In this document: in pieces, positions 1 through 14,859 of the stretch
Position numbering within the stretch: position 1 is the stretch's first letter
How the letters are laid out: every line of letters begins with the position of its first letter
IMG/VR virus record: IMGVR_UViG_2675903606_000023
Coordinates: 1 to 14,859 of that record
Reading direction: 5' to 3' (one strand)
DNA: 14,859 bases
Source of the DNA: a virus
Lineage: Duplodnaviria; Heunggongvirae; Uroviricota; Caudoviricetes
Position numbers and translations under genes: made by a program
The notes under the pieces: generated by a model
What the model saw: only the letters and a program-made list of their open reading frames with translations
What the model was told of the DNA's origin: nothing
Databases searched by the model: none

Positions 1-74
1 CCCGTAACGCCTCTGCCACGCGCGTAACGTGACAGGGATTAAGGGTAAACTAACTGATTTTGCAAGTTTTTATT

Positions 75-1361
75 TTACCCAACTTTCTTATGGGGCATAC
101 ATGGGACACTTTCAGATAGTCTTTTGTTAAGGAGTTCTATCTGTTCGTGATTGTTGTCTTTCATCCATGCTCCGTAAACATTGAATACCATTTGTGCGTT
201 TGTGTGGCCCATCTGGCTTGCGATAAAACTAGGATTAGCTCCAGCGGCAAGTGACCAGCATGCATAAGTATGCCTGGATTGGTACGATTTTCTGTGTCTC
301 AGACCTGCGCGTTTTAAGATACTTGTCCATGACTCCCTGATGGAGTCAACTTTGTAGTGAGGTCCAGACAACTGCTGCTGTTTTATTACCTGAGGGCTAA
401 AAACAAAAGTACATTTATGCACAGCTGTTCTCCCATATTCCCTCTGCTTTACCTCTACAGAATGTTGCTTTCCAAGCATGGTCATTTCCGCCTGGCTTTT
501 AAGAGCATCAATAGCTGGTTGAACCAGATGAATTGTCCTTCCGGTGCCAGCATCGGTTTTTGGTGGAGTGAATTCGCCAAGTTTTGTATAATTCCTACGG
601 ATGGTTATAGTCCTTGCTTTAAGATCTATATCTTCCCATGCCAGCGATACCAGCTCCCCGTGACGAATACCCGTGTATACAGCGAGAATCCACAGGTTTT
701 TTGTTTGTTGATGACGGCAAGCCTCAATAAAACGAATAAATTCGTCACGGGTGAGAGGATCTGGTTTTACCTTGGACTTTTTTAAGGGAGCCAGACCGTT
801 AAATGGGTTTCCTGAGGTATAACCATTATCTGTTGCAAATTGAAACATTCCAGCTATGGTTGTCATATAGTAGTTTACCGTGACCACTGAGCGCCCTTTT
901 ATGGAAGAAGTCTTTCCATTAGAAAGCTTTTGGTAACCGGTCAACAAATCTCTCCTTACGAAAAGTAAATCCTCTTTTGTTATGGATGAAACCAGTTTTT
1001 TTTCACCTAACATTGGTAACATGTTTTTAATTACTGACTGGTAACGGTTATGTGCATTCGCACAAATCTCAATTTTCTTAAGGTCCAACCATTTTTCCGA
1101 AAGTGCCTTAACGGTTATCTCTCTTTTTCCCAGACCAAAGTGTTTCAGGTTAGGGGAATTAGGGAACTGCGCGGCGTAGTCGAAACTCCCCATTCTGATT
1201 GCAAAACAAACGGAAGTGCGAAGTTCACCAGCGATCTTCCGGTTTTTGGCTGTGTCAGGAACACCGAGGTTTTCTCTGACACGTTTGCCATTATAGTGAA
1301 ACCATATACGGAGTGATCCTCCATGGTTTTCAACGCCTGTCGGGTATGATGCGTTACTCAT
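75..1361 (-). CDS. int: Tyrosine-type site-specific integrase (phage integrase family)
   Basis: 428-aa ORF; conserved tyrosine recombinase boxes visible in translation (TGIRHGEL; SRHTYACW...QMGHTNAQMVFNVYGAW); GGAGG Shine-Dalgarno 4-5 nt upstream of ATG at 1361; sits directly downstream of an Xis-like gene. Confidence 0.9.
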   Translation of the reverse strand: MSNASYPTGVENHGGSLRIWFHYNGKRVRENLGVPDTAKNRKIAGELRTSVCFAIRMGSFDYAAQFPNSPNLKHFGLGKREITVKALSEKWLDLKKIEICANAHNRYQSVIKNMLPMLGEKKLVSSITKEDLLFVRRDLLTGYQKLSNGKTSSIKGRSVVTVNYYMTTIAGMFQFATDNGYTSGNPFNGLAPLKKSKVKPDPLTRDEFIRFIEACRHQQTKNLWILAVYTGIRHGELVSLAWEDIDLKARTITIRRNYTKLGEFTPPKTDAGTGRTIHLVQPAIDALKSQAEMTMLGKQHSVEVKQREYGRTAVHKCTFVFSPQVIKQQQLSGPHYKVDSIRESWTSILKRAGLRHRKSYQSRHTYACWSLAAGANPSFIASQMGHTNAQMVFNVYGAWMKDNNHEQIELLNKRLSESVPCMPHKKVG

Positions 1362-1394
1362 TAAACCTCCCAGACGTCCAGGAGCATTAACAGG

Positions 1395-1649
1395 TTAACC
1401 GGAACTTGCATTTTTGGCACCTGGTTGTTTCTGGTTTTCGATCCATCGCATAATTTCTTCGATGTTGTACAGGCATTCACTGTAGTGCCCCGGATCACCT
1501 TCTACAGCGTAATGGCGGTATTCTTTTCCCTGCATCCATGACTTTCTTCTTGCCCGCTCAATGGTGCCAGGCTTTAGCCCTGTTGATGCAATGAGGACTC
1601 TCTCCGTACACCATTTGCTGGGGGTTATCTGATAGATGATTGTCTGCAT
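1395..1649 (-). CDS. xis: Excisionase-like small DNA-binding protein (Xis)
   Basis: 84-aa ORF immediately upstream of int on the same strand; AGGAG SD 6 nt upstream of ATG; sequence pattern (W...RW...GKEYRHY) resembles the winged-helix Xis family. Family call is from memory, not a search. Confidence 0.6.
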   Translation of the reverse strand: MQTIIYQITPSKWCTERVLIASTGLKPGTIERARRKSWMQGKEYRHYAVEGDPGHYSECLYNIEEIMRWIENQKQPGAKNASSG

Positions 1650-1805
1650 GCCAAGCTCCTAAAACGTTTATCCGCGGCAGTGGCACCACACTTCAAACAT
1701 TCGTCTCACAATTTCGCGACAGTAGAAACCGTCAACATCTCGCGTCAGGTCATAGCGACTGCCATAACGCTGGTGGACCCATAGTTCAAATGCTTTATTC
1801 ACTCT

Positions 1806-2048
1806 TCACTTCCTTTTCATGGCGCGTAATTTTTTCAGGTGAGCTTCCTGCTCTGTTTCTGCCAGTATTTGTCGGTATTCCTGGTGATCAATATGTTCAA
1901 ACTGGTTGTTGAATTCACTGATGCGTACTCGACCGGAGTGTCCGTCCATGCGTCGAAAGAACACTGAGTGCTCAGTGCTGCGAGTAATCACCACAGGGTA
2001 TCCGGTCCTGTCCGTGTATATTTGCCCGCGTTGAATAAGTGTGAACAT
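1806..2048 (-). CDS. Hypothetical phage protein (80 aa from ATG at 2048; ORF is open up to 2081)
   Basis: ORF with GGGGA SD about 7 nt upstream of ATG at 2048, which lies 4 nt after the stop of the upstream gene; no recognisable family. Confidence 0.45.
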   Translation of the reverse strand: MFTLIQRGQIYTDRTGYPVVITRSTEHSVFFRRMDGHSGRVRISEFNNQFEHIDHQEYRQILAETEQEAHLKKLRAMKRK

Positions 2049-2052
2049 GTGG

Positions 2053-2682
2053 TTATCCCCAGCGGCAAATCGCAAAAACAATCAGCGCGATCGACATTGC
2101 AACACCAACAATTGCAAATGCATCAGGCCAGGTCATTGATTCACCTCCTGCGGCGGCTCTGGTAGCTGCATCCAGAACAAGGCGTTCCCTAACCACGATA
2201 AACATTCGCTCACTACAGCTTATCCAACCATCCGGAGTTACCGGAGAGTTGCCGGGTTCTTTAATGTGCAAGCGAGGCTCACCATCTTTTGGTTCAGGCC
2301 ACTGGCGCTTCATGTTGATCTTCAATTTATCTTCCATAGCAGCGGTAATTTCAGCATCACTGATACCAGCACGGCGCTGTGCATCCCACAACAGGAACTG
2401 CATATCAGCCCACTCGCTGAGATCGTCAGGTTCGGCTGCGGCTTCCAGAGCCTCTTTTGAGAGATGTTTCAGCGGACCAATGGGGCCAACGCAGCCAAAT
2501 GTGGAGTCAGACCATTTGGCATGCTCGTGGCGAATCTGTTCGCGTTCCAGTGATGCCAGTGCAATTTTTAATGCGGTAAGCATGTTGTTTTGATCTTCAT
2601 CAAGTCCGAACGGTATTTCATCCCGTGCTGACTCAATGCTGGTAATCGTTTTCTGTAGCCATTCTTTGGTAATAGTGGTCAT
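2053..2682 (-). CDS. Hypothetical early protein, DUF550/MazG-like N-terminal region (tentative) with C-terminal hydrophobic segment
   Basis: 209-aa ORF, AGGAG SD 7 nt upstream of ATG; start lies 2 nt after the stop of the Ea22-like gene; C-terminal AFAIVGVAMSIALIVFAICRWG looks like a transmembrane anchor. The DUF550 assignment is recollection only. Confidence 0.5.
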   Translation of the reverse strand: MTTITKEWLQKTITSIESARDEIPFGLDEDQNNMLTALKIALASLEREQIRHEHAKWSDSTFGCVGPIGPLKHLSKEALEAAAEPDDLSEWADMQFLLWDAQRRAGISDAEITAAMEDKLKINMKRQWPEPKDGEPRLHIKEPGNSPVTPDGWISCSERMFIVVRERLVLDAATRAAAGGESMTWPDAFAIVGVAMSIALIVFAICRWG

Positions 2683-2683
2683 C

Positions 2684-3028
2684 TCACTCTCCTTCTATGC
2701 GAATACCAGCAGCAGTCAGTGCTGCATTGACCTCATCAGCGTAGTAGTACGTTAATCCACTTGATGATTTAGCCAGCTTGAATGGTTCTGGTAACTTCAC
2801 TGTGCGGGACTCCTGTTCGTCGATACGCTGTTTTGCTTCCTCCAGTTCATCCAGCAAATCAGCGATAATATCCACTTCACGATGACGGATTTCTCTCTTA
2901 AACGCAGCCAAAGCTGCATCACAATCCTGCTCAGCATTTGGACTGTCTGGATTTTCCTGATACCACGCCAGCGTCGATTGATAGTTTTGTGCCGCCTCAC
3001 GCAATGCCTGATAGTCAATCTTGCTCAC
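2684..3028 (-). CDS. Ead/Ea22-like protein
   Basis: 114-aa ORF starting at GTG with AGGAGG SD 6 nt upstream; N-terminal MSKIDYQALREAA... resembles lambdoid Ea22/Ead-like proteins; position between xis and the immunity region matches the lambda ea22 location. Confidence 0.55.
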   Translation of the reverse strand: MSKIDYQALREAAQNYQSTLAWYQENPDSPNAEQDCDAALAAFKREIRHREVDIIADLLDELEEAKQRIDEQESRTVKLPEPFKLAKSSSGLTYYYADEVNAALTAAGIRIEGE

Positions 3029-3329
3029 TGGCTGCCTCCTTTGCCGGGATTTCTAACTTTTGAGTGGTTGTATCAAATTCAAACAACTTAACCACGTCAT
3101 CAAACAGGACATAATCACCATCAGGATCTTCAGTCATATCTGCGCCACAATCCTGACCGCACGAGTCGCAACCATCCATATCAAGCTCGTATCGCTTCAG
3201 GTTTGCGATATTTGATAAATTCAGCGCCAGTACAGCCAGGTCATAAACCTCTTCGGCAGTGACATCGCTGTTCAGTCCCATTTCATGGCGATATATGATT
3301 TTTTCTACTCGTTGTTTTGTGATCGTCAT
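3015..3329 (-). CDS. Hypothetical acidic phage protein (start uncertain: TTG 3353, ATG 3329 or ATG 3281)
   Basis: ORF 3015..3353; the ATG at 3329 has an AAGAG/GGAG SD-like purine stretch upstream; 3' end overlaps the Ea22-like start by 14 nt; acidic, Cys-containing C-terminal half. Confidence 0.45.
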   Translation of the reverse strand: MTITKQRVEKIIYRHEMGLNSDVTAEEVYDLAVLALNLSNIANLKRYELDMDGCDSCGQDCGADMTEDPDGDYVLFDDVVKLFEFDTTTQKLEIPAKEAASEQD

Positions 3330-3600
3330 TTTTCTCTTCACTCCGATATACAAGGATTACTACACCCCCTCTGCTGATTGCGCGAGCTGGATCCCCTGGT
3401 TCCATGCCGTCAATTCCGAAGGCTTCGGAAAACGCATTCATTGCCTTCTGGCGTTCATCCTGCTTACGGCGTTTATTCCATTTTTTCAGGAACAACAGCG
3501 ACAGCCACCGTCCGCTGCAGAACACGATGTAAAAATAACCAAGGAGCGCCAGGCCGACATTCAGGGCCGTTTCTATGGTTAGTTGTGAGTCAGTTGCCAT
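3283..3600 (-). CDS. Small putative membrane protein (single N-terminal transmembrane helix, basic juxtamembrane segment)
   Basis: 105-aa ORF; N-terminal hydrophobic stretch LTIETALNVGLALLGYFYIVFCSG followed by KKWNKRRKQDERQK; overlaps neighbouring genes at both ends. Confidence 0.45.
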   Translation of the reverse strand: MATDSQLTIETALNVGLALLGYFYIVFCSGRWLSLLFLKKWNKRRKQDERQKAMNAFSEAFGIDGMEPGDPARAISRGGVVILVYRSEEKNDDHKTTSRKNHISP

Positions 3601-3838
3601 TTCTTACCTGTTTAAGTAACTGGTTGAACATAACACTTAGGGGATTGCTGTATCCAAACGGCAGATTGTTTACGCAGTACAGAATCATTTTGTTTTTTTC
3701 TCCAGTTCGTACTATTAACCCATTCCACAATAACCGTGATAATTCATTACTGATAGAAGTTGCGCTTCTTCCAAGTGCGAGGGATATATCTTCTCTACTG
3801 CAATCTGGATTTTCCTGGATATACTCGATAACGGTCAT
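3590..3838 (-). CDS. Small hypothetical protein with helix-turn-helix-like segment
   Basis: ORF 3590..3880; the ATG at 3838 has an AAGGGA SD about 6 nt upstream and lies just after the stop (3849) of the upstream gene; SREDISLALGRSATSISNELSRLL resembles a winged-helix recognition region. Confidence 0.5.
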   Translation of the reverse strand: MTVIEYIQENPDCSREDISLALGRSATSISNELSRLLWNGLIVRTGEKNKMILYCVNNLPFGYSNPLSVMFNQLLKQVRNGN

Positions 3839-3848
3839 GTGGTCCCTT

Positions 3849-4430
3849 TTACTTAATATCTGTTTCGGATTGCATGCCATGAGTATTCATTTCGTTAATA
3901 ATTTCATCCAGAAGGATTTCAAGCCCTTCTCGACCCATATCTGAAAGAATGAAACCTTTATCAGGGGAAGTAGTGAGCATTTTCTGATAAAGAAACAGCG
4001 CTCTTCCCATTCCTTCAGCTTCGCCGTATTTTTGAATTAAATTCCATTCAATATACTGTTGTAAGGCAAATCGAATGGGGCCGGGATATATCGTCATAAA
4101 CCCATACATCCCGTTATATACCACGGCGTGTTCAGTTGTTCCGTGTTCATTCAGGATATCAATTGTGCCGTTCTTGTCTTCTTCTTCGTTGATGAATGCC
4201 GTCACATACAACCATCGCCACTGAGCAACCTTCATCTCAACCGGAAGTTTACCCAGTAATCCTGCTTCGTCGGCTTGCGCCAGACACTGAAGGATACGTA
4301 AACCTCGCACATTAGGAGTATCGAATTCTCCGGCATCCAGACGACGTATGGCGTCGTGATAATCAATCGTCATACTGCCAGTTCGTATACCATTGGCTGT
4401 TGCTTCAGCCTGGAATTCATCGTATTGCAT
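3849..4430 (-). CDS. Hypothetical phage protein (193 aa), function unknown
   Basis: Long ORF with GAGGAA SD about 9 nt upstream of ATG at 4430; coding-like composition; no family recognised by eye. Confidence 0.55.
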   Translation of the reverse strand: MQYDEFQAEATANGIRTGSMTIDYHDAIRRLDAGEFDTPNVRGLRILQCLAQADEAGLLGKLPVEMKVAQWRWLYVTAFINEEEDKNGTIDILNEHGTTEHAVVYNGMYGFMTIYPGPIRFALQQYIEWNLIQKYGEAEGMGRALFLYQKMLTTSPDKGFILSDMGREGLEILLDEIINEMNTHGMQSETDIK

Positions 4431-4435
4431 GATAT

Positions 4436-4630
4436 TTATTCCTCATCTTCATCTTCATCTTCATCTGCTGGTGCAATAACGTCATATCCTGCCTTTTCTG
4501 CAATAAACAGGAATGTTGAAAGAGTTCCTACAAGTTCATCGTCATGAACATGGCGAATGAATATTACTTTCCCGTTTTTGATGGTCAGCAATATTCTGGT
4601 TTGTTCGTGTTCTGCTGTTTTCTGATGCAT
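4436..4630 (-). CDS. Small protein with poly-acidic C-terminal tail (…ADEDEDEDEE)
   Basis: 64-aa ORF, GGGAGA SD 6 nt upstream of ATG at 4630; the C-terminal tail is encoded by the (TCATCT)x4 repeat at 4443..4466. Confidence 0.5.
   Translation of the reverse strand: MHQKTAEHEQTRILLTIKNGKVIFIRHVHDDELVGTLSTFLFIAEKAGYDVIAPADEDEDEDEE
4443..4466. repeat. Hexanucleotide tandem repeat (TCATCT)x4 encoding an alternating Asp/Glu tail
   Basis: Four perfect tandem copies read directly from the sequence, in frame at the 3' end of the 64-aa ORF. Confidence 0.9.
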
Positions 4631-4632
4631 TA

Positions 4633-4746
4633 TTATCTCCCGTATGCTTTACGCAGAAATAAGCAGGCAATATGCATGTAATTTTCACCGTATTGTGCAA
4701 TAAGGCAGGCGGTCTTGTGTGATGCCATATTCTTTATAAAAGTCAC
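4633..4746 (-). CDS. Candidate small ORF (37 aa from GTG 4746; 31 aa from ATG 4728), not in the supplied ORF track
   Basis: GGAGG (4758..4754) lies 7 nt upstream of GTG at 4746; the reading frame runs to a TAA at 4635..4633, 2 nt before the ATG of the 64-aa gene. Translation: VTFIKNMASHKTACLIAQYGENYMHIACLFLRKAYGR. Confidence 0.25.
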   Translation of the reverse strand: MTFIKNMASHKTACLIAQYGENYMHIACLFLRKAYGR

Positions 4747-4824
4747 AATAAAGCCTCCTGTGGATTAAGGTTGTAACAATCCCCGGCGATAAAACCGCAA
4801 TAAACGTTCAGGGCATATTTGTTG

Positions 4825-5190
4825 TTATTGCGCTAATTCTTTTTCGGCAGCAGCTTTTGTATACTCACATGCAAAACTCAGAATTTCGCTGCCGAGTGTT
4901 TTCGTTTCGTGATTACTGGACATATGTAATACCTGTGTTGCATGCAATAAATGATAAACATTTACCGCAAATGAATCAGGCTCCAGACAAATGCCTTCGT
5001 AATTATCTTGCTGTGAGGTTGTTTCTGTCATTGCTCCTGAAGTGCATGCGAGCCTGTTTTTGACAATTCTCTTTTCTCTAATCACTATATCGGCAACATC
5101 TATTGCCTTTACAACCTCCGGGAGAAGTTCCGGGTTTGTATAATCAAAGTCATCAACATGGAGAACAGTTATGTTTTCGAACTTTTTCAT
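4825..5190 (-). CDS. Hypothetical phage protein (121 aa), function unknown
   Basis: ORF with AGGAAG SD about 4-5 nt upstream of ATG at 5190; no recognisable family. Confidence 0.55.
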   Translation of the reverse strand: MKKFENITVLHVDDFDYTNPELLPEVVKAIDVADIVIREKRIVKNRLACTSGAMTETTSQQDNYEGICLEPDSFAVNVYHLLHATQVLHMSSNHETKTLGSEILSFACEYTKAAAEKELAQ

Positions 5191-5318
5191 GGCTTCCTCA
5201 GCTGACTTATATGTTCTGCTATATAGCGAGTCTCAGAAGTGTTTTCATATTGAGACTGTTTCCGCAATGATTGATAAAAATGTTCGCATGTACCTTGAAG
5301 GGCGAAGCGGCGATTATG

Positions 5319-5867
5319 TCACCATTGGTATTGGTTCTTCCGCAGAAGAGCTTCGCGAGATAAGGGGCAAACTTGTTGAGATGCGTCATGGTGTTGCTGC
5401 TCCTCACTTTTTGGTTGCTCCGGAGGAGTAACCTCACCAGTTAACAGGCACATCGGATCGCAGCCAAGAATATTTGCCAGTGGGATAAGCATACTGATAG
5501 TTGGTTCATACTCTCCGCTCTCCCACTGGATGATAATTTCTTCATCGAGATCGAGCAGCCTGGCGAGTTCGGCGGTTGTTAAGCCGCAGGCTTCGCGTTG
5601 GGTGCGAAGGTTAACCAGCCAGCTTTCAGGGAAGGATTGTTTTTGTTGTGCAGGAGAAGCAGCAGATAGAGCATATTCATGGATAAATTCCATTACCTCA
5701 ATGCCCAGTTCCTTTGAGCGAGCACAATCCAGAAGATGGAATGTGCGTACAGCACTTAGCAAATTTGCAATATTTAATGCAAAGGAATCAAGTTCTAAGC
5801 CCTTAAGCGTAACACAGCCGCAGTTGATAAAATTAGTTGTTTCTGGAGTTGCTTTTAGTGTCTTCAT
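5319..5867 (-). CDS. Protein with C-terminal XRE-family helix-turn-helix domain and uncharacterised N-terminal domain (ORF open to TTG at 5897)
   Basis: HTH_XRE-like segment LRTQREACGLTTAELARLLDLDEEIIIQWESGEYEPTISMLIPLANILG in the C-terminal half; ATG at 5867 has a GGCGGA SD-like element upstream; first gene downstream of the PL-like promoter. Confidence 0.6.
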   Translation of the reverse strand: MKTLKATPETTNFINCGCVTLKGLELDSFALNIANLLSAVRTFHLLDCARSKELGIEVMEFIHEYALSAASPAQQKQSFPESWLVNLRTQREACGLTTAELARLLDLDEEIIIQWESGEYEPTISMLIPLANILGCDPMCLLTGEVTPPEQPKSEEQQHHDASQQVCPLSREALLRKNQYQW

Positions 5868-5920
5868 ATATCCGCCAACAATTTTAAATTGAATCAAATC
5901 AAGTTATAATTGATGGTGCG

Positions 5921-5949
5921 ATATTATGTTTTGGGAAACAGGCTGTCAA
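5921..5949 (-). promoter_or_regulatory. Candidate leftward early promoter (PL-like): -35 TTGACA, 17-bp spacer, -10 TAATAT
   Basis: Minus strand reads TTGACA (5949..5944), a 17-nt spacer, then TAATAT (5926..5921); flanked by two TCAA-N7-TTGA inverted repeats (5898..5914 and 5946..5960) that could be repressor operators. Confidence 0.55.
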
Positions 5950-5978
5950 GAAAAAATTGATATCGTATATTTCAGGCA

Positions 5979-6003
5979 GAAAAAAAACGGGCAAAGCCCG
6001 TTA
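5979..6003 (-). terminator. Rho-independent terminator downstream of cI
   Basis: On the minus strand: 7-bp stem AACGGGC/GCCCGTT with a 3-nt loop (6003..5987), followed by a run of 8 U; begins 10 nt after the cI stop codon. Confidence 0.75.
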
Positions 6004-6013
6004 AAATCAAAGA

Positions 6014-6703
6014 CTAACCAAATCTGTTTATGTTGAATGGTACTGATGAGATCACTTTAGACTGGATATAAAGCAGAGCTAACCCCTCTTTTTCGATGCT
6101 CCATGGTTGATAATTGGGGTTATCAGATAACACCATGATTTTGCTTCCAATTTTTTGAAGCCTTTTCACGTAGCATTCTCCATCAAAACAAAATGCATAA
6201 ATACCATCGCCATCAAAATAAGTTACTGTCTTATCAAGAAAAAGAAGGTCGCCAGGTGAGATTGTGGGAGCCATACTGTCTCCTCTGGCGTTACCTATTT
6301 CTATATTTTTGAATGCCCGATTTCCAACAAGACGTCGGGCATATTCAGGATCAAGTTCTATTGAGCGCACTACATCTATCAAGTCACCACGGACATGAGT
6401 TCCATCACCGCAACTAAACTCAACATCAAGGACATTAAATACGACGCTATCTGTTCTTGTCTGGTGTTTCTCTTGCGAAGAAAAGGTTGGTGAGGAGTCT
6501 TCACCTAAGAACCAGGATTGTGGATAACCGCTAATCTCTGATAAATGCGCGAGCTTATCACTCCGTGGAAATGTTTTTCCTGTTGTCCAGTACTGCACTG
6601 ATTGCGCACTCACACCTAACTTGCGGGCCAGTTGAGCCTGAGTCCATCCTTTTGCTTTCAGCATCGCGGCTATTCGATTTTCCGTGTTTTTGACGTTCTT
6701 CAT
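6014..6703 (-). CDS. cI: CI-like prophage repressor (N-terminal HTH, C-terminal S24 LexA-like peptidase domain)
   Basis: N-terminal HTH (RIAAMLKAKGWTQAQLARKLGVSAQSVQYW); C-terminal autocleavage motifs GDSMAPTI (Ser) and YVKRL (Lys); AGGA SD 7 nt upstream of ATG at 6703 (ORF open to TTG at 6709); divergent from a Cro-like gene. Confidence 0.85.
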   Translation of the reverse strand: MKNVKNTENRIAAMLKAKGWTQAQLARKLGVSAQSVQYWTTGKTFPRSDKLAHLSEISGYPQSWFLGEDSSPTFSSQEKHQTRTDSVVFNVLDVEFSCGDGTHVRGDLIDVVRSIELDPEYARRLVGNRAFKNIEIGNARGDSMAPTISPGDLLFLDKTVTYFDGDGIYAFCFDGECYVKRLQKIGSKIMVLSDNPNYQPWSIEKEGLALLYIQSKVISSVPFNINRFG

Positions 6704-6709
6704 GACCAA

Positions 6710-6836
6710 ATCCTGTGGGTTTCTTTACAAGGATAAATCTTTACTTGATTTTAGTGTATTCGATCCTTTTGCAACTTGCATGTTAATTTAAACTTGATGT
6801 ATTCTTGATTTATAAAGTTAATATTGGTGCTTTGTT
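6710..6836. promoter_or_regulatory. Divergent cI/cro intergenic control region (OR/PR/PRM equivalent) with repeated CTTGAT motifs
   Basis: 127-bp AT-rich spacer between divergent cI and cro-like genes; CTTGAT occurs at 6744..6749, 6793..6798 and 6804..6809 (the last two 11 bp apart); candidate -35/-10 hexamers present but not uniquely assignable by eye. Confidence 0.6.
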
Positions 6837-7127
6837 ATGGAAGGAAATGATTACGACAAACTTCGTGCATTAATTGCGCAAAATGCCATAGCGCGAAATC
6901 TTGGTGTGACGCCGCAAGCGGTGAATCAGTGGTTTTCAAAAAGCACAATTCCTGCTCGTTTCGTTTTACGAGTATGTGAAGTAGTTGCATGGAAGGTTAC
7001 GCCTCATGGCTTAAGGCCAGATCTTTATCCTCACCCTGAAGATGGAATTCCTAACTTGTTACGCAAAAGCCTAAATCCAAGTTCACCACACAGAGCGGAT
7101 GGAATACACGCAGGAGATAAACAATGA
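6837..7127 (+). CDS. Cro-like transcriptional regulator (YdaS/Cro-type HTH)
   Basis: 96-aa ORF divergent from cI; HTH segment IARNLGVTPQAVNQWFSKSTIP; pattern resembles the YdaS-type Cro analogues of Rac-like prophages. Confidence 0.7.
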   Translation: MEGNDYDKLRALIAQNAIARNLGVTPQAVNQWFSKSTIPARFVLRVCEVVAWKVTPHGLRPDLYPHPEDGIPNLLRKSLNPSSPHRADGIHAGDKQ

Positions 7128-7831
7128 ACACCGCAATTTTTAACGGCAAAGCATCCATGACCAGCGTTGAGATCGCAGAGCTGGTGGGAAGCCGACCAGA
7201 TAGTGTTAAGAGAACTATTGAAACACTGGCTAAAAAGGGAATCATCCAATTTCCACAGACTGTGGAAATTGAGAATAAACAATCACTTGGGCCTCGCCGA
7301 TTTTCTAGCGCGTATGTATTCGAAGGTGAACGAGGTAAGCGCGACAGCATCATTGTCGTCGCACAGCTCTGTCCTGAATTCACTGCTCGCCTGGTAGATC
7401 GCTGGCGCGAACTGGAAGAACAGATCCGTAAGCCAATGAGCGAAATCGAAATGGTTGCCGCGATGGCTCTTGAAGCAGTTCGTCAGCAGAAACGGATCAC
7501 TCAGGTGGAAGAAAAAGTCAGCCACGTTGCTGAAACAGTCGAGCAAATTAAAAAGGGCACTATTCGTGAGGGCTATGCCGGATATCGCCAACTGAAAGCA
7601 AAAACCGGTTTGTCAGATGATAAATGCCGCAATCTGGTGAACGCCTATCAGATTCCTACAGACACCCATGAGTTCATGACGCCGGACGGATTGTTGTCAC
7701 GTCGCGCAATTGTTGCTGTGGAACCGTTTATGGCTGCTTTTTATCGGGTTATGGAGGAAGCAGAACCGCGAGGGACTCGCTGGTATCACCCGAAAATGGG
7801 GTTATTTCAGGTTATTGGTTGGCAGCGGTGA
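7124..7831 (+). CDS. Phage regulatory protein with Rha/antirepressor-like N-terminal DNA-binding region (tentative)
   Basis: 235-aa ORF whose ATG overlaps the cro-like stop (ATGA at 7124..7127); GGAG SD 8 nt upstream; N-terminal SVEIAELVGSRPDSVKRTIETL resembles the Rha-family HTH signature. Confidence 0.55.
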   Translation: MNTAIFNGKASMTSVEIAELVGSRPDSVKRTIETLAKKGIIQFPQTVEIENKQSLGPRRFSSAYVFEGERGKRDSIIVVAQLCPEFTARLVDRWRELEEQIRKPMSEIEMVAAMALEAVRQQKRITQVEEKVSHVAETVEQIKKGTIREGYAGYRQLKAKTGLSDDKCRNLVNAYQIPTDTHEFMTPDGLLSRRAIVAVEPFMAAFYRVMEEAEPRGTRWYHPKMGLFQVIGWQR

Positions 7832-7854
7832 AAAAAAGCCGGGAGTAACCCGGC
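7831..7854 (-). terminator. Hairpin with U-tract on the minus strand (antisense-oriented intrinsic terminator) abutting the stop codon of the 235-aa gene
   Basis: GCCGGG (7838..7843), loop agtaa, CCCGGC (7849..7854); the plus strand has A7 immediately 5' of the stem (7831..7837), so the canonical U-tract is on the minus-strand transcript. Confidence 0.5.
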
Positions 7855-8053
7855 TCACTCAACATCAATAACGGGGAGCTGTTTCGCATAAAACGGCTCC
7901 GAAACATCCAAGAACAGTTCTAAAGATATCAGCAGCTATATGATCATTTCAAGACCAAATATTGATTCTGCAATTTCGGGACGTTACACTGTCTCCGCAC
8001 CTTATAAAGCGGGTGCCGGGGGTCGCAGCCCGGAATTGTCAACGGCGATATAT

Positions 8054-8073
8054 GACGCGCCAGCGTCTTTTTT
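8054..8073 (+). terminator. Candidate weak rho-independent terminator (tR1-like position)
   Basis: GACGC-gcca-GCGTC 5-bp GC-rich stem with tetraloop, followed by T6 (8068..8073), in the untranslated spacer downstream of the 235-aa regulator. Confidence 0.4.
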
Positions 8074-8239
8074 ATCGTCCGCGCTCACGCACGCCAGAAT
8101 TATGGTGGGCTGGGCAGGGGAGCCGAAAGGCTCGCCGGTCTCCGTTGACGCCGGTACTGCGAACCCTGTTCAGTCTGCCACCAGTGAGTTTCGCAGCTCC
8201 GGTGGTGGAAGTTTTCCACAGTCAACGGAGGCTGCCATC

Positions 8240-8602
8240 ATGGCTACTGTCCCAACTTCCCCATACCTGAAAATTGAAGTTGTCAACGGCAAGGCCGTTA
8301 TTTTCTCCCTGCATGTTGCCTGCCACTTTAAGCGAATGCACCAGAACATCGTTGACAAAATCGAGTATCTGAACTGCTCACGCGAGTTTTTTACCCGCAA
8401 TTTCATACCGGGTACTTATCACATCTACGGTGACTCCCTGCGTGGTTATTACATCACTCTTGATGGCCTGATGATGCTTCAGCTTGGGTTAAGTCTGCGC
8501 ACAATGCGGTACTACGAGAGCTGCATTGAGGCATTCCATGAAGCTGAAACCAGCCTGAATCATACAGCTTTCCGCTGTAATCAATGGGAGGTGCGCCCAT
8601 GA
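8240..8602 (+). CDS. Rha-family phage regulatory protein (120 aa from ATG 8240)
   Basis: GGAGG SD 8 nt upstream of ATG at 8240; segments FKRMHQNIVDKIEYL and YHIYGDSLRGYYITLDGLMMLQLGLS match the Rha-family pattern as I remember it. The upstream in-frame extension to 7940 has non-coding-like composition and no SD. Confidence 0.55.
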   Translation: MATVPTSPYLKIEVVNGKAVIFSLHVACHFKRMHQNIVDKIEYLNCSREFFTRNFIPGTYHIYGDSLRGYYITLDGLMMLQLGLSLRTMRYYESCIEAFHEAETSLNHTAFRCNQWEVRP

Positions 8603-8832
8603 TTCGCCGCCTCGTTAATTCTCTGTATCACCGATACAACCGTTGCCCCCGTGTGGGGCAGTGGTTCGCCACCAGCGACGGTCGCGTTCTGCGGGTTTGC
8701 CTGGTCAGCACCGAAAGCCAGAAAGTTGTGTGTGAATTACTGGGGCGTAACTACACCATCAGTTACCCACTAGTGGCGTTTCAGTCCGGAAAAATGTTTA
8801 AACGCCTGGGAGGTGGCTATGCGTCCGTCTGA
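8599..8832 (+). CDS. Small hypothetical protein (77 aa)
   Basis: ATG at 8599 overlaps the stop of the preceding gene (ATGA) and is preceded by GGGAGG at a 7-nt spacing; Cys- and Arg-rich; no family recognised. Confidence 0.45.
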   Translation: MIRRLVNSLYHRYNRCPRVGQWFATSDGRVLRVCLVSTESQKVVCELLGRNYTISYPLVAFQSGKMFKRLGGGYASV

Positions 8833-9712
8833 TCTTCTGCTCGATTTTGGGCATCCGGTTGCTTATTACCCTGGGCTCGTTAAATACATGGGAAGTCCGC
8901 ACGCTGTTATTTTCTTTGGTCAGATTTTTTACTGGCAGGATAAAGCACATGCAGCGGAAGGCGTACATAAAACGCGTGAAGAGATACAACACGAAACCGG
9001 ACTTACATTTGAACAACAGGCTGTAGCGCGTAAGCATCTTGTGTCCAGAGGCATTTTGGTTGAAACCAACAAGCGTCTTGAGCACAAAATGTTCTACCGT
9101 ATAGATTGTGAGCGCCTTAATGAAATTATCAATGAAAACAATCAGTTTTCCCGAAATGGGGAAACCCGTTTTCGGGAAACTGTAAAACCCAATTTCGCGG
9201 AGGAGGGAAAGCCTTCACCGCGGACACGGGAAACCCCTCGCCGCGGTGAAGGGAAAACCAATTTCGATCTTACAGAGAATACAACAGAGATTACTTCAGA
9301 GAGTACTACAGAGAGTAAAAACACTATTGGCGCATCCGCTGACGCGTCTGCACCAGCGCGTTCTGCCCGACAGGAATATTCACCGGAATTTGAACAGGCA
9401 TGGCAGGAATATCTCAAACGTGCTGGTGGCAATTCCAAGTCAGCAGCCTTCAAAGCCTGGAAAGCACGTATCAGGGAGGGAATAAAACCGGAGAACATGC
9501 TTGATGGCGTGAAGCGGTATGCCGCCTGGGTGCGTGTCTCTGGAAATACCGGTACCCAGTTCGTGAAGCAGGCGTCGACGTTCTTTGGACCCGATCGTCA
9601 TTTCGAGGAATCCTGGCAACAGCCAGCAGCCCCCGGAGGTGGGCGGGGCAAAAGCCTCCCGATCTCGGGATTCAGTGAACAGGACTACGGCTCAACGAAC
9701 TTCAACTGGTGA
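8819..9712 (+). CDS. Replication initiator / replisome organiser (lambda O-like functional position) with internal origin-like repeats
   Basis: GGGAGG SD 5 nt upstream of ATG at 8819 (ORF open to GTG at 8813); N-terminal winged-helix-like region; low-complexity linker encoded by iteron-like DNA (9147..9316); followed by a DnaC-like loader and DnaB-like helicase. Confidence 0.7.
   Translation: MRPSDLLLDFGHPVAYYPGLVKYMGSPHAVIFFGQIFYWQDKAHAAEGVHKTREEIQHETGLTFEQQAVARKHLVSRGILVETNKRLEHKMFYRIDCERLNEIINENNQFSRNGETRFRETVKPNFAEEGKPSPRTRETPRRGEGKTNFDLTENTTEITSESTTESKNTIGASADASAPARSARQEYSPEFEQAWQEYLKRAGGNSKSAAFKAWKARIREGIKPENMLDGVKRYAAWVRVSGNTGTQFVKQASTFFGPDRHFEESWQQPAAPGGGRGKSLPISGFSEQDYGSTNFNW
9147..9316. 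repeat. Iteron-like repeat cluster (GGGAAAC-type repeats and palindromes) followed by ACAGAGA-type repeats: candidate replication origin inside the initiator gene
   Basis: GGGAAA(A/G)C at 9159, 9174, 9205, 9228 and 9251; palindromic arms TTTTCCCGAAA/TTTTCGGGAAA and CACCGCGG/CCGCGGTG flank two of the copies; ACAGAGA-like repeats at 9271..9316. Confidence 0.55.
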
Positions 9713-9731
9713 TTTTGTGGGGAGGGTGAAA

Positions 9732-10622
9732 ATGACTAATTTCCTGAACAAACAACACATGCAACACGACAAAGCGCAGTTACTTAACCGCAAGGCAGAC
9801 CTGGAAGAGGAGCTGGCATTTGTCCGTGGCGGAAAGCGTCCGTGGCGCTGTGAGCATTGGGTGCAAAGCACTGAGACGGTGTCCTGCGGGAAACACGGAA
9901 AATACACGCGCTATGTGCTGACTGGCCCGGATGTAAGGGGGAAAGCTGTCAAACGGGTGTCCGGTTGCCTGTCCTGCCTCAGTGAGGAGCTGGGCCGCGT
10001 GTATGACGAATTACGCGCCCTGAAGGTTCGTGAATTACTCGATCAGGCCGGTATTGCCCGCCGGTTCCAGGACTGTGAGTTTGAGAATTATCAGGCGGTG
10101 AATACTGACGCACAGAAAAACCTTGAAGCCTGTCAGCGCTATGCCGCTTCCTGGAAGAAATGTCTCGCTGCAGGCACCAGCATGGTCATGATTGGCAATT
10201 GTGGTACCGGTAAAAATCACCTGGCTGTATCAATGGCAAAAAATATTATTCGCCACCACCAGGCAACCATAGAAATCACGGATGTAATGCGGCTTACCCG
10301 TGCGGTGAAAAATACCTGGCGCCACAACTCTGAGCGCACTGACGATGAAGTGATTAATCATTTTGCATCGCTGGATCTGCTTATCATCGATGAGGTTGGT
10401 GTGCAGTTCGGTACGCCTGCGGAGATAACCATCCTGCAGGAAATCATAAATGCGCGTTACGAAAGCGTTTTACCGACAATTTTGATCAGCAACCTGACGT
10501 TTGAACAGCTTAAGGAATCCATTGGTGAACGGATTGTGGATCGCGTTACTGATGGTGGGCGTAACTGCCTGGTGTTTGGTTGGGAAAGCTACCGCGCGCA
10601 TATCAGAGGTGTGGCAGCATGA
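9732..10622 (+). CDS. DnaC-like helicase loader (IstB/DnaC-family AAA+ ATPase) with N-terminal Cys-rich zinc-ribbon-like region
   Basis: Walker A GNCGTGKNHLA and Walker B LLIIDEVG; Cys cluster CEHW..CGKHG..CLSCL; GGAGGG SD 5 nt upstream of ATG at 9732 (ORF open to 9585). Confidence 0.8.
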   Translation: MTNFLNKQHMQHDKAQLLNRKADLEEELAFVRGGKRPWRCEHWVQSTETVSCGKHGKYTRYVLTGPDVRGKAVKRVSGCLSCLSEELGRVYDELRALKVRELLDQAGIARRFQDCEFENYQAVNTDAQKNLEACQRYAASWKKCLAAGTSMVMIGNCGTGKNHLAVSMAKNIIRHHQATIEITDVMRLTRAVKNTWRHNSERTDDEVINHFASLDLLIIDEVGVQFGTPAEITILQEIINARYESVLPTILISNLTFEQLKESIGERIVDRVTDGGRNCLVFGWESYRAHIRGVAA

Positions 10623-12019
10623 CAAACCCGACAAATCCGGCGTGGCGTAATGATGACCTGGAAGGAGCTGTCATCGGTGCGTTTTTTCTGCGTGGGGCTG
10701 ATCCGGAAGTGATGGATATTCTGGCCACGCTTCCGGCGGATGTCTTTTTCGTGCGTCAGTACAGGGATATTTACGCGGGAATTTGCAGACAGGCCCGTGT
10801 ATCCGGCGTCATTGACCCCGTACTGCTGTGCAATGAGATGCCGGAACTTGCCCCGGTGATTACCGACACCGGACGCAAAACCTGGGTGAAGTCTTCACTG
10901 GAGCACTATGTCGCAGCGTTGCGGCGTAATGCCGTACTGCGCGATGCAGAAAAAACACTGACTGAAGCATTACAGAATTTACGTGATGCGTATACCTGTG
11001 AAGCAGCCGAGGATGCCCTGAAGGATGCGCAGAACATGATGGCCTCACTGTCGACCGGAAAGGGCGTCATTCAGCCGGTTCACATTGATGATGTCCTTCC
11101 AGAAGTGGTCGACCGTGTTGAATGCCGCAATCAGGGACTGGAGAAATCCAGGGCGCTGATGACCGGTATTGATGAGCTGGACGCAAAAACGGGCGGTATG
11201 GAGCCAGGCGACCTGGTATTCATTGCGGCTCGTCCTTCGATGGGGAAAACCGAACTTGCGCTGGATATCATCGACAAGGTGACTGAGCAGGGGCATGGCG
11301 TGCTTCTGTTCACCATGGAGATGGCGAACATTCAGATTGGTGAACGTATGGTGTCTGCTGCCGGGGGAATGCCGGTATCCCGTCTTAAGTCAGTTGCCCG
11401 TTTTGAAGACGAAGACTGGGCACGTTTCTCACAGGGCGTGGGACGAATGACGGGGCGTAATATCTGGATGGTGGACCAGGCAAACCTGACCATTGATGAG
11501 ATATGTGCAACTACGAGGCACCACCGGATGAAACACCCGGAAACGGCGCTGGTGGTGGTCGATTACCTCGGCCTGATTAAAACCCGCAGCATGGGGCGTC
11601 ACGACCTTGCTGTGGGGGAAATCTCAAAGGGACTAAAAAGCCTGGCAAAATCCGGCGGTTTTCCGCTGATTGCTCTGAGCCAGCTCTCCCGCGGTGTGGA
11701 ATCCAGACCCAATAAACGCCCCATGAACTCGGACCTGAAAAACTCAGGGGAAATAGAGGCGGATGCAGACATCATTCTGATGCTTTACAGGGATGAGGTG
11801 TACAACCCGGAGACACAGGCGAGAGGCATAGCAGAAATCAACATCACGAAACAGCGTAATGGTACGCTGGGTACCATTTACCGGCGTTTTCATAACGGGC
11901 ATTTTCTGCCTGTGGACCAGGAGAGTGCCCGGGTTCTTTCCACTCCCATGACGCCGGGCAATCCGCGCAGATACAGCAATAACCGCATGTCGGGTAGTAA
12001 AACGGAGCGTTTATTTTGA
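10619..12019 (+). CDS. DnaB-like replicative DNA helicase
   Basis: 467 aa from ATG at 10619, which overlaps the loader stop (ATGA); DnaB-type N-terminal domain and RecA-like C-terminal domain with Walker A ARPSMGKTELAL and Walker B-like VVVDYLGLI. Confidence 0.9.
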   Translation: MTNPTNPAWRNDDLEGAVIGAFFLRGADPEVMDILATLPADVFFVRQYRDIYAGICRQARVSGVIDPVLLCNEMPELAPVITDTGRKTWVKSSLEHYVAALRRNAVLRDAEKTLTEALQNLRDAYTCEAAEDALKDAQNMMASLSTGKGVIQPVHIDDVLPEVVDRVECRNQGLEKSRALMTGIDELDAKTGGMEPGDLVFIAARPSMGKTELALDIIDKVTEQGHGVLLFTMEMANIQIGERMVSAAGGMPVSRLKSVARFEDEDWARFSQGVGRMTGRNIWMVDQANLTIDEICATTRHHRMKHPETALVVVDYLGLIKTRSMGRHDLAVGEISKGLKSLAKSGGFPLIALSQLSRGVESRPNKRPMNSDLKNSGEIEADADIILMLYRDEVYNPETQARGIAEINITKQRNGTLGTIYRRFHNGHFLPVDQESARVLSTPMTPGNPRRYSNNRMSGSKTERLF

Positions 12020-12273
12020 ACAACAGAACAACCACTGTTTCACCGGAACAACTTCGTCGGCAGGCGCAGGAGATGCTTCGTTGTGCTGAACAGATGGAAA
12101 AAACGAGCGTGAAAAAAGATACGCTCCGCAAGCAGCTTACTCCGGCGCTTCGTGATCTGCTGCAGGCAAAACACCGCACACAAAAGGCGGTGGATGAGCT
12201 GGTGGATTGCGTGGCGGAACTGGAAGGACAGGTAAGCCAGTTTGAAATACTGGTGAAGGAGTTTACTGCGTGA
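12016..12273 (+). CDS. Hypothetical coiled-coil protein (85 aa), TTG start overlapping the helicase stop
   Basis: TTG at 12016 overlaps the TGA of the helicase gene (TTGA); GGAG 8 nt upstream; charged, helix-rich composition. Confidence 0.45.
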   Translation: MNNRTTTVSPEQLRRQAQEMLRCAEQMEKTSVKKDTLRKQLTPALRDLLQAKHRTQKAVDELVDCVAELEGQVSQFEILVKEFTA

Positions 12274-12318
12274 TGGCTGAATTTTTTCTTCTGCGCTCAT
12301 GCAATACCGTTCGCTGAG

Positions 12319-13314
12319 GTGACCGTGAGAGCACTACTGACCCCTGAAATTGCCCCGCGTATGGGGATCGTATTGTTCAGGCCCGGTTCAGAGCTGATGC
12401 CCCTGTTTATGCAGGGGCGTGTCCTGCTGGAGCCTGAGCCGGAACGTTATTCATCTTTTGCCAGTGGTGCCGTTCCGGCGGCATCACAACCGCTGGCGGA
12501 TGATCCTGCCGTTCGGGCCGTGTTCCGCAATGAGGCAGTGATCCGTCGTGCTGGTGGCGTGGAATGTCTTGAAAGCTGGTTACTTCGTGAAAAGGGCTGT
12601 CAGTGGCCTCATTCCAACTGGCACAGCGAGAACATGACCACAATGCGACACGCTCCGGGCGCAATCCGTCTGTGCTGGCACTGCGATAACCAGCTGCGCG
12701 ATCAGTTCACGGAACGGCTGGAATCAATGGCAACGGATAACTGTGCCCGCTGGGTGTTGTCTGTTGTGCGTCGGGATCTCGGTTTTGATGACAGTCACGT
12801 TGTGACAATGCCGGAACTGTGCTGGTGGCTGGCTCGTAATGACCTGGCTGATGCCTTACCGGAAAGTGCAGCCCGTAAGGCACTGAGATTACCGAAGCCT
12901 GTTGTGCCGTCTGTCACCCGGGAGAGTGACCTTGTTCCTTCGGTTCCTGCCACCAGCATTATCCAGGATAAAGCGAAAAAGGTGCTGGCGCTGAAAGTGG
13001 ATCCAGAGTCGCCGGAGTCTTTTATGTTACGCCCAAAACGTCGTCGCTGGGTTAATGAAAAGTACACGCGCTGGGTTAAGACACAGCCGTGTGCATGTTG
13101 TGGTAAGCCAGCCGACGATCCTCATCACCTGATTGGTCATGGTCAGGGTGGAATGGGTACAAAAGCGCATGACCTTTTTGTGTTGCCTTTGTGCAGAAAA
13201 CACCATGACGAACTGCATGCGGATACCGTGGCATTTGAAGAGAAGTATGGTTCCCAACTGGAGCTGATATTTCGTTTTATCGATCGCGCGCTGGCGATTG
13301 GTGTGCTGTCCTGA
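12319..13314 (+). CDS. DUF968-like protein with C-terminal HNH-like Cys/His motif (putative nuclease); start uncertain
   Basis: 331-aa ORF from GTG at 12319; C-terminal CACCGKPADDPHHLIGHGQGGMGTKAHDLFVLPLCRKHHDELH; located immediately upstream of Q, as in Qin-type prophages. Confidence 0.6.
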   Translation: MTVRALLTPEIAPRMGIVLFRPGSELMPLFMQGRVLLEPEPERYSSFASGAVPAASQPLADDPAVRAVFRNEAVIRRAGGVECLESWLLREKGCQWPHSNWHSENMTTMRHAPGAIRLCWHCDNQLRDQFTERLESMATDNCARWVLSVVRRDLGFDDSHVVTMPELCWWLARNDLADALPESAARKALRLPKPVVPSVTRESDLVPSVPATSIIQDKAKKVLALKVDPESPESFMLRPKRRRWVNEKYTRWVKTQPCACCGKPADDPHHLIGHGQGGMGTKAHDLFVLPLCRKHHDELHADTVAFEEKYGSQLELIFRFIDRALAIGVLS

Positions 13315-13331
13315 TTTTGTGGAGAAAGTTG

Positions 13332-13712
13332 ATGCGTGATATTCAGATAGTTCTTGAACGCTGGGGGGCATGGGCTGCAAGTGGTAACACCGGGGTGGAC
13401 TATTCTCCGATCGCTGCCGGATTCAAAGGACTTTTACCATCTGCCACTAAACCACGTCCGGCCTGCTGCGATGATGACGGACTTATCATTGAAAACTGTC
13501 TTGCTCGTCTGAAGCAGAAAAAACCTGAGGAGTATTCGCTTCTCATTGCTCATTATTTGTTGCGAATATCAAAAAGACAGATAGCCAGGACGAGAAAGAA
13601 AAGCGAAAAAGCAATACGAATTGAGATGCAGATAGCCGAAGGGTTTATTGACGGATGTTTGTCTGTGCTGGGGGTAAGACTGGAGATGGACGACTGGCTG
13701 CTAAAAAAGTAA
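13332..13712 (+). CDS. Late-gene antitermination protein Q (QuuD-like family)
   Basis: 126 aa from ATG at 13332 (GGAG SD 7 nt upstream; ORF open to TTG at 13317); MRDIQIVLERWGAWAA...IAAGFKGLL...CCDDD...EGFIDGCLSVLGVRLEMD matches the QuuD-type Q pattern from memory. Confidence 0.6.
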   Translation: MRDIQIVLERWGAWAASGNTGVDYSPIAAGFKGLLPSATKPRPACCDDDGLIIENCLARLKQKKPEEYSLLIAHYLLRISKRQIARTRKKSEKAIRIEMQIAEGFIDGCLSVLGVRLEMDDWLLKK

Positions 13713-13767
13713 AAAATGATTAGTGCGGTCCGCAAAAAGTATGTCAGTATGTTAAGAGTGGTTACTT

Positions 13768-13788
13768 CGCCCGCGAGCGGGTTTTTTT
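13768..13788 (+). terminator. Rho-independent terminator about 55 nt downstream of Q (tR'-like)
   Basis: GC-only stem CCCG/CGGG with tetraloop CGAG (13770..13781), followed by T7 (13782..13788). Confidence 0.6.
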
Positions 13789-13910
13789 ATGGCTGAAATC
13801 GGTCCAGTACAGTAAACGTGCTGGTGGCGGTGAATACCTGTCTTTCAGCTTGCTGGCTTTTTCGACAAGAGTTATTGGTGTGTCACGTTAACCGAAAAAG
13901 GGAAAAAGAC

Positions 13911-14108
13911 ATGCTGAAACAGCAGGATATGACAGAAACCGCCAGAGTGGTGTTTAATGAATTAAGCGTCACCGAACCGGCGACAGTCGGGGAGATTGCG
14001 CAGAATACTTACCTTTCACGCGAACGCTGTCAGTTAATACTGACCCAACTTGTTATGGCGGGTCTGGCAGACTATCAGTTCGGTTGTTACAGACGCCTTC
14101 CGCAGTGA
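13911..14108 (+). CDS. Small winged-helix/HTH-like protein (65 aa)
   Basis: AAGGG SD 8 nt upstream of ATG at 13911 (ORF open to GTG at 13818 without SD); ATVGEIAQNTYLSRERCQLILTQLVMAGL resembles an HTH recognition region; bracketed by intrinsic terminators on both sides. Confidence 0.5.
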   Translation: MLKQQDMTETARVVFNELSVTEPATVGEIAQNTYLSRERCQLILTQLVMAGLADYQFGCYRRLPQ

Positions 14109-14118
14109 AGGCTTTTTT
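14095..14118 (+). terminator. Rho-independent terminator overlapping the stop codon of the small wHTH gene
   Basis: 6-bp stem GCCTTC/GAAGGC with 6-nt loop (14095..14112), followed by TTTTTTATTT. Confidence 0.65.
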
Positions 14119-14259
14119 ATTTGTGGTAAATGGGCGGCTGGTGGGTGTTAGGGGCACTCACCAGCCATCTGCTCATGCGTTGTGGTCACAAGCAAACCTC
14201 AGGCCCATCTGCTTTGCGCAAAAGCGGTATGAGCCTATCAGAGAAGTGCTTATTGATCT

Positions 14260-14859
14260 ATGGCTAATACTGTAAAAATATCCAGTTGTGAGTTAATCAA
14301 CGCCGACTGCCTGGAATTTATCCGGTCGTTACCCGAAAATTCTGTTGACCTGATAGTCACGGACCCGCCGTACTTTAAAGTGAAGCCTGAGGGCTGGGAT
14401 AACCAGTGGAAGGGCGACGATGATTACCTGAAGTGGCTGGACCAGTGTCTGGCGCAGTTCTGGCGGGTGCTGAAACCTGCCGGAAGTCTTTACCTGTTCT
14501 GTGGTCATCGCCTGGCATCTGATATCGAAATCATGATGCGTGAACGCTTCAATGTGCTGAACCATATTATCTGGGCGAAGCCGTCCGGACGCTGGAACGG
14601 GTGCGACAAGGAAAGCCTGCGGGCGTATTTTCCGGCCACAGAACGCATTCTGTTCGCGGAACATTATCAGGGGCCGTATCGTCCGAAAGATGATGGCGAT
14701 GAGGCGAAGGGCAGGGCACTGAAACAGCATGTGATGGCCCCGCTGATTTCTTACTTTCGTGATGCGCGTGCTGCTCTTGGGATAACGGCAAAACAGATTG
14801 CAGATGCCACAGGAAAGAAAAACATGGTGTCGCACTGGTTCAGTGCCAGTCAGTGGCAG
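14260..14859 (+). CDS. DNA methyltransferase (N6-adenine or N4-cytosine class, DPPY motif), 5' part only; continues beyond the window end
   Basis: Open frame from ATG at 14260 (first ATG after an in-frame TGA at 14254..14256) to the window edge with no stop; translation contains SVDLIVTDPPY, resembling YhdJ-like beta-class amino-MTases; absent from the ORF track because it is incomplete. Confidence 0.8.
   Translation, partial: MANTVKISSCELINADCLEFIRSLPENSVDLIVTDPPYFKVKPEGWDNQWKGDDDYLKWLDQCLAQFWRVLKPAGSLYLFCGHRLASDIEIMMRERFNVLNHIIWAKPSGRWNGCDKESLRAYFPATERILFAEHYQGPYRPKDDGDEAKGRALKQHVMAPLISYFRDARAALGITAKQIADATGKKNMVSHWFSASQWQ

Follow-up and report, generated by a model that had tools for sequence, protein, structure and literature searches.

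A lambda-like Escherichia coli prophage arm with no recognisable recombination module and a dense array of Chi sites in its early-right operon

Chi attenuates the degradation of DNA by RecBCD. Bobay et al. (2013, PMC3784561) found Chi over-represented in Rec- Inh- lambdoid phages, mainly in the stretch from the origin to cos, and Zheng et al. (2025, PMC12315714) counted at least eight Chi sites in the active orientation in 62 of 68 lambdoids that lack a Rec module. Phage LLS, the sole member of this class tested experimentally, grows better with RecBCD and normally in recD mutants (PMC12315714). Chi also rescues the growth of lambda without Red and Gam (see the summaries in PMC12315714 and PMC3784561), and P1, which has 50 Chi sites in 94.8 kb and encodes the HNH nuclease Ref, requires both RecA and RecBCD (PMC12315714).

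The DNA analysed here (the window, 14,859 nucleotides) is the integrase-to-Q (left) arm of a lambdoid prophage of E. coli, inserted beside mlrA (yehV); an E. coli-like Chi specificity of the host had been predicted. The prophage very probably belongs to the published lambda-like class which has no recombination module and many host Chi sites instead, these being concentrated in the stretch from the replication genes to cos and oriented for RecBCD arriving from the 3' side. A strategy of this kind has been published before (Bobay 2013; Zheng 2025, phage LLS). The gene layout and all Chi sites are given in Table 1. Repeats within the O-like gene (four copies of the 12-nt ACAGAGAnTAnn at 9271-9320 and three of AAACCCnnTTTCG at 9162-9266) may constitute the replication origin, by analogy with lambda ori, and seven of the nine plus-strand Chi sites lie to the right of them.

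Table 1. Coordinates of Chi sites and of the main genes and regions of the window
Feature	Position	Strand	Remarks
Early-left operon, xis to HTH regulator	1395..5897	-	Usual site of lambdoid Rec modules
Chi	1769..1776	+	Sole copy in early-left arm; antisense to 44-aa gene (1668-1802, -)
Immunity region	6014..7127	divergent	cI-like S24 repressor, 6014-6709 (-); cro-like gene, 6837-7127 (+)
Chi	7180..7187	+	Sense strand of Rha/Ant-like gene; frame xLVx (ELVG)
Chi	8669..8676	-	Inactive orientation; antisense in 82-aa gene
O-like replication-initiator gene	8813-9712	+	Matches PHROG replication-initiation O-like families
Candidate replication origin	9162..9320	+	Repeats within O-like gene
Chi	9422..9429	+	O-like replication-initiator gene; ~100 nt right of iteron-like repeats; frame AGG
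DnaC-like helicase loader	9732-10622	+	
DnaB-type replicative helicase	10619-12019	+	
Chi	11548..11555	+	DnaB-type helicase gene; frame ALVV
Chi	12198..12205	+	85-aa gene; frame ELVD
DUF968/HNHc_6 His-Me finger nuclease gene	12319..13314	+	nin position, upstream of Q
Chi	12550..12557	+	DUF968/HNH gene; frame AGG
Chi	12821..12828	+	DUF968/HNH gene; frame CWW
Chi	12950..12957	-	Inactive orientation; antisense in DUF968/HNH gene
Q-family late antiterminator gene	13332..13712	+	
Chi	13820..13827	+	Intergenic, downstream of Q antiterminator gene
Chi	14137..14144	+	Intergenic, upstream of DNA methyltransferase gene

The position of the Q gene places the late operon, and hence the lysis genes and cos, to the right. 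The closest complete relative, a prophage in E. coli B19374 which is 99.2% identical to the window, has the lambda cos sequence GGGCGGCGACCT at 7.5 kb past the right end of the window, where it precedes the terminase small-subunit gene by 190 nt. RecBCD that enters at the exposed right end thus meets plus-strand Chi sites in the orientation called active in lambda and LLS (PMC12315714). Both the lambdoid arrangement with late genes to the right and the active orientation from the cos side, as set out in the original prediction, were borne out in this way, with the position of cos and the Chi-free late module described below being taken from relatives, whose late modules differ, since the window ends before them.

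Exact matches to the Chi octamer GCTGGTGG were found nine times on the plus strand and twice on the minus strand. The eight copies listed originally (plus strand: 1769, 9422, 11548, 12550, 12821, 13820 and 14137; minus strand: 12950-12957) were all present, but the tally of seven to one has to be corrected to nine to two, as sites at 7180-7187 (+), 12198-12205 (+) and 8669-8676 (-) had been overlooked. As a control, the same script reproduced the published plus/minus counts for lambda (0/0) and LLS (20/3). Eight of the plus-strand and both minus-strand copies fall in the early-right operon (8 kb, from cro to Q and the methylase gene), at 1.25 Chi per kb, and the immunity region forms the border between a Chi-poor left arm and this Chi-rich right arm. 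The B19374 prophage has 13 plus-strand and 3 minus-strand copies in total, 11 and 3 of them between cro and the terminase gene, and its 23.6-kb structural module has none on either strand (2.3 expected; 55% G+C; same G/C skew).

The excess of Chi in the window is real. GCTGGTGG is the most frequent plus-strand octamer of the window, with nine copies against six for the runner-up. Dinucleotide shuffles gave 0.49 copies on both strands together, with a maximum of 4 (n=200), against the 11 observed, and an order-2 Markov model expected 0.50 (plus) and 0.34 (minus), an observed/expected ratio of 13; the ratio was 14 in the early-right operon and 3.05 in 192.5 kb of host DNA. The codon-preserving shuffles proposed in the original prediction gave the same result: when codons were exchanged synonymously gene by gene, so that each gene kept its protein sequence and codon usage and the two intergenic sites stayed fixed, the plus strand had a mean of 3.17 copies and a maximum of 8, with 0 of 5000 shuffles reaching 9, while shuffles of codon order had a mean of 2.55 and a maximum of 6.

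These shuffles already refute a compositional or coding artefact, in which the octamer would be common through favoured CTG and GTG codons and the G-rich coding strand of the early-right genes. All eight early-right plus-strand sites do lie on the G-rich sense strand (GC skew +0.09 to +0.18), four encode Leu-Val with favoured codons and a maximal-order Markov model of overlapping 7-mers expects 5.6 copies, but that model is circular, its 7-mers occurring almost exclusively within Chi, and the shuffles expect about one in-gene copy against seven observed, never nine in total. Plus-strand sites are read as AGG (two), CWW (one) and xLVx (four), with one more antisense in a gene and two intergenic; this use of all three frames, of antisense and of intergenic positions argues that the signal is at the DNA level and not a peptide or codon effect. 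Octamers one mismatch from Chi occur 0.46 times each on average, no Chi lies on the sense strand of the left arm, and neither the structural module of the relative nor the whole of lambda, with similar codon usage (PMC12315714), has a single copy. An artefact of this kind is extremely improbable.

By itself the strand bias is weak evidence. The nine to two split (82% on the plus strand) has a two-sided binomial p of 0.065 against 50:50, and it is no stronger than the leading-strand bias of the host, where 192.5 kb of the same replichore holds 32 plus-strand and 10 minus-strand sites (76% leading-strand). The strong signals are density and clustering, not orientation. The early-right operon has about 5.7 times the host density (0.218 per kb), a count with a Poisson probability of 1.5e-5 against the host, and no sliding window of host DNA (n=306, 8,023 nt) held 8 plus-strand or 10 total sites, the maxima being 5 and 6. 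Locally dense host DNA does occur, with 5 Chi in the 3.6 kb immediately left of the prophage. Similar density and strand bias in host DNA, named originally as evidence against a phage feature, were found as regards bias (76%) and not as regards density (0.22 against 1.25 per kb), and this comparison does not refute the phage reading.

The prophage plus strand is the host leading strand, and in a lysogen the same sites would therefore also serve chromosomal fork repair (PMC3603311). Chi might accordingly have been gathered as chromosomal housekeeping, by amelioration or by selection for repair of host forks, with lytic growth irrelevant. The shared strand is indicated by positive GC skew in the host flanks and by the B19374 record, which runs outward from the origin; the plus-strand fraction of 80% agrees with the 76% of the 192.5 kb of host DNA, the window has three KOPS on the plus strand and none on the minus, and Zheng et al. 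(PMC12315714) warn that cryptic prophages could gather Chi as the chromosome does. Set against this are a density which no host window of equal size approaches and the Chi-free structural module of B19374, which shares both chromosome and orientation, has a higher G+C content and would not have been spared by a chromosome-wide process. This clustering recurs in LLS, phiP27 and PhiR49_2, phages whose sequences come from virions or from induction, and in lambdoid loci of the NinG type from these hosts Chi is six-fold sparser than in host DNA. Housekeeping is consequently an unlikely source of the array.

Other relatives carry 11 plus-strand and 6 minus-strand, 12 and 5, and 11 and 3 copies. Orthologous sites are mostly retained even at 73-80% local identity: the site at 12198 is intact in phiP27 despite only 73% local identity, as are those at 11548 (88%) and 13820 (86%, with differing neighbouring bases), and the site at 14137 is orthologous to the LLS Chi at 39318, with the octamer intact at 80% local identity. 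Differences were seen at 7180, where phiP27 reads GTTGGTGG, at 12550, where PhiR49_2 carries ACTGGTGG, and at 1769, a site that PPyecE_EH1910 and phiP27 have lost but B19374 and PhiR49_2 retain. The two copies in the inactive orientation are conserved as well as the active ones, that at 8669 being kept in all four lambdoid relatives having the region. The sites in relatives are not independent evidence of selection, because the module is common by descent.

Scans of the early-left ORFs of at least 60 aa with Pfam and PHROGs recognised no annealing protein, exonuclease, SSB or anti-RecBCD gene. The operon encodes an excisionase, a DUF4222 protein, a dATP/dGTP pyrophosphohydrolase, Ead/Ea22, a DUF4752 protein, a MarR-like protein and five proteins of unknown function, among which a new RecBCD inhibitor or recombinase could be found. 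Searches by tblastn with Gam, Bet, Exo, Abc1, Abc2, Erf, RecT and RecE found no homologue in the window, the B19374 prophage, PPyecE_EH1910, phiP27, PhiR49_2 and LLS. The apparent absence of gam and red genes noted originally therefore extends to the relatives, including the complete B19374 prophage, in which no Gam homologue was seen; a gam gene elsewhere in the prophage, the other refuting finding named originally, thus did not turn up in this relative.

The DUF968/HNH protein has 55% identity to LLS gp47, and its gene carries three Chi sites. IMG/VR loci sharing this gene (43 non-redundant, mostly with different flanks) had 0.57 Chi per kb, 82% on the plus strand, with a peak from -6 to +4 kb, and a Rec module was present in 0 of 80 DUF968 loci fetched. 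Loci anchored on lambda NinG (46 non-redundant) had 0.035 Chi per kb, and half of 80 fetched had a Rec-module homologue. As a separate observation, the DUF968 HNH nuclease stands in place of NinB/NinG in the Chi-rich relatives; in the IMG/VR loci surveyed the DUF968 gene was not found in NinG-type lambdoid loci, nor NinB/NinG in DUF968-bearing ones. Only a 76-residue His-Me finger resembles P1 Ref, and at the sequence level this similarity falls short of significance (Pfam E = 0.09).

The pattern observed in the window (the presence and density of the sites, the orientation that follows from cos in the relative, no known Rec or inhibitor genes) was likewise that of the relatives. By analogy with the genetics of lambda red gam chi+ and with LLS, we infer that host RecBCD-RecA is used in place of Red/Gam. 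During lytic growth terminase would cut cos and keep the left end, leaving the right end, on the side of the lysis genes, open; RecBCD would load on this end or on a rolling-circle tail and would unwind and degrade the DNA leftwards. A single Chi would be recognised only sometimes, so that a run of sites would be needed; the B19374 relative has 11 plus-strand sites within about 15 kb of cos, 8 of them inside the window. At Chi, degradation would be attenuated and RecA loaded onto the 3' strand, and invasion of sister phage genomes would then both save the DNA and yield multimers for cos packaging.

The original prediction spoke of Chi-based protection from RecBCD, which could be read as a pure shield: Chi would only switch off the nuclease, sparing rolling-circle tails and cos-cut ends, and recombination would be irrelevant. 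Attenuation of RecBCD degradation by Chi is established, and protection has been proposed for Rec+ Inh- phages by Bobay et al. (PMC3784561). Orientation and placement by the exposed end fit protection and recombination equally, and the two roles are not separable by the sequence data of the window. If Chi were nothing but a shield, however, removal of RecBCD should leave growth unimpaired or improve it, whereas LLS grows more slowly on a recBCD deletion, with full yield delayed by about 1 hour, and grows well on recD mutants, which lack the nuclease and are recombination-proficient (PMC12315714). These results argue that Chi recruits RecBCD-RecA recombination and does not merely fend off degradation. 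On this analogy protection is probably only half of the mechanism, and as the whole of it is quite unlikely.

The prophage is closest to the Rec- Inh- lambdoids, including LLS, with which it shares the lambdoid gene order and an early-left operon lacking an annealing protein, exonuclease, SSB and anti-RecBCD gene. LLS also has at least eight top-strand and few bottom-strand Chi, concentrated in the early-right and late-regulatory region by the right cos end, as well as the homologous DUF968/HNH gene, a homologous methylase gene and the one orthologous Chi. DNA-level alignment to LLS, however, covers just about 1.2 kb of the window; the integrase, immunity and replication modules differ (DnaC/DnaB-type here, an O-family gene and a methyltransferase in LLS), 9 of the 20 top-strand Chi of LLS lie across its structural genes against zero in the closest complete relative of the window, and RecBCD dependence, predicted for the present phage, has been shown for LLS. 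Lambda red gam chi+ mutants share the geometry of top-strand Chi activated by RecBCD moving left from the right cos end, but the wild-type phage lacks Chi and possesses exo, bet and gam, and the mutants have a single laboratory-arisen Chi in place of a dense natural array in a phage natively free of a Rec module. P1 is similar in its high Chi density, in having Chi as its top octamer and in its dependence on host recombination (PMC12315714), but is non-lambdoid, and its Chi sites serve to circularise the phage DNA through recombination of the terminal repeats. The E. coli chromosome has the identical octamer, about 76-80% on the leading strand and co-oriented with the prophage sites, yet spread genome-wide, whereas the array in the prophage has sharp limits, the immunity region on one side and, as seen in the relative, the terminase gene on the other.

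An exact search of the window for the Chi octamer GCTGGTGG, the host RecBCD recombination signal, returned 11 copies, nine on the plus strand (the active orientation) and two on the minus strand. The original prediction had listed seven and one; all eight of those sites are real, but the plus-strand copies at 7180 and 12198 and the minus-strand copy at 8669 had been overlooked. The octamer was the commonest on the plus strand of the window, with nine copies versus six for the runner-up, and its 24 one-mismatch neighbours occurred on average 0.46 times each. The early-right operon (the rightward genes from cro to Q and the methylase gene, 6837-14859) holds 10 of the 11 copies and the 6.8-kb left arm holds one. 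Seven of the nine plus-strand copies lie to the right of a set of iteron-like repeats which probably represent the replication origin, by analogy with the lambda ori, and the first Chi downstream of these repeats is approximately 100 nt away. A lambdoid organisation (int, xis, S24 repressor, cro-like, O-like, DnaC-like, DnaB and Q genes) was recognised using Pfam, PHROGs and the RefSeq annotation of a relative; lysis genes, cos and terminase come after Q in relatives.

Features of the window, with coordinates where available
Feature	Position	Strand or direction	Remarks
Integrase gene	75-1361	leftward	Pfam/PHROGs
Genes after int: excisionase, DUF4222, dATP/dGTP pyrophosphohydrolase, Ead/Ea22, DUF4752, MarR-like, several unknowns, HTH regulator		leftward	early genes
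S24 cI-type repressor gene	6014-6709	leftward	
cro-like, Rha/Ant-like and Ash genes, in order		rightward	
O-like initiator gene	8813-9712	rightward	
Iteron-like direct repeats in O-like gene	9162-9320	+	four 12-nt units ACAGAGAnTAnn at 9271-9320; three AAACCCnnTTTCG at 9162-9266
DnaC-like loader and DnaB helicase genes, in order		rightward	
85-aa gene		rightward	
DUF968/HNH gene	12319-13314	rightward	
Q gene	13332-13712	rightward	
DNA methyltransferase gene, 5' part		rightward	
Chi, plus strand	1769, 7180, 9422, 11548, 12198, 12550, 12821, 13820, 14137	+	exact search
Chi, minus strand	8669-8676, 12950-12957	-	exact search
12-mer CGTGCTGGTGGC around three Chi	9419-9430, 12547-12558, 13817-13828	+	

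Base composition did not account for these numbers, as dinucleotide shuffles gave an expectation of 0.49 Chi over both strands and a maximum of four among 200 shuffles. Synonymous codons were then shuffled within each of 26 genes, keeping the proteins and the per-gene codon usage and leaving intergenic DNA fixed; the plus strand carried a mean of 3.17 copies (including two fixed intergenic sites) and a maximum of eight in 5000 shuffles, compared to the nine observed. With codon order shuffled, the mean was 2.55 and no shuffle exceeded six. The plus-strand copies are read as Ala-Gly-Gly (twice), Cys-Trp-Trp (once) and x-Leu-Val-x (four times), with one antisense within a gene and two intergenic; they therefore occur in all three frames, antisense and between genes, which argues for a constraint on the DNA word and not on a peptide or codon pair. 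An artefact of codon usage was ruled out by both coding shuffles, by the use of three frames, and by the absence of Chi from lambda and from the structural module of a complete relative (see below). Under an order-2 Markov (trinucleotide) model, as used by Bobay et al., Chi exceeded expectation 13-fold in the window, 14-fold in the early-right operon, 4.4-fold in the complete relative and 3.05-fold in host DNA. A maximal-order (7-mer) Markov model, which expects 5.6 copies, was set aside as circular, since the flanking 7-mers are hardly found outside Chi itself.

An extended motif was also considered as the true signal, since the 12-mer CGTGCTGGTGGC was found three times. Its flanks differ at the orthologous sites of phage phiP27 and are absent in LLS (a published Chi-rich lambdoid phage), and therefore the octamer alone is kept; on these sequence comparisons the common flanks are probably due to chance or local history. 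A fourth Chi (12821) has GTGCTGGTGGC in common with the three sites, and a T directly before Chi is also frequent in LLS (9 of 20 sites).

The window is 99.2% identical to a complete prophage of E. coli B19374, located between mlrA (yehV) and btsS, barring an ISEc23 insertion and small indels. Chromosomal Chi density was measured over 192.5 kb comprising both flanks of this prophage and three 50-kb segments of the same replichore. This host control contained 32 plus- and 10 minus-strand copies (0.218/kb, 76% leading-strand), in agreement with the 1008 Chi in the 4.6 Mb of K-12 (PMC12315714). A comparable density in the flanking chromosome, which the original prediction had named as the sign of a general host property, was not found: the early-right operon carries 1.25 Chi/kb, and in 306 sliding host windows of operon length the count never rose above five plus-strand or six total copies (Poisson probability of at least 10 Chi in operon-size host DNA, 1.5e-5). 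Chromosomal density is uneven. The host DNA beside attL (L001 11050-14582, osmF-yehYXW-mlrA) has a local cluster of four plus- and one minus-strand copies in 3.6 kb, and the 27-kb right flank has only two Chi; short flanks are therefore a poor control. The attL-side cluster (five Chi in 3.6 kb) is nonetheless below the level of the operon.

The strand bias, by contrast with the density, did not hold up as a phage signature. The plus strand of the prophage is the leading strand of the host, and the window's 82% plus-strand copies equal the 76% of the host (P = 0.065 for the bias alone). Set against the ordinary E. coli Chi landscape (approximately 0.22/kb, approximately 75% leading strand), the strand fraction fits (80% versus 76%) but the density does not. 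Density and placement can tell a phage function from one of the host, whereas orientation cannot. How the sites are oriented to host replication was likewise dropped as a discriminator, since the plus strand is leading and almost every lambdoid prophage points the same way as the fork. The KOPS motif GGGNAGGG was found at 8112, 9719 and 14709, all on the plus strand with none on the minus strand, and so follows the direction of host replication, in line with reports on lambdoid prophages; its excess is weak, at least three copies being reached in 18 of 200 shuffles.

The complete B19374 prophage contains 13 active and three inactive Chi. One plus-strand copy lies between int and cI, eight plus- and three minus-strand copies between cro and the methylase gene, and three plus-strand copies between the methylase gene and the terminase gene, giving 11 and three for the stretch from cro to cos. 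The 23.6-kb lambda-like structural module, from terminase to the tail-fibre assembly gene (L001 41847 to L003 17031), has no Chi on either strand, compared to 2.3 expected, despite a G+C content of 55%, the same G/C skew and all genes on the plus strand. A chromosome-wide or codon-driven process is therefore unlikely, as it would not have spared the module. The prophage has the look of a mosaic in which a late module free of Chi, resembling those of Rec+ lambda-type phages, is joined to an early module rich in Chi; phiP27, PhiR49_2 and LLS, which have other late modules, have a few Chi in theirs. In B19374 the lambda cohesive-end sequence GGGCGGCGACCT lies 7.5 kb beyond the right end of the window and precedes the terminase small-subunit gene by 190 nt; over the 367 nt around it, identity to the lambda cos region is 84%. 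In the relative, plus-strand Chi therefore face the exposed right cos end, and Chi is concentrated between the origin and replication genes and the packaging site in both the window and B19374. The early-left operon of the B19374 prophage is broken by ISEc23 (IS66-family; L001 18562-20978, near window position 3560), which is not present in the window; the copy studied here appears better preserved than the closest complete relative.

Shiga-toxin and other prophages integrated at yecE and ompW cover 79-87% of the window length at approximately 90% identity, while phiP27 and PhiR49_2 are more distant relatives. The counting script reproduced the published values for lambda (0/0, plus/minus) and LLS (20/3) (PMC12315714), and gave 11/6 for PPyecE_EH1910, 12/5 for phiP27 and 11/3 for PhiR49_2. 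Most Chi of the window are intact at orthologous positions, for example 12198 in phiP27 at 73% local identity and 14137 in LLS (39318) at 80%; turnover was seen at 7180, which reads GTTGGTGG in phiP27, and at 12550, which reads ACTGGTGG in PhiR49_2. Minus-strand copies are conserved as well as plus-strand copies. Conservation was accordingly not taken as decisive proof of selection, inactive copies being equally kept and the relatives not being independent.

No Pfam or PHROG family of an annealing protein, exonuclease, SSB or RecBCD inhibitor was found in any ORF of at least 60 amino acids from xis to cI. Searches (tblastn) with lambda Gam, Bet, Exo, NinB and NinG, P22 Abc1, Abc2 and Erf, and Rac RecT and RecE were empty in the window, the whole B19374 prophage and PPyecE_EH1910, as well as in phiP27, PhiR49_2 and LLS; Sak, Sak4, GamL and MuGam were screened through the Pfam and PHROGs scans only. 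A 193-amino-acid early-left protein had no fold match to Gam, Bet, Exo, Abc1, Abc2, Erf, RecT or RecE. The apparent lack of gam and red genes in the original prediction was thus upheld in the window, the complete prophage and four other phages. The absence of recombination and inhibitor genes is well supported but not proven, five early-left proteins being of unknown function. The window does not fit the lambda/P22-type profile (Gam or Abc2 plus a recombinase, with Chi avoided), as its Chi are 13-fold over-represented.

The nin-region slot, filled in lambda and P22 by Orf (NinB) and Rap (NinG), is occupied in the window by the DUF968 protein, which was identified as a His-Me finger protein by PF06147, PF16784 and PHROG 96 ('HNH endonuclease'). 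It has a weak match to PF16786, the P1 Ref family (E = 0.09), and its HNH domain may be nearest in structure to Ref of P1; sequence searches of the PDB gave only weak matches to YbcO and zinc fingers. DUF968 proteins have been related to Orf-like domains fused to HNH, with further fusions to Erf, Rad52 and RusA (Curtis et al. 2014, PMC4118853), and have been placed in a group with YbcO and YdfU that excludes Ref and NinG (Jablonska et al., PMC5714182). P1 is the other Chi-rich, RecBCD-dependent coliphage, and Ref is its RecA-dependent nuclease.

To sample neighbourhoods of this gene, 80 IMG/VR loci were fetched, of which 43 were non-redundant, mostly with flanks unlike the window, and Chi was counted outside the anchor gene. 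The 43 loci contained 351 plus- and 78 minus-strand copies in 759 kb (0.57/kb, 82% plus), with the highest density in an interval that starts 6 kb upstream of the anchor and ends 4 kb downstream, and none of the 80 loci matched any of eight Rec-module queries. Lambda NinG-anchored loci passed through the same pipeline (46 non-redundant, 848 kb) contained 28 plus- and two minus-strand copies (0.035/kb), 16-fold below the DUF968 set and six-fold below the host, and a Rec-module homologue was present in 40 of 80. NinB or NinG was found in none of 80 DUF968-anchored loci (0.57-0.71 Chi/kb) and DUF968 in none of 80 NinG-anchored loci (0.035 Chi/kb); in these 160 sampled loci, in which every one of the 80 DUF968 anchors shares at least 98% identity with the gene of the window, the two are mutually exclusive and track Chi-rich and Chi-poor neighbourhoods, respectively. 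It is conceivable, though unlikely, that the DUF968 nuclease is a dedicated Chi/RecBCD/RecA accessory which, for example, cuts D-loops or junctions made by RecA to finish or amplify recombination; phages without a Rec module would then carry a minimal, host-dependent recombination gene. The association may be mere linkage within one mosaic module. phiP27 has no DUF968 gene; the corresponding region (L005 14266-15495) has a GIY-YIG nuclease gene just after Q, so that this Chi-rich relative has a different nuclease family in roughly that location. The DUF968 gene is not discussed in the two Chi papers (Bobay et al. 2013, Zheng et al. 2025), and its marking of the Chi-rich type, to the exclusion of NinB/NinG in the loci sampled, is possibly the sole new element here.

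The Chi finding itself is a correct recognition of a published phenomenon and leaves the current picture unchanged. About half of 275 lambdoids lack both a recombinase and a RecBCD inhibitor, and these over-represent Chi (median observed/expected 3.1), whereas lambdoids with both avoid it (median 0) (Bobay, Touchon and Rocha 2013, PMC3784561). Among 68 lambdoids without a Rec module, 62 have at least eight Chi in the active and at most six in the inactive orientation (PMC12315714); the window alone, approximately one third of a genome, has nine and two. Judged by its sequence, the window has every feature of this no-Rec-module, high-Chi class. The trade-off published in 2013 and 2025 is that lambdoids take one of two routes: some encode their own recombination system plus a RecBCD inhibitor and eliminate Chi, while those with neither load the DNA beside the exposed packaging end with host Chi; the window is another clean example. 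Many Shiga-toxin and other E. coli prophages have the same early-right module.

The analysis established the Chi sites, their density, orientation and placement by the replication genes and (in relatives) cos, and that known Rec and inhibitor genes are missing. By analogy with lambda genetics and LLS, terminase would leave the right cos end open, and RecBCD would enter there or at rolling-circle tails and meet successive Chi from the 3' side. At Chi it would cease degrading and load RecA, and the ensuing recombination would rescue the DNA and yield packageable multimers. If so, the window's phage is predicted to grow more poorly without RecBCD, and its Chi sites to affect yield.

The published comparison is LLS, which has no Rec module and carries 20 active and three inactive Chi clustered at the right end; it grows more slowly without RecB or RecC and well without RecD (Zheng et al. 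2025, PMC12315714). The proposal of Chi-based protection from RecBCD was right in substance but incomplete as a mechanism, since LLS fares worse without RecBCD and grows well in recD mutants; by analogy, this phenotype speaks more for recruitment to recombination than for protection alone. Both belong to one Chi response, and the window sequence cannot separate them. The window resembles LLS in its homologous DUF968/HNH gene (LLS gp47, 55%), its methylase gene and one orthologous Chi.

Follow-up and report, generated by a model that had tools for sequence, protein, structure and literature searches.

A block of small early-left genes in a mosaic lambdoid prophage of Escherichia coli

The small leftward genes that separate the Ea22-like gene from the immunity region in the prophage described here form the body of its cI-repressed early-left (PL-type) operon; the block is real and is built of common, experimentally uncharacterised small genes. 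The analysed DNA, hereafter the window, comprises 14,859 nucleotides (IMG/VR record IMGVR_UViG_2675903606_000023). It is 99.7% identical to the prophage adjoining mlrA (yehV) in the chromosome of E. coli O111:H8 and, judged by sequence, it is a mosaic lambdoid E. coli prophage at that locus. Considered as a whole, the block is best explained, with moderate confidence, as a cI-repressed early-left operon that is neither a recombination module nor a recognisable defence or anti-defence island, in which D would be a Cnr-like protein and G would modulate an H-type regulator. Most of the block is ordinary, being a typical mosaic accessory region that offers a few testable leads.

Early-left operon of the prophage

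The genes are designated A to H, H being the first in the direction of transcription (Table 1). The consecutive leftward reading frames B to G that an earlier note on this DNA had listed are all present, C there as the longer frame 3590–3880, and their placement in the early-left arm, with the Ea22-like gene on one side and the immunity region on the other, is borne out both by how RefSeq annotates the near-identical prophage and by comparison with lambda. The same note overlooked the 86-aa gene on the opposite strand and also the HTH gene H as a member of the same cassette, H lying outside the interval that it described.

Table 1. Features of the early-left region, in window coordinates.
Feature	Position	Strand	Description	Evidence
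A	3015–3329	−	104-aa acidic protein, last before the Ea22-like gene	phrog_3126, E = 5e-64, from residue 9 of the longer ORF; RefSeq start
B	3283–3600	−	105-aa single-pass membrane protein, DUF4752	PF15944, E = 7e-37
C	3590–3838	−	82-aa MarR-like winged-helix protein, distal, swappable	phrog_1687, E = 1.3e-24; start read from sequence
D	3849–4430	−	193 aa, largest gene of the block; C-terminal half (about residues 116–180) Cnr-like	phrog_1515, E = 9e-90; phrog_5991, E = 0.0058
E	4436–4630	−	64 aa; conserved core of about 45 aa and acidic (DE)n tail	phrog_340, E = 1e-22
F	4633–4746	−	37-aa micro-protein ending ...L[FY]L[KR]KAYG[RK]	substitutions by codon position 10/3/17; homologues
G	4825–5190 (core 4825–5034)	−	121 aa	phrog_5451, phrog_4587; BLASTP against H; AlphaFold model
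86-aa gene	5171–5431	+	moron-like	phrog_6104, E = 1.4e-49
H	5319–5867	−	XRE-type HTH regulator, 182 aa, first gene of the operon	Pfam HTH_3, E = 3e-10; phrog_4836
Operator-like palindromes TCAAGnnnnnnTTGAT	5899–5914 and 5946–5961 (5899–5961)		two sites that flank or overlap the promoter	direct-repeat family D1
PL-like promoter (predicted)	5921–5949	−	promoter of the early-left operon	TTGACA, 17 nt, TAATAT; 10 of 12 consensus matches
Intrinsic terminator	5986–6002	−	follows the cI-like repressor gene (6014–6709)	7-bp stem with 5 G-C pairs, then eight T

The reading frames are coding rather than chance, because substitutions pile up at third codon positions: relative to homologues of 72–90% identity, the counts by codon position are 43/29/93 for D, 23/13/32 for E and 25/20/37 for the core of G, with a similar excess for F (Table 1). 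In more than 80 related loci the frames are almost always intact; neighbouring genes overlap or abut, and Shine–Dalgarno sequences are present.

The PL-like promoter is the best consensus match of the region and lies between the terminator of the cI-like gene and gene H. The half-site CTTGAT of the two palindromes recurs in the cI–cro intergenic region (6743–6810), and the palindromes are a candidate OL; both promoter and operators are consensus predictions. No strong leftward terminator is predicted inside the operon, so that no N-type antiterminator seems to be needed; the phage has Q, and the PL-proximal position contains no N-like gene. Once cI is inactivated, PL would transcribe H through A as a single unit, with F, E and D probably translationally coupled. 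The replication module of the right arm comprises an O-like initiator, a DnaC-like loader and a DnaB-like helicase; an alpha-type primase is absent.

The block proteins match no named family of NCBIfam, and the block contains no Rfam RNA family. A PHROG family was found for every gene except F. The view of the earlier note that these genes belong to no recognisable family does not hold for B, a DUF4752 protein, and holds only in part for C, which has a probable MarR-like winged helix; D, E and G match PHROGs of unknown function, and F matches none. Literature searches by family name, RefSeq accessions, PhiR49_2 and phiP27 L08 returned nothing on the block proteins.

Proximal cassette and gene D

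The proximal genes H-G-F-E constitute a conserved cassette, followed by D in most relatives, and not a hypervariable island. Among 64 loci anchored on F, a sample biased to close relatives, H, G, F and E are present in all 64 and D in 48. Phage PhiR49_2 is the only phage carrying the whole block, at 99.4% identity; the Stx1a-converting phages (Stx1a14040_100 to _160) match window positions 3326–5010 at about 89–92%, and phiP27 (L06–L10) matches positions 3872–5277 at 79%. These phages carry the same hypothetical genes but vary among themselves in immunity module, H N-domain type and distal cassette; the H-G-F-E-D core is found, combined with differing distal genes, in Stx1a-converting phages and phiP27 as well as in further E. 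coli prophages. Beyond E. coli, the early-left arm of Klebsiella phage KPP5665-2 contains homologues of F, E and D in the same order, and Aeromonas phage AsXd-1 has F and D homologues in that order, with no E homologue detected. Parts of the cassette are found in 941 of 5426 complete E. coli genomes.

Regulator H has an N-terminal helical domain and a single HTH; most members of its family have two HTH domains, and in the family alignment the N-domains vary while the HTH is conserved. The proposal that the odd tail of H arose by deletion was withdrawn, since a two-HTH family member carries the same tail.

Gene G encodes, by alignment, a stand-alone paralogue of the N-terminal helical hairpin of H. 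The two proteins are 43% identical over 47 aa (BLASTP, 9e-10), the G core and the H N-domain share 16 invariant alignment columns, PHROG cross-hits link both proteins, and the second type of H N-domain also matches G (hhalign, E = 1.4e-5). The predicted architecture of G comprises a small N-terminal alpha/beta domain, a disordered linker and a core formed by a C-terminal two-helix hairpin (AlphaFold core pLDDT about 80); a fold search with the whole model (pLDDT 67) returned generic helical hairpins only. The 121-aa protein reported in the earlier note is conserved at the protein level to 45–60% identity, but RefSeq annotates 68 aa and other lineages have the 66–68-aa core only. An initial interpretation of the first 52 codons of G as non-coding, resting on the stop codon of one locus and a scarcity of synonymous changes, was withdrawn, as the 121-aa form is conserved down to 45% identity. 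A suspected relationship of the G core to a 70–75-aa family situated upstream of D in P4-like elements was also rejected, hhalign indicating that the two are unrelated.

This arrangement suggests, by analogy, a pairing of the SinI/SinR (SlrA/SlrR) kind known from B. subtilis: an XRE-type HTH regulator with a helical oligomerisation-type domain has a small neighbour homologous to that domain alone, and the common unit is a predicted two-helix hairpin. G would most likely modulate an H-type regulator through mixed oligomers held together by the common hairpin, as SinI does with SinR. The likeness is one of working principle and not of family membership, and the heteromers are hypothetical. Unlike SinI and SinR, to whose families G and H have no sequence relation (no Pfam match), the shared domain is N-terminal in H and C-terminal in SinR, and G has an extra N-terminal domain in this lineage. 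Moreover, the type of G and the type of the neighbouring H N-domain do not co-vary in cis: one G type stands alongside H N-domain types 1, 2 and 3, a type-2-like G stands alongside a type-3 H, and unrelated types are combined in phiP27 and in loci L004 and L106. This argues against a dedicated G–H pair.

The micro-protein F, which the earlier note had listed as a possible frame, proved to be coding: besides its third-position bias, it has neither stops nor gaps in five divergent loci, is preceded by an AGGAGG Shine–Dalgarno sequence and is conserved across genera, in phages KPP5665-2 and AsXd-1. Its stop lies 2 nt ahead of the ATG of E, and relatives are encoded by at least 459 IMG/VR contigs. 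E is a small alpha/beta protein with weak matches to the C-terminal regions of anti-repressor PHROGs. The acidic tail noted earlier is present in this lineage, but it is a (GAAGAT)n repeat of variable length, from (DE)2E to (DE)8E, that other E clades lack.

The C-terminal half of D is, judged by profile comparisons, probably a remote homologue of Cnr, which regulates replication copy number in satellite phage P4. An HMM of the D family matched P4 ORF106 (Cnr) with 18.9 bits (E = 1.9e-4 in a set of 5001 sequences), and none of 5000 shuffles exceeded 6.6 bits; hhalign of the D family with Cnr gave E = 2.6e-5 and a probability of 75%, aligning D residues 116–179 with Cnr residues 37–101. P4 Cnr belongs to phrog_5991, which the window D and four other family members match in the same register (E = 5.5e-5 to 5.8e-3). 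Of 43 D-family members, a single one matched the Pfam family DUF5375 (PF17345), with E = 0.16 and a score far short of the gathering threshold. A viral scan with P4 Cnr retrieved only near-identical copies, unusable for building a profile. No other P4 protein resembles E, F, G or the remaining proteins. The AlphaFold model of D is confident (pLDDT 85), but a fold search with it found no fold relative, and PDB sequence searches with D, G, E, C and the D-family profile returned nothing meaningful.

The D and Cnr families share a conserved terminal P..H-COOH: more than 90% of the 43 D-family members end in His, and Cnr ends in KAPVLH. The window allele ends in GMQSETDIK and has lost the PxxPxxH / His tail of the family, because a recombination junction at about 3872 falls inside the gene. 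Like cnr, D is an early-left-operon gene, and its homologues in Klebsiella and Enterobacter (L087–L105) lie directly upstream of an alpha-type primase, the position of cnr in P4. Cnr of P4 acts by binding the alpha protein. Cnr is a single-domain protein of ~106 aa; D has about twice that length (family members range from about 190 to 220 aa), with roughly 60 extra N-terminal residues and a beta-meander insertion of ~25 aa; the window D is not adjacent to an alpha-type primase/helicase gene, and its phage has no such primase for D to act on. The only usable source found on the mechanism of Cnr describes its role in copy number only (PMC8628076). D may be pictured as an extended Cnr relative that most likely binds the replication initiator or another DNA-binding protein, altering its activity.

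Comparison with lambda and the question of host takeover

The operon resembles the PL region of lambda (N, sieB, ral, ea10, cIII, kil, gam, bet, exo, ea22) in its position and orientation between the immunity region and xis/int, in its cI-controlled early transcription, here predicted, in the Ea22-like gene at the distal end and in the opposite-strand gene right after the first gene, as sieB in the lambda RefSeq record. Unlike lambda, its first gene encodes an HTH regulator and not N, recombination genes are absent, and Ea22 is the only lambda PL protein with a homologue here. The absence of Exo, Bet and Gam from the window, remarked upon in the earlier note, was confirmed by family scans of its larger ORFs, by the RefSeq annotation and by direct comparison with lambda PL. 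Pfam, PHROG and NCBIfam yielded no match to relatives of Exo, Bet, Gam, Kil, CIII, Ral, SieB or N in the block, and no structural similarity of its proteins to the Red, Gam, Kil, CIII, Ral or SieB functions of lambda was found. Remote homology to lambda Exo, Bet, Gam, Kil or Ral was likewise looked for and not found: when the block proteins and the D-family HMM were compared with 21 lambda proteins (phmmer --max), the best value for the block was E = 0.026 (about 5 bits), and the strongest match (E = 0.011, 6.8 bits) was the expected one between the Ea22 proteins of the flank.

The earlier note regarded this arm as a hotspot of host-takeover, anti-restriction and exclusion genes, for which no positive evidence emerged here. 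That the block is early host-takeover, anti-restriction or anti-defence cargo, with E an acidic DNA mimic and D, G and F inhibitors of host proteins, seems unlikely. Its small genes without annotation do occupy the position where lambda has kil, cIII, ral and gam, E is acidic-tailed in this lineage, D lacks a fold relative, as is common for phage inhibitor proteins, and members of the D family are also encoded in early operons of satellites and other phages. Against it, similarity to lambda Kil, CIII, Ral and Gam is absent, and PADLOC-DB contains no known defence protein that matches: C and H gave only generic HTH/winged-helix matches, and A, B, D, E, F and G gave nothing. The acidic tail of E is a length-variable repeat rather than a conserved trait, H-G-F-E(-D) is kept as a unit instead of being hypervariable, and the sole recognisable domains are DNA-binding or regulator-like. 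The recognisable content, as read from the sequences, points instead to regulators (H, C and G) and to the Cnr-like replication-regulator domain of D.

Distal genes and the opposite-strand gene

Only the distal genes C-B-A and the 86-aa gene behave as swappable accessory cargo. The variability that the earlier note proposed to look for by comparing gene neighbourhoods was found there, where a 62-aa gene, an SPFH protein and DUF5406 take the place of C-B-A elsewhere, but not in H-G-F-E. The start of C is most likely the ATG at 3838, past the stop of D, in agreement with the annotation of Stx1a phages. C scored below the Pfam cut-offs for MarR_2 (22.9 bits, E = 9.5e-5; cut-off 27) and HTH_24 (19.8 bits; cut-off 21.9); its PHROG, annotated as a MarR-family regulator, is covered in the winged-helix part only. 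B covers the whole PF15944 profile with 125.8 bits (cut-off 27), and the single transmembrane segment ascribed to it earlier corresponds to its one hydrophobic stretch (residues 12–30, Kyte–Doolittle 1.67).

The 86-aa gene is inserted between H and G and is convergent with H, overlapping the 3′ end of H by 113 nt and the start of G by 20 nt. Substitutions relative to locus L004 number 16/12/35 by codon position, without stops, and the gene is intact in 45 of 45 full-length hits. It has a GGAG Shine–Dalgarno sequence and an upstream TATAAT, a perfect -10 hexamer; no -35 element was found. Its protein has no Pfam or NCBIfam match and a single, chance-level match in PADLOC (Cas11a, E = 0.03, 12.9 bits). 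RefSeq (PGAP) annotation of the near-identical prophage omits both this gene and F.

The 86-aa gene would be expressed from its own promoter while PL is off. Its orientation opposite to PL in 48 of 48 occurrences, with its own Shine–Dalgarno sequence and -10 hexamer, is a layout typical of genes expressed from a repressed prophage, and the lambda RefSeq record places sieB, too, on the strand opposite, immediately after N. B, for its part, belongs to the swappable cassette and encodes a single-pass membrane protein. It is nevertheless rather improbable that the two genes serve the lysogen by superinfection exclusion or defence, analogously to sieB or rex: the 86-aa protein has no Pfam or NCBIfam match and none above chance in PADLOC, no -35 element was found for its gene, and B has the orientation of the PL operon and overlaps its neighbours, and so is probably expressed only after induction.

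A bolder extension of the Cnr and SinI/SinR likenesses would make D a phage-borne Cnr mimic for the early shutdown of alpha-primase satellites (P4-like, PICI-type), or H and G a SinR/SinI-type lysis–lysogeny switch replacing N-dependent control; this joint proposal is considered highly doubtful. An anti-satellite D would, if true, explain a Cnr-like domain in phages without an alpha-type primase of their own. The phage group of the proposed switch includes the Stx1a-converting phages. Already disfavoured, and hardly credible, is the reading of the frames as mostly decaying or non-functional filler of a defective prophage, with the D–Cnr and G–H similarities as relics without present function: database D alleles with frameshifts (P0031, P0033–P0035), the tail lost from the window D and the HTH domain missing from H would fit it, but third-position bias marks each of the five frames examined (D, E, F, the 86-aa gene and the core of G), related loci nearly always keep the frames intact, conservation of F, E and D extends to other genera, and the same genes are carried by the inducible phages PhiR49_2, phiP27 and the Stx1a-converting phages.

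The preferred reading remains that of a cI-repressed early-left operon with a Cnr-like D and a regulator-modulating G. The data establish that the genes are real, how the operon is laid out, the conserved gene order and the homologies, and each molecular activity ascribed to the proteins is inferred. The existence of such a mosaic accessory block is otherwise unsurprising; F and the 86-aa gene are examples of conserved genes that RefSeq (PGAP) omits. The cassette is widespread, in E. coli genomes and in Stx1a-converting phages, and its genes have no known role. If D is a true Cnr-type regulator, it would offer a testable handle on replication control or on phage–satellite conflict in lambdoid phages; if G is an antagonist of H-type regulators, a new switch of early regulation would be at work in Shiga toxin-encoding phages.

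Prophage identity and layout of the early-left operon

Window positions 3000-6000 are 99.7% identical to a chromosome segment of E. coli O111:H8 strain 8E, in which the integration site of the prophage adjoins mlrA. Of 5426 complete E. coli genomes, 941 have at least part of this region and 103 contain at least 80% of it. The O111:H8 prophage is ordered as integrase, excisionase, small genes, Ea22-like gene, the block of early-left genes (3283-5190), HTH gene, cI-like repressor, and rightward regulators and replication genes; the window layout obtained by family scans agrees with this order. The block makes up the early-left operon of a prophage lineage that is common in E. coli and lacks an N-like gene at the PL-proximal position. 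Parts of this operon also occur in Stx1a-converting phages and phiP27.

Features of the window, with positions on the window
Feature	Position	Strand	Basis or remark
Integrase	75-1361		family scan
Excisionase	1395-1649		family scan
DUF4222 protein; dATP/dGTP pyrophosphohydrolase-domain protein			family scan
Ea22-like gene	2684-3028		family scan
(GAAGAT)n repeat of gene E	4436-4470	-	encodes acidic tail
86-aa gene	5171-5431	+	phrog_6104, E=1e-49
Gene H	5319-5867	-	single HTH
Two palindromes, TCAAGnnnnnnTTGAT	5899-5914 and 5946-5961		flank the PL-like promoter
PL-like promoter	5949-5921	-	TTGACA, 17 nt, TAATAT; best sigma-70 match in region; predicted
Strong cI terminator	6002-5986	-	end of cI gene; predicted
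S24-type cI repressor	6014-6709		family scan
cro-like gene	6837-7127		family scan
Rha/Ash-type regulators, O-like initiator, DnaC/IstB-like loader, DnaB-like helicase			family scan
Ash/Rha-type regulator ORF	7940-8602		contains both RNA matches in its 5' part
isrK sRNA match	7997-8073	+	58.7 bits, Rfam gathering level
C4 antisense RNA match	8098-8185	+	78.8 bits, Rfam gathering level
DUF968 protein	12319-13314	+	HNHc-like nuclease match; directly upstream of Q
Antiterminator Q	13317-13712		family scan

Downstream of the cI terminator, the promoter and its flanking palindromes are read as a predicted PL/OL; the palindrome half-site is found again between cI and cro. The first gene of the operon is H (182 aa), which encodes an HTH protein of the XRE type (Pfam HTH_3, E=3e-10) and not N; it is followed leftwards by G, F, E, D, C, B and A. 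An AGGAGG Shine-Dalgarno sequence precedes F, the F stop lies 2 nt from the E ATG, the E stop 5 nt from the D ATG and the D stop 10 nt from the C ATG at 3838; C and B, B and A, and A and the Ea22-like gene overlap. The genes, which adjoin or overlap one another and are served by Shine-Dalgarno sequences, form a single, translationally coupled operon, within which no strong leftward terminators were predicted.

Rightward of the replication genes, the window and the otherwise near-identical O111:H8 prophage differ in gene content; the latter has a cytosine methyltransferase and a HEPN-like nuclease there. The adjacent isrK and C4 matches in the right arm (7997-8185) resemble an antirepressor control module of the P1 c4/ant type (Salmonella isrK type). 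The Rfam scan found no RNA family within the block.

Coding status and families of the block proteins

The ORFs listed in the earlier note are all present and coding. Comparison of the window with five related loci, 72-90% identical to it and belonging to a Stx1a-converting phage, to phiP27 and to three E. coli prophages, showed an excess of third-position substitutions; the counts at codon positions 1/2/3 are 43/29/93 for D, 23/13/32 for E, 25/20/37 for the G core and 10/3/17 for the 37-aa F, which has stops or gaps in none of the five. About 80 further viral contigs have these ORFs intact in nearly every case. The statement that they belong to no recognisable family holds for F, which is without a PHROG family, fails for B (Pfam DUF4752, E=7e-37), whose single transmembrane segment is confirmed, and fails in part for C. 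The latter, described as a small HTH-like protein, is a MarR-like winged helix by its match to phrog_1687 (E=1e-24), below Pfam thresholds; judging by the sequence, it most likely starts at ATG 3838 and has 82 aa rather than 96. Of the block genes, all but F belong to PHROG families, each of unknown function; sequence searches of the PDB with C, D, E, G and the D-family profile gave no meaningful match, and a literature search returned nothing on the block genes.

Family scans of the larger ORFs across the window found no Exo, Bet, Gam or other recombinase, in line with the earlier note, and none of the block proteins is similar to the lambda proteins N, SieB, Ral, Ea10, CIII, Kil, Gam, Bet or Exo. 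The proposal that this arm is a hotspot of host-takeover, anti-restriction or exclusion genes may hold but received no positive support; PADLOC gave only generic DNA-binding matches among the block proteins. The block observation is real but less mysterious than first stated.

Micro-protein F, noted previously as a possible ORF, ends in ...L[FY]L[KR]KAYG[RK]. Klebsiella phage KPP5665-2 and Aeromonas phage AsXd-1 have unannotated homologues (46-57% identity) at the corresponding position, and relatives are encoded on at least 459 IMG/VR contigs. The last codons of F are also the ribosome-binding site of the next gene, yet the whole peptide is conserved. The acidic tail of the 64-aa E is present, as described; it is encoded by a hexanucleotide repeat, a slippage-prone coding microsatellite ranging from (DE)2E to (DE)8E, whose length differs among otherwise near-identical prophages. 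Because it is absent from other E clades, the tail is not a defining feature of E.

Proteins G and H and the opposite-strand gene

The core of G, about 50 aa in length, shares 43% identity with H residues 34-80 (BLASTP, 9e-10), with 16 invariant columns in the alignment of the core with the H N-domain. In the H family the HTH is nearly invariant and usually accompanied by a second one, and the N-domains are of at least four unrelated-looking types; G is also related to type 2 (hhalign, 1.4e-5), with no detectable relationship to type 3. The full 121 aa of G is conserved in homologues of 45-67% identity, which keep the N-terminal part at the protein level (MKKFENIT...ADIV...VKNR), which speaks against the first 52 codons being non-coding. 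The RefSeq form has 68 aa, and in other lineages G consists only of the 66-68-aa core, directly after the HTH gene. In the model of G, a disordered linker joins a small alpha/beta N-domain (pLDDT about 70) to a two-helix hairpin (pLDDT about 80).

The small protein G reproduces the helical domain of the XRE-type regulator beside it, H, an arrangement that recalls SinI and SinR. By this analogy G may titrate an H-type regulator, which is an idea rather than a finding. One and the same G type is found next to H of types 1, 2 and 3, and a type-3 H has a type-2-like G beside it; this mixing argues against a dedicated G-H pair.

Most H-family members (P0140, P0166 and others) have two tandem XRE HTH domains and about 230 aa. 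The H proteins of the window, of the related locus L005 and of phiP27 have a single HTH and an end resembling that of the second repeat (CDPMxLLTG); taken by itself, this end is consistent with a deletion through recombination between the two repeats. Against this reading, the same tail occurs on a two-HTH member.

An unannotated 86-aa gene, overlooked in the earlier note, converges on H, overlapping the H 3' end by 113 nt and the region of the G start codon by 20 nt. Upstream of it lie a GGAG Shine-Dalgarno motif and a TATAAT that fits the -10 consensus perfectly; it is intact in 45/45 full-length matches and has 16/12/35 substitutions by codon position relative to a locus about 88% identical over the region. 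Loci of the phiP27 type have a different small + strand ORF at this position, and the H-G junction therefore seems, from these sequences, to be an insertion hotspot.

Protein D, P4 Cnr and the cassette structure

Relatives of the 193-aa D are rare: only 102 were found among 1.8 billion representative proteins, many of them fragments, and full-length ones mostly have about 190-220 aa. Of ten clusters checked, some had no source name and the others derive from Pantoea, Morganella, Erwinia, Klebsiella and Providencia prophages; all named members are hypothetical or prophage proteins. In KPP5665-2 and AsXd-1, D homologues are located in the early-left arm between repressor and xis/int. In satellite-like elements of Klebsiella and Enterobacter, the gene just upstream of a P4-alpha-type primase/helicase encodes a 208-aa homologue. 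In P4 this position is occupied by cnr (ORF106, a copy-number regulator), and this context led to the comparison with Cnr.

The D-family HMM scored P4 Cnr at 18.9 bits (best of 5000 shuffles, 6.6 bits), and hhalign aligned D 116-179 with Cnr 37-101 (E=2.6e-5). The Cnr family, phrog_5991, is the second-best family for the window D and four other members, in the same register, and both families share a conserved P..H-COOH terminus; Pfam DUF5375 was not reached by the D family. On the basis of gene context and these matches, D is regarded as an extended, remote Cnr relative whose C-terminal half is Cnr-like and which has, in addition, an extended N-terminus and a beta-sheet insertion. In the window allele, also found in Stx1a phages and counting 422 database members, the last 8 or so residues, including the conserved His, are replaced because of a recombination junction inside the gene. 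Cnr acts by binding the alpha initiator; the window phage has no alpha-type primase.

The Klebsiella and Enterobacter viral contigs L087-L105 (about 3000-7000) contain P4-like elements with a D homologue in place of cnr, or as an extension of it, next to and upstream of an alpha-type primase. Two conserved genes, of 87 aa and 70-76 aa, come before the D homologue, and the second of them may correspond to the 75-aa family reported in 61% of P4-like satellites (PMC8628076).

Homology to related loci breaks at about 3872, 5010, 5277 and 5436, and D, E, F and the G core (3872-5010) move as one unit in sequence comparisons. Among IMG/VR loci with full flanks, anchored on G and independently on F and biased to close relatives, H, G, F and E occur in 64/64, D in 48, the 86-aa gene in 48 (on the opposite strand every time), C in 37 and B in 31. 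In other prophages, a 62-aa gene, an SPFH protein and DUF5406 stand downstream of D instead of C-B-A. The proximal part of the block is thus a conserved cassette, and its distal part is swappable. This cassette of H, G, the Cnr-like D and the small coupled partners F and E looks regulatory; the distal genes and the one on the opposite strand resemble exchangeable cargo.

In one relative, L106 (2707-3333), the cassette has between G and F a protein of 208 aa that contains a long tandem repeat (GNAWVFGNAWVSGNAHVF...) and looks like a beta-helix or bactofilin-like repeat protein; the insertion shows free cargo uptake at the cassette.

The block genes are further members of kinds of phage gene that are already known. 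The link between D and Cnr, the paralogy of G and H, micro-protein F and the unannotated 86-aa gene are leads worth a bench test.

Follow-up and report, generated by a model that had tools for sequence, protein, structure and literature searches.

The window that we analyzed, a stretch of 14,859 nucleotides (nt), covers the left and central portions of a lambdoid Escherichia coli prophage. Its close relatives are integrated next to yecE/yecN, and they include Stx1a-, Stx2a-, and Stx2d-converting phages. The left operon of this prophage carries a small open reading frame (ORF) that ends in a hexanucleotide repeat. The features of the window that bear on this ORF, in window coordinates, are as follows.

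75-1361: integrase (ORF list).
Also in the window: excisionase DUF1233, DUF4222, dATP/dGTP pyrophosphohydrolase, Ead/Ea22, and DUF4752 proteins (Pfam).
Also in the window: MarR-like winged-helix protein (Pfam).
3849..4430, minus strand: downstream 193-aa gene, phiP27 L06-like, phrog_1515 (function not known).
4436..4630, minus strand: FsoA/GfoA/Rem-like small antirepressor candidate (phrog_340), 64 aa (ORF list, PHROG, BLASTP, hhalign).
4439..4465, minus strand: codons of the acidic tail, D56 to E64 (DEDEDEDEE), from the translation; low pLDDT, probably disordered.
4443..4466, minus strand: perfect repeat, (TCATCT)x4 as read on the plus strand, with GATGAA units in frame (Tandem Repeats Finder).
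4466..4603, minus strand: conserved core, residues 10 to 55, with a beta-hairpin, a helix, and an AGY-V-xP motif (alignments, AlphaFold2).
4636..4641, minus strand: ribosome-binding site GGGAGA, followed by TAATA (4631-4635) and then the ATG at 4630-4628 (sequence).
4825..5190, minus strand: upstream 121-aa gene, phiP27 L08-like, phrog_5451.
5319..5897, minus strand: HTH_3 regulator whose DNA-binding domain resembles that of DicA; it opens the left operon and is a candidate cis target.
5921..5949, minus strand: promoter-like TTGACA-17-TAATAT at the position of lambda PL (consensus scan only).
6014..6709, minus strand: CI-type repressor with HTH_3 and a Peptidase_S24 autocleavage domain (Pfam).
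Also in the window: Cro/YdaS-like gene and Rha-family proteins (Pfam).

The position of the small ORF is four genes into the left operon, with the immunity region on one side and int on the other, and upstream of this operon stand the cleavable-type S24 repressor and the PL-like promoter. The 194-nt gap that precedes the small ORF contains no LexA box. The CI-type repressor of the window is 40% identical to FsoR, the repressor of Fels-1. A terminator-like hairpin with a T run (6002-5986, minus strand) directly follows the S24 repressor gene, and this hairpin with the promoter-like site after it has the layout of the lambda cI terminator and then PL. The first gene of the operon encodes an HTH protein that matched Pfam HTH_3 at 3.4e-10 and the NCBIfam DicA subfamily at 1.3e-8 and that is 35% identical to K-12 DicA over 71 aa. 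Its HTH lies at residues 97 to 148 of 192, an architecture unlike that of DicA or GtgR. Over 47 aa, the L08-like protein resembles this adjacent regulator, with 43% identity between the C-terminal half of the former and the N-terminal domain of the latter, and phrog_5451 and phrog_4587 cross-match between the two proteins. A small L08-like protein that shares the non-DNA-binding domain of the regulator could, by this similarity, be a decoy or a partner. On the other side of the immunity region, the rightward ORFs, including 8813-9712, read as replication genes from sequence alone. ORF 8813-9712 (plus strand) contains two adjacent tandem arrays at 9196-9317, with a 23-nt unit repeated 2.7 times and a 12-nt unit, TACAGAGAGTAC, repeated 3.9 times. 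The lambda ori lies inside gene O, and by analogy these arrays are probably the iterons of the prophage replication origin.

The small ORF (4436..4630, minus strand) has an ATG start and encodes the 64-aa protein MHQKTAEHEQTRILLTIKNGKVIFIRHVHDDELVGTLSTFLFIAEKAGYDVIAPADEDEDEDEE. It is an annotated coding sequence in RefSeq E. coli genomes, and it is a real gene. A preliminary description of this DNA had reported that the protein ends in ADEDEDEDEE and that four copies of TCATCT encode this tail, and the ORF list and Tandem Repeats Finder bore out both statements. The program placed a tract of period 6 at 4443-4466, with 4.0 copies of the unit TCATCT and 100% matches, and on the coding strand the tract and the end of the ORF read GAT GAA GAT GAA GAT GAA GAT GAG GAA TAA. 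The chance of a perfect 24-nt tract of period 6 in 14.9 kb is ~15,000 x 4^-18, or ~2e-7, and the tract at 4443-4466 is far beyond chance. Two further ORFs arise from the repeat, an antisense one with eight serines in a row (4356-4547, plus strand) and one in the +1 frame of the sense strand, MKMKMKMRNKYHAIR, and both look like mechanical by-products.

The end of the small ORF doubles as a signal for the next gene. The sequence GAGGAA at 4439..4444 (minus strand) supplies the last two codons of the small ORF and also the Shine-Dalgarno sequence for the gene downstream (GAGGAA TAA ATATC ATG), and the 193-aa L06-like gene is probably translationally coupled to the small ORF. The corresponding gene pair of phages phiP27 and ASU11 has AAGGAG in the tail codons and a stop codon that overlaps the next start (ATGA). 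A Shine-Dalgarno constraint may fix this end of the tract, with units being added upstream. The L08-L07-L06 gene order is common to phiP27 and ASU11; in other lineages the neighbors differ (ParE-like, ORF6N, and others) while the small gene persists.

We searched 5426 complete E. coli genomes with a 321-nt query around the ORF and obtained full-length matches in 203 of them, with matched spans that vary in steps of 6 nt. Among the best 60 of the 203 rows, spans of 351 nt (1 row), 333 nt (1), 327 nt (12), 321 nt (3), 315 nt (38), and 309 nt (5) occurred, and 49 evenly spaced full-length rows had spans of 351 nt (1), 333 nt (2), 327 nt (3), 315 nt (9), 309/308 nt (31), and 307 nt (3). When we read nine E. 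coli loci, the difference in span was wholly the number of GATGAA units. Their tails follow the form A(DE)nE, with n=2 in three loci, n=3 and n=5 in one locus each, n=6 in two, and n=9 in one, where the window itself has n=4. Adding IMG/VR prophage contigs to these nine hand-picked loci gave 83 loci, in which every n from 2 to 9 was present: n=2 in 38, n=3 in 24, n=4 in 4, n=5 in 6, n=6 in 3, n=7 in 4, n=8 in 1, and n=9 in 1. These samples are biased and contain clonal strains, and the numbers give a range and not a frequency.

Four haplotypes, each with flanks of ~815 nt that are identical among its loci, nevertheless carry two or three different n apiece, with the values {3,3,4}, {4,5,6}, {3,4}, and {3,5}, which shows that the tract changes faster than point substitutions accumulate. 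The tract is therefore a hypermutable simple sequence in the usual sense, a perfect short repeat whose copy number varies among otherwise identical sequences. An assembly artifact behind these differences is unlikely because the repeats are shorter than sequencing reads. We conclude that replication slippage in a perfect (GATGAA)n tract gave rise to the poly(Asp-Glu) tail and changes its length, and the earlier expectation that slippage would change the copy number in frame holds among the homologues. The commonest allele is also the shortest, n=2, and the same copy number occurs in the more divergent (90 to 92%) alleles of O157 and Stx phages; n=2 is therefore probably the ancestral state.

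A few alleles depart from this pattern. Rare imperfect tails occur in E. coli (P0002 and P0011), for example ADEDEEEDEDEDEE and ADEDEEE, so the tract also gains changes, either point or 3 nt, by which slippage would be interrupted. Another departure is the 307-nt class, a frameshifted pseudogene found in E. coli O145:H28 strain RM13516 (L007), where it is annotated as such, and in hits H82 to H84. The frameshift is a 1-nt deletion in the core and not in the repeat, and it accounts for 3 of the 49 evenly sampled full-length rows. The presence of frameshifted alleles in some strains indicates that the small gene is dispensable in lysogens. Within the E. coli lineage, pN/pS is ~0.3 to 0.6, on few substitutions, and together with the frameshifted alleles this ratio means that selection on the small gene in lysogens is weak.

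Ahead of the tail, the protein has a core that is conserved across the family, with the alignment pattern h-h-LTIENG-V...R...DE..AS.DTF...A..AGY.V.PP. Against PHROGs, the 64-aa protein matched phrog_340 (function not known) at 1.4e-22. Weaker matches to two "anti-repressor" families, phrog_4792 at 5.3e-6 and a second one at 5.4e-4, involved the C-terminal parts of those families. We found no significant match for the small protein in Pfam, NCBIfam, or PADLOC. Some family members have precomputed matches to Pfam PF27490 ("Rem"), part of them marked weak or faint, and there are none on P0001, the 90% cluster of the window protein. An exhaustive HMMER search with the 55-aa core returned only ~20 clusters, of 60- to 80-aa proteins, and a profile search collected 168 proteins in Escherichia, Klebsiella, Salmonella, Raoultella, Citrobacter, Hafnia, and Serratia. 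When every ORF of the fetched loci was searched locally with an HMM, no weaker copies that could be paralogues came up.

The link to proteins of known activity came through Fels-1. A tblastn search with a Klebsiella family member matched the Fels-1 ORF STM0898.2n, whose translation starts with MNSQQMM and ends with EAGIRFEEISNVG. The fsoA primers le154 and le162 encode MNSQQMM and EAGIRFEEISNVG (Lemire et al. 2011, Table S1; PMC3121763), and STM0898.2n is therefore FsoA. The 64-aa protein showed 46% identity to FsoA over 37 aa by BLASTP (pair E value of 1e-9), and when we compared the family profile with FsoA using hhalign, the probability was 98.3% with an E value of 1.3e-14. A combined profile of FsoA, GftA, a GfoA-like protein of SEN34, and Rem gave 97.5% and an E value of 5.7e-12. 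Taken singly, the SEN34 GfoA-like protein gave 89.7%, Rem gave 73.8% with an E value of 2.9e-5, and GftA gave a weak 19.6%; the aligned core in these comparisons is short, at ~40 to 45 residues. The core is thus significantly similar to that of an experimentally characterized small antirepressor, FsoA, and by these alignments the family assignment is well supported. The gene also has the general form of this family, being small (~60 to 85 aa), single domain, and located in a lambdoid prophage outside the immunity region. Members occupy two kinds of position. FsoA, phiP27 L07, and the window ORF lie in the left early operon, and Rem and a basic-tailed Salmonella subgroup (L102/L103) lie in the nin region, directly before the Q antiterminator.

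The AlphaFold2 model of the protein had a mean pLDDT of 86, with strands at residues 13 to 18 and 21 to 27 and a helix at residues 37 to 46, and its last block, the tail, had a pLDDT of 54. A sequence-profile search of the PDB gave nothing below an E value of 0.2, and Foldseek matched the model to no entry of the PDB or BFVD at E<=0.001; an uncharacterized homologue was its top match. A tandem-duplicated family member of 117 aa in Hafnia (P0036 and P0148) contains two cores, and this arrangement fits a dimeric working unit, as far as sequence can suggest one. The AlphaFold model of the two-core protein had a pLDDT of 49 and was too poor to use. In Hafnia alvei (L100/L101), the duplicated form lies at 4001-4354 of a small element that also encodes an integrase, HTH_17, ORF6N/ANT, and AAA_25 domain proteins, a capsid protein, and an S78 protease. 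This element resembles a phage satellite more than a complete prophage.

FsoA of Fels-1 is the closest of the characterized relatives, with the same core and a similar size, and it is followed by GfoA/GfhA/GftA and Rem. The place of fsoA matches that of the window ORF: both lie in the left early operon, and both lambdoid prophages have a cleavable CI-type repressor, the two repressors being 40% identical. FsoA differs from the window protein in having a 30-aa N-terminal extension, a C terminus of EEISNVG, and other neighboring genes. The Gifsy proteins GfoA, GfhA, and GftA are small and have a core of the NG-V...DE...GY-V-PP type, as does the window protein, and primer le163 gives the C terminus of GfoA as RRLGYRVTPPSDI. 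Unlike the window ORF, which is in the left operon without a LexA box, they are LexA controlled. Rem (b1561 of the E. coli K-12 Qin prophage; PF27490) aligns with the core through its C-terminal half. It differs in its length of 83 aa, its extra N-terminal half, its location in the nin region upstream of a Q-like gene, and its lack of an acidic repeat tail.

Two further kinds of system resemble the locus in part. The DNA mimics Ocr and ArdA and the antirepressor CarS are dense in Asp and Glu and antagonize DNA-binding proteins through a rigid, folded acidic surface, whereas the acidity of the window protein is in a short, probably disordered tail of variable length. The repeat itself resembles VNTR/MLVA and contingency loci in being a perfect, short-unit, intragenic repeat whose copy number outpaces point mutation. 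The difference lies in the unit of 6 nt, with which no change in copy number can turn the gene off. The tract is also outside the generic E. coli MLVA set, whose primers CVN001-017 and CCR001 had no match in the window.

We propose, at a probability of roughly 0.6, that the 64-aa protein is a small trans-acting antirepressor of the FsoA/GfoA/GfhA/GftA/Rem family and that its acidic tail is a tolerated, at most modulating, appendage. GfoA and GftA bind short noncleavable repressors, and the resulting complex leaves the DNA and has a size that fits an A2B2 heterotetramer (PMC3121763). In Fels-1, destruction of the cleavable FsoR derepresses fsoA, a gene of the left operon; FsoA inactivates GtgR, the Gifsy-2 repressor, and the induction of Fels-1 itself does not require FsoA (PMC3121763). 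Rem, which was found by PSI-BLAST from the Salmonella antirepressors GfoA and FsoA, is an antirepressor of DicA, and dicBp was derepressed 165-fold (PMC10448788). The layout of the window repeats that of Fels-1, with an FsoR-like repressor, a PL-like promoter, and a small gene in the left operon, and from this likeness we infer an antirepressor that acts in trans.

The small gene belongs to the leftward early operon of a prophage whose own repressor is a cleavable CI/LexA-type protein, and on this model the small protein would be made only after SOS-induced cleavage of that repressor, like fsoA in Fels-1. A dimer of the core, with its beta-hairpin and helix, would bind a dimer of a short noncleavable repressor of the DicA/GfoR/GtgR type and would take it off its operator. 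A co-resident prophage may supply the target repressor, or the target may possibly be the DicA-like HTH protein, whose gene lies three genes upstream; K-12-type dicA is present in 851 of 5426 E. coli genomes, a count that does not single out a target. As an outcome, the induction of other prophage elements would be coupled to that of this prophage. We infer the timing of expression, the antirepressor activity, the target, and the dimeric state of the small protein by analogy with the characterized members.

The core might not act in antirepression at all; it could, for example, be a partner of the L06-like or L08-like protein, and its similarity to FsoA would then reflect a small fold in common and not a common activity. 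The L08-L07-L06 order is kept in E. coli phages, the alignment covers a short region, no relative of the fold has been solved, and FsoA has no role in the induction of its own phage, all of which would suit such a function. We nevertheless think this unlikely, since the small gene persists in lineages with different neighbors, and two proven antirepressors, FsoA and Rem, fall in the same sequence family as the window protein. The preliminary description had instead suggested a function in the acidic tail, as a factor that acts on host DNA-binding proteins in antirestriction, as an antinucleoid protein, or as a mimic of the SSB tail. A small acidic protein from a phage early region would suit that proposal, but its core is specifically homologous to FsoA, GfoA, and Rem, whose targets are phage repressors and not restriction enzymes, nucleoid proteins, or SSB partners. 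Searches of PADLOC, Pfam, NCBIfam, and PHROGs gave no match to an antirestriction or defense family, neither these searches nor Foldseek (E<=0.001) gave a match to a DNA mimic by sequence or fold, and the tail is a low-confidence segment of the model. The tail of E. coli SSB ends in a hydrophobic tripeptide (...DDDIPF); the window protein ends in ...DEDEE and lacks the hydrophobic IPF terminus. The tail is also missing in syntenic homologues and in all characterized members; tailless homologues, provided that they share the function, are what the preliminary description had itself named as evidence against its proposal. We regard an action on host DNA-binding proteins through the tail as very improbable. 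Of the broader idea that the protein antagonizes a DNA-binding protein, what survives is that such an antagonist is probable; the assignment comes from similarity in the core, and the tail does not appear to be its basis.

Comparison across the family bears directly on the need for the tail. After the AGY-V-xP motif, family members have tails of 5 to 22 aa that are unrelated in sequence and contain no repeat, and outside the window lineage the net charge of the tail ranges from +3 to -7. The proteins phiP27 L07 and ASU11 gp52, encoded in the same gene order, end in PPAKEQTL, and FsoA (EEISNVG), GftA (MGSNN), and GfoA (PPSDI) likewise end without a repeat acidic tail. Moreover, a C-terminal 3xFLAG tag left FsoA and GftA unimpaired (PMC3121763). 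The absence of the repeat tail from syntenic homologues and from characterized members means that the tail is dispensable for the function of the family. By its distribution, the repeat tail is a recent extension specific to the E. coli lineage with yecE-integrated and Stx-converting prophages. Its absence elsewhere suggests that it is nearly neutral, and the acidic tail is most likely a tolerated or modulatory appendage.

The tail might instead have an active role. With the core bound to a repressor, the poly(Asp-Glu) tail might, as a DNA-mimicking arm, cover the DNA-binding surface of the repressor and help to expel operator DNA; slippage would then adjust how strongly or how widely prophages are cross-induced, in the manner of an in-frame contingency locus. 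In favor of such an arm are the net charge of the tail, -9, and its place directly after the repressor-binding core, the mild acidity of most tails of the family, and the way in which the antirepressors of the family work, by dissociating repressors from DNA (PMC3121763). The copy number also outpaces point mutations in the flanks, and expanded alleles persist in many strains. Weighed against these points are the activity of the characterized members without such a tail, the basic tails of some family members, the low confidence of the tail in the AlphaFold model, and the prevalence of the shortest allele, n=2. We regard a DNA-mimicking arm as improbable on this balance, and the full proposal, an operator-DNA-mimicking arm whose slippage gives heritable, reversible variation in the strength or the repressor range with which co-resident prophages are triggered, as decidedly doubtful. 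A neutral tail is the more likely answer than a functional one.

The repeat could also act at the RNA level, with the purine-rich tract tuning translation of the L06-like gene and the protein tail as a by-product. The last two codons of the small ORF serve the next gene as its Shine-Dalgarno sequence, at a distance of five bases from the ATG, and the overlapping gene pair of phiP27 and ASU11, with AAGGAG in its tail codons, is arranged in a comparable way. The spacing between the Shine-Dalgarno sequence and the ATG is unaffected by copy number, however, and the predicted folding and the accessibility of the Shine-Dalgarno sequence and the AUG were constant from 2 to 12 DE units (mfe of -74.5 kcal/mol and a probability of 0.34 to 0.36 that the Shine-Dalgarno sequence is unpaired). 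We rejected an effect of the repeat on the downstream ribosome-binding site because predicted folding and accessibility were the same at all copy numbers, and we give an RNA-level role very little chance.

What is new at this locus is an E. coli and Stx-phage member of the small-antirepressor family with a repeat-encoded polyacidic tail of variable length. A literature search found no paper that describes the variable acidic tail, phiP27 L07, or an acidic-tailed antirepressor. The analysis offers a candidate function for a widespread "hypothetical protein" whose gene is carried by 203 of 5426 complete E. coli genomes and also by Stx1- and Stx2-converting phages. The alleles from n=2 to n=9 on an otherwise identical protein are a natural allelic series for the effect of an acidic tail on an antirepressor, and the repeat is usable as a fast-evolving strain marker. 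If the tail is neutral, the finding reduces to an ordinary new family member; if the tail is a DNA-mimicking arm, the locus would be a contingency locus for prophage cross talk, including that of Stx-converting phages. If the protein is an antirepressor, it could link the induction of one prophage to the derepression of others, as FsoA does in Salmonella, and such cross-induction bears on the induction of Shiga toxin phages in polylysogens.

Follow-up and report, generated by a model that had tools for sequence, protein, structure and literature searches.

A probable IsrK–C4-type RNA immunity cassette upstream of a Rha-like gene among the early rightward genes of a lambdoid prophage

Introduction

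In the early rightward operon of this lambdoid prophage, what is encoded by the interval that separates a 235-aa regulator gene from the next gene start, ATG 8240, and that has an Ant/Rha-type gene on one side and the replication genes on the other? The window analysed here is the whole stretch of 14,859 nt (positions 1 to 14,859 of IMG/VR record IMGVR_UViG_2675903606_000023, Caudoviricetes), in which this interval occupies 7832-8239. A first-pass annotation, made from the letters alone, had described an untranslated, GC-rich spacer of 385 bp with a terminator-like hairpin on each strand, and had likened its geometry to that of the lambda OOP antisense RNA and the tR1 terminator.

The c4 antisense RNA of P1/P7 immI was reportedly described by Citron and Schuster in 1990, and the P4 immunity region, ordered seqA – CI RNA (seqB) – seqC, is said to be the work of Forti, Sabbattini, Ghisotti and Dehò. 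The P1/P7 immI operon comprises the c4 antisense RNA, icd and ant1/2 (PMC8198154), and in Salmonella Typhimurium the Gifsy-1 prophage carries the isrK–orf45(STnc1160)–anrP locus (Hershko-Shalev et al. 2016; PMC4825925). IsrK and C4 have been equated with the seqA and CI RNAs of P4, and are present in lambdoid prophages (PMC3632133, PMC10111431). Our analysis suggests that the plus strand of 7959-8239 is very probably an IsrK–C4 RNA immunity cassette of the type of P1/P7 immI c4, P4 seqA–CI–seqC, N15 CA and Gifsy-1 IsrK/STnc1160. Such systems are already known, including in lambdoid prophages; this is a well-known kind of phage RNA switch and the find is therefore an ordinary one.

Results

The interval measures 408 nt, not 385, and comparison with homologues shows it to be a mosaic of two unrelated pieces that join at a break in homology near 7959; the homology common to most phages starts at about that position. 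Its GC content (53.4%, against 47.9% for the window) is raised, as had been claimed, but the excess is confined to 7959-8239 (58%; 62.5% within C4), and 7832-7958 has only 43%. The sequence features listed in the first-pass annotation are all present: the GGAGG that supports ATG 8240 as the next start lies 8 nt before it, a minus-strand hairpin with a T7 tract abuts the regulator stop codon (TGA 7829-7831), and the plus-strand GACGC/GCGTC hairpin (8054-8067) is followed by T6 (8068-8073). It is their interpretation that needs revision, and the earlier account is partly supported. Within 6700-8700, terminator-like sites number seven, against 2.0±1.5 in shuffled sequence, while promoter-like sites show no enrichment (two observed, 2.4 in shuffles); a scan of the window for tRNA and tmRNA genes found none. 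The features discussed below are collected in Table 1.

Table 1. Features of the interval and its borders (window coordinates)
Feature	Position	Strand	Detail
Intrinsic terminator	7829-7856	-	GAGCCGGG-UUACU-CCCGGCUU + U7; stem 7836-7856, 8 pairs, 6 G-C, loop 5; scan
Candidate ~86-nt leftward small RNA (predicted)	7831-7916	-	conserved 5' motif GUUCUUGGAU, class-specific middle hairpin, terminator
Promoter-like site	7923-7952	-	-35 TTGAAA, 18 nt, extended -10 TGaTATCTT; 9/12 with TG; back to back with P_isrK
In-frame open extension ('ash family' frame)	7940-8239	+	spans promoter, IsrK, C4 and leader; continues into 8240-8602
Predicted promoter P_isrK	-35 7962-7967; -10 7985-7990; start ~7997 (inferred)	+	TTGATT, 17-nt spacer, TACACT; sequence reading
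IsrK-like sRNA (P4 seqA / P1 a1b1 equivalent)	7997-8073	+	Rfam RF01394, 77 nt
IsrK hairpin 1	7997-8002/8011-8016	+	6/6 pairs with double changes
IsrK hairpin 2	8017-8020/8029-8032	+	loop holds a1
a1 decoy site	8023-8028	+	UCGCAG; in loop of IsrK hairpin 2
b1 decoy site	8038-8045	+	GUCAACGG; inside IsrK
IsrK terminator	8054-8058/8063-8067, U6 8068-8073	+	scan; 3' end of Rfam isrK match
C4-type antisense RNA	8098-8185	+	Rfam RF01695
C4 outer stem	8103-8119/8164-8180	+	8/17 pairs with double changes
C4 hairpin 1	8120-8124/8129-8133	+	4/5 pairs with double changes
C4 hairpin 2	8134-8138/8151-8155	+	1/5 pairs with double changes
b'	8138-8149	+	hairpin-2 loop plus last base of its 5' arm
a'	8157-8163	+	CUGCGAA; single-stranded segment of C4
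tRNA-like 3' CCA	8181-8183	+	after C4 outer stem
a2 target	8190-8196	+	UUCGCAG; leader; 7 pairs with a'; inverted repeat I1
b2 target	8221-8232	+	GUCAACGGAGGC; contains SD GGAGG 8227-8231; inverted repeat I3, 10/10
Proposed regulated gene: 120-aa Rha-like regulator / antirepressor-type protein	8240-8602	+	Pfam, PHROG

Two Rfam matches adjoin each other on the plus strand of the right-hand piece. The isrK model is matched over its full length (1-77/77) with 58.7 bits, against a gathering score of 50, and the C4 model, likewise over its full length (1-87/87), with 78.8 bits against 45; the c4-a1b1 model reaches only 18.5 bits on the a1/b1 region, under its gathering score of 46.7, and the isrK model fits better there. 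The C4 fold has 27 pairs in three helices, a long outer stem enclosing two hairpins, which are 99.6-100% paired, and the CC at 8181-8182 is invariant in 61 sequences. Regulatory and antisense-type RNA in the spacer, which had been suggested, is thus borne out by Rfam and by the covariation described below, but the main RNAs lie on the plus strand and not on the minus strand. ATG 8240 with its SD likewise stands as the genuine start and as the one that would be under control.

The promoter that we predict upstream of IsrK matches the consensus at 8 of 12 positions, a weak match that the consensus scan missed and that counts against the cassette. Five divergent lineages share its geometry (-35 TTGAYN, 17 nt, -10, then 6 variable nt ahead of the first hairpin), and the Gifsy-1 isrK promoter is experimentally required (PMC4825925). 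No operator for a repressor was identified at P_isrK; a search of the cI–cro intergenic region gave no repeats, so that it offers nothing to compare with P_isrK.

Covariation among related phages, which had been proposed as a check on the spacer, is found both in the stems and in the three sets of a/b sites across 57 distinct homologues. In these, the intramolecular stems are paired in 98.6% of cells, with double changes at 19 of 42 pairs, whereas partners slid out of register are paired in 34-47%. Between a'/b' and the leader sites a2/b2, pairing stands at 93.9%, with 13 of 19 pairs co-varying and a covariation score of 0.547 (≤0.124 when slid); between a1/b1 and a'/b' of C4, 96.5% of cells are paired, 12 of 14 pairs co-vary and the score is 0.736 (≤0.143 when slid). 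Across the 57 distinct homologues there are 9 a' cores, with which a2 co-varies, and 13 b' cores, with which b2 co-varies, in 21 combinations that include 7 four-gamete quartets. Cognate b'/b2 runs are 8-13 nt long, non-cognate ones average 4.1, and 2% of non-cognate pairs reach the cognate minimum of 8. In the window itself b' and b2 form 12 contiguous pairs, and in the minimum-free-energy structure of 7997-8245 the b'–b2 and a'–a2 pairings both form in cis (z = -5.6). The locus belongs to the IsrK–C4 family, with its RNA folds and with a three-way complementarity that co-varies.

Other readings of the same DNA had to be weighed against the IsrK–C4 cassette. The hairpin at 8054-8073 had been taken for a tR1-like terminator, and the spacer for a possible antitermination site; on that reading the hairpin, or a nut-type element of which it forms part, would gate early rightward transcription into the replication genes. 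It does sit between cro-proximal genes and O-like, DnaC-like and DnaB-like genes, so that early-promoter transcripts must pass it, and the homologous P4 system works via premature termination (PMC4825925, PMC3632133). We give this reading little credence: the hairpin is IsrK's own terminator, conserved as the 3' end of the isrK match with compensatory stem variants and served by a conserved promoter of its own that lies 57 nt upstream, and a search for boxA-like sequence in 7800-8300 gave no match (the nearest, at 7735-7743, has one mismatch, and the count is below chance). A second reading makes the interval protein-coding, with ATG 7940 as the start of a 220-aa 'Ash family' protein (ASH and Rha domains) and the RNA-family hits as incidental. 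Public annotation agrees with it: PGAP, under the name 'ash family protein', and GenBank depositors give 7940-8602 as one CDS, as in the annotation of Stx2a phages and of an E. coli genome with 99.9% identity, and the translation of 7940-8239 matches Pfam Phage_ASH (PF10554; 52.5 bits against a cutoff of 26; residues 16-99, nt ~7985-8236) and, as the 7940 frame, PHROGs 3960/995/821. The frame is without a stop in 59/59 variants, while the other two plus-strand frames hold 34 distinct stop positions; that none of the 34 distinct stop columns falls in the 7940 frame has a probability of ~1e-6 if the thirds were equal, and the same is true of the IsrK and C4 halves. Indels in the region are multiples of three. 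Elsewhere, tandem arrays included, the counterpart of ATG 7940 is served by a strong SD (GGGAGGTG or AAGGAGGTG) and makes an ATGA overlap with the stop of the preceding gene, and Gifsy-1 orf45, whose start corresponds in position to ATG 8102 (in the open 7940 frame, at the 5' edge of the C4 fold), is translated (PMC4825925). Nevertheless a protein in place of the RNAs seems to us improbable. Variation (entropy) by codon position is 0.57/0.58/0.52 in 7940-8239, without any periodicity, against the strong periodicity of the adjoining CDS at 8240-8602 (0.16/0.13/0.43); the 'residues' that vary coincide exactly with the a/b complementarity cassettes and with the compensatory stem changes; and ATG 7940 has no SD in the window and lies upstream of the internal promoter. 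In-frame stops do occur, with a TGA within IsrK in Stx2 phage F004 and four stops in the same frame in APSE-8, and family-wide about a quarter of distinct C4 loci close the 7940-type frame within 3-50 codons. The authors of the Gifsy-1 study also noted that orf45 is conserved at the nucleotide and not the amino-acid level (PMC4825925). The earlier description of this frame as non-coding-like, and of the spacer as untranslated, thus stands as far as periodicity and the missing SD are concerned, but has to be qualified for a frame that is open in 59/59 distinct homologues and that pipelines call as CDS; a conserved coding frame through 7940-8239 had been named as evidence against an RNA, and we find its openness conserved but no protein-like conservation. 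A sequence-specific protein domain without an RNA function is unlikely; in this clade, however, the cassette lies within an always-open ORF annotated as protein, a point against it, and some of this DNA may accordingly be translated as well. Long upstream 'open frames' of >1 kb (loci L060, L065, L070-L072 and L083) were of low complexity and were set aside as probable off-frame or antisense shadows or tandem modules, and a further locus (L034) seems to be joined to the Rha-235 gene through a frameshift; in no case did we infer a large fusion protein.

The left-hand piece, 7832-7958, raises the remaining alternative, that of the first-pass annotation, in which the functional product of the interval would be a short, OOP-like antisense RNA on the minus strand, starting at ~7915 and ending at the 7836-7856 terminator. 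In lambda, the overlap of OOP with the 3' end of cII extends over about 50 nt and leads to cleavage by RNase III. Here, a strong minus-strand terminator is preceded, at the right distance, by an extended -10 promoter-like site, found by the scan within the region (~7900..7980) for which a promoter search had been proposed. The terminator is kept, with loop and stem variants, in all loci having this filler. Though the spacer sequence differs, three sequence classes retain the -35, the 18-nt spacing and TGnTAT..T, and likewise the motif GTTCTTGGAT and the terminator, with the middle hairpin replaced, so that the architecture of the predicted RNA is conserved across classes A, B1 and B2. The RNA (~86-88 nt) folds at -28.8 kcal/mol (z = -3.5), and one stem variant (L015) pairs as G·U on the minus strand, where the plus strand has C·A. 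Like the unit in lambda, where it is proven, the element predicted at 7831-7952 is short and leftward, has its own promoter and terminator, and lies between the cII-position gene and the replication genes (PMC12197685). These observations make a ~86-nt leftward RNA from this piece plausible. As the functional product of the interval, it strikes us as possible but somewhat doubtful. It would explain 7832-7958 only, to which the OOP-like geometry is confined, and not the conserved RNA cassette; promoter-like hits are no commoner than in shuffles; and in class A the middle hairpin speaks for the plus strand, its non-Watson-Crick positions reading G·U there but A·C on the minus strand. The predicted RNA has no sequence similarity to OOP and would end at the regulator stop codon, overlapping only non-coding spacer; with the U-tract of its terminator at 7829-7835 and the end of the 235-aa ORF at 7831, it would overlap that coding sequence by at most the stop codon, and it therefore could not act as OOP does on cII. 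Rfam searches of the element at a permissive E-value gave no family match, only sub-threshold, terminator-driven hits (best sroD, 24.5 bits against a gathering score of 50), the conserved 5' motif has no other exact or near-exact site in the window, and the best non-self duplex in a search of the window for trans targets (-21.1 kcal/mol) is no better than shuffled seeds (-20.6). The best 80 homologues of the 235-aa gene include 76 with this filler (75 complete, one in a contig that ends inside it) and four with a different filler that lacks such an element, and in IMG/VR the isrK module follows each of the 90 matches to the combination of hairpin and motif. The partner of the element is therefore not separable. 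A small protein on the minus strand at 7831-7915 was also considered and rejected: its reading frame is offset differently from the terminator in class A than in B1, and B2 is without an ATG.

Discussion

We propose that the IsrK–C4 cassette acts as follows, by analogy with its homologues. Transcription from the internal promoter (TTGATT, 17 nt, TACACT) would begin at ~7997, and many transcripts would end at the 8054-8073 terminator to give the ~77-nt IsrK RNA, while read-through RNA would carry the C4 fold, from which RNase P and 3' trimming may release an RNA of ~80 nt (~8103/8104 to 8183). Processing of C4 and CI by RNase P has been described (PMC5499578), and the C4 precursor of this prophage is presumably cleaved likewise. 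The a' and b' segments of C4 could then pair with a2 and b2 in the leader, in cis before processing or in trans after it, hiding the SD of the 120-aa ORF and blocking its translation; by polarity, the same block may also lower expression of the downstream replication genes. IsrK carries decoy copies, a1 and b1, and might therefore titrate C4 or open the closed leader, turning translation on, as shown for Gifsy-1, whose IsrK is known to have short and read-through isoforms, to bind Hfq and to activate in trans (PMC4825925). The a/b sequences would set the specificity of immunity, and would be shuffled between phages. The published Gifsy-1 model stresses cis structure switching and activation by IsrK over classic C4 repression, which counts against our scheme to that extent.

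The unbroken 7940 frame might be accommodated in the same scheme. In the lambdoid clade of E. coli, Shigella and Salmonella, selection may keep the frame free of stops and not conserve it as protein, so that the transit of ribosomes, and not the peptide, would matter; we regard this idea as rather unlikely. On transcripts started upstream, that is early rightward, lytic ones, translation from a 7940-type ATG would unfold both C4 and the terminator of IsrK and carry ribosomes past the b2-blocked SD, overriding the RNA immunity, while on transcripts from the internal promoter the same sequence would be untranslated and fold into the immunity RNAs. If true, this would widen the translational coupling of Gifsy-1 orf45 to a whole-cassette switch set by the origin of the transcript.

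The comparison with Gifsy-1 was made by description, as a search of the phage collection did not find its sequence. Both loci, in lambdoid prophages, have a three-hairpin IsrK sRNA with its own leaky terminator and complementarity between IsrK and the leader, a structured C4-like RNA (there STnc1160) farther down the read-through RNA, an AUG that borders the C4 fold on its 5' side (there that of orf45, here ATG 8102), and an antirepressor-type gene downstream. They differ in that the orf45 equivalent is here fused in frame to the 8240 ORF (…ATC ATG GCT…), where Gifsy-1 has an AUGA overlap, and in that the frame is here also open upstream, through IsrK, to ATG 7940. The gene regulated here would be that of a 120-aa Rha-domain protein, and within the early right operon the cassette closely precedes the replication genes, whereas that of Gifsy-1 lies downstream of antQ.

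With P1/P7 immI, the cassette shares an antisense RNA and target made from the same strand and promoter, a C4 fold that presents a' and b', downstream a2 and b2 sites of which b2 covers the first ORF's ribosome-binding site, upstream a1 and b1 sites, a 3' end of the type of RNase P substrates, and a/b sequences that would set specificity, as in the heteroimmunity of P1 and P7. It has no icd or ant downstream, however, and a short Rha-domain protein in their place is a point against the assignment; no C1-type operator was identified at the promoter, the a1b1 region is a discrete, terminated sRNA (IsrK), and the host element is a lambdoid prophage and not a plasmid prophage. The cassette would work like immI but is not the P1 operon. 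The order of decoy or target, processed RNA and target, upstream of replication genes, is that of P4, whose seqA and CI relatives are detected by the Rfam isrK and C4 models (PMC10111431, PMC3632133), and the cassette has been described as situated 'within a Bro network gene' that Pfam matches to Phage_ASH (PMC10111431). The output differs, being premature transcription termination in P4 and, as we propose, SD occlusion here. A P4-like variant of the module, used as query in the phage collection, matched only the N15 cA locus and one E. coli phage.

The 120-aa ORF matches Pfam Phage_pRha (30.0 bits), PHROGs 995/821/518 and the antirepressor PHROGs 373/15204, and family names such as these suggest an antirepressor role. 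Its stop overlaps the ATG of the next ORF (8599) as ATGA; that ORF encodes 77 aa of unknown function and is followed by the replication genes. It is probably this antirepressor-type gene, close ahead of the replication genes, that the cassette controls, and the cassette therefore bears on prophage induction and, where Stx phages are co-resident, on their heteroimmunity. In this lambdoid prophage, a close relative of the Stx-converting phages, it would add a second layer to immunity, one that is based on RNA.

Cassettes homologous to this one are present in 331 phage records, and the surrounding 1.8-kb stretch of the window (7100-8900) has matches in 877 of 5426 complete E. coli genomes. EHEC O157 has a copy of the region at 92% identity, and Stx2_EH2201 is an example of a related Stx2a phage. 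The NCBI pipeline and most depositors label this DNA as protein ('ash family protein', 'antirepressor' or 'hypothetical'), and Pfam and PHROG profiles agree; despite these labels the conserved signal, to judge from sequence comparison, is RNA structure and RNA–RNA complementarity. The mix-and-match a/b cassettes (9 × 13 cores, 21 combinations) and the tandem arrays make up a data set on how the specificity of RNA immunity diversifies. Two GenBank entries, LC710661 and LR794148, already annotate isrK and C4 ncRNAs followed by a CDS, in the same arrangement.

An IsrK–C4 immunity cassette upstream of the Rha-like gene

The interval between the stop codon of the 235-aa ORF and the ATG at 8240 (7832-8239) is mainly a plus-strand IsrK–C4 immunity cassette, and the OOP/tR1-type arrangement proposed for it in the first-pass annotation is not borne out. 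The cassette is a member of a known system, since two GenBank records already annotate isrK and C4 non-coding RNAs followed by a CDS, and its novelty is low. What the first-pass annotation described is partly confirmed, and its interpretation is supported in part. The window represents a lambdoid prophage's early region, with 99.9% identity to the E. coli B19374 prophage and roughly 95% to several Stx2a-converting phages; its 120-aa Rha-domain ORF is followed by a small ORF, an O-like initiator, a DnaC-like loader and a DnaB helicase. For the ORF 3′ of the Rha-like gene, ATG 8599 is the most likely start (SD GGGAGGTG 5 nt upstream; its ATGA overlaps the stop at 8600-8602), rather than the mechanically listed ATG 8584.

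To judge from alignment of upstream contexts, the interval, which is 408 nt long and not 385 bp as first stated, is two unrelated pieces with a boundary at about 7959. From there onward it is a widely shared module, the only part that most related phages match, and 7832-7958 is filler found only after this particular 235-aa gene. The earlier label "GC-rich" fits the module (58%) but not the filler (43%). The two hairpins and the SD that had been described are present (Table), and the supposed weak sense terminator exists as a hairpin with T6 and closes the isrK match at its 3′ side.

Coordinates of features in the window and, in the last three rows, of C4 copies in phage contigs
Feature	Position	Strand	Remark
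Integrase	75-1361	-	
S24/HTH repressor	6014-6709	-	
Cro/YdaS-like ORF	6837-7127		
235-aa Ant/Rha-type ORF	7124-7831		TGA 7829-7831
Hairpin, then T7	7836-7856	-	abuts the TGA
Promoter-like TTGAAA, 18 nt, TGaTATCTT	7952..7923	-	
P_isrK, predicted promoter	7962-7990	+	
Rfam isrK match	7997-8073	+	58.7 bits; gathering score 50
a1 (copy in IsrK)	8023-8028		
b1 (copy in IsrK)	8038-8045		
GACGC/GCGTC hairpin, then T6	8054-8067	+	
Rfam C4 antisense RNA match	8098-8185	+	78.8 bits; gathering score 45
b′ (exposed C4 segment)	8138-8149		target b2
a′ (exposed C4 segment), CUGCGAA	8157-8163		target a2
a2 (leader target), UUCGCAG	8190-8196		
b2 (leader target), GUCAACGGAGGC	8221-8232		
SD GGAGG	8227-8231		8 nt before ATG 8240
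120-aa Rha-domain ORF	8240-8602		3′ of interval
C4 copies, L090	9739, 10395, 11051		
C4 copies, L088	3667, 4323		
C4 copies, L191	4679, 5338		

Covariation, complementarity and probable mechanism

The isrK and C4 matches adjoin, both on the plus strand and both above the curated Rfam thresholds. Homologues were gathered through the downstream 120-aa protein (80 IMG/VR loci), so that their selection is independent of the interval itself, and 59 distinct upstream sequences were aligned with those of Stx2 phage F004 and Hamiltonella phage APSE-8. In this alignment 98.6% of cells in the isrK and C4 stems are paired, with both-side changes in 19 of 42 pairs; when partners are slid by 1-3 columns, pairing falls to 34-47%. 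Five divergent lineages share the promoter geometry (-35 TTGAYN, 17 nt, -10 TAnAnT or CACACT, 6 nt, first hairpin), with free variation in the 6 nt that precede the RNA start; the 3′ CC(A) of C4, which RNase P recognises, is invariant.

Two exposed C4 segments are each complementary to a downstream target and to an upstream copy inside IsrK, and the SD of ORF 8240 lies within b2. Against a2/b2, 93.9% of a′/b′ cells are paired and 13 of 19 pairs co-vary; the figures against a1/b1 are 96.5% and 12 of 14. Cognate b′/b2 runs are of at least 8 nt, non-cognate ones of 4.1 nt on average. Among the homologues, 9 a′ cores and 13 b′ cores make up 21 combinations; in seven quartets all four possible pairings occur, so a and b recombine. 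In the unprocessed transcript, the minimum-free-energy structure has both b′–b2 and a′–a2 pairing in cis (z = -5.6).

This architecture is common to four known systems, P1/P7 immI, c4–icd–ant (PMC8198154), P4 seqA–CI–seqC and N15 CA (PMC3632133, PMC10111431) and Gifsy-1 isrK–orf45/STnc1160–anrP (PMC4825925). By homology, transcripts from P_isrK would either end at 8073 as IsrK or continue past it; C4 would be excised from the read-through RNA, with RNase P making its 5′ end, and its pairing with a2/b2 would occlude the ribosome-binding site of the Rha-like gene. IsrK, carrying a1/b1, would turn translation on by titrating C4 or by opening the closed leader. Polarity on the replication genes, as in P4, may also occur, since the cassette lies directly upstream of them.

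Separately, CUGCCACCA (8175-8183), in which the 3′ strand of the outer C4 stem runs on into CCA, can alternatively pair with an invariant UGGUGG farther downstream (8203-8211), which is probably the counterpart of the Gifsy-1 alternative A/B structures. The 11-nt TTGTCAACGGC, identical to the b1 site (8036-8046), recurs at 8280-8290, as codons 14-17 of the regulated gene (…EVVNGK…), making a third site complementary to the b′ loop. Because loci with other b types conserve the peptide motif too, the repeat may be a coincidence, or else the source of this window's b specificity.

The open frame through the cassette

ATG 7940, ATG 8102 (which sits where Gifsy-1 orf45 starts) and ATG 8240 share one frame, and PGAP and most depositors annotate 7940-8602 as a single "ash family" or hypothetical protein; translation of the stretch from promoter to SD is matched by Pfam Phage_ASH and several PHROGs. 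The interval might then be the coding part of an "Ash" protein domain. The frame is indeed kept open: it has no stop in any of the 59 distinct variants, the other two plus frames averaging 4.1 and 1.3; none of 34 distinct stop-codon columns falls in it, in the IsrK half or the C4 half; its indels are multiples of three; and the corresponding ATG of tandem arrays is served by a strong SD and shares an ATGA with the stop before it. However, its variation by codon position has no periodicity (0.57/0.58/0.52; adjoining CDS, 0.16/0.13/0.43), and the "residues" that vary are those of the a/b cassettes and of compensatory changes in the stems. ATG 7940, which has no SD in this window, precedes the internal promoter, phage F004 has an in-frame TGA inside IsrK, APSE-8 has four stops, and in about a quarter of the 124 distinct C4 loci the frame ends within 3-50 codons. 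Gifsy-1 orf45 is reported to be translated, with nucleotides but not amino acids conserved, and to be needed only for coupling (PMC4825925).

Our reading is that the RNA function of the cassette is primary and universal, that the frame is additionally kept translatable in this clade, and that the "Ash" protein-family signal is largely a shadow of the RNA. The earlier term "untranslated" agrees with the lack of periodicity but not with a frame stop-free throughout these variants. PF10554, whose match covers about 7985-8236 (-10 box to SD), PHROGs 3960, 995 and 821, and the NCBI "ash family protein" are instances of the RNA cassette labelled as protein or domain; the 99.9% identical RefSeq genome carries no ncRNA annotation over the cassette.

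The left piece and a candidate leftward RNA

Of the terminators in the region the minus-strand one is the strongest; a promoter-like site on the same strand, about 70 nt to its right, stands back to back with P_isrK. Three filler sequence classes keep the -35, the 18-nt spacing, the extended -10, the motif GTTCTTGGAT and the terminator, each with a different middle hairpin, and the predicted 88-nt leftward RNA folds at -28.8 kcal/mol (z = -3.5). These features point weakly to the minus-strand RNA suggested earlier, which we regard as a weak candidate; unlike OOP on cII, it would overlap the regulator gene only at the stop codon. Promoter-like sites showed no enrichment over shuffles, searches gave no RNA-family match for the element and no trans target that stands out, and wobble evidence on the folding strand is contradictory between classes. 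In the loci compared, the element is always found together with both of its neighbours.

An alternative filler, about 190 nt long (L311-L313, L352, L050, L052, L073, L075; N-terminus of SfV orf37, L002 2177-2500), stands in place of the minus-strand element in some phages; in others it comes before the isrK module, with a different context upstream. Its translation in the ash frame is …GNTCKYSIAGSV.EGGV.STLYAGSLKHSG.F.CVMVI.MN.S.RCGC..VIL.SVKR…; this filler is well conserved and could be either protein or RNA.

Tandem arrays and unusual loci

In some phage contigs the whole promoter–IsrK–C4–Rha unit is repeated in tandem, with two or three copies spaced by 656-659 nt (L090, L088, L191); in others a first cassette is followed by only some 20 Rha codons and then by a second cassette, which is P4-like. 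Every array (these three and L056/L060/L065/L068/L069/L080) lies entirely within one open frame, and copies within one array differ in a/b type in those read (L056, L060, L065). The junction sequence at 8584-8602 also precedes the "ash" ATG in the arrays, and this identity suggests that it is a recombination joint of the module. A further observation concerns L034 (and L010-type loci) at some 1140 nt 5′ of the Rha ATG. The 3′ end of the 235-aa gene is, in L034, read in a different frame, which joins that gene, the filler and the ash frame into a single open frame of 500 codons, probably through a frameshift or sequencing error.

Follow-up and report, generated by a model that had tools for sequence, protein, structure and literature searches.

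Organization of the replication module

The window, i.e. the whole 14,859-nucleotide stretch of DNA analysed here, includes a replication module in which an initiator gene comes first, followed by genes for a DnaC-like helicase loader and then for a DnaB-family helicase. It also has, beside cI, the Rha and Rha/Ash genes that define the Eru7 replication region of Stx phages. These genes, together with the parts of the initiator gene that code for its two predicted domains, are as follows.

7124-7831: Phage_pRha gene (Pfam)
7940-8602: Phage_ASH + pRha gene (Pfam)
8819-9712, + strand: initiator gene, 297 aa (ORF list, RefSeq CDS, PHROG labels)
8852-9142, + strand: region coding for the predicted N-terminal winged-helix domain, residues 14-110, with the motif QIFYW (AlphaFold2)
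9371-9622, + strand: region coding for the predicted helical C-terminal domain, residues 187-270 (AlphaFold2)
9732-10622, + strand: DnaC-like helicase loader gene (Pfam IstB_IS21, NCBIfam DnaC-like, RefSeq CDS)
10619-12019, + strand: DnaB-family replicative helicase gene (Pfam DnaB_C, E 5e-74; RefSeq CDS)

The mechanical ORF of the initiator starts at a GTG codon at 8813, from which residues are numbered; an antisense ORF (9142-9498, - strand) is regarded as an artefact of the mechanical way in which ORFs were listed.

With the corresponding gene of the Eru7 representative Stx2_14040 (LC567818.1), the initiator gene shares 97.1% identity. The Eru scheme types phages by gene content, the Eru replication proteins being stated to be unknown, with no origin described (PMC8951638). 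In RefSeq the gene product is a "hypothetical" protein (WP_001247841.1; 100% identical CDS in E. coli B19374), and in Stx-phage records it is named 'replication protein O', a label that is a functional analogy. The protein matches PHROG 270 and PHROG 9773, both 'replication initiation', and has no match to the lambda O family profile (Pfam Phage_rep_O), to DnaD_N (PF21984) or to HTH_36 (PF13730), the last of which is matched by the mEp460 and phiP27 initiators, unlike the window protein. No Pfam-A family was found at E ≤ 0.01, the sole match at E ≤ 1 being to Tti2 and at chance level, and there was no NCBIfam match; Pfam, NCBIfam and PDB sequence searches gave a family for neither domain.

The AlphaFold2 model of the whole initiator is of moderate confidence (mean pLDDT 61.6), with values of 70-85 in the N-domain, where helices (residues 55-62 and 66-78) are followed by a β-hairpin (residues 82-97). 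A Foldseek search of the PDB with this domain gave weak winged-helix matches only (E 0.05-0.4), including the DnaD N-domain 2v79, for which the match to the predicted fold is likewise weak (E 0.09, TM 0.57 on target); winged helix is used here for the predicted fold class of the N-domain and is not a claim of homology. The N-domain, which is presumed to bind the iterons described below, matches 3,674 clusters in a 50%-identity library, always at the protein N terminus; searching for homologues with the N-domain alone gave 16 partial proteins, and the full-length query was used instead. The C-terminal domain presumably contacts the helicase or its loader. Its PHROG matches carry the labels 'DnaD-like helicase loader' and 'primosomal protein', and it is common to phiP27, ST64B, mEp460 and Vibrio phage initiators that have other N-domains. 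Between the two domains, residues 111-186 are predicted to be disordered.

Phased iterons and a 12-mer array within the initiator gene

An initial annotation of this DNA had located repeats and palindromes in the initiator gene, in a part coding for a linker. Both placements were borne out: the gene is the first of the initiator/loader/helicase module, and the repeats code for residues 111-170, inside the predicted disordered segment. They comprise the following elements.

9136-9158: unit 0 of the 23-bp register, with an inverted core copy GGGAAAAC on the - strand at 9145-9152
9159-9181: iteron 1, GGGAAACCCGTTTTCGGGAAACT, starting in codon frame 1
9182-9204: iteron 2, degenerate, GTAAAACCCAATTTCGCGGAGGA, starting in codon frame 0
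9205-9227: iteron 3, GGGAAAGCCTTCACCGCGGACAC, starting in codon frame 2
9228-9250: iteron 4, GGGAAACCCCTCGCCGCGGTGAA, starting in codon frame 1, at the centre of the palindrome 9212-9252
9251-9273: iteron 5, GGGAAAACCAATTTCGATCTTAC, starting in codon frame 0, running into the first 12-mer, with GATC at 9266-9269
9272-9319: four tandem 12-mers, head-to-tail, unit ACAGAGAnTACn, reading ACAGAGAATACA, ACAGAGATTACT, TCAGAGAGTACT and ACAGAGAGTAAA

The five iterons, at 9159, 9182, 9205, 9228 and 9251, are in exact 23-bp phase and share a core GGGAAAnCC…TCG, the information content being concentrated at GGGAAA, CC and TCG; the degenerate unit at 9182 reads GTAAAACC. GGGAAA occurs on the + strand at 9159, 9174, 9205, 9228 and 9251, and on the - strand at 9147-9152. 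The repeat had first been described as five copies of GGGAAA(A/G)C. The coordinates hold, but the literal motif fits three sites only (9205, 9251 and the inverted copy at 9145-9152), the remaining GGGAAA sites being GGGAAACC (twice) and GGGAAACT, and the actual repeat unit is not an 8-mer but 23 bp long. No lag of 6-40 gives, anywhere in the window, a stronger periodic signal than the lag-23 autocorrelation at 9146 (0.65); the highest background value is 0.48, and none of 5000 shuffles reaches 0.65. Matches to GGGAAANCC with ≤1 mismatch are enriched in the window (29 versus 12.5 ± 4 expected), and no second cluster of the iteron motif occurs elsewhere in its 14.9 kb.

Both of the palindromes reported previously are present. 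Unit 0 forms the left arm of the palindrome at 9146-9180 (arms 9147-9161/9165-9179, 87% complementary); a terminator-like match at 9164-9147 (- strand) is this iteron palindrome and was rejected as a terminator, the promoter/terminator scan as a whole giving nothing above shuffle expectation. The second palindrome, CACCGCGG…CCGCGGTG (arms 9212-9230/9234-9252, 84% complementary), was considered as a conserved feature and rejected; it is absent from relatives at ≤85% N-domain identity and, from this comparison, is probably incidental. Dyad symmetry within the iterons themselves is clear in Klebsiella phage Kp4886-1 (GGAAAGTCCATTCC, with iterons GGGAAAGTCCATTCC) and weak in the clade of the window. 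The junction of iteron 5 with the 12-mers, TTCGATC(C/T)TACAGAGA, recurs in enterobacterial relatives and was not seen in Acinetobacter, Burkholderia or Staphylococcus phages.

The stretch after the iterons, correctly noted before as rich in ACAGAGA, consists of the four 12-mers. Autocorrelation in the array is 0.77 at lag 12 versus 0.12 and 0.05 at lags 11 and 13, respectively, and ranks third among the periodic signals of the window. The block has a GC content of 0.35 versus 0.53-0.56 in its flanks, a top strand that is 67% purine and a stability z-score of 2.3 in the window. When the gene is scanned in 40-bp windows, the minimum of duplex stability falls in this block at 72% of 130 loci (median z 2.6), DNA-pattern searches being circular with respect to 12-mer sequence and low stability. 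We propose that it is an unwinding or helicase-loading element. A second AT-rich patch (9100-9149, GC 0.28) lies to the left of the iterons and could be the melting site instead of the 12-mers.

Evidence for selection on DNA

It could be argued that the repeats matter merely as a low-complexity linker in the protein (…GETRFRETVKPNF… TENTTEITSESTTESK) and do nothing as DNA, the region coding for a disordered segment and an in-frame (T/S)ExT peptide repeat being present in most homologues. The iterons, however, start in codon frames that change from unit to unit (1, 0, 2, 1, 0) and, since 23 bp is not a whole number of codons, cannot reflect a repeat in the peptide. Synonymous positions in the 12-mers are frozen: Glu is encoded by GAG in 84/84 cases, versus 301/692 elsewhere in the same genes, and Thr by ACA or ACT in 171/175, even where the phage has 64% GC. 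In a Pasteurella relative, the 12-mers take an out-of-frame form with a period of 13 bp, and Bacillus plasmid pBSG3 has kept frame-broken iterons and 12-mers with no initiator ORF. Close relatives accept amino-acid changes in the linker and not changes in the GGGAAA cores, where 30 close variants have zero substitutions; of the array substitutions among these variants, 9/12 fall in the first or second position of a codon, and what is conserved is therefore not the peptide. A linker without DNA function is already contradicted by this period, codon and variant evidence and has very little probability left to it. The codon bias, the pBSG3 copy and the 23-bp period are, at the level of sequence comparison, evidence for selection on DNA rather than protein.

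Conservation, co-variation and mosaicism

Comparison of the iterons among related phages, as proposed in the initial annotation, showed that, in 34/36 homologous loci found by protein similarity, the best lag in the corresponding place is 23 bp. More distant members, i.e. Lactobacillus mv4, S. aureus phiIPLA88, Bacteroides B124-14 and a Flavobacterium phage, likewise have 22-23-bp iterons followed by the 12-mers or variants of them. Iteron similarity tracks N-domain identity (Mantel rho 0.44, reached in 0/2000 permutations), the compared sequences being phylogenetically related, so that such nominal statistics are overstated. This co-variation lends support to the earlier suggestion that the initiator and its origin have a specificity of their own. 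The 12-mers are ~88% identical whatever the N-domain distance.

The initiator genes are mosaic, with a junction directly after the 12-mers.

9320-9326: mosaic junction; left of it N-domain, iterons and 12-mers, right of it a C-domain that is exchangeable

Among close relatives, substituted columns rise at this point from 3-30 to 67 per 100 bp, and phiP27-type genes share only window positions 9323-9645 (92-94% identity). The N-domain, iterons and 12-mers are inherited as one block, the C-domain being swapped just after ~9323; the block has the appearance, from these sequences, of a lambda-type origin-specificity module.

The same observations raise the alternative that the 12-mers are a recombination 'linker', i.e. 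homology at the boundary between the N-domain-plus-iteron part and the C-domain that serves module shuffling, rather than a working part of an origin. The position of the junction would fit, as would the occurrence of the same 12-mers before at least three kinds of C-domain (that of the window, Phg_2220_C and one like the lambda O C terminus) and the variation of 12-mer copy number among close relatives. Recombination between phages of Staphylococcus, cyanobacteria, Chloroflexota and E. coli is, however, too rare to hold 85-97% identity; a linker would need neither a tandem 12-bp period nor a duplex-stability minimum, and the isolated pBSG3 fragment has no flanking modules to shuffle. We consider this explanation improbable.

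Phylogenetic distribution

A QxxYW winged-helix initiator superfamily is defined here by N-domain homology, repeats in 21-24-bp phase and at least two tandem ACAGAGAnTAC 12-mers, the latter immediately downstream of the repeats and all in one ORF; the window gene has all three. In viral contigs, the best lag is 22-24 bp in 105/117 loci and 103/109 N-domains fall in one cluster. In GTDB genomes, the lag is 21-24 bp in 98/116 loci and the N-domain profile is matched by 92/110 ORFs. The same layout is found in phages or prophages of E. coli, Staphylococcus, Bacillus, cyanobacteria, Chloroflexota and candidate-phyla bacteria, among others. The 12-mer is nearly unchanged in phage initiator genes of at least 10 bacterial phyla, and roughly one in four complete E. 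coli genomes carries the 12-mer block. Among the listed tblastn matches to the related 4F5-type N-domain there are no classical lambdoid phages. A full-text literature search with exact 12-mer strings and linker peptides yielded no published account of either the 12-mer or an origin of this type.

The initial annotation had missed the exact 23-bp phasing, the non-lambda-O nature of the protein and the fact that the 12-mers are the most conserved, cross-phyla part of the element. Near-constant short DNA across phyla inside a protein-coding linker is unusual. Given that the layout is seen all the way from E. coli to candidate-phyla bacteria, unannotated genomes can be screened for phage origins with a DNA pattern of 20 bases.

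Proposed origin function

The repeats very probably constitute the replication origin of the prophage, which would lie, like that of phage lambda, within the gene for the initiator. In its full form, to which we assign a probability of about 0.8, the proposal is that 9136-9319 is the vegetative replication origin of an Eru7-type lambdoid prophage, located in the linker-coding part of the initiator gene. The N-terminal winged-helix domain would bind the five 23-bp-phased iterons, forming a nucleoprotein complex that would open the adjoining low-stability, purine-skewed array of four 12-mers; the C-terminal domain would then recruit the phage DnaC-like loader and the DnaB-type helicase that are encoded directly downstream. 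The iterons would thus provide phage-specific origin recognition, and the 12-mers a generic element of the whole initiator superfamily. We infer the binding, melting and helicase-loading steps from the observed anatomy, DNA constraint, co-variation and spread. Four features of an iteron-type theta origin are present, i.e. direct repeats, three or more in number, at a spacing of roughly two turns of the helix (here five at 23 bp), a predicted interdomain-linker position, an adjoining low-stability region and co-variation of repeats with the N-domain. Within 8800-10000 there is no DnaA box with ≤1 mismatch, a lone near match lying at 8731; no IHF consensus or GATC cluster is near the origin, the sole GATC within it being at 9266; and Rfam gave zero matches in the origin and two matches, both upstream.

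A different function for the 23-bp repeats would be as operators for the product of the gene itself, mediating autoregulation, a transcriptional roadblock or copy-number 'handcuffing', with the true origin elsewhere in the prophage. Plasmid iterons are reported also to act in autoregulation and handcuffing (PMC5397158), and intragenic binding sites could block transcription of the gene. Regulation and origin function can coexist, however, and the absence of a second motif cluster from the 14.9-kb window, the constant adjacency of the repeats to a low-stability repeated element, as at true origins, and a position equal to that of the proven lambda and SPP1 origins (PMC7466680, PMC6316719) all weigh against operators alone, which we regard as highly improbable.

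A further alternative accepts that the locus is an origin but has the 12-mers act via transcription, such that a purine-rich early rightward transcript over 9272-9319 would pair stably with the DNA in an R-loop, and this RNA-DNA hybrid would open the duplex or prime synthesis, amounting to lambda 'transcriptional activation' in a strong form. Lambda is reported to need transcription at or near the origin, with the O protein contacting RNA polymerase (PMC3017604). The mRNA-sense strand of the 12-mers is the purine-rich one (67%), and the block is always on the coding strand of an early gene and is therefore always transcribed in one orientation. A need for purines alone, however, would not keep ACAGAGAnTAC ~88% identical across phyla, and the pBSG3 fragment retains the 12-mers without an evident initiator transcript; action through an R-loop seems unlikely. 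If the 12-mers are instead melted by the iteron-bound initiator, as we prefer, the superfamily may offer a clean system for the iteron-initiator melting question, with variable iterons beside a proposed invariant melting element. Eru7-type Stx phages are reported to be the most widespread type in Europe (PMC8951638); with the "hypothetical" initiator named and its candidate origin placed to the base, Eru7 replication and toxin gene dosage become directly testable.

Comparison with known origins

The ori of lambda, which comprises iterons and an AT-rich tract, is found midway through gene O (PMC7466680). This ori and the O-type origins of the lambdoid Stx phages 933W and P27 resemble the candidate origin of the window in their mid-gene position and in having iterons followed by an AT-rich unwinding tract, and in lambda, too, the N-domain and iterons form the specificity module, the C-domain recruiting a helicase-loading partner (PMC7466680). 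The lambda-like placement within the gene for the cognate initiator, which the initial annotation had raised, is supported by the comparative evidence, which favours a lambda-like reading of the locus. By contrast with lambda, the window protein is not an O homologue, having neither a Phage_rep_O nor any other Pfam match; its iterons are strictly 23-bp-phased and of other sequence, its proposed unwinding tract is an ordered set of conserved 12-mers rather than a generic AT-rich run, and its presumed partners are a DnaC-like loader and the phage's own DnaB rather than lambda P.

The oriL of Bacillus phage SPP1, which has been reconstituted in vitro, is located inside gene 38 in an interdomain position (PMC6316719). 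There, too, direct repeats along with an AT-rich unwinding element lie in the initiator gene between the regions for the N- and C-domains, and the genes occur in the order initiator, loader and DnaB helicase (G38P, G39P, G40P). The G38P C-domain is of the Phg_2220_C kind that is present in several superfamily members. Membership of G38P/oriL in the superfamily was nevertheless rejected: its N-domain misses the profile, the repeat period is 11 bp and there are no ACAGAGAnTAC 12-mers.

Iteron plasmid origins, e.g. RK2 oriV and F oriS, are intergenic and use DnaA boxes, whereas the candidate origin of the window is intragenic, with no DnaA box found. The plasmid Rep proteins are of a different family with unrelated repeat sequences, the window initiator lying outside the plasmid Rep families in Pfam. 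RK2 oriV is, however, the closest match for the possible action of the 12-mers, in that an iteron-binding initiator acts beside an unwinding element of repeated mers. The element in RK2 consists of four 13-mers, which the initiator binds as single-stranded DNA and of which the sequence, beyond AT content, is required (PMC4081077). More speculatively, and with the odds somewhat against it, the ACAGAGAnTAC array may be a sequence-specific origin-opening or helicase-loading element, read as single-stranded or distorted DNA by the conserved region of a winged-helix initiator superfamily that is very large and unannotated. Together with the 21-24-bp iterons it might then define the most widespread, and so far undescribed, class of phage and prophage origin, the 12-mers being the phage counterpart of the DnaA-trios of oriC and of the RK2 13-mers.

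Location of the repeats and the initiator protein

By analogy with phages lambda and SPP1 and with iteron plasmids, we infer that the repeat region at 9.1–9.3 kb is an origin. The window is a lambdoid prophage with the following genes.

75-1361, - strand: integrase
6014-6709, - strand: CI-type repressor
6837-7127: Cro/YdaS-like gene
7124-8602: Rha and Ash/Rha genes
8819-9712, + strand: initiator gene containing the repeats ("hypothetical protein" in the RefSeq annotation of E. coli B19374)
9732-10622: DnaC-like loader gene (RefSeq annotation in E. coli B19374)
10619-12019: DnaB-family helicase gene (RefSeq annotation in E. coli B19374)

The E. coli B19374 chromosome matches the tested segment, 8813-9330, at 100% identity, and "replication protein O" genes of Stx1a-/Stx2a-converting phages, including that of Stx2_14040, representative of the "Eru7" replication type, are 96-99.8% identical to the initiator gene. 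According to the paper defining the Eru types, nothing is known of the Eru replication proteins, and no origin is described there (PMC8951638; also PMC8044961). The initiator, loader and helicase genes are in the same order as that described for other phages (PMC9144972).

Two Rfam matches, both exceeding the gathering threshold, fall in the 'ash family' ORF (7940-8602; mechanical listing and RefSeq annotation): isrK, an Hfq-binding sRNA, at 7997-8073 (+ strand, 58.7 bits), and C4 antisense RNA at 8098-8185 (+ strand, 78.8 bits). A P1/P7-type C4 antirepressor-control cassette is therefore assigned just upstream of the replication module. The 5' part of the 'ash family' CDS may thus comprise RNA genes instead of coding sequence.

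AlphaFold2, using 36 homologues, predicts a winged-helix N-domain (residues 14-110 counting from GTG 8813, pLDDT 70-85), then a disordered region (111-186), then a helical C-domain (187-270). The predicted disordered region takes in residues 111-170, the part encoded by the iterons and 12-mers, in agreement with the initial annotation, which had assigned the repeats to a linker. The N-domain has no match among Pfam, NCBIfam or PDB sequence profiles, and its predicted fold is only weakly similar to generic DNA-binding domains of the winged-helix class, among them the DnaD N-domain. Despite the lack of a profile match the family is large; a single-sequence search of a 50%-identity library gave 3,674 clusters, the match always being at the N terminus of proteins of about 250-390 residues.

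A conserved C-terminal tail, …(D)YSQIP(A/H)GFRG, is present on the initiators of six comparison sequences (L003, L086, L087, L089, L091 and L092), and may be a peptide recruiting a host factor. Of the carriers, mEp460, ST64B, 4F5 and AH07 have no annotated phage helicase/loader gene beside the initiator, POCJ13 has a DnaC gene after it, and the Kp4886-1 record is without annotation. The window initiator ends in …STNFNW, not in this tail, and has DnaC-like and DnaB genes downstream.

Anatomy of the repeats

The motif positions originally proposed are correct, GGGAAA being present on the + strand at 9159, 9174, 9205, 9228 and 9251 and on the - strand at 9147-9152. The proposed pattern of five GGGAAA(A/G)C copies, however, literally fits only three GGGAAA occurrences, and the repeat unit is longer and more regular, i.e. 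a 23-bp register of five units (GGGAAACCCGTTTTCGGGAAACT, GTAAAACCCAATTTCGCGGAGGA, GGGAAAGCCTTCACCGCGGACAC, GGGAAACCCCTCGCCGCGGTGAA and GGGAAAACCAATTTCGATCTTAC). The lag-23 autocorrelation (0.65) is the top periodic signal for lags 6-40 across all 14.9 kb and was matched by 0/5000 shuffles. The iterons are followed at 9272-9319 by four 12-mers (ACAGAGAATACA, ACAGAGATTACT, TCAGAGAGTACT and ACAGAGAGTAAA), the third-ranked periodic signal in the window. Both palindromes initially described are present; the CCGCGG palindrome is treated as incidental, because it is absent from relatives with N-domain identity of ≤85%.

A GATC (Dam) site at 9266-9269 lies exactly where the last iteron meets the first 12-mer, TTCGATC(C/T)TACAGAGA. 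It is common to enterobacterial members, with an equivalent junction in comparison sequences L003, L060-L069, L074 and L091; Acinetobacter, Burkholderia, Staphylococcus and Bacillus members are without GATC at this junction. The site hints at Dam/SeqA control in hosts possessing Dam.

Selection on DNA rather than peptide

Selection at the repeats works on DNA, not on the encoded peptide. The iterons start in frames 1, 0, 2, 1 and 0, in order, 23 being no multiple of three. The comparison with related phages suggested in the initial annotation found the repeats kept, i.e. among 36 homologue loci identified by protein similarity (phages of E. coli, Burkholderia, Klebsiella, Acinetobacter and Pasteurella, and 30 viral contigs of 50-85% identity) the best lag immediately downstream of the N-domain is 23 bp in 34, with arrays of 3-8 units. 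In the 12-mer blocks Glu is encoded by GAG in 84/84 cases (301/692 elsewhere in the same genes) and Thr by ACA or ACT in 171/175 (41% elsewhere), a bias that persists in phages of 64% GC. A Pasteurella phage has a version of 13-bp period (ACACTAGATTAC, twice), a period that rules out a peptide repeat kept in frame.

In a set of 30 near-identical but distinct E. coli copies of the initiator gene, 9/11 N-domain substitutions are at third codon positions, whereas 9/12 in the iteron array are at codon positions 1 and 2; the GGGAAA cores have no substitutions, and 12-mer copy number differs. Such variation, seen between genes otherwise 98-99% identical (L007, L046, L059 and other E. coli prophage copies), consists of one or two complete 12-bp units inserted after 9271 and 9296. 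Some E. coli prophage copies are truncated (126-594 nt), and are presumably decayed prophages.

Specificity and generic modules

For 43 representatives with N-domain identity <90%, iteron similarity climbs with N-domain identity (Spearman 0.44; 0/2000 Mantel permutations), while the first two 12-mers are 87-93% identical whatever the N-domain distance. The iterons differ by clade and co-vary with the N-domain, which supports the suggestion that this system has its own initiator-origin specificity.

Iteron cores by clade
Window clade: GGGAAAnCC…TCG
Klebsiella phage Kp4886-1: GGGAAAGTCCATTCC
mEp460_4F5 group: GGTCAAAATGA
Pantoea phage AH07 group: AGGGCAAATTGCACTCATCGA

Directly downstream of the 12-mers is a mosaic junction, at which substitution density between close relatives rises from 3-30 to 67 per 100 bp, and at least three kinds of C-domain are attached to 12-mers. 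In phiP27-type initiators the N-domain is of the unrelated HTH_36 kind and the repeats differ, yet window 9323-9645 is shared at 92-94% identity. An N-domain and iterons conferring specificity, with a swappable C-domain fitted to the helicase-loading partner, is what a lambda-style arrangement predicts, and the likeness to lambda ori in O initially proposed is in this respect upheld. A role of the 12-mers as a recombination linker is a possible explanation for their fixed sequence.

In initiators with an HTH_36 N-domain, unrelated to that of the window, the iterons are of a separate kind, with a period of ~24 bp (GGTAGTGCAnnAnATTCAC), and lead into three copies of a different conserved 12-bp repeat (GAACCAGTCAAn) common to E. 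coli, Salmonella and Vibrio phages. It may be that iterons followed by about three 12-mers is a general design, with family-specific 12-mers.

HTH_36-type repeat regions
L086 (mEp460): 1290-1445
L087 (ST64B)
L090 (Vibrio phage D72): 1365-1470

Distribution of the layout

A viral-contig scan with ACAGAGANTACNACAGAGA gave at least 120 matches; among those listed, the best upstream lag is 22-24 bp in 105 of 117 evaluable loci (23 bp in 86), the 12-mers are located within an ORF, 130-200 codons from its start, and 103/109 N-domains fall in one single-linkage cluster with the window type. A blastn search of GenBank phages with the 12-mer block gave 121 records, including Staphylococcus phage 37, Bacillus phages PM1 and BtCS33 and a Synechococcus phage, in all four of which the match is within an initiator gene that combines a QxxYW N-domain, 4-5 iterons of 22-23-bp period and three ACAGAGAnTAC units. 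The record 'Xanthomonas phage SU1' (L217, OR842880.1) closely resembles Staphylococcus phage 37 in initiator, iterons and 12-mers, the initiators being near-identical over the first ~145 residues, and may be mislabelled or contaminated.

A stricter pattern (20 specified bases) was used with GTDB species genomes (596 Gb, both strands), about one match being expected by chance by our arithmetic for uniform base composition. Among the matches listed, the lag is 21-24 bp in 98/116 loci, and 92/110 ORFs match the N-domain profile; verified members there are from Gamma-, Beta- and Alphaproteobacteria, Desulfobacterota, Bacillota (including Negativicutes), Cyanobacteria, Chloroflexota, Fibrobacterota, Nitrospirota and Gracilibacteria. 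A few of the matches listed are non-members: two MAGs, one archaeal and one of Saprospirales, and a long TETT protein repeat.

The window's N-domain-plus-origin module is present in 101 of 5,426 complete E. coli genomes, and a match of any kind in 1,416; in the sampled rows besides the top one, 7/7 matches cover the 12-mer block only. Members found by protein similarity only keep the layout with some drift, e.g. four 12-mers in Lactobacillus mv4 and ACAGATA-type variants in Bacteroides and Flavobacterium phages; a trace of the 12-mer peptide is present near residue 140 in 77 of 130 full-length family representatives.

The 8.4-kb mobilizable rolling-circle Bacillus plasmid pBSG3 (L219, NC_014104.1) contains at 720-888 a ~170-bp fragment with 83% identity to the origin region that lies within a gene of Bacillus phage PM1. 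The fragment has three and a half iterons and three 12-mers, but is without an initiator ORF and has its frame broken by single-base indels, and so counts as further evidence for selection on DNA. The copy could be a decoy titrating the phage initiator, or a route to co-replication by the phage. Three more 8.4-kb B. velezensis plasmids were matched by the 12-mer query.

Candidate unwinding element and proposed mechanism

The 12-mer block (35% GC, top strand 67% purine) is a candidate unwinding element. In 72% of 130 distinct loci it has the lowest stability of any 40-bp window in the initiator gene (median z 2.6 against ±1.5 kb), including in hosts of 60-66% GC, though this result is partly built in, since most of these loci were found with the 12-mer pattern. 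An alternative place for first melting is a second AT-rich patch (9100-9149, GC 0.28), which abuts the iterons on the left, where the N-domain coding region ends.

In the proposed mechanism, the winged-helix domain would load on the phased iterons, the adjacent 12-mer array would open, and the C-domain would deliver the phage DnaC-like loader and DnaB helicase. An R-loop role of the purine-rich transcript is another possible explanation for the fixed 12-mer sequence. Our preferred idea is that the sequence may be fixed because the initiator's conserved part contacts it sequence-specifically, as TrfA and RepE do with the 13-mer and 8-mer repeats, respectively, in their unwinding elements (PMC4081077).

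Comparison with known systems

The element is not new in principle, because origins within initiator genes are already known. Our literature search found no description of the initiator family (no Pfam entry, "hypothetical" in RefSeq), of strict 21-24-bp phasing in these initiator genes or, most notably, of a near-invariant cross-phylum 12-mer array. Neither the 12-mer string nor its peptide was found in such a context in open-access papers, though an earlier description is possible.

The logic is shared with lambda ori in O, but the window protein and repeats are unrelated to those of lambda (PMC7466680). SPP1 oriL, in gene 38, has the same position and gene order and is proven in vitro (PMC6316719); by contrast, the SPP1 N-domain is outside the superfamily of QxxYW initiators, and its repeats are of 11-bp period. 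The closest analogue for an unwinding element made of ordered repeats is RK2 oriV, which, unlike the window element, is intergenic, DnaA-box-dependent and served by another Rep fold (PMC4081077).

Follow-up and report, generated by a model that had tools for sequence, protein, structure and literature searches.

A small winged-helix gene and a structured RNA leader linked to an orphan M.EcoGI/II-family methyltransferase gene between Q and the lysis genes of lambdoid prophages

We analysed a stretch of 14,859 nt of tailed-phage DNA (Caudoviricetes; IMG/VR record IMGVR_UViG_2675903606_000023), hereafter the window, and focused on the 547-nt interval separating the gene of antiterminator Q from a DNA methyltransferase gene that runs off the right end of the window (Table 1). 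Terminators and promoters of consensus type were searched for in positions 12500-14859. Seven terminator-like sites were found there, compared with 2.4 +/- 1.5 expected from shuffled sequences, and the two top matches (T2 and T1) were precisely the pair which an earlier sequence-only reading had described as flanking a 65-aa gene. All of the anatomy given in that reading was recovered as well. The small ORF possesses its own Shine-Dalgarno (SD) sequence (GGG, 8 nt 5' of its ATG), its stop codon (TGA, 14106-14108) lies inside the T2 hairpin, a long hairpin with 12-nt arms (14136-14147 / 14155-14166) follows, and the ORF starting at 14260 contains the motif TDPPYF of DPPY methyltransferases and matches PF01555. 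The direct repeat CCATCTGCT, reported at 14165 and 14205, is indeed present in the window but is not kept in other lineages. The proposed location of the interval in the 'moron' zone between Q and the lysis genes is also supported, with Q on the 5' side and holin and lysozyme genes on the 3' side.

Table 1. Features of the Q-methyltransferase interval and its flanks (window coordinates)
Feature	Position	Strand	Evidence
Antiterminator Q, Q21/Q933W family	13329..13712	+	PF06530 (E 9e-52); 48% identity to 933W Q; PDB 6p18 match
Putative PR' -10 CAGTAT (13745-13750) and initial transcribed motif TGTTAAGAGTGGTTAC	13745..13765	+	Homology to 933W/phiP27 only
T1, first intrinsic terminator past PR' (tR'-type), left edge of the conserved cassette	13769..13789	+	Terminator scan; SfV annotation
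Conserved block TTGCTG-N17-TATTGG-TGTGTCAC, putatively promoter-like or operator-like	13850..13886	+	Fixed spacing in 27 taxa
Gene of 65-aa winged-helix protein, phrog_331	13911..14108	+	Profile matches; dN/dS; structure model
T2, hairpin spanning the stop codon plus U-run, full terminator in the lineage of the window	14095..14118	+	Terminator scan
Structured non-coding leader of the methyltransferase	14128..14259	+	Alignment; covariation; covariance model
Leader helix A	14131-14135 / 14203-14207		
Leader P1 hairpin	14136-14166		
Leader P2	14170-14173 / 14191-14194		
Leader helix D	14209-14215 / 14221-14227		
M.EcoGI/II-family beta-class N6-adenine DNA methyltransferase, N-terminal 200 aa, runs off the window	14260..14859	+	PF01555

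The Q protein of the window is distantly related to the solved Q21 structure (PDB 6p18, E 8e-8). At a distance of 54 nt from the Q stop codon, T1 consists of GCCCGCGAGCGGGT followed by T7 (stem 13769-13782, T7 at 13783-13789). In the window its stem is shortened to 5 bp (-7.1 kcal/mol, no better than shuffled sequences) and would occupy about +13 to +26 of the late transcript. Compared with its closest relatives, the window lacks 17 nt between GGTTACTTCGC and the stem of T1 (deletion junction near 13770/13771), owing to which the ancestral 8-bp stem was partly lost. The cassette starting with T1 was found behind Q proteins of all three families, namely PF06530 (window), PF06323 (Klebsiella L006) and PF03589 (SfV, O104:H4 and Salmonella L010), and homology between phages with different Q families starts inside T1, at approximately 13771-13777 of the window. 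It follows that the promoter and the loading site specific to each Q must be located upstream of T1.

In copies with a Q of the lambda type, the arrangement TAAATT-N7-AACGATGGG places T1 at about +42 to +66; this TAAATT...AACGAT arrangement resembles the -10 hexamer and sigma-dependent pause element of lambda PR'. As for 933W, the annotation has pR' overlapping the Q stop codon, with two terminators after it, the first of which is equivalent to T1 and lies at +26 to +48. Differential RNA-seq and Term-seq placed the PR' start of 933W 258 nt upstream of the 3' end of tR' (PMC7547250). This start maps to the A of TAAGAGTGG, and the motif TG-N-TAAGAGTGGTTAC is common to 933W, phiP27 and the window, following directly after promoter-like hexamers in 933W and phiP27. 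By this homology, the PR' start of the window would lie near 13757. The scan called no consensus sigma-70 promoter in 12500-14859, no convincing -35 element could be placed for PR' in the window, and both the -10 hexamer and the -35 are poor matches. With the PR' position assigned by homology, T1 would represent a terminator of the lambdoid tR' type, i.e. an intrinsic terminator shortly after a Q-specific PR'/pause region. Since the mapped PR' RNA of 933W is 258 nt long, the first hairpin in this phage is evidently read through in lysogens. For that reason T1 may be leaky too, and the stretch between both terminators may be constitutively transcribed.

In its layout, the region resembles the PR'-tR' leaders of lambdoid phages (those of lambda 6S RNA and StxS), with which it shares Q, a promoter at or after the end of Q, and early termination that would be overridden by Q. 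The likeness to 933W includes the same initial transcribed motif and two terminators in the same relative positions. What these terminators enclose differs, however: in 933W, it is a non-coding Hfq-binding sRNA (PMC7547250), whereas the window contains a protein gene there, followed by a leader and an intact methyltransferase gene. Just past its second terminator, 933W retains a 33-aa C-terminal remnant of the methyltransferase, which indicates that the StxS region is a deletion derivative of the cassette.

Between T1 and the small gene, 25-60 nt upstream of the latter, we found a conserved block, CTTGCTG-N13-CAGAGTTAYNNGTRTGTCA, whose spacing is invariant around a variable 13-nt core in the 27 taxa aligned. 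The block can be read as a promoter with -35/17/-10 organization; agreement with the sigma-70 consensus is limited to 6 of 12 positions, and the last letter of the -10 hexamer is invariably G, which explains why the block was missed by the promoter scan. A search of the block (13850-13886) for a conserved RNA fold yielded none, and upstream of the small gene there is no conserved inverted repeat of the C-box type, the block itself not being palindromic. Long-range pairing that would sequester the ribosome binding site upstream of the small gene (inverted repeats I3-I6) was considered and rejected, as it is not conserved.

Comparisons with relatives show by selection that the small gene is real (pS 0.45-0.94, pN 0.03-0.18, dN/dS 0.03-0.2 where computable). 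The family of its product is narrow: 1.84 billion proteins yielded 61 representatives, of which nearly all are stand-alone and 60-100 aa long; members with a named source all come from Enterobacterales. The protein, which the earlier reading had taken for a small winged-HTH protein, is indeed a winged helix according to a confident structure prediction (topology H1-S1-H2-H3-S2-wing-S3). Its matches to Pfam wHTH profiles lie below the curated cutoffs, no meaningful sequence match to solved structures was obtained, and searches with defence-system models yielded one marginal match (E 0.0035). At least two allelic types exist. They have in common the N-terminal MLKQQDMTE and helix 3 (CQLILTQL..AGL), and differ in helix 2 and the wing; the polar helix-3 residues Q41, T45 and Q46 are conserved across alleles. 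The main allele is acidic (pI 4.6-5.1), which is unusual for a nucleic-acid binder, and the pI of the other allelic type is 9.2.

The small gene ends within T2, composed of GCCTTCCGCAGTGAAGGC and T6 (stem 14095-14112; -8.9 kcal/mol, z -2.2). The T2 hairpin is kept in other genera with a changed sequence, and its U-run ranges from absent to T8. Strong U-runs occur in E. coli, Enterobacter and one Citrobacter version, weak or no U-runs in Klebsiella, Salmonella L009 and others. The insulation of the methyltransferase from the small gene is thus lineage-specific, and in the many genera where the U-run is missing both genes are likely to be co-transcribed.

Beyond T2 lies the leader of the methyltransferase, which is conserved in long blocks (74-82% identity) even at distances at which the neighbouring ORF has reached saturation at its synonymous sites. 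Its pairing was evaluated with 27 taxa aligned by MAFFT. A four-helix junction (A, P1, P2 and D) pairs in 94.6% of cells, compared with 22-48% when the partners were slid, and compensatory changes were present in eight pairs (21 cells), a result matched by none of 500 shuffles. Helix A is formed by UGGGC/GCCCA, and P1 is the long hairpin mentioned above. The leader sequence of the window folds at z -3.2, and G-U pairs fit the sense RNA strand only. Most of these pairs show no variation, and two or more pairings that exclude one another agree with the data, so that the junction given here is a candidate fold. The fold originally obtained with RNAalifold, AUGGGC/GCUCAU together with GGUCA/UGAUC beside the AUG, was partly superseded after distant sequences were added; it possibly represents an alternative conformer.

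In every locus bearing the methyltransferase gene, a covariance model of the leader detected a single copy, which lies on the sense strand immediately 5' of this gene; no copy was detected in 933W or ATCC 25922. Searches against Rfam 15 were negative for the plus strand of the window (E <= 1) and for four other genera (E <= 0.5). There is no purine-rich SD sequence before the methyltransferase ATG. Two other explanations of the conserved sequence were discarded. As for a coding function, a 45-aa ORF (14130-14267) overlaps the methyltransferase start and suggested coupling; it is interrupted by stop codons or frameshifts in most taxa. As for a DNA palindrome or operator, this is disfavoured by the sense-only G-U pairs and the compensatory changes. 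Judged from its sequence evolution, the leader behaves as a functional RNA. Unpaired and paired segments are conserved to the same degree, suggesting that a factor recognizes the leader.

The latter observation also speaks against the simplest view of the interval, according to which T1 and T2 are stacked tR' terminators, the 5' UTR is conserved for mRNA stability, processing (e.g. by RNase III acting on P1) or ribosome loading, and the small protein has an unrelated late function. Lambdoid phages commonly have tandem terminators past PR', and P1, a hairpin of about 13 bp lengthened by further pairs, would agree with such a role. Nevertheless, given the conservation of unpaired segments and the strict linkage of all three parts (see below), we regard the absence of any regulatory role as very unlikely.

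The methyltransferase is 354 aa long in E. coli B19374 (L119). Its 200 residues visible in the window are 99% identical (197/200) to the 349-aa enzyme of an O104:H4 prophage, one of two paralogues. O104:H4 is the source of both M.EcoGI and M.EcoGII, which are each 349 aa long and identical at 333 of 349 positions (PMC5778455). Besides identity, the window enzyme shares with them the beta-class motif order and the position within the prophage. The family features, i.e. an N-terminal DPPY, a central TRD, a C-terminal FxGxG and high identity, were all found, the C-terminal part being visible in the relatives L005 and L119 only. Hence we assign the enzyme, on sequence grounds, to the M.EcoGI/II family as an orphan methyltransferase, and its non-specific activity is assumed for this allele. 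M.EcoGII methylates adenine in any context, its constitutive expression harms cells, and it is not expressed in the lysogen (PMC5778455). The same work names phage 1720a-02 as a carrier of a very similar enzyme and does not describe the upstream gene or the leader (PMC5778455); this phage matches the window at 95.4% over the full query. In a review, M.EcoGII was paired with Mom as silent, toxic enzymes (PMC12707154).

An enzyme of such toxicity (PMC5778455) might be restrained by a partner protein. The small winged helix would then bind the methyltransferase (or RNA polymerase, or Q) as an antitoxin-like inhibitor, chaperone or specificity factor, and the leader would constitute an independent cis-acting translational element. 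The low pI of the main allele would agree with this, as would the structural neighbours of the model, which include winged helices engaged in protein contacts (RPA32C, the N-terminal domain of MotA and TFE), and the MLKQQDMTE terminus, which is highly conserved yet modelled less confidently. On the other hand, alleles of pI 9.2 occur beside near-identical methyltransferases and leaders, and M.EcoGII is active and non-specific alone in vitro (PMC5778455). Taken together, we consider this explanation, including the independent role it leaves to the leader, improbable.

The same neighbourhood had earlier been compared with restriction-modification systems, with the small protein as a controller (C) protein and a partner endonuclease, or another effector, possibly lying to the right of the window. 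E. coli B19374 (L119) carries the same prophage (three mismatches in 8147 nt) and was for this reason used as the right-hand extension. There, the methyltransferase gene is followed by genes for a RelE toxin, an HTH protein, TerB, DUF3927, an SASA (nanS-p type) esterase, holin, YdfR, lysozyme and a lysis protein. In SfV, a terminator and then holin S follow; in phiP27, tRNAs and then stx2e; in O104:H4, tRNAs, an esterase and holin. No endonuclease was found after the methyltransferase in B19374, SfV, phiP27, O104:H4, Klebsiella, Salmonella, Morganella, Providencia or Hafnia, and the restriction-modification reading is therefore not supported. The extension of the same prophage and the gene content of the eight relatives led us to reject a hidden restriction partner or effector, leaving lysis genes downstream of an orphan methyltransferase.

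The likeness to C proteins consists in a small protein of DNA-binding type whose gene immediately precedes that of a DPPY methyltransferase and which may time the expression of the latter, and PADLOC gave a Type II methyltransferase as its best model for the enzyme. However, C proteins are of the Xre type, act at C-box palindromes and are coupled with an endonuclease, and all three are absent here: the small protein is a winged helix which does not have the five-helix Xre-type HTH fold (Pfam HTH_3), its upstream region lacks the inverted repeat, and no endonuclease follows. The enzyme belongs to a family of non-specific orphans (PMC5778455). A controller of a restriction-modification system with an endonuclease beyond the window is thus extremely unlikely.

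We then considered how strictly the three elements are associated. Among 25 species-representative loci, the small gene was followed by a DPPY methyltransferase gene of about 350 codons at a distance of 148-155 nt in 21, the downstream gene being cut, decayed or offset in the remaining four; the covariance model detected the leader in all 25. The pairing holds down to 37-41% identity of the small protein (Rosenbergiella, Plesiomonas). Phages of Morganella, Providencia and Hafnia keep the pair at 138-153 nt, and the order small gene-leader-methyltransferase is likewise kept in Yersinia phages. In IMG/VR, the leader and the small gene lie beside all 77 methyltransferase copies, and the leader and the methyltransferase beside 72 of the 73 small-gene copies; in phage records, linkage of the trio was observed in 54 of 55 cases. 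Phages mEp460, cdtI, Ayreon and LLS are among the carriers of the cassette. Many Stx2a phages, as well as PPyecE_EH1910, show the order Q-small ORF-methylase with 95-98.5% identity, and phiP27 and SfV show partial homology to this arrangement. Existing annotations of the parts read hypothetical protein, TrmB-family regulator and DNA methylase.

The 547-nt interval is present in 2394 of 5426 complete E. coli genomes, in up to eight copies per genome. The small-gene block was detected in 2380 of these genomes and the leader with methyltransferase in 1928. Counted as places on E. coli chromosomes, the totals are 4981 for the small-gene block and 2674 for the leader with methyltransferase, the former being about twice as numerous. 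In some prophages (ATCC 25922, PhiR5_1), the small gene stands alone without the methyltransferase, which is rare. Both the solo copies and the excess of places suggest that the small gene may have a role independent of the methyltransferase.

Such a role would be the sole one if the small gene were an autonomous moron, i.e. a self-contained unit expressed in the lysogen and acting on unrelated genes, with linkage reflecting mere co-inheritance. Besides the persistence of the gene without methyltransferase and its larger number of places, this would fit the terminators that bracket the gene in E. coli, the upstream block with promoter-like fixed spacing, and the position equivalent to that of StxS RNA, which is expressed in lysogens of 933W-type phages. 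Nevertheless, a moron is expected to be present or absent independently of its neighbours, and the small gene is nearly always found with the leader and the methyltransferase. The pairing at a near-constant distance extends to strongly diverged proteins and across families of Enterobacterales, the missing U-run of T2 makes co-transcription with the methyltransferase likely in many genera, and the promoter-like block is a weak match to consensus (6/12). An autonomous moron is therefore, in our opinion, rather unlikely.

From the above, we conclude with high confidence that the interval is a late-operon leader in which stacked terminators precede an orphan, toxic anti-restriction methyltransferase. 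Overall, the explanation that we favour, and consider probable, is a Q-dependent late-operon leader with a three-part cassette controlling a dangerous enzyme. The model assumes that PR' is located at the end of Q and that its transcripts reach T1 within a few tens of nucleotides. Transcripts passing T1, or starting from the promoter-like block, would cover the 65-aa gene and end at T2 in E. coli lineages. The folded leader of about 135 nt would then adjoin the start codon of the methyltransferase, which has no SD. In the lysogen, both terminators would hold the toxic methyltransferase silent. Upon induction, Q-modified RNA polymerase would pass T1 and T2, and the methyltransferase would be produced along with the lysis genes; heavy methylation of progeny DNA could then allow it to escape restriction in the next host. 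According to the model, silencing would proceed in two layers, with the terminators as the first and winged-helix/leader control as the second. As for the latter, the target of the small protein might be the leader, or else the conserved block that precedes the small gene. More tentatively than the model as a whole, we suggest that the winged-helix protein and the folded leader may form a gene-specific control layer for the methyltransferase.

A more far-reaching version, which we regard as unlikely though not negligible, is that the leader belongs to a new class of cis-regulatory RNAs gating translation of a non-specific adenine methyltransferase of DNA and RNA, with the winged helix as its dedicated trans partner. 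In that case, the winged helix would be an RNA-binding translational regulator, or a sensor of methylation or SAM state exerting feedback. If this were true, a self-contained prophage safety switch would be present in more than one third of complete E. coli genomes. If, on the contrary, the second control layer is not real, an ordinary late-operon leader and an orphan phage methyltransferase remain.

In its function, the control layer of the favoured model would resemble the com-mom operon of Mu, or a C protein, without belonging to either family. Com is a protein of 62 aa, and in both systems a gene for a small protein lies just 5' of a toxic late DNA-modification gene which is silent in the lysogen and whose start region is contained in an RNA structure. 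However, Com is a zinc finger that binds mRNA beside the start hairpin, and its gene overlaps mom, whereas the small protein described here is a winged helix without any zinc-finger pattern, encoded 150 nt upstream. Moreover, the leader is a multi-helix RNA of about 135 nt, and late transcription would proceed via Q instead of the Mu C protein. The likeness to com-mom is functional only.

Enzymes of the M.EcoGII type, which have found wide use as laboratory reagents, are toxic and remain silent in lysogens, and it is the way in which phages switch them off and on that is addressed here. We found no description in the literature of the small gene, the leader, the trio or the control of M.EcoGII-type genes. 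What is new is the tight linkage of the small winged-helix gene, the leader and the methyltransferase, and the conserved protein-RNA pair offers a testable model for gene-specific control inside an operon antiterminated by Q. Finally, in many Stx2 phages the cassette is situated directly upstream of stx, and it therefore lies on the path of late transcription of Shiga toxin genes.

In Stx phages of the 933W type, the region of tR' and of the sRNA StxS looks from sequence like a deletion derivative of the cassette, because in 933W a 33-aa C-terminal remnant of this methyltransferase (82% identical) directly follows tR'. A deletion was also observed in the prophage lineage of the window itself. 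Comparison with the relative L001 revealed that 17 nt between the initial transcribed motif of the late promoter PR' and the stem of T1, the first terminator, have been deleted. The stem is 5-bp in place of the ancestral 8-bp, and T1 has been shifted to about +13 to +33, as numbered from the inferred PR' start. Shortened and shifted in this way, T1 could terminate less efficiently, or Q loading could be disturbed. At an identity of at least 99%, the interval of the window was matched by only 13 E. coli records.

The gene directly upstream of Q encodes a DUF968/YdfU protein whose C-terminal part gave an HNH-like match (PF16784, E 4e-6); the adjacency of DUF968 and Q is repeated in most relatives. 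In phiP27, Q is followed by a GIY-YIG nuclease gene and then by the promoter-like hexamers and TTAAGAGTGGTTAC motif, present there as a second copy; judged by this arrangement, the nuclease gene looks like a homing-endonuclease-type insertion separating Q from PR'.

A second allelic type of the small winged-helix gene (about 47% identical, pI 9.2) was detected at locus L117, and also in mEp460, cdtI, Ayreon and Stx2c phages. Around it, the upstream block, the first 30 nt and the leader are all near-identical. Mosaic recombination boundaries therefore lie within the 200-nt small gene. In Yersinia phage P840, the winged-helix-like ORF encodes 77 aa and is located ~270 nt upstream of the methyltransferase gene; a strong terminator directly precedes the leader, which is much diverged, the stem of its long hairpin P1 being entirely different in sequence.

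Coordinates of features in the window and in related loci
Feature	Record	Position
DUF968/YdfU gene	window	12319-13314
17-nt deletion	window	13766-13775 (junction near 13770/13771)
Segment compared for deletion	L001	6470-6500
GGUCA	window	14187-14191
Region of GATC and methyltransferase ATG	window	14252-14262
HTH_3 match	window	14758-14844 (residues 167-195)
GIY-YIG nuclease region	phiP27 (L002)	3653-4882
Second small-gene allele	L117	2254-2481
Winged-helix-like ORF region	P840 (L203)	1353-1875
Methyltransferase remnant	933W (L004)	3967-4065
RelE/HTH, TerB, DUF3927 genes	L119	8719-10317

In most taxa, a GATC (Dam) site is present 3 nt before the methyltransferase ATG, inside a segment able to pair with GGUCA. 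Within the central region of the methyltransferase, an Xre-type HTH_3 domain was matched weakly (E 0.019; LGITAKQIADATGKKNMVSHW). In E. coli B19374 (L119), which extends the same prophage rightward, the methyltransferase gene is separated from the esterase/lysis genes by additional moron-like cargo, namely genes for a RelE-family toxin and its HTH partner, for a member of the TerB family and for a DUF3927 protein; at equivalent positions, Klebsiella, Salmonella and Yersinia relatives harbour HicAB pairs.

Follow-up and report, generated by a model that had tools for sequence, protein, structure and literature searches.

What does a long hairpin immediately upstream of a phage DNA methyltransferase gene do? 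The window, a 14,859-nt stretch of viral DNA that ends inside such a gene, carries a palindrome in front of the start codon for which the original prediction had offered three roles: an operator, an RNA processing or stability element, or a translational control structure. Comparative data favour an element that acts as RNA, on the + strand and in the leader of the methyltransferase message, and speak against the operator. The hairpin is the upper part of a helix, here called P1, in a folded RNA leader of ~130 nt (about 14130-14259, + strand).

The methyltransferase gene and the predicted hairpin

The methyltransferase (MTase) CDS (14260..14859, + strand; 5′ part, the gene being cut by the window end) encodes a beta-class N6_N4_Mtase, probably of the M.EcoGI/GII family, with a match to PF01555 (E 3e-44) and an N-terminal DPPY motif at residues 35-38. 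Its product is 89% identical to the MTase of phage 1720a-02 and its likeness to M.EcoGII is known via that phage only, the 1720a-02 enzyme being very similar to M.EcoGII (Murray et al. 2018, PMC5778455). Enzymes of the M.EcoGI/GII type methylate adenine in any sequence context; lysogens do not express the M.EcoGII gene, and its constitutive expression is deleterious (PMC5778455).

Upstream of the MTase lies a 65-aa ORF (13911..14108, + strand), which is a CDS in the 100%-identical locus L001 (window coordinates equal L001 coordinates minus 1201) and is winged-helix-like according to weak TrmB/MarR matches under the Pfam cut-off. Of 80 loci, 54 have a homologue of this ORF upstream of the MTase; the protein was rejected as an obligate partner because no homologue was detected in 14 loci with a full leader. 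A promoter scan of 13300-14859 returned no sigma-70-like promoter for the MTase on either strand. The conserved TGTGRAAAT block was considered as an extended -10 element and discarded, its spacing being variable and giving no fit, and the first 90 nt of the MTase gene contain no convincing conserved -35/-10 pair for a - strand promoter.

When the sequence was re-read, the hairpin had the geometry claimed for it: GGCTGGTGGGTG (14136-14147) pairs with CACTCACCAGCC (14155-14166) over 12 bp, with a single G·U pair (G14144·U14158) and a 7-nt loop, TTAGGGG (14148-14154). Nine of the pairs are G-C. No other + strand hairpin in the window combines a stem of 12 bp or more, no more than one G·U pair and a loop of 3-10 nt, and first-order Markov simulations yield a mean of 0.11 such hairpins, both strands summed. 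The surrounding 51-nt stretch (14128-14178, +) has a folding energy of -30.7 kcal/mol (z = -6.1).

The hairpin had been judged not to be a canonical terminator, rightly so: its 12-bp stem is G+C-rich, but no U tract lies 3′ of it, the bases after the stem being ATCTGCTCATG. As an intrinsic terminator it was also rejected on comparison, since the stem leads into AUCUGCUCAUG in the window and into AUNNGCUCAU in Enterobacterial homologues. It stands, as described, between a terminator-like hairpin with a T run (14095-14112) and the MTase ATG (14260), and a terminator scan reported the former and not P1. This upstream hairpin, P0 (14095..14120, + strand), contains the stop codon of the 65-aa ORF, is followed by the T run, has an energy of -8.9 kcal/mol and is terminator-like in E. 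coli-type loci; its equivalent in other genera is a GCCTCC...GGAGGC hairpin whose U tract is often missing.

The palindrome had been linked with a 9-bp direct repeat, CCATCTGCT, which does occur exactly twice in the window (14165-14173 and 14205-14213). No role in the structure could be detected for the repeats, however, as they lack conservation: most homologues have the second copy disrupted by 1-nt deletions or substitutions. Exact 9-mer pairs spaced at most 60 nt apart number 10 in the window and 3.4 in simulations. Iterons or binding sites were rejected as readings of the repeat: it is not conserved, and such repeats were judged not over-represented or unusual.

Architecture, conservation and strand of the leader

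Folding of the leader bore out the stable hairpin, which proved to be no more than the opening helix of a larger conserved fold, one that extends to the start codon and that the original prediction had missed. The foot of this helix, P1-lower, is formed by AUGGGC (14130..14135), which belongs to the invariant AAUGGGCG block, and GCUCAU (14171..14176). Changes in the latter preserve pairing (GCUCAU, GCCCGU, GCUUAU, GCCCAU; 97.9% of cells paired). P1-upper consists of the two arms of the predicted hairpin (14136..14147 and 14155..14166), with compensatory changes at 6 of 12 pairs and 97.3% of helix cells paired. Its 3′ arm occurs as CACCCACCAGCC, CACCTGCCAGCC and CACCC[N]RCCAGCC, each variant complementary to its own 5′ arm, and compensatory replacement of both arms is seen in Proteus (GACTGTAAAAGTG/CACCTTTACAGTC) and Gilliamella (GACTGATACATG/CATGTAGCAGTC). 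The loop (14148..14154) varies in sequence and length among homologues, which include UUAGGGG, UUGGUAG, UUAGCGG, UUGUAG and CUACUAA. Between the two parts of the helix lies a 4-nt bulge on the 3′ side, AUCU (14167..14170), of which AU is invariant and the last two bases vary (alignments A2 and A4). P1 as a whole comprises ~18-20 bp (6 + 12 bp, with two U·G closing pairs also possible) and is interrupted by this one bulge.

P1 precedes, as a separate domain, a second helix, P2, which encloses P3 and P4. The 5′ strand of P2 (14184..14194) is composed of GGUCA (P2a), a bulged C and AAGCA (P2b), and pairs with 14247..14258 (UGCUU, AU, UGAUC), where UGAUC (14254-14258) and the GATC.ATG that it forms with the start codon are invariant. 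GGUCAC in P2 is similar, and in part identical, to GAUCAC of the 16S rRNA 3′ tail. Compensatory changes affect 4 of 10 P2 pairs, for example AAGCG/CGCUU, AAGCA/UGCUU and, in Proteus, GGA/UCC. Within P2, AGGCCCA (14201..14207) and UGAGCCU (14230..14236) form P3, in which G-C is replaced by A-U in Proteus and Morganella, followed by a conserved unpaired AUCAGAG (14237-14243). The P4 hairpin, CUGCUUU-GCGCA-AAAGCGG (14209..14227), has a nearly invariant core, GCUUU/AAAGC, and an apical part that varies in Proteus and Morganella. In Erwinia endophytica (L151), a local GGCCA/UGGCC hairpin was considered as an independent replacement of P2a and dropped, being unsupported by the MFE fold.

This leader is found directly upstream of MTase orthologues in Escherichia, Kosakonia, Enterobacter, Klebsiella, Citrobacter and Kluyvera, and likewise in Buttiauxella, Erwinia, Mixta, Rosenbergiella, Proteus and Morganella prophages, with a diverged copy of the same architecture in Gilliamella. 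A covariance-model search recovered 47 full-length copies (110-176 bits), each ending at the MTase ATG, and all of them fit one fold, P1 followed by P2(P3, P4). Among 121 IMG/VR matches, the leader is followed by an MTase start in at least 105. As a sign of purifying selection, its nucleotide identity (0.67-0.81) matches that of the MTase catalytic N-terminus (0.64-0.83), and in 10 of 11 comparisons, SfV being the exception, it exceeds the upstream gene in conservation.

The palindrome is thus kept in related prophages, and across the 47 homologues it also covaries, which answers the conservation and covariation check that had been suggested for it. The model-fitted alignment has 94.4% of its base-pair cells paired and double-sided changes at 12 pairs, compared with 6.0±1.5 in shuffles (0/500) and 2-7 in slid controls. 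An alignment made with MAFFT only agrees (92.4% paired; 11 compensatory pairs against 5.4±1.4). The covariation is largely carried by the Proteus/Morganella clade, so the cell counts overstate the number of independent events. G·U cells far outnumber A·C cells (P1, 84 to 11; P2, 38 to 1), so the structure is selected in + strand RNA, and P1 is also the more stable on that strand (-30.7 kcal/mol, compared with -20.4 on the - strand).

The same data bear on the palindrome as a DNA operator for a dimeric regulator, which would be either the 65-aa winged-helix protein or the HTH-like insert of the MTase. A 12-bp inverted repeat with a 7-bp spacer, adjoining a small winged-helix-like gene that is co-located with the MTase in the 54 of 80 loci given above, would suit such a site. 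However, the arms are wholly different between genera (Proteus, Gilliamella) and still complementary, the 84 G·U cells of P1 reflect wobbles that disrupt DNA symmetry in a sizeable proportion of sequences, one arm often has an extra bulged base, and the spacer is variable. The leader also occurs without the winged-helix gene (14 loci), and no promoter was detected nearby. We consider an operator very improbable.

Nor do the alignments fit a hairpin embedded in a small coding ORF, be it the 45-aa ORF at 14130-14267 or a short leader peptide (MGGWWV...), that would be maintained by conservation at the protein level or by translational coupling. The ATG at 14130 is nearly invariant and, in the window, the stop of the 45-aa ORF (14265-14267) overlaps the MTase start region. 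In most genera, however, a TAG in the P1 loop closes the frame after 7 codons, the lengths found being 7, 18, 21, 33 and 45 codons; indels shift the frame, there is no Pfam match, and the ATG at 14130 is buried in P1-lower with no adequate Shine–Dalgarno (SD) sequence before it. A coding role is hardly credible on this evidence, and the 45-aa and 63-aa ORFs were rejected as genes because they are not conserved.

The strand evidence also applies to a functional RNA encoded opposite the leader. EcOnc49 is a reproducible Hfq-CRAC peak on the - strand of Sakai prophage Sp9, present in three of the five data sets of Tree et al. 2014 (Table S2, PMC4104026). Transferred from Sp9, this crosslinking peak lies at ~14179..14224 on the - strand, given an offset between genome versions of +134 to +138 that was calibrated with EcOnc03 and AsxR and assumes no indel within 1.7 kb. 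EcOnc49 could then be an Hfq-binding antisense RNA across the leader, with the P1 complement as its 3′ hairpin, that silences the MTase message by pairing. After calibration the peak is just 5′ of the P1 complement, and the P1 region is also stable as a - strand hairpin (-20.4 kcal/mol, z -4.4). However, the wobble counts indicate a structure maintained on the + strand and degraded on the - strand, promoter-like sites are absent from both strands of 13300-14859, and the - strand hairpin is followed by GCCCAUUUACC and has no U tail. The peak lacks northern confirmation in PMC4104026, and multi-copy mapping is possible. An antisense RNA as the main function of the locus therefore seems quite unlikely to us.

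Some loci retain part of the leader. P1 is kept where the P2-P4 domain is replaced (Photorhabdus, Xenorhabdus) and where another gene replaces the MTase (phiSTEC1575-type), so P1 may be autonomous in its role. In two loci (L002 and L005) and ~8 IMG/VR contigs the shared sequence stops at the end of the left arm and gives way to a 24-aa 'DUF3927 family' ORF. In full DUF3927 genes there is a GCTGGTGGCGGGTGTGGTGG that closely resembles the left arm, GCTGGTGGGTGT, and such loci are therefore best read as short-homology deletions in which the MTase and the moron cluster were lost. They leave the origin of the hairpin unexplained, and the reading of the hairpin as a mosaic or recombination joint was rejected. 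The P1-like hairpin of Xenorhabdus is followed by a U-rich run and has a terminator-like look.

Proposed masking of the ribosome-binding site and other possible RNA-level roles

How might the fold act on the gene that it precedes? The sole element before the AUG with complementarity to the anti-SD is UGAUC at positions -6 to -2, a non-canonical SD whose duplex with the 16S tail is worth just -5.3 kcal/mol. In predicted folds of 45 homologues, positions -12 to -2 are on average 73% paired, and MFE folding of four genera, each on its own, recovers the P1 + P2(P3(P4)) fold. In Gilliamella the upstream element of P2 pairs with the start codon itself (AUGACC). MTase homologues without the leader have a canonical AAGGA or GAGAGGA Shine–Dalgarno. 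The leader is 5′ of the ORF, linked to it across genomes, on the same strand, and has a covarying helix over the SD/start region, as is characteristic of leaders that sequester a ribosome-binding site (RBS).

Based on this predicted occlusion of the initiation region, we propose that the leader probably acts in cis to mask the RBS and to keep MTase translation low or conditional, with P1 serving as a structural domain. It would belong to an M.EcoGI/GII-family MTase gene in a Q-dependent late operon of lambdoid prophages, where pairing of the 16S-like GGUCAC with UGAUC in P2 would mask the RBS and result in low or conditional output of a potentially toxic enzyme. P1 would be a module in which pairing matters and sequence does not; it would lock the invariant AUGGGCG away from an alternative partner, GCCCA, and possibly also provide a nuclease-resistant boundary or an RNase III entry site. 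The data establish the conservation, covariation and strand of the leader and its linkage to the MTase; we infer the direction and size of the translation effect and the specific role of P1, repression being deduced from predicted pairing only. The leader might just as well enhance translation or have some other purpose. The invariant blocks that were judged unpaired, namely AAUGGGCG, GCCCA, AUCAGAG-like and GAUC, are not accounted for by a simple masking helix. Further points against masking are the persistence of P1 beside a replaced P2-P4 domain or MTase, the terminator-like hairpin of Xenorhabdus and the Hfq-bound RNA reported from the other strand.

P1 could instead be primarily an RNA processing or stability element, either a candidate RNase III substrate or a nuclease-resistant hairpin that stabilises the 65-aa ORF message and sets it off from that of the MTase. 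Extended P1 (18-20 bp) has the helix length associated with RNase III sites (~two turns, around 20 bp, mostly regular) and an asymmetric bulge of 4 nt that invariably begins with AU. A stem free to vary as long as it is paired, with a variable loop, fits recognition by shape. P1 also survives replacement of the remaining leader or of the MTase. On the other hand, the lower stem is short at 6 bp, and a site recognised by shape only would not need the invariant AAUGGGCG. We regard a primary processing role as a possible but tentative reading. It is compatible with masking and not exclusive of it, and cleavage could remodel the leader and activate translation.

A further reading makes the leader a switch, that is, a riboswitch or an element responsive to a protein, the ribosome or the MTase. 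UGGGC (14131-14135) would toggle between GCUCAU, with the RBS masked, and GCCCA (14203-14207), a pairing that would break P3 and P2 and free the RBS. UGGGC and GCCCA are both invariant in 47 sequences and the local partner GCUCAU varies; RNAalifold chooses the long-range UGGGC:GCCCA pairing; and forcing it costs a mean of +3.2 kcal/mol (range 0-8.6; 45 homologues) and leaves the start region less paired. The several invariant unpaired blocks would also suit a switch. Against this, invariant columns are incapable of showing covariation, so that the alternative pairing has no covariation support, a 5-nt complement within ~130 nt arises by chance in ~1/8 of cases, no known riboswitch model matches, and no ligand or factor is known. 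Overall we think a switch unlikely.

The same pairing can be extended to a two-state riboregulator for promiscuous phage MTases, in which AUGGGCG would switch partner and EcOnc49 would be a second lock in lysogens. Possible triggers would be an RNase III cut at the P1 bulge, binding of the MTase or of the winged-helix protein, or a SAM/SAH-type ligand. This extension appears doubtful; if true, it would constitute a toxin-antitoxin-like control circuit for a DNA-modifying enzyme. We continue to favour the masking of the RBS as the leader's role.

Likeness to known regulatory RNAs and prevalence

Rfam 15, searched at gathering threshold over the whole window, gave C4 and isrK alone, both outside the leader, and permissive scans of E. 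coli, Trabulsiella and Proteus leaders produced sub-threshold chance matches (best 18 bits, threshold 36-44). We found no relevant description in the literature of a leader or riboswitch for M.EcoGII-type genes.

Some likenesses in arrangement come from phage lambda. In the lambda N leader, the stretch from nutL to the N start contains a large hairpin sensitive to RNase III, and in lambda cIII mRNA two alternative folds decide whether the RBS is open. The N-gene leader is likewise a lambdoid mRNA leader with a long hairpin in which structure around the initiation region sets the level of translation. However, the present leader has no sequence or covariance-model similarity to either, belongs to a Q-dependent late operon and not to pL or an early one, controls a DNA methyltransferase, and has RNase III as a candidate factor only.

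RNase III sites of phage T7 such as R1.1 are generally known as intergenic hairpins of polycistronic transcripts, of ~two turns with an asymmetric loop or bulge and no U tract, conserved in shape and not in sequence, all of which P1 resembles. P1 differs from these sites in being coupled to a further conserved domain that extends to the start codon and in having an invariant 5′ flank, and it is no more than a candidate for cleavage. The GGUCAC/UGAUC pairing in turn recalls, from general knowledge, RBS-sequestering leaders such as the ROSE and fourU thermometers, riboswitch platforms and the inert primary transcripts of hok and tisB, in which an anti-SD-like segment pairs with an SD-like element by the AUG. 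Compared with these, the SD here is non-canonical and no Rfam model matches. The type I toxin mRNAs among them (hok, tisB) share a product that is harmful if over-made and an antisense RNA at the locus, which is here reported to be Hfq-bound, but the product here is an enzyme and not a small toxin.

Tight control of the MTase, often with a small HTH-type gene just upstream as here, is a general feature of restriction-modification systems, where C proteins, autogenous HTH domains and antisense RNAs take part. In contrast to those systems, the phage enzyme is an orphan with no endonuclease, and unlike a C-box-like operator the conserved element behaves as RNA structure, the small gene being dispensable for its presence.

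The small RNAs AsxR, AgvB and StxS share the neighbourhood of the leader, downstream of Q and PR′ in lambdoid prophages of pathogenic E. coli, but neither overlap nor resemble it. The anti-sRNAs AsxR and AgvB were rejected as identities for the hairpin, being located elsewhere, downstream of moron genes and tRNAs (e.g. at a distance of 1.7 kb in Sakai Sp9). StxS, an RNA of Stx phages, reportedly ends at the first terminator after PR′.

As a covarying RNA fold at a gene start, the leader offers a testable handle on how phages time or limit a dangerous anti-restriction enzyme, and would enlarge the catalogue of phage cis-regulatory RNAs by one family. It is also a practical concern for the expression of M.EcoGII-type enzymes from native sequence. 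The 600-nt region with the leader is present in 2,381 of 5,426 complete E. coli genomes, and a single genome can have as many as 8 copies. Many Stx2-converting phages have the leader and the MTase gene between Q, the antiterminator, and stx2 in the late transcript, where the fold offers the same handle on processing of the 5′ part of the Shiga-toxin late transcript.

Structure and strand of the methyltransferase leader

A 12-bp stem with a 7-nt loop had been proposed upstream of the methyltransferase (MTase) gene, and reading the sequence bears this out, with GGCTGGTGGGTG (14136-14147) pairing with CACTCACCAGCC (14155-14166) through one wobble, G14144·U14158. The hairpin lacks a U tract, as originally predicted, because the bases after the stem are ATCTGCTCATG, and a terminator reading was rejected on this ground. 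Of the accompanying direct repeat, both copies of the 9-mer CCATCTGCT are present (14165-14173 and 14205-14213) and there is no third in the window, but the second copy is not conserved; such repeats are not unusual, with 10 pairs spaced within 60 nt in the window versus 3.4 expected. The plus strand of the window holds no second hairpin of comparable quality (expectation 0.11 for both strands in Markov simulations), and the 51-nt stretch around the hairpin folds at -30.7 kcal/mol (z = -6.1). The sole other hairpin of at least 12 bp with at most one G·U pair has a 3-nt loop and lies on the minus strand within a Rha-family gene region, at about 7246-7272 (coordinates converted from the reverse complement).

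The hairpin is the upper part of helix P1 in a plus-strand leader for which RNAfold returned one architecture independently in the window, Trabulsiella, Morganella, Proteus and Gilliamella. P1 continues downwards by pairing of AUGGGC (14130-14135) with GCUCAU (14171-14176), leaving a 3′-side bulge AUCU (14167-14170) of which AU is invariant. Helix P2 comprises P2a (GGUCA, 14184-14188, with UGAUC, 14254-14258) and P2b (AAGCA, 14190-14194, with UGCUU, 14247-14251), and encloses P3 (AGGCCCA, 14201-14207, with UGAGCCU, 14230-14236) and P4 (14209-14215 with 14221-14227); the MTase start codon AUG follows at 14260 on the same strand. A covariance model built on a 40-sequence alignment matched 47 full-length copies at 110-176 bits, every one ending at the MTase ATG. 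In the model-fitted alignment 94.4% of cells were paired and 12 of 40 pairs were altered on both sides, versus 6.0±1.5 in shuffles (0 of 500) and 2-7 with slid partners, with compensatory pairs in P1-upper (6/12) and P2 (4/10); the Proteus/Morganella clade supplies much of this covariation and independent events are fewer than cell counts. An alignment made with MAFFT only, not fitted to the structure, gave the same picture (92.4% paired; 11 pairs versus 5.4±1.4).

G·U cells greatly exceed A·C cells in P1 (84 versus 11), P2 (38 versus 1) and P3 (12 versus 1), and therefore the structure is maintained in the plus-strand RNA, the strand of the MTase. Folded from the minus strand, P1 is weaker by 10 kcal/mol. 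The leader may nevertheless be crossed by an antisense RNA, since an Hfq-CRAC peak, EcOnc49, was reported for the minus strand in Sakai prophage Sp9, although without northern blot confirmation (Tree et al. 2014, Table S2, PMC4104026). Using a genome-version offset of +134 to +138, calibrated by the published EcOnc03 and AsxR sequences, we placed this peak at about 1772900-1772944 (minus) of Sakai NC_002695.2, which corresponds to about 14179-14224 (minus) of the window, inside the leader. However, the wobble asymmetry assigns the conserved structure to the plus strand, and we found neither a promoter for an antisense transcript nor a U tail on the minus-strand hairpin. These points favour a plus-strand function for the conserved structure itself. 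The leader matched no Rfam 15 family at gathering or permissive thresholds, and literature searches found no description of it; we regard it as a new family within a familiar type of RNA, the cis-regulatory mRNA leader.

Conservation across genera

In 120 IMG/VR contigs gathered by a left-arm pattern, a selection that fixes the left arm, the right arm varies widely in sequence while complementarity is kept. Variants include CACCCACCAGCC with perfect pairing, CACCTGCCAGCC with two wobbles, CACCTGTCAGTC, CACCTATCAGCC and 13-nt versions with one base bulged, and a T-to-C change in the left arm is matched by G in the right arm. For unbiased retrieval we searched the full MTase protein against one genome per species and compared the 170 nt 5′ of the gene in the resulting 80 loci. 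The whole intergenic leader, beyond the hairpin alone, is conserved in Escherichia, Kosakonia, Enterobacter, Klebsiella, Citrobacter, Kluyvera, Buttiauxella, Erwinia, Mixta, Rosenbergiella, Proteus and Morganella. The arms are wholly replaced in Proteus (GACTGTAAAAGTG/CACCTTTACAGTC), in a second Proteus (GACAG..GGATG/CATCC..CTGTC) and in Gilliamella (GACTGATACATG/CATGTAGCAGTC). The hairpin is conserved through pairing rather than sequence. An operator was rejected, as arms fully exchanged between genera remain complementary, and so was a coding ORF, whose frame and length are not conserved among homologues.

Leader identity to the window (0.67-0.81) is as high as that of the first 300 nt of the MTase gene (0.64-0.83), and it exceeds that of the upstream gene in all comparisons but one (10 of 11), the exception being SfV. 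An MTase start follows the leader in at least 105 of 121 IMG/VR matches. The 65-aa gene precedes the MTase in 54 of the 80 loci, and no homologue of it was detected in 14 loci that have the full leader. The leader thus travels with the MTase. Its region is very common, being found in 2,381 of 5,426 complete E. coli genomes, and lies between Q and stx2 in many Stx2 phages.

Predicted masking of the ribosome-binding site

The MTase lacks a canonical Shine-Dalgarno sequence, and only the invariant UGAUC at -6 to -2 is complementary to the 16S 3′ tail (GAUCACCUCCUUA), at -5.3 kcal/mol; anti-SD pairing of the other genes in the window ranges from -1.5 to -15 kcal/mol, the majority being stronger. 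The P2a partner of UGAUC, GGUCAC or GAUCAC, copies the part of 16S rRNA that UGAUC complements, which makes the 5′ strand of P2a a mimic of the anti-SD. The predicted folds leave positions -12 to -2 73% paired (mean over 45 homologues), and in Gilliamella the same upstream element is predicted to pair with AUGACC, start codon included. MTase homologues without the leader have an ordinary Shine-Dalgarno (AAGGA or GAGAGGA). The encoded enzyme is a beta-class N6_N4 methyltransferase, 89% identical to that of phage 1720a-02, which is very similar to M.EcoGII (Murray et al. 2018, PMC5778455). Because the weak UGAUC is predicted to be occluded by P2a, leaderless homologues have an ordinary Shine-Dalgarno and the enzyme is M.EcoGII-like, we infer that the leader probably masks the ribosome-binding site and so limits MTase translation. 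This limit would hold even under Q-dependent late transcription past both upstream terminators (13766-13790 and 14095-14120).

P1 would act as a module within the leader, its pairing being what counts, and would sequester the invariant AUGGGCG block. At ~20 bp with a 3′-side bulge it resembles the RNase III-type hairpins of the T7 R-sites and the lambda N leader, and by this analogy may in addition serve for RNase III processing or as a stability hairpin. A two-state switch, in which the invariant UGGGC alternately pairs with the invariant GCCCA of P3, is energetically plausible: RNAalifold prefers this pairing, and forcing it opens P2 at a mean cost of only +3.2 kcal/mol. Covariation, however, cannot support it, as both segments are invariant.

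MTase homologues with a different N-terminus in Proteus and Xenorhabdus (L200, L201, L206, L185 and L187) lack the P2-P4 domain; in its place they show a terminator-like hairpin and, after it, a canonical Shine-Dalgarno. Within the gene, ACTGT...ACAGT/CCAGT at 14269-14287 (+; codons 4-10) is nearly invariant, synonymous positions included. In most genera it folds into a small hairpin just past the start codon; the E. coli-type version is weak. As a possible fifth helix, it would leave the start codon sandwiched between itself and P2.

Locus context and variants

A lambdoid prophage of E. coli B19374 is 100% identical to the window, and its record places the Q antiterminator at 13332-13712, the 65-aa ORF at 13911-14108 and the DNA methyltransferase start at 14260. 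A terminator scan found a strong plus-strand hairpin with a T run at 13766-13790, ~55 nt past Q. This is probably the tR′ of the late promoter, at which a short PR′ RNA analogous to StxS of Stx phages would then likely end. A second terminator-like hairpin, also with a T run, occupies 14095-14112 (+), within the P0 hairpin (14095-14120). P0 is conserved (L134, L137, L149 and other loci, about 1835-1860), with the 65-aa ORF stop codon in its loop or 3′ side; its arms are GCCTTC..GAAGGC, or GCCTCC..GGAGGC in other genera. It is followed by a U tract only in copies of the E. coli type and in a few more, and elsewhere the hairpin lacks terminator features.

P1 alone is kept in Photorhabdus and Xenorhabdus, where the leader is otherwise different and the hairpin is in some cases followed by a U-rich run. 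It is also kept in phiSTEC1575-type phages, where an HTH-domain gene replaces the MTase and the P1 right arm, CACCTGTCAGTC, forms four wobble pairs and zero mismatches. In phage phiSTEC1575-Stx2k (L004, 1815-1939) and in L031, L103 and L125, P0 and P1 are both kept and divergence begins at about 14182 of the window.

By megablast, some E. coli loci match the window only as far as 14148, the left-arm end, and then run into a 24-aa ORF labelled 'DUF3927 family protein' (L002, 3319-3393; L005; and ~8 IMG/VR loci, e.g. L015, L052 and L071). These ORFs are chimeras that join the 5′ edge of the MTase leader, including the P1 left arm (first 25 nt), to the 3′ half of a DUF3927 gene (remainder). Because full-length DUF3927 genes farther 3′ in the same prophages contain GCTGGTGGCGGGTGTGGTGG, nearly identical to the left arm, the chimeras are best explained as short-homology deletions (GCTGGTGG..GGGTGT) between the two. 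Such a deletion would take out the MTase and the neighbouring accessory-gene cluster. A mosaic or deletion joint as the origin of the hairpin was rejected, as it accounts for the shared left arm and not for the hairpin's existence. Past the MTase and 3′ of the window, the 100%-identical locus (L001, 16632-18230) harbours a RelE-family toxin and its HTH partner, a TerB-family gene, a full-length DUF3927 gene and a nanS-p-like esterase; Stx phages have tRNA genes and stx2 at this position.

Elsewhere in the window, Rfam matches above threshold identified isrK (7997-8073, +; 58.7 bits) and C4 antisense RNA (8098-8185, +; 78.8 bits). The two adjoin each other and overlap the 5′ end of an 'ash family protein' gene (7940-8602), and constitute a P1/P7-type c4-like immunity/antirepressor control module within the lambdoid prophage.
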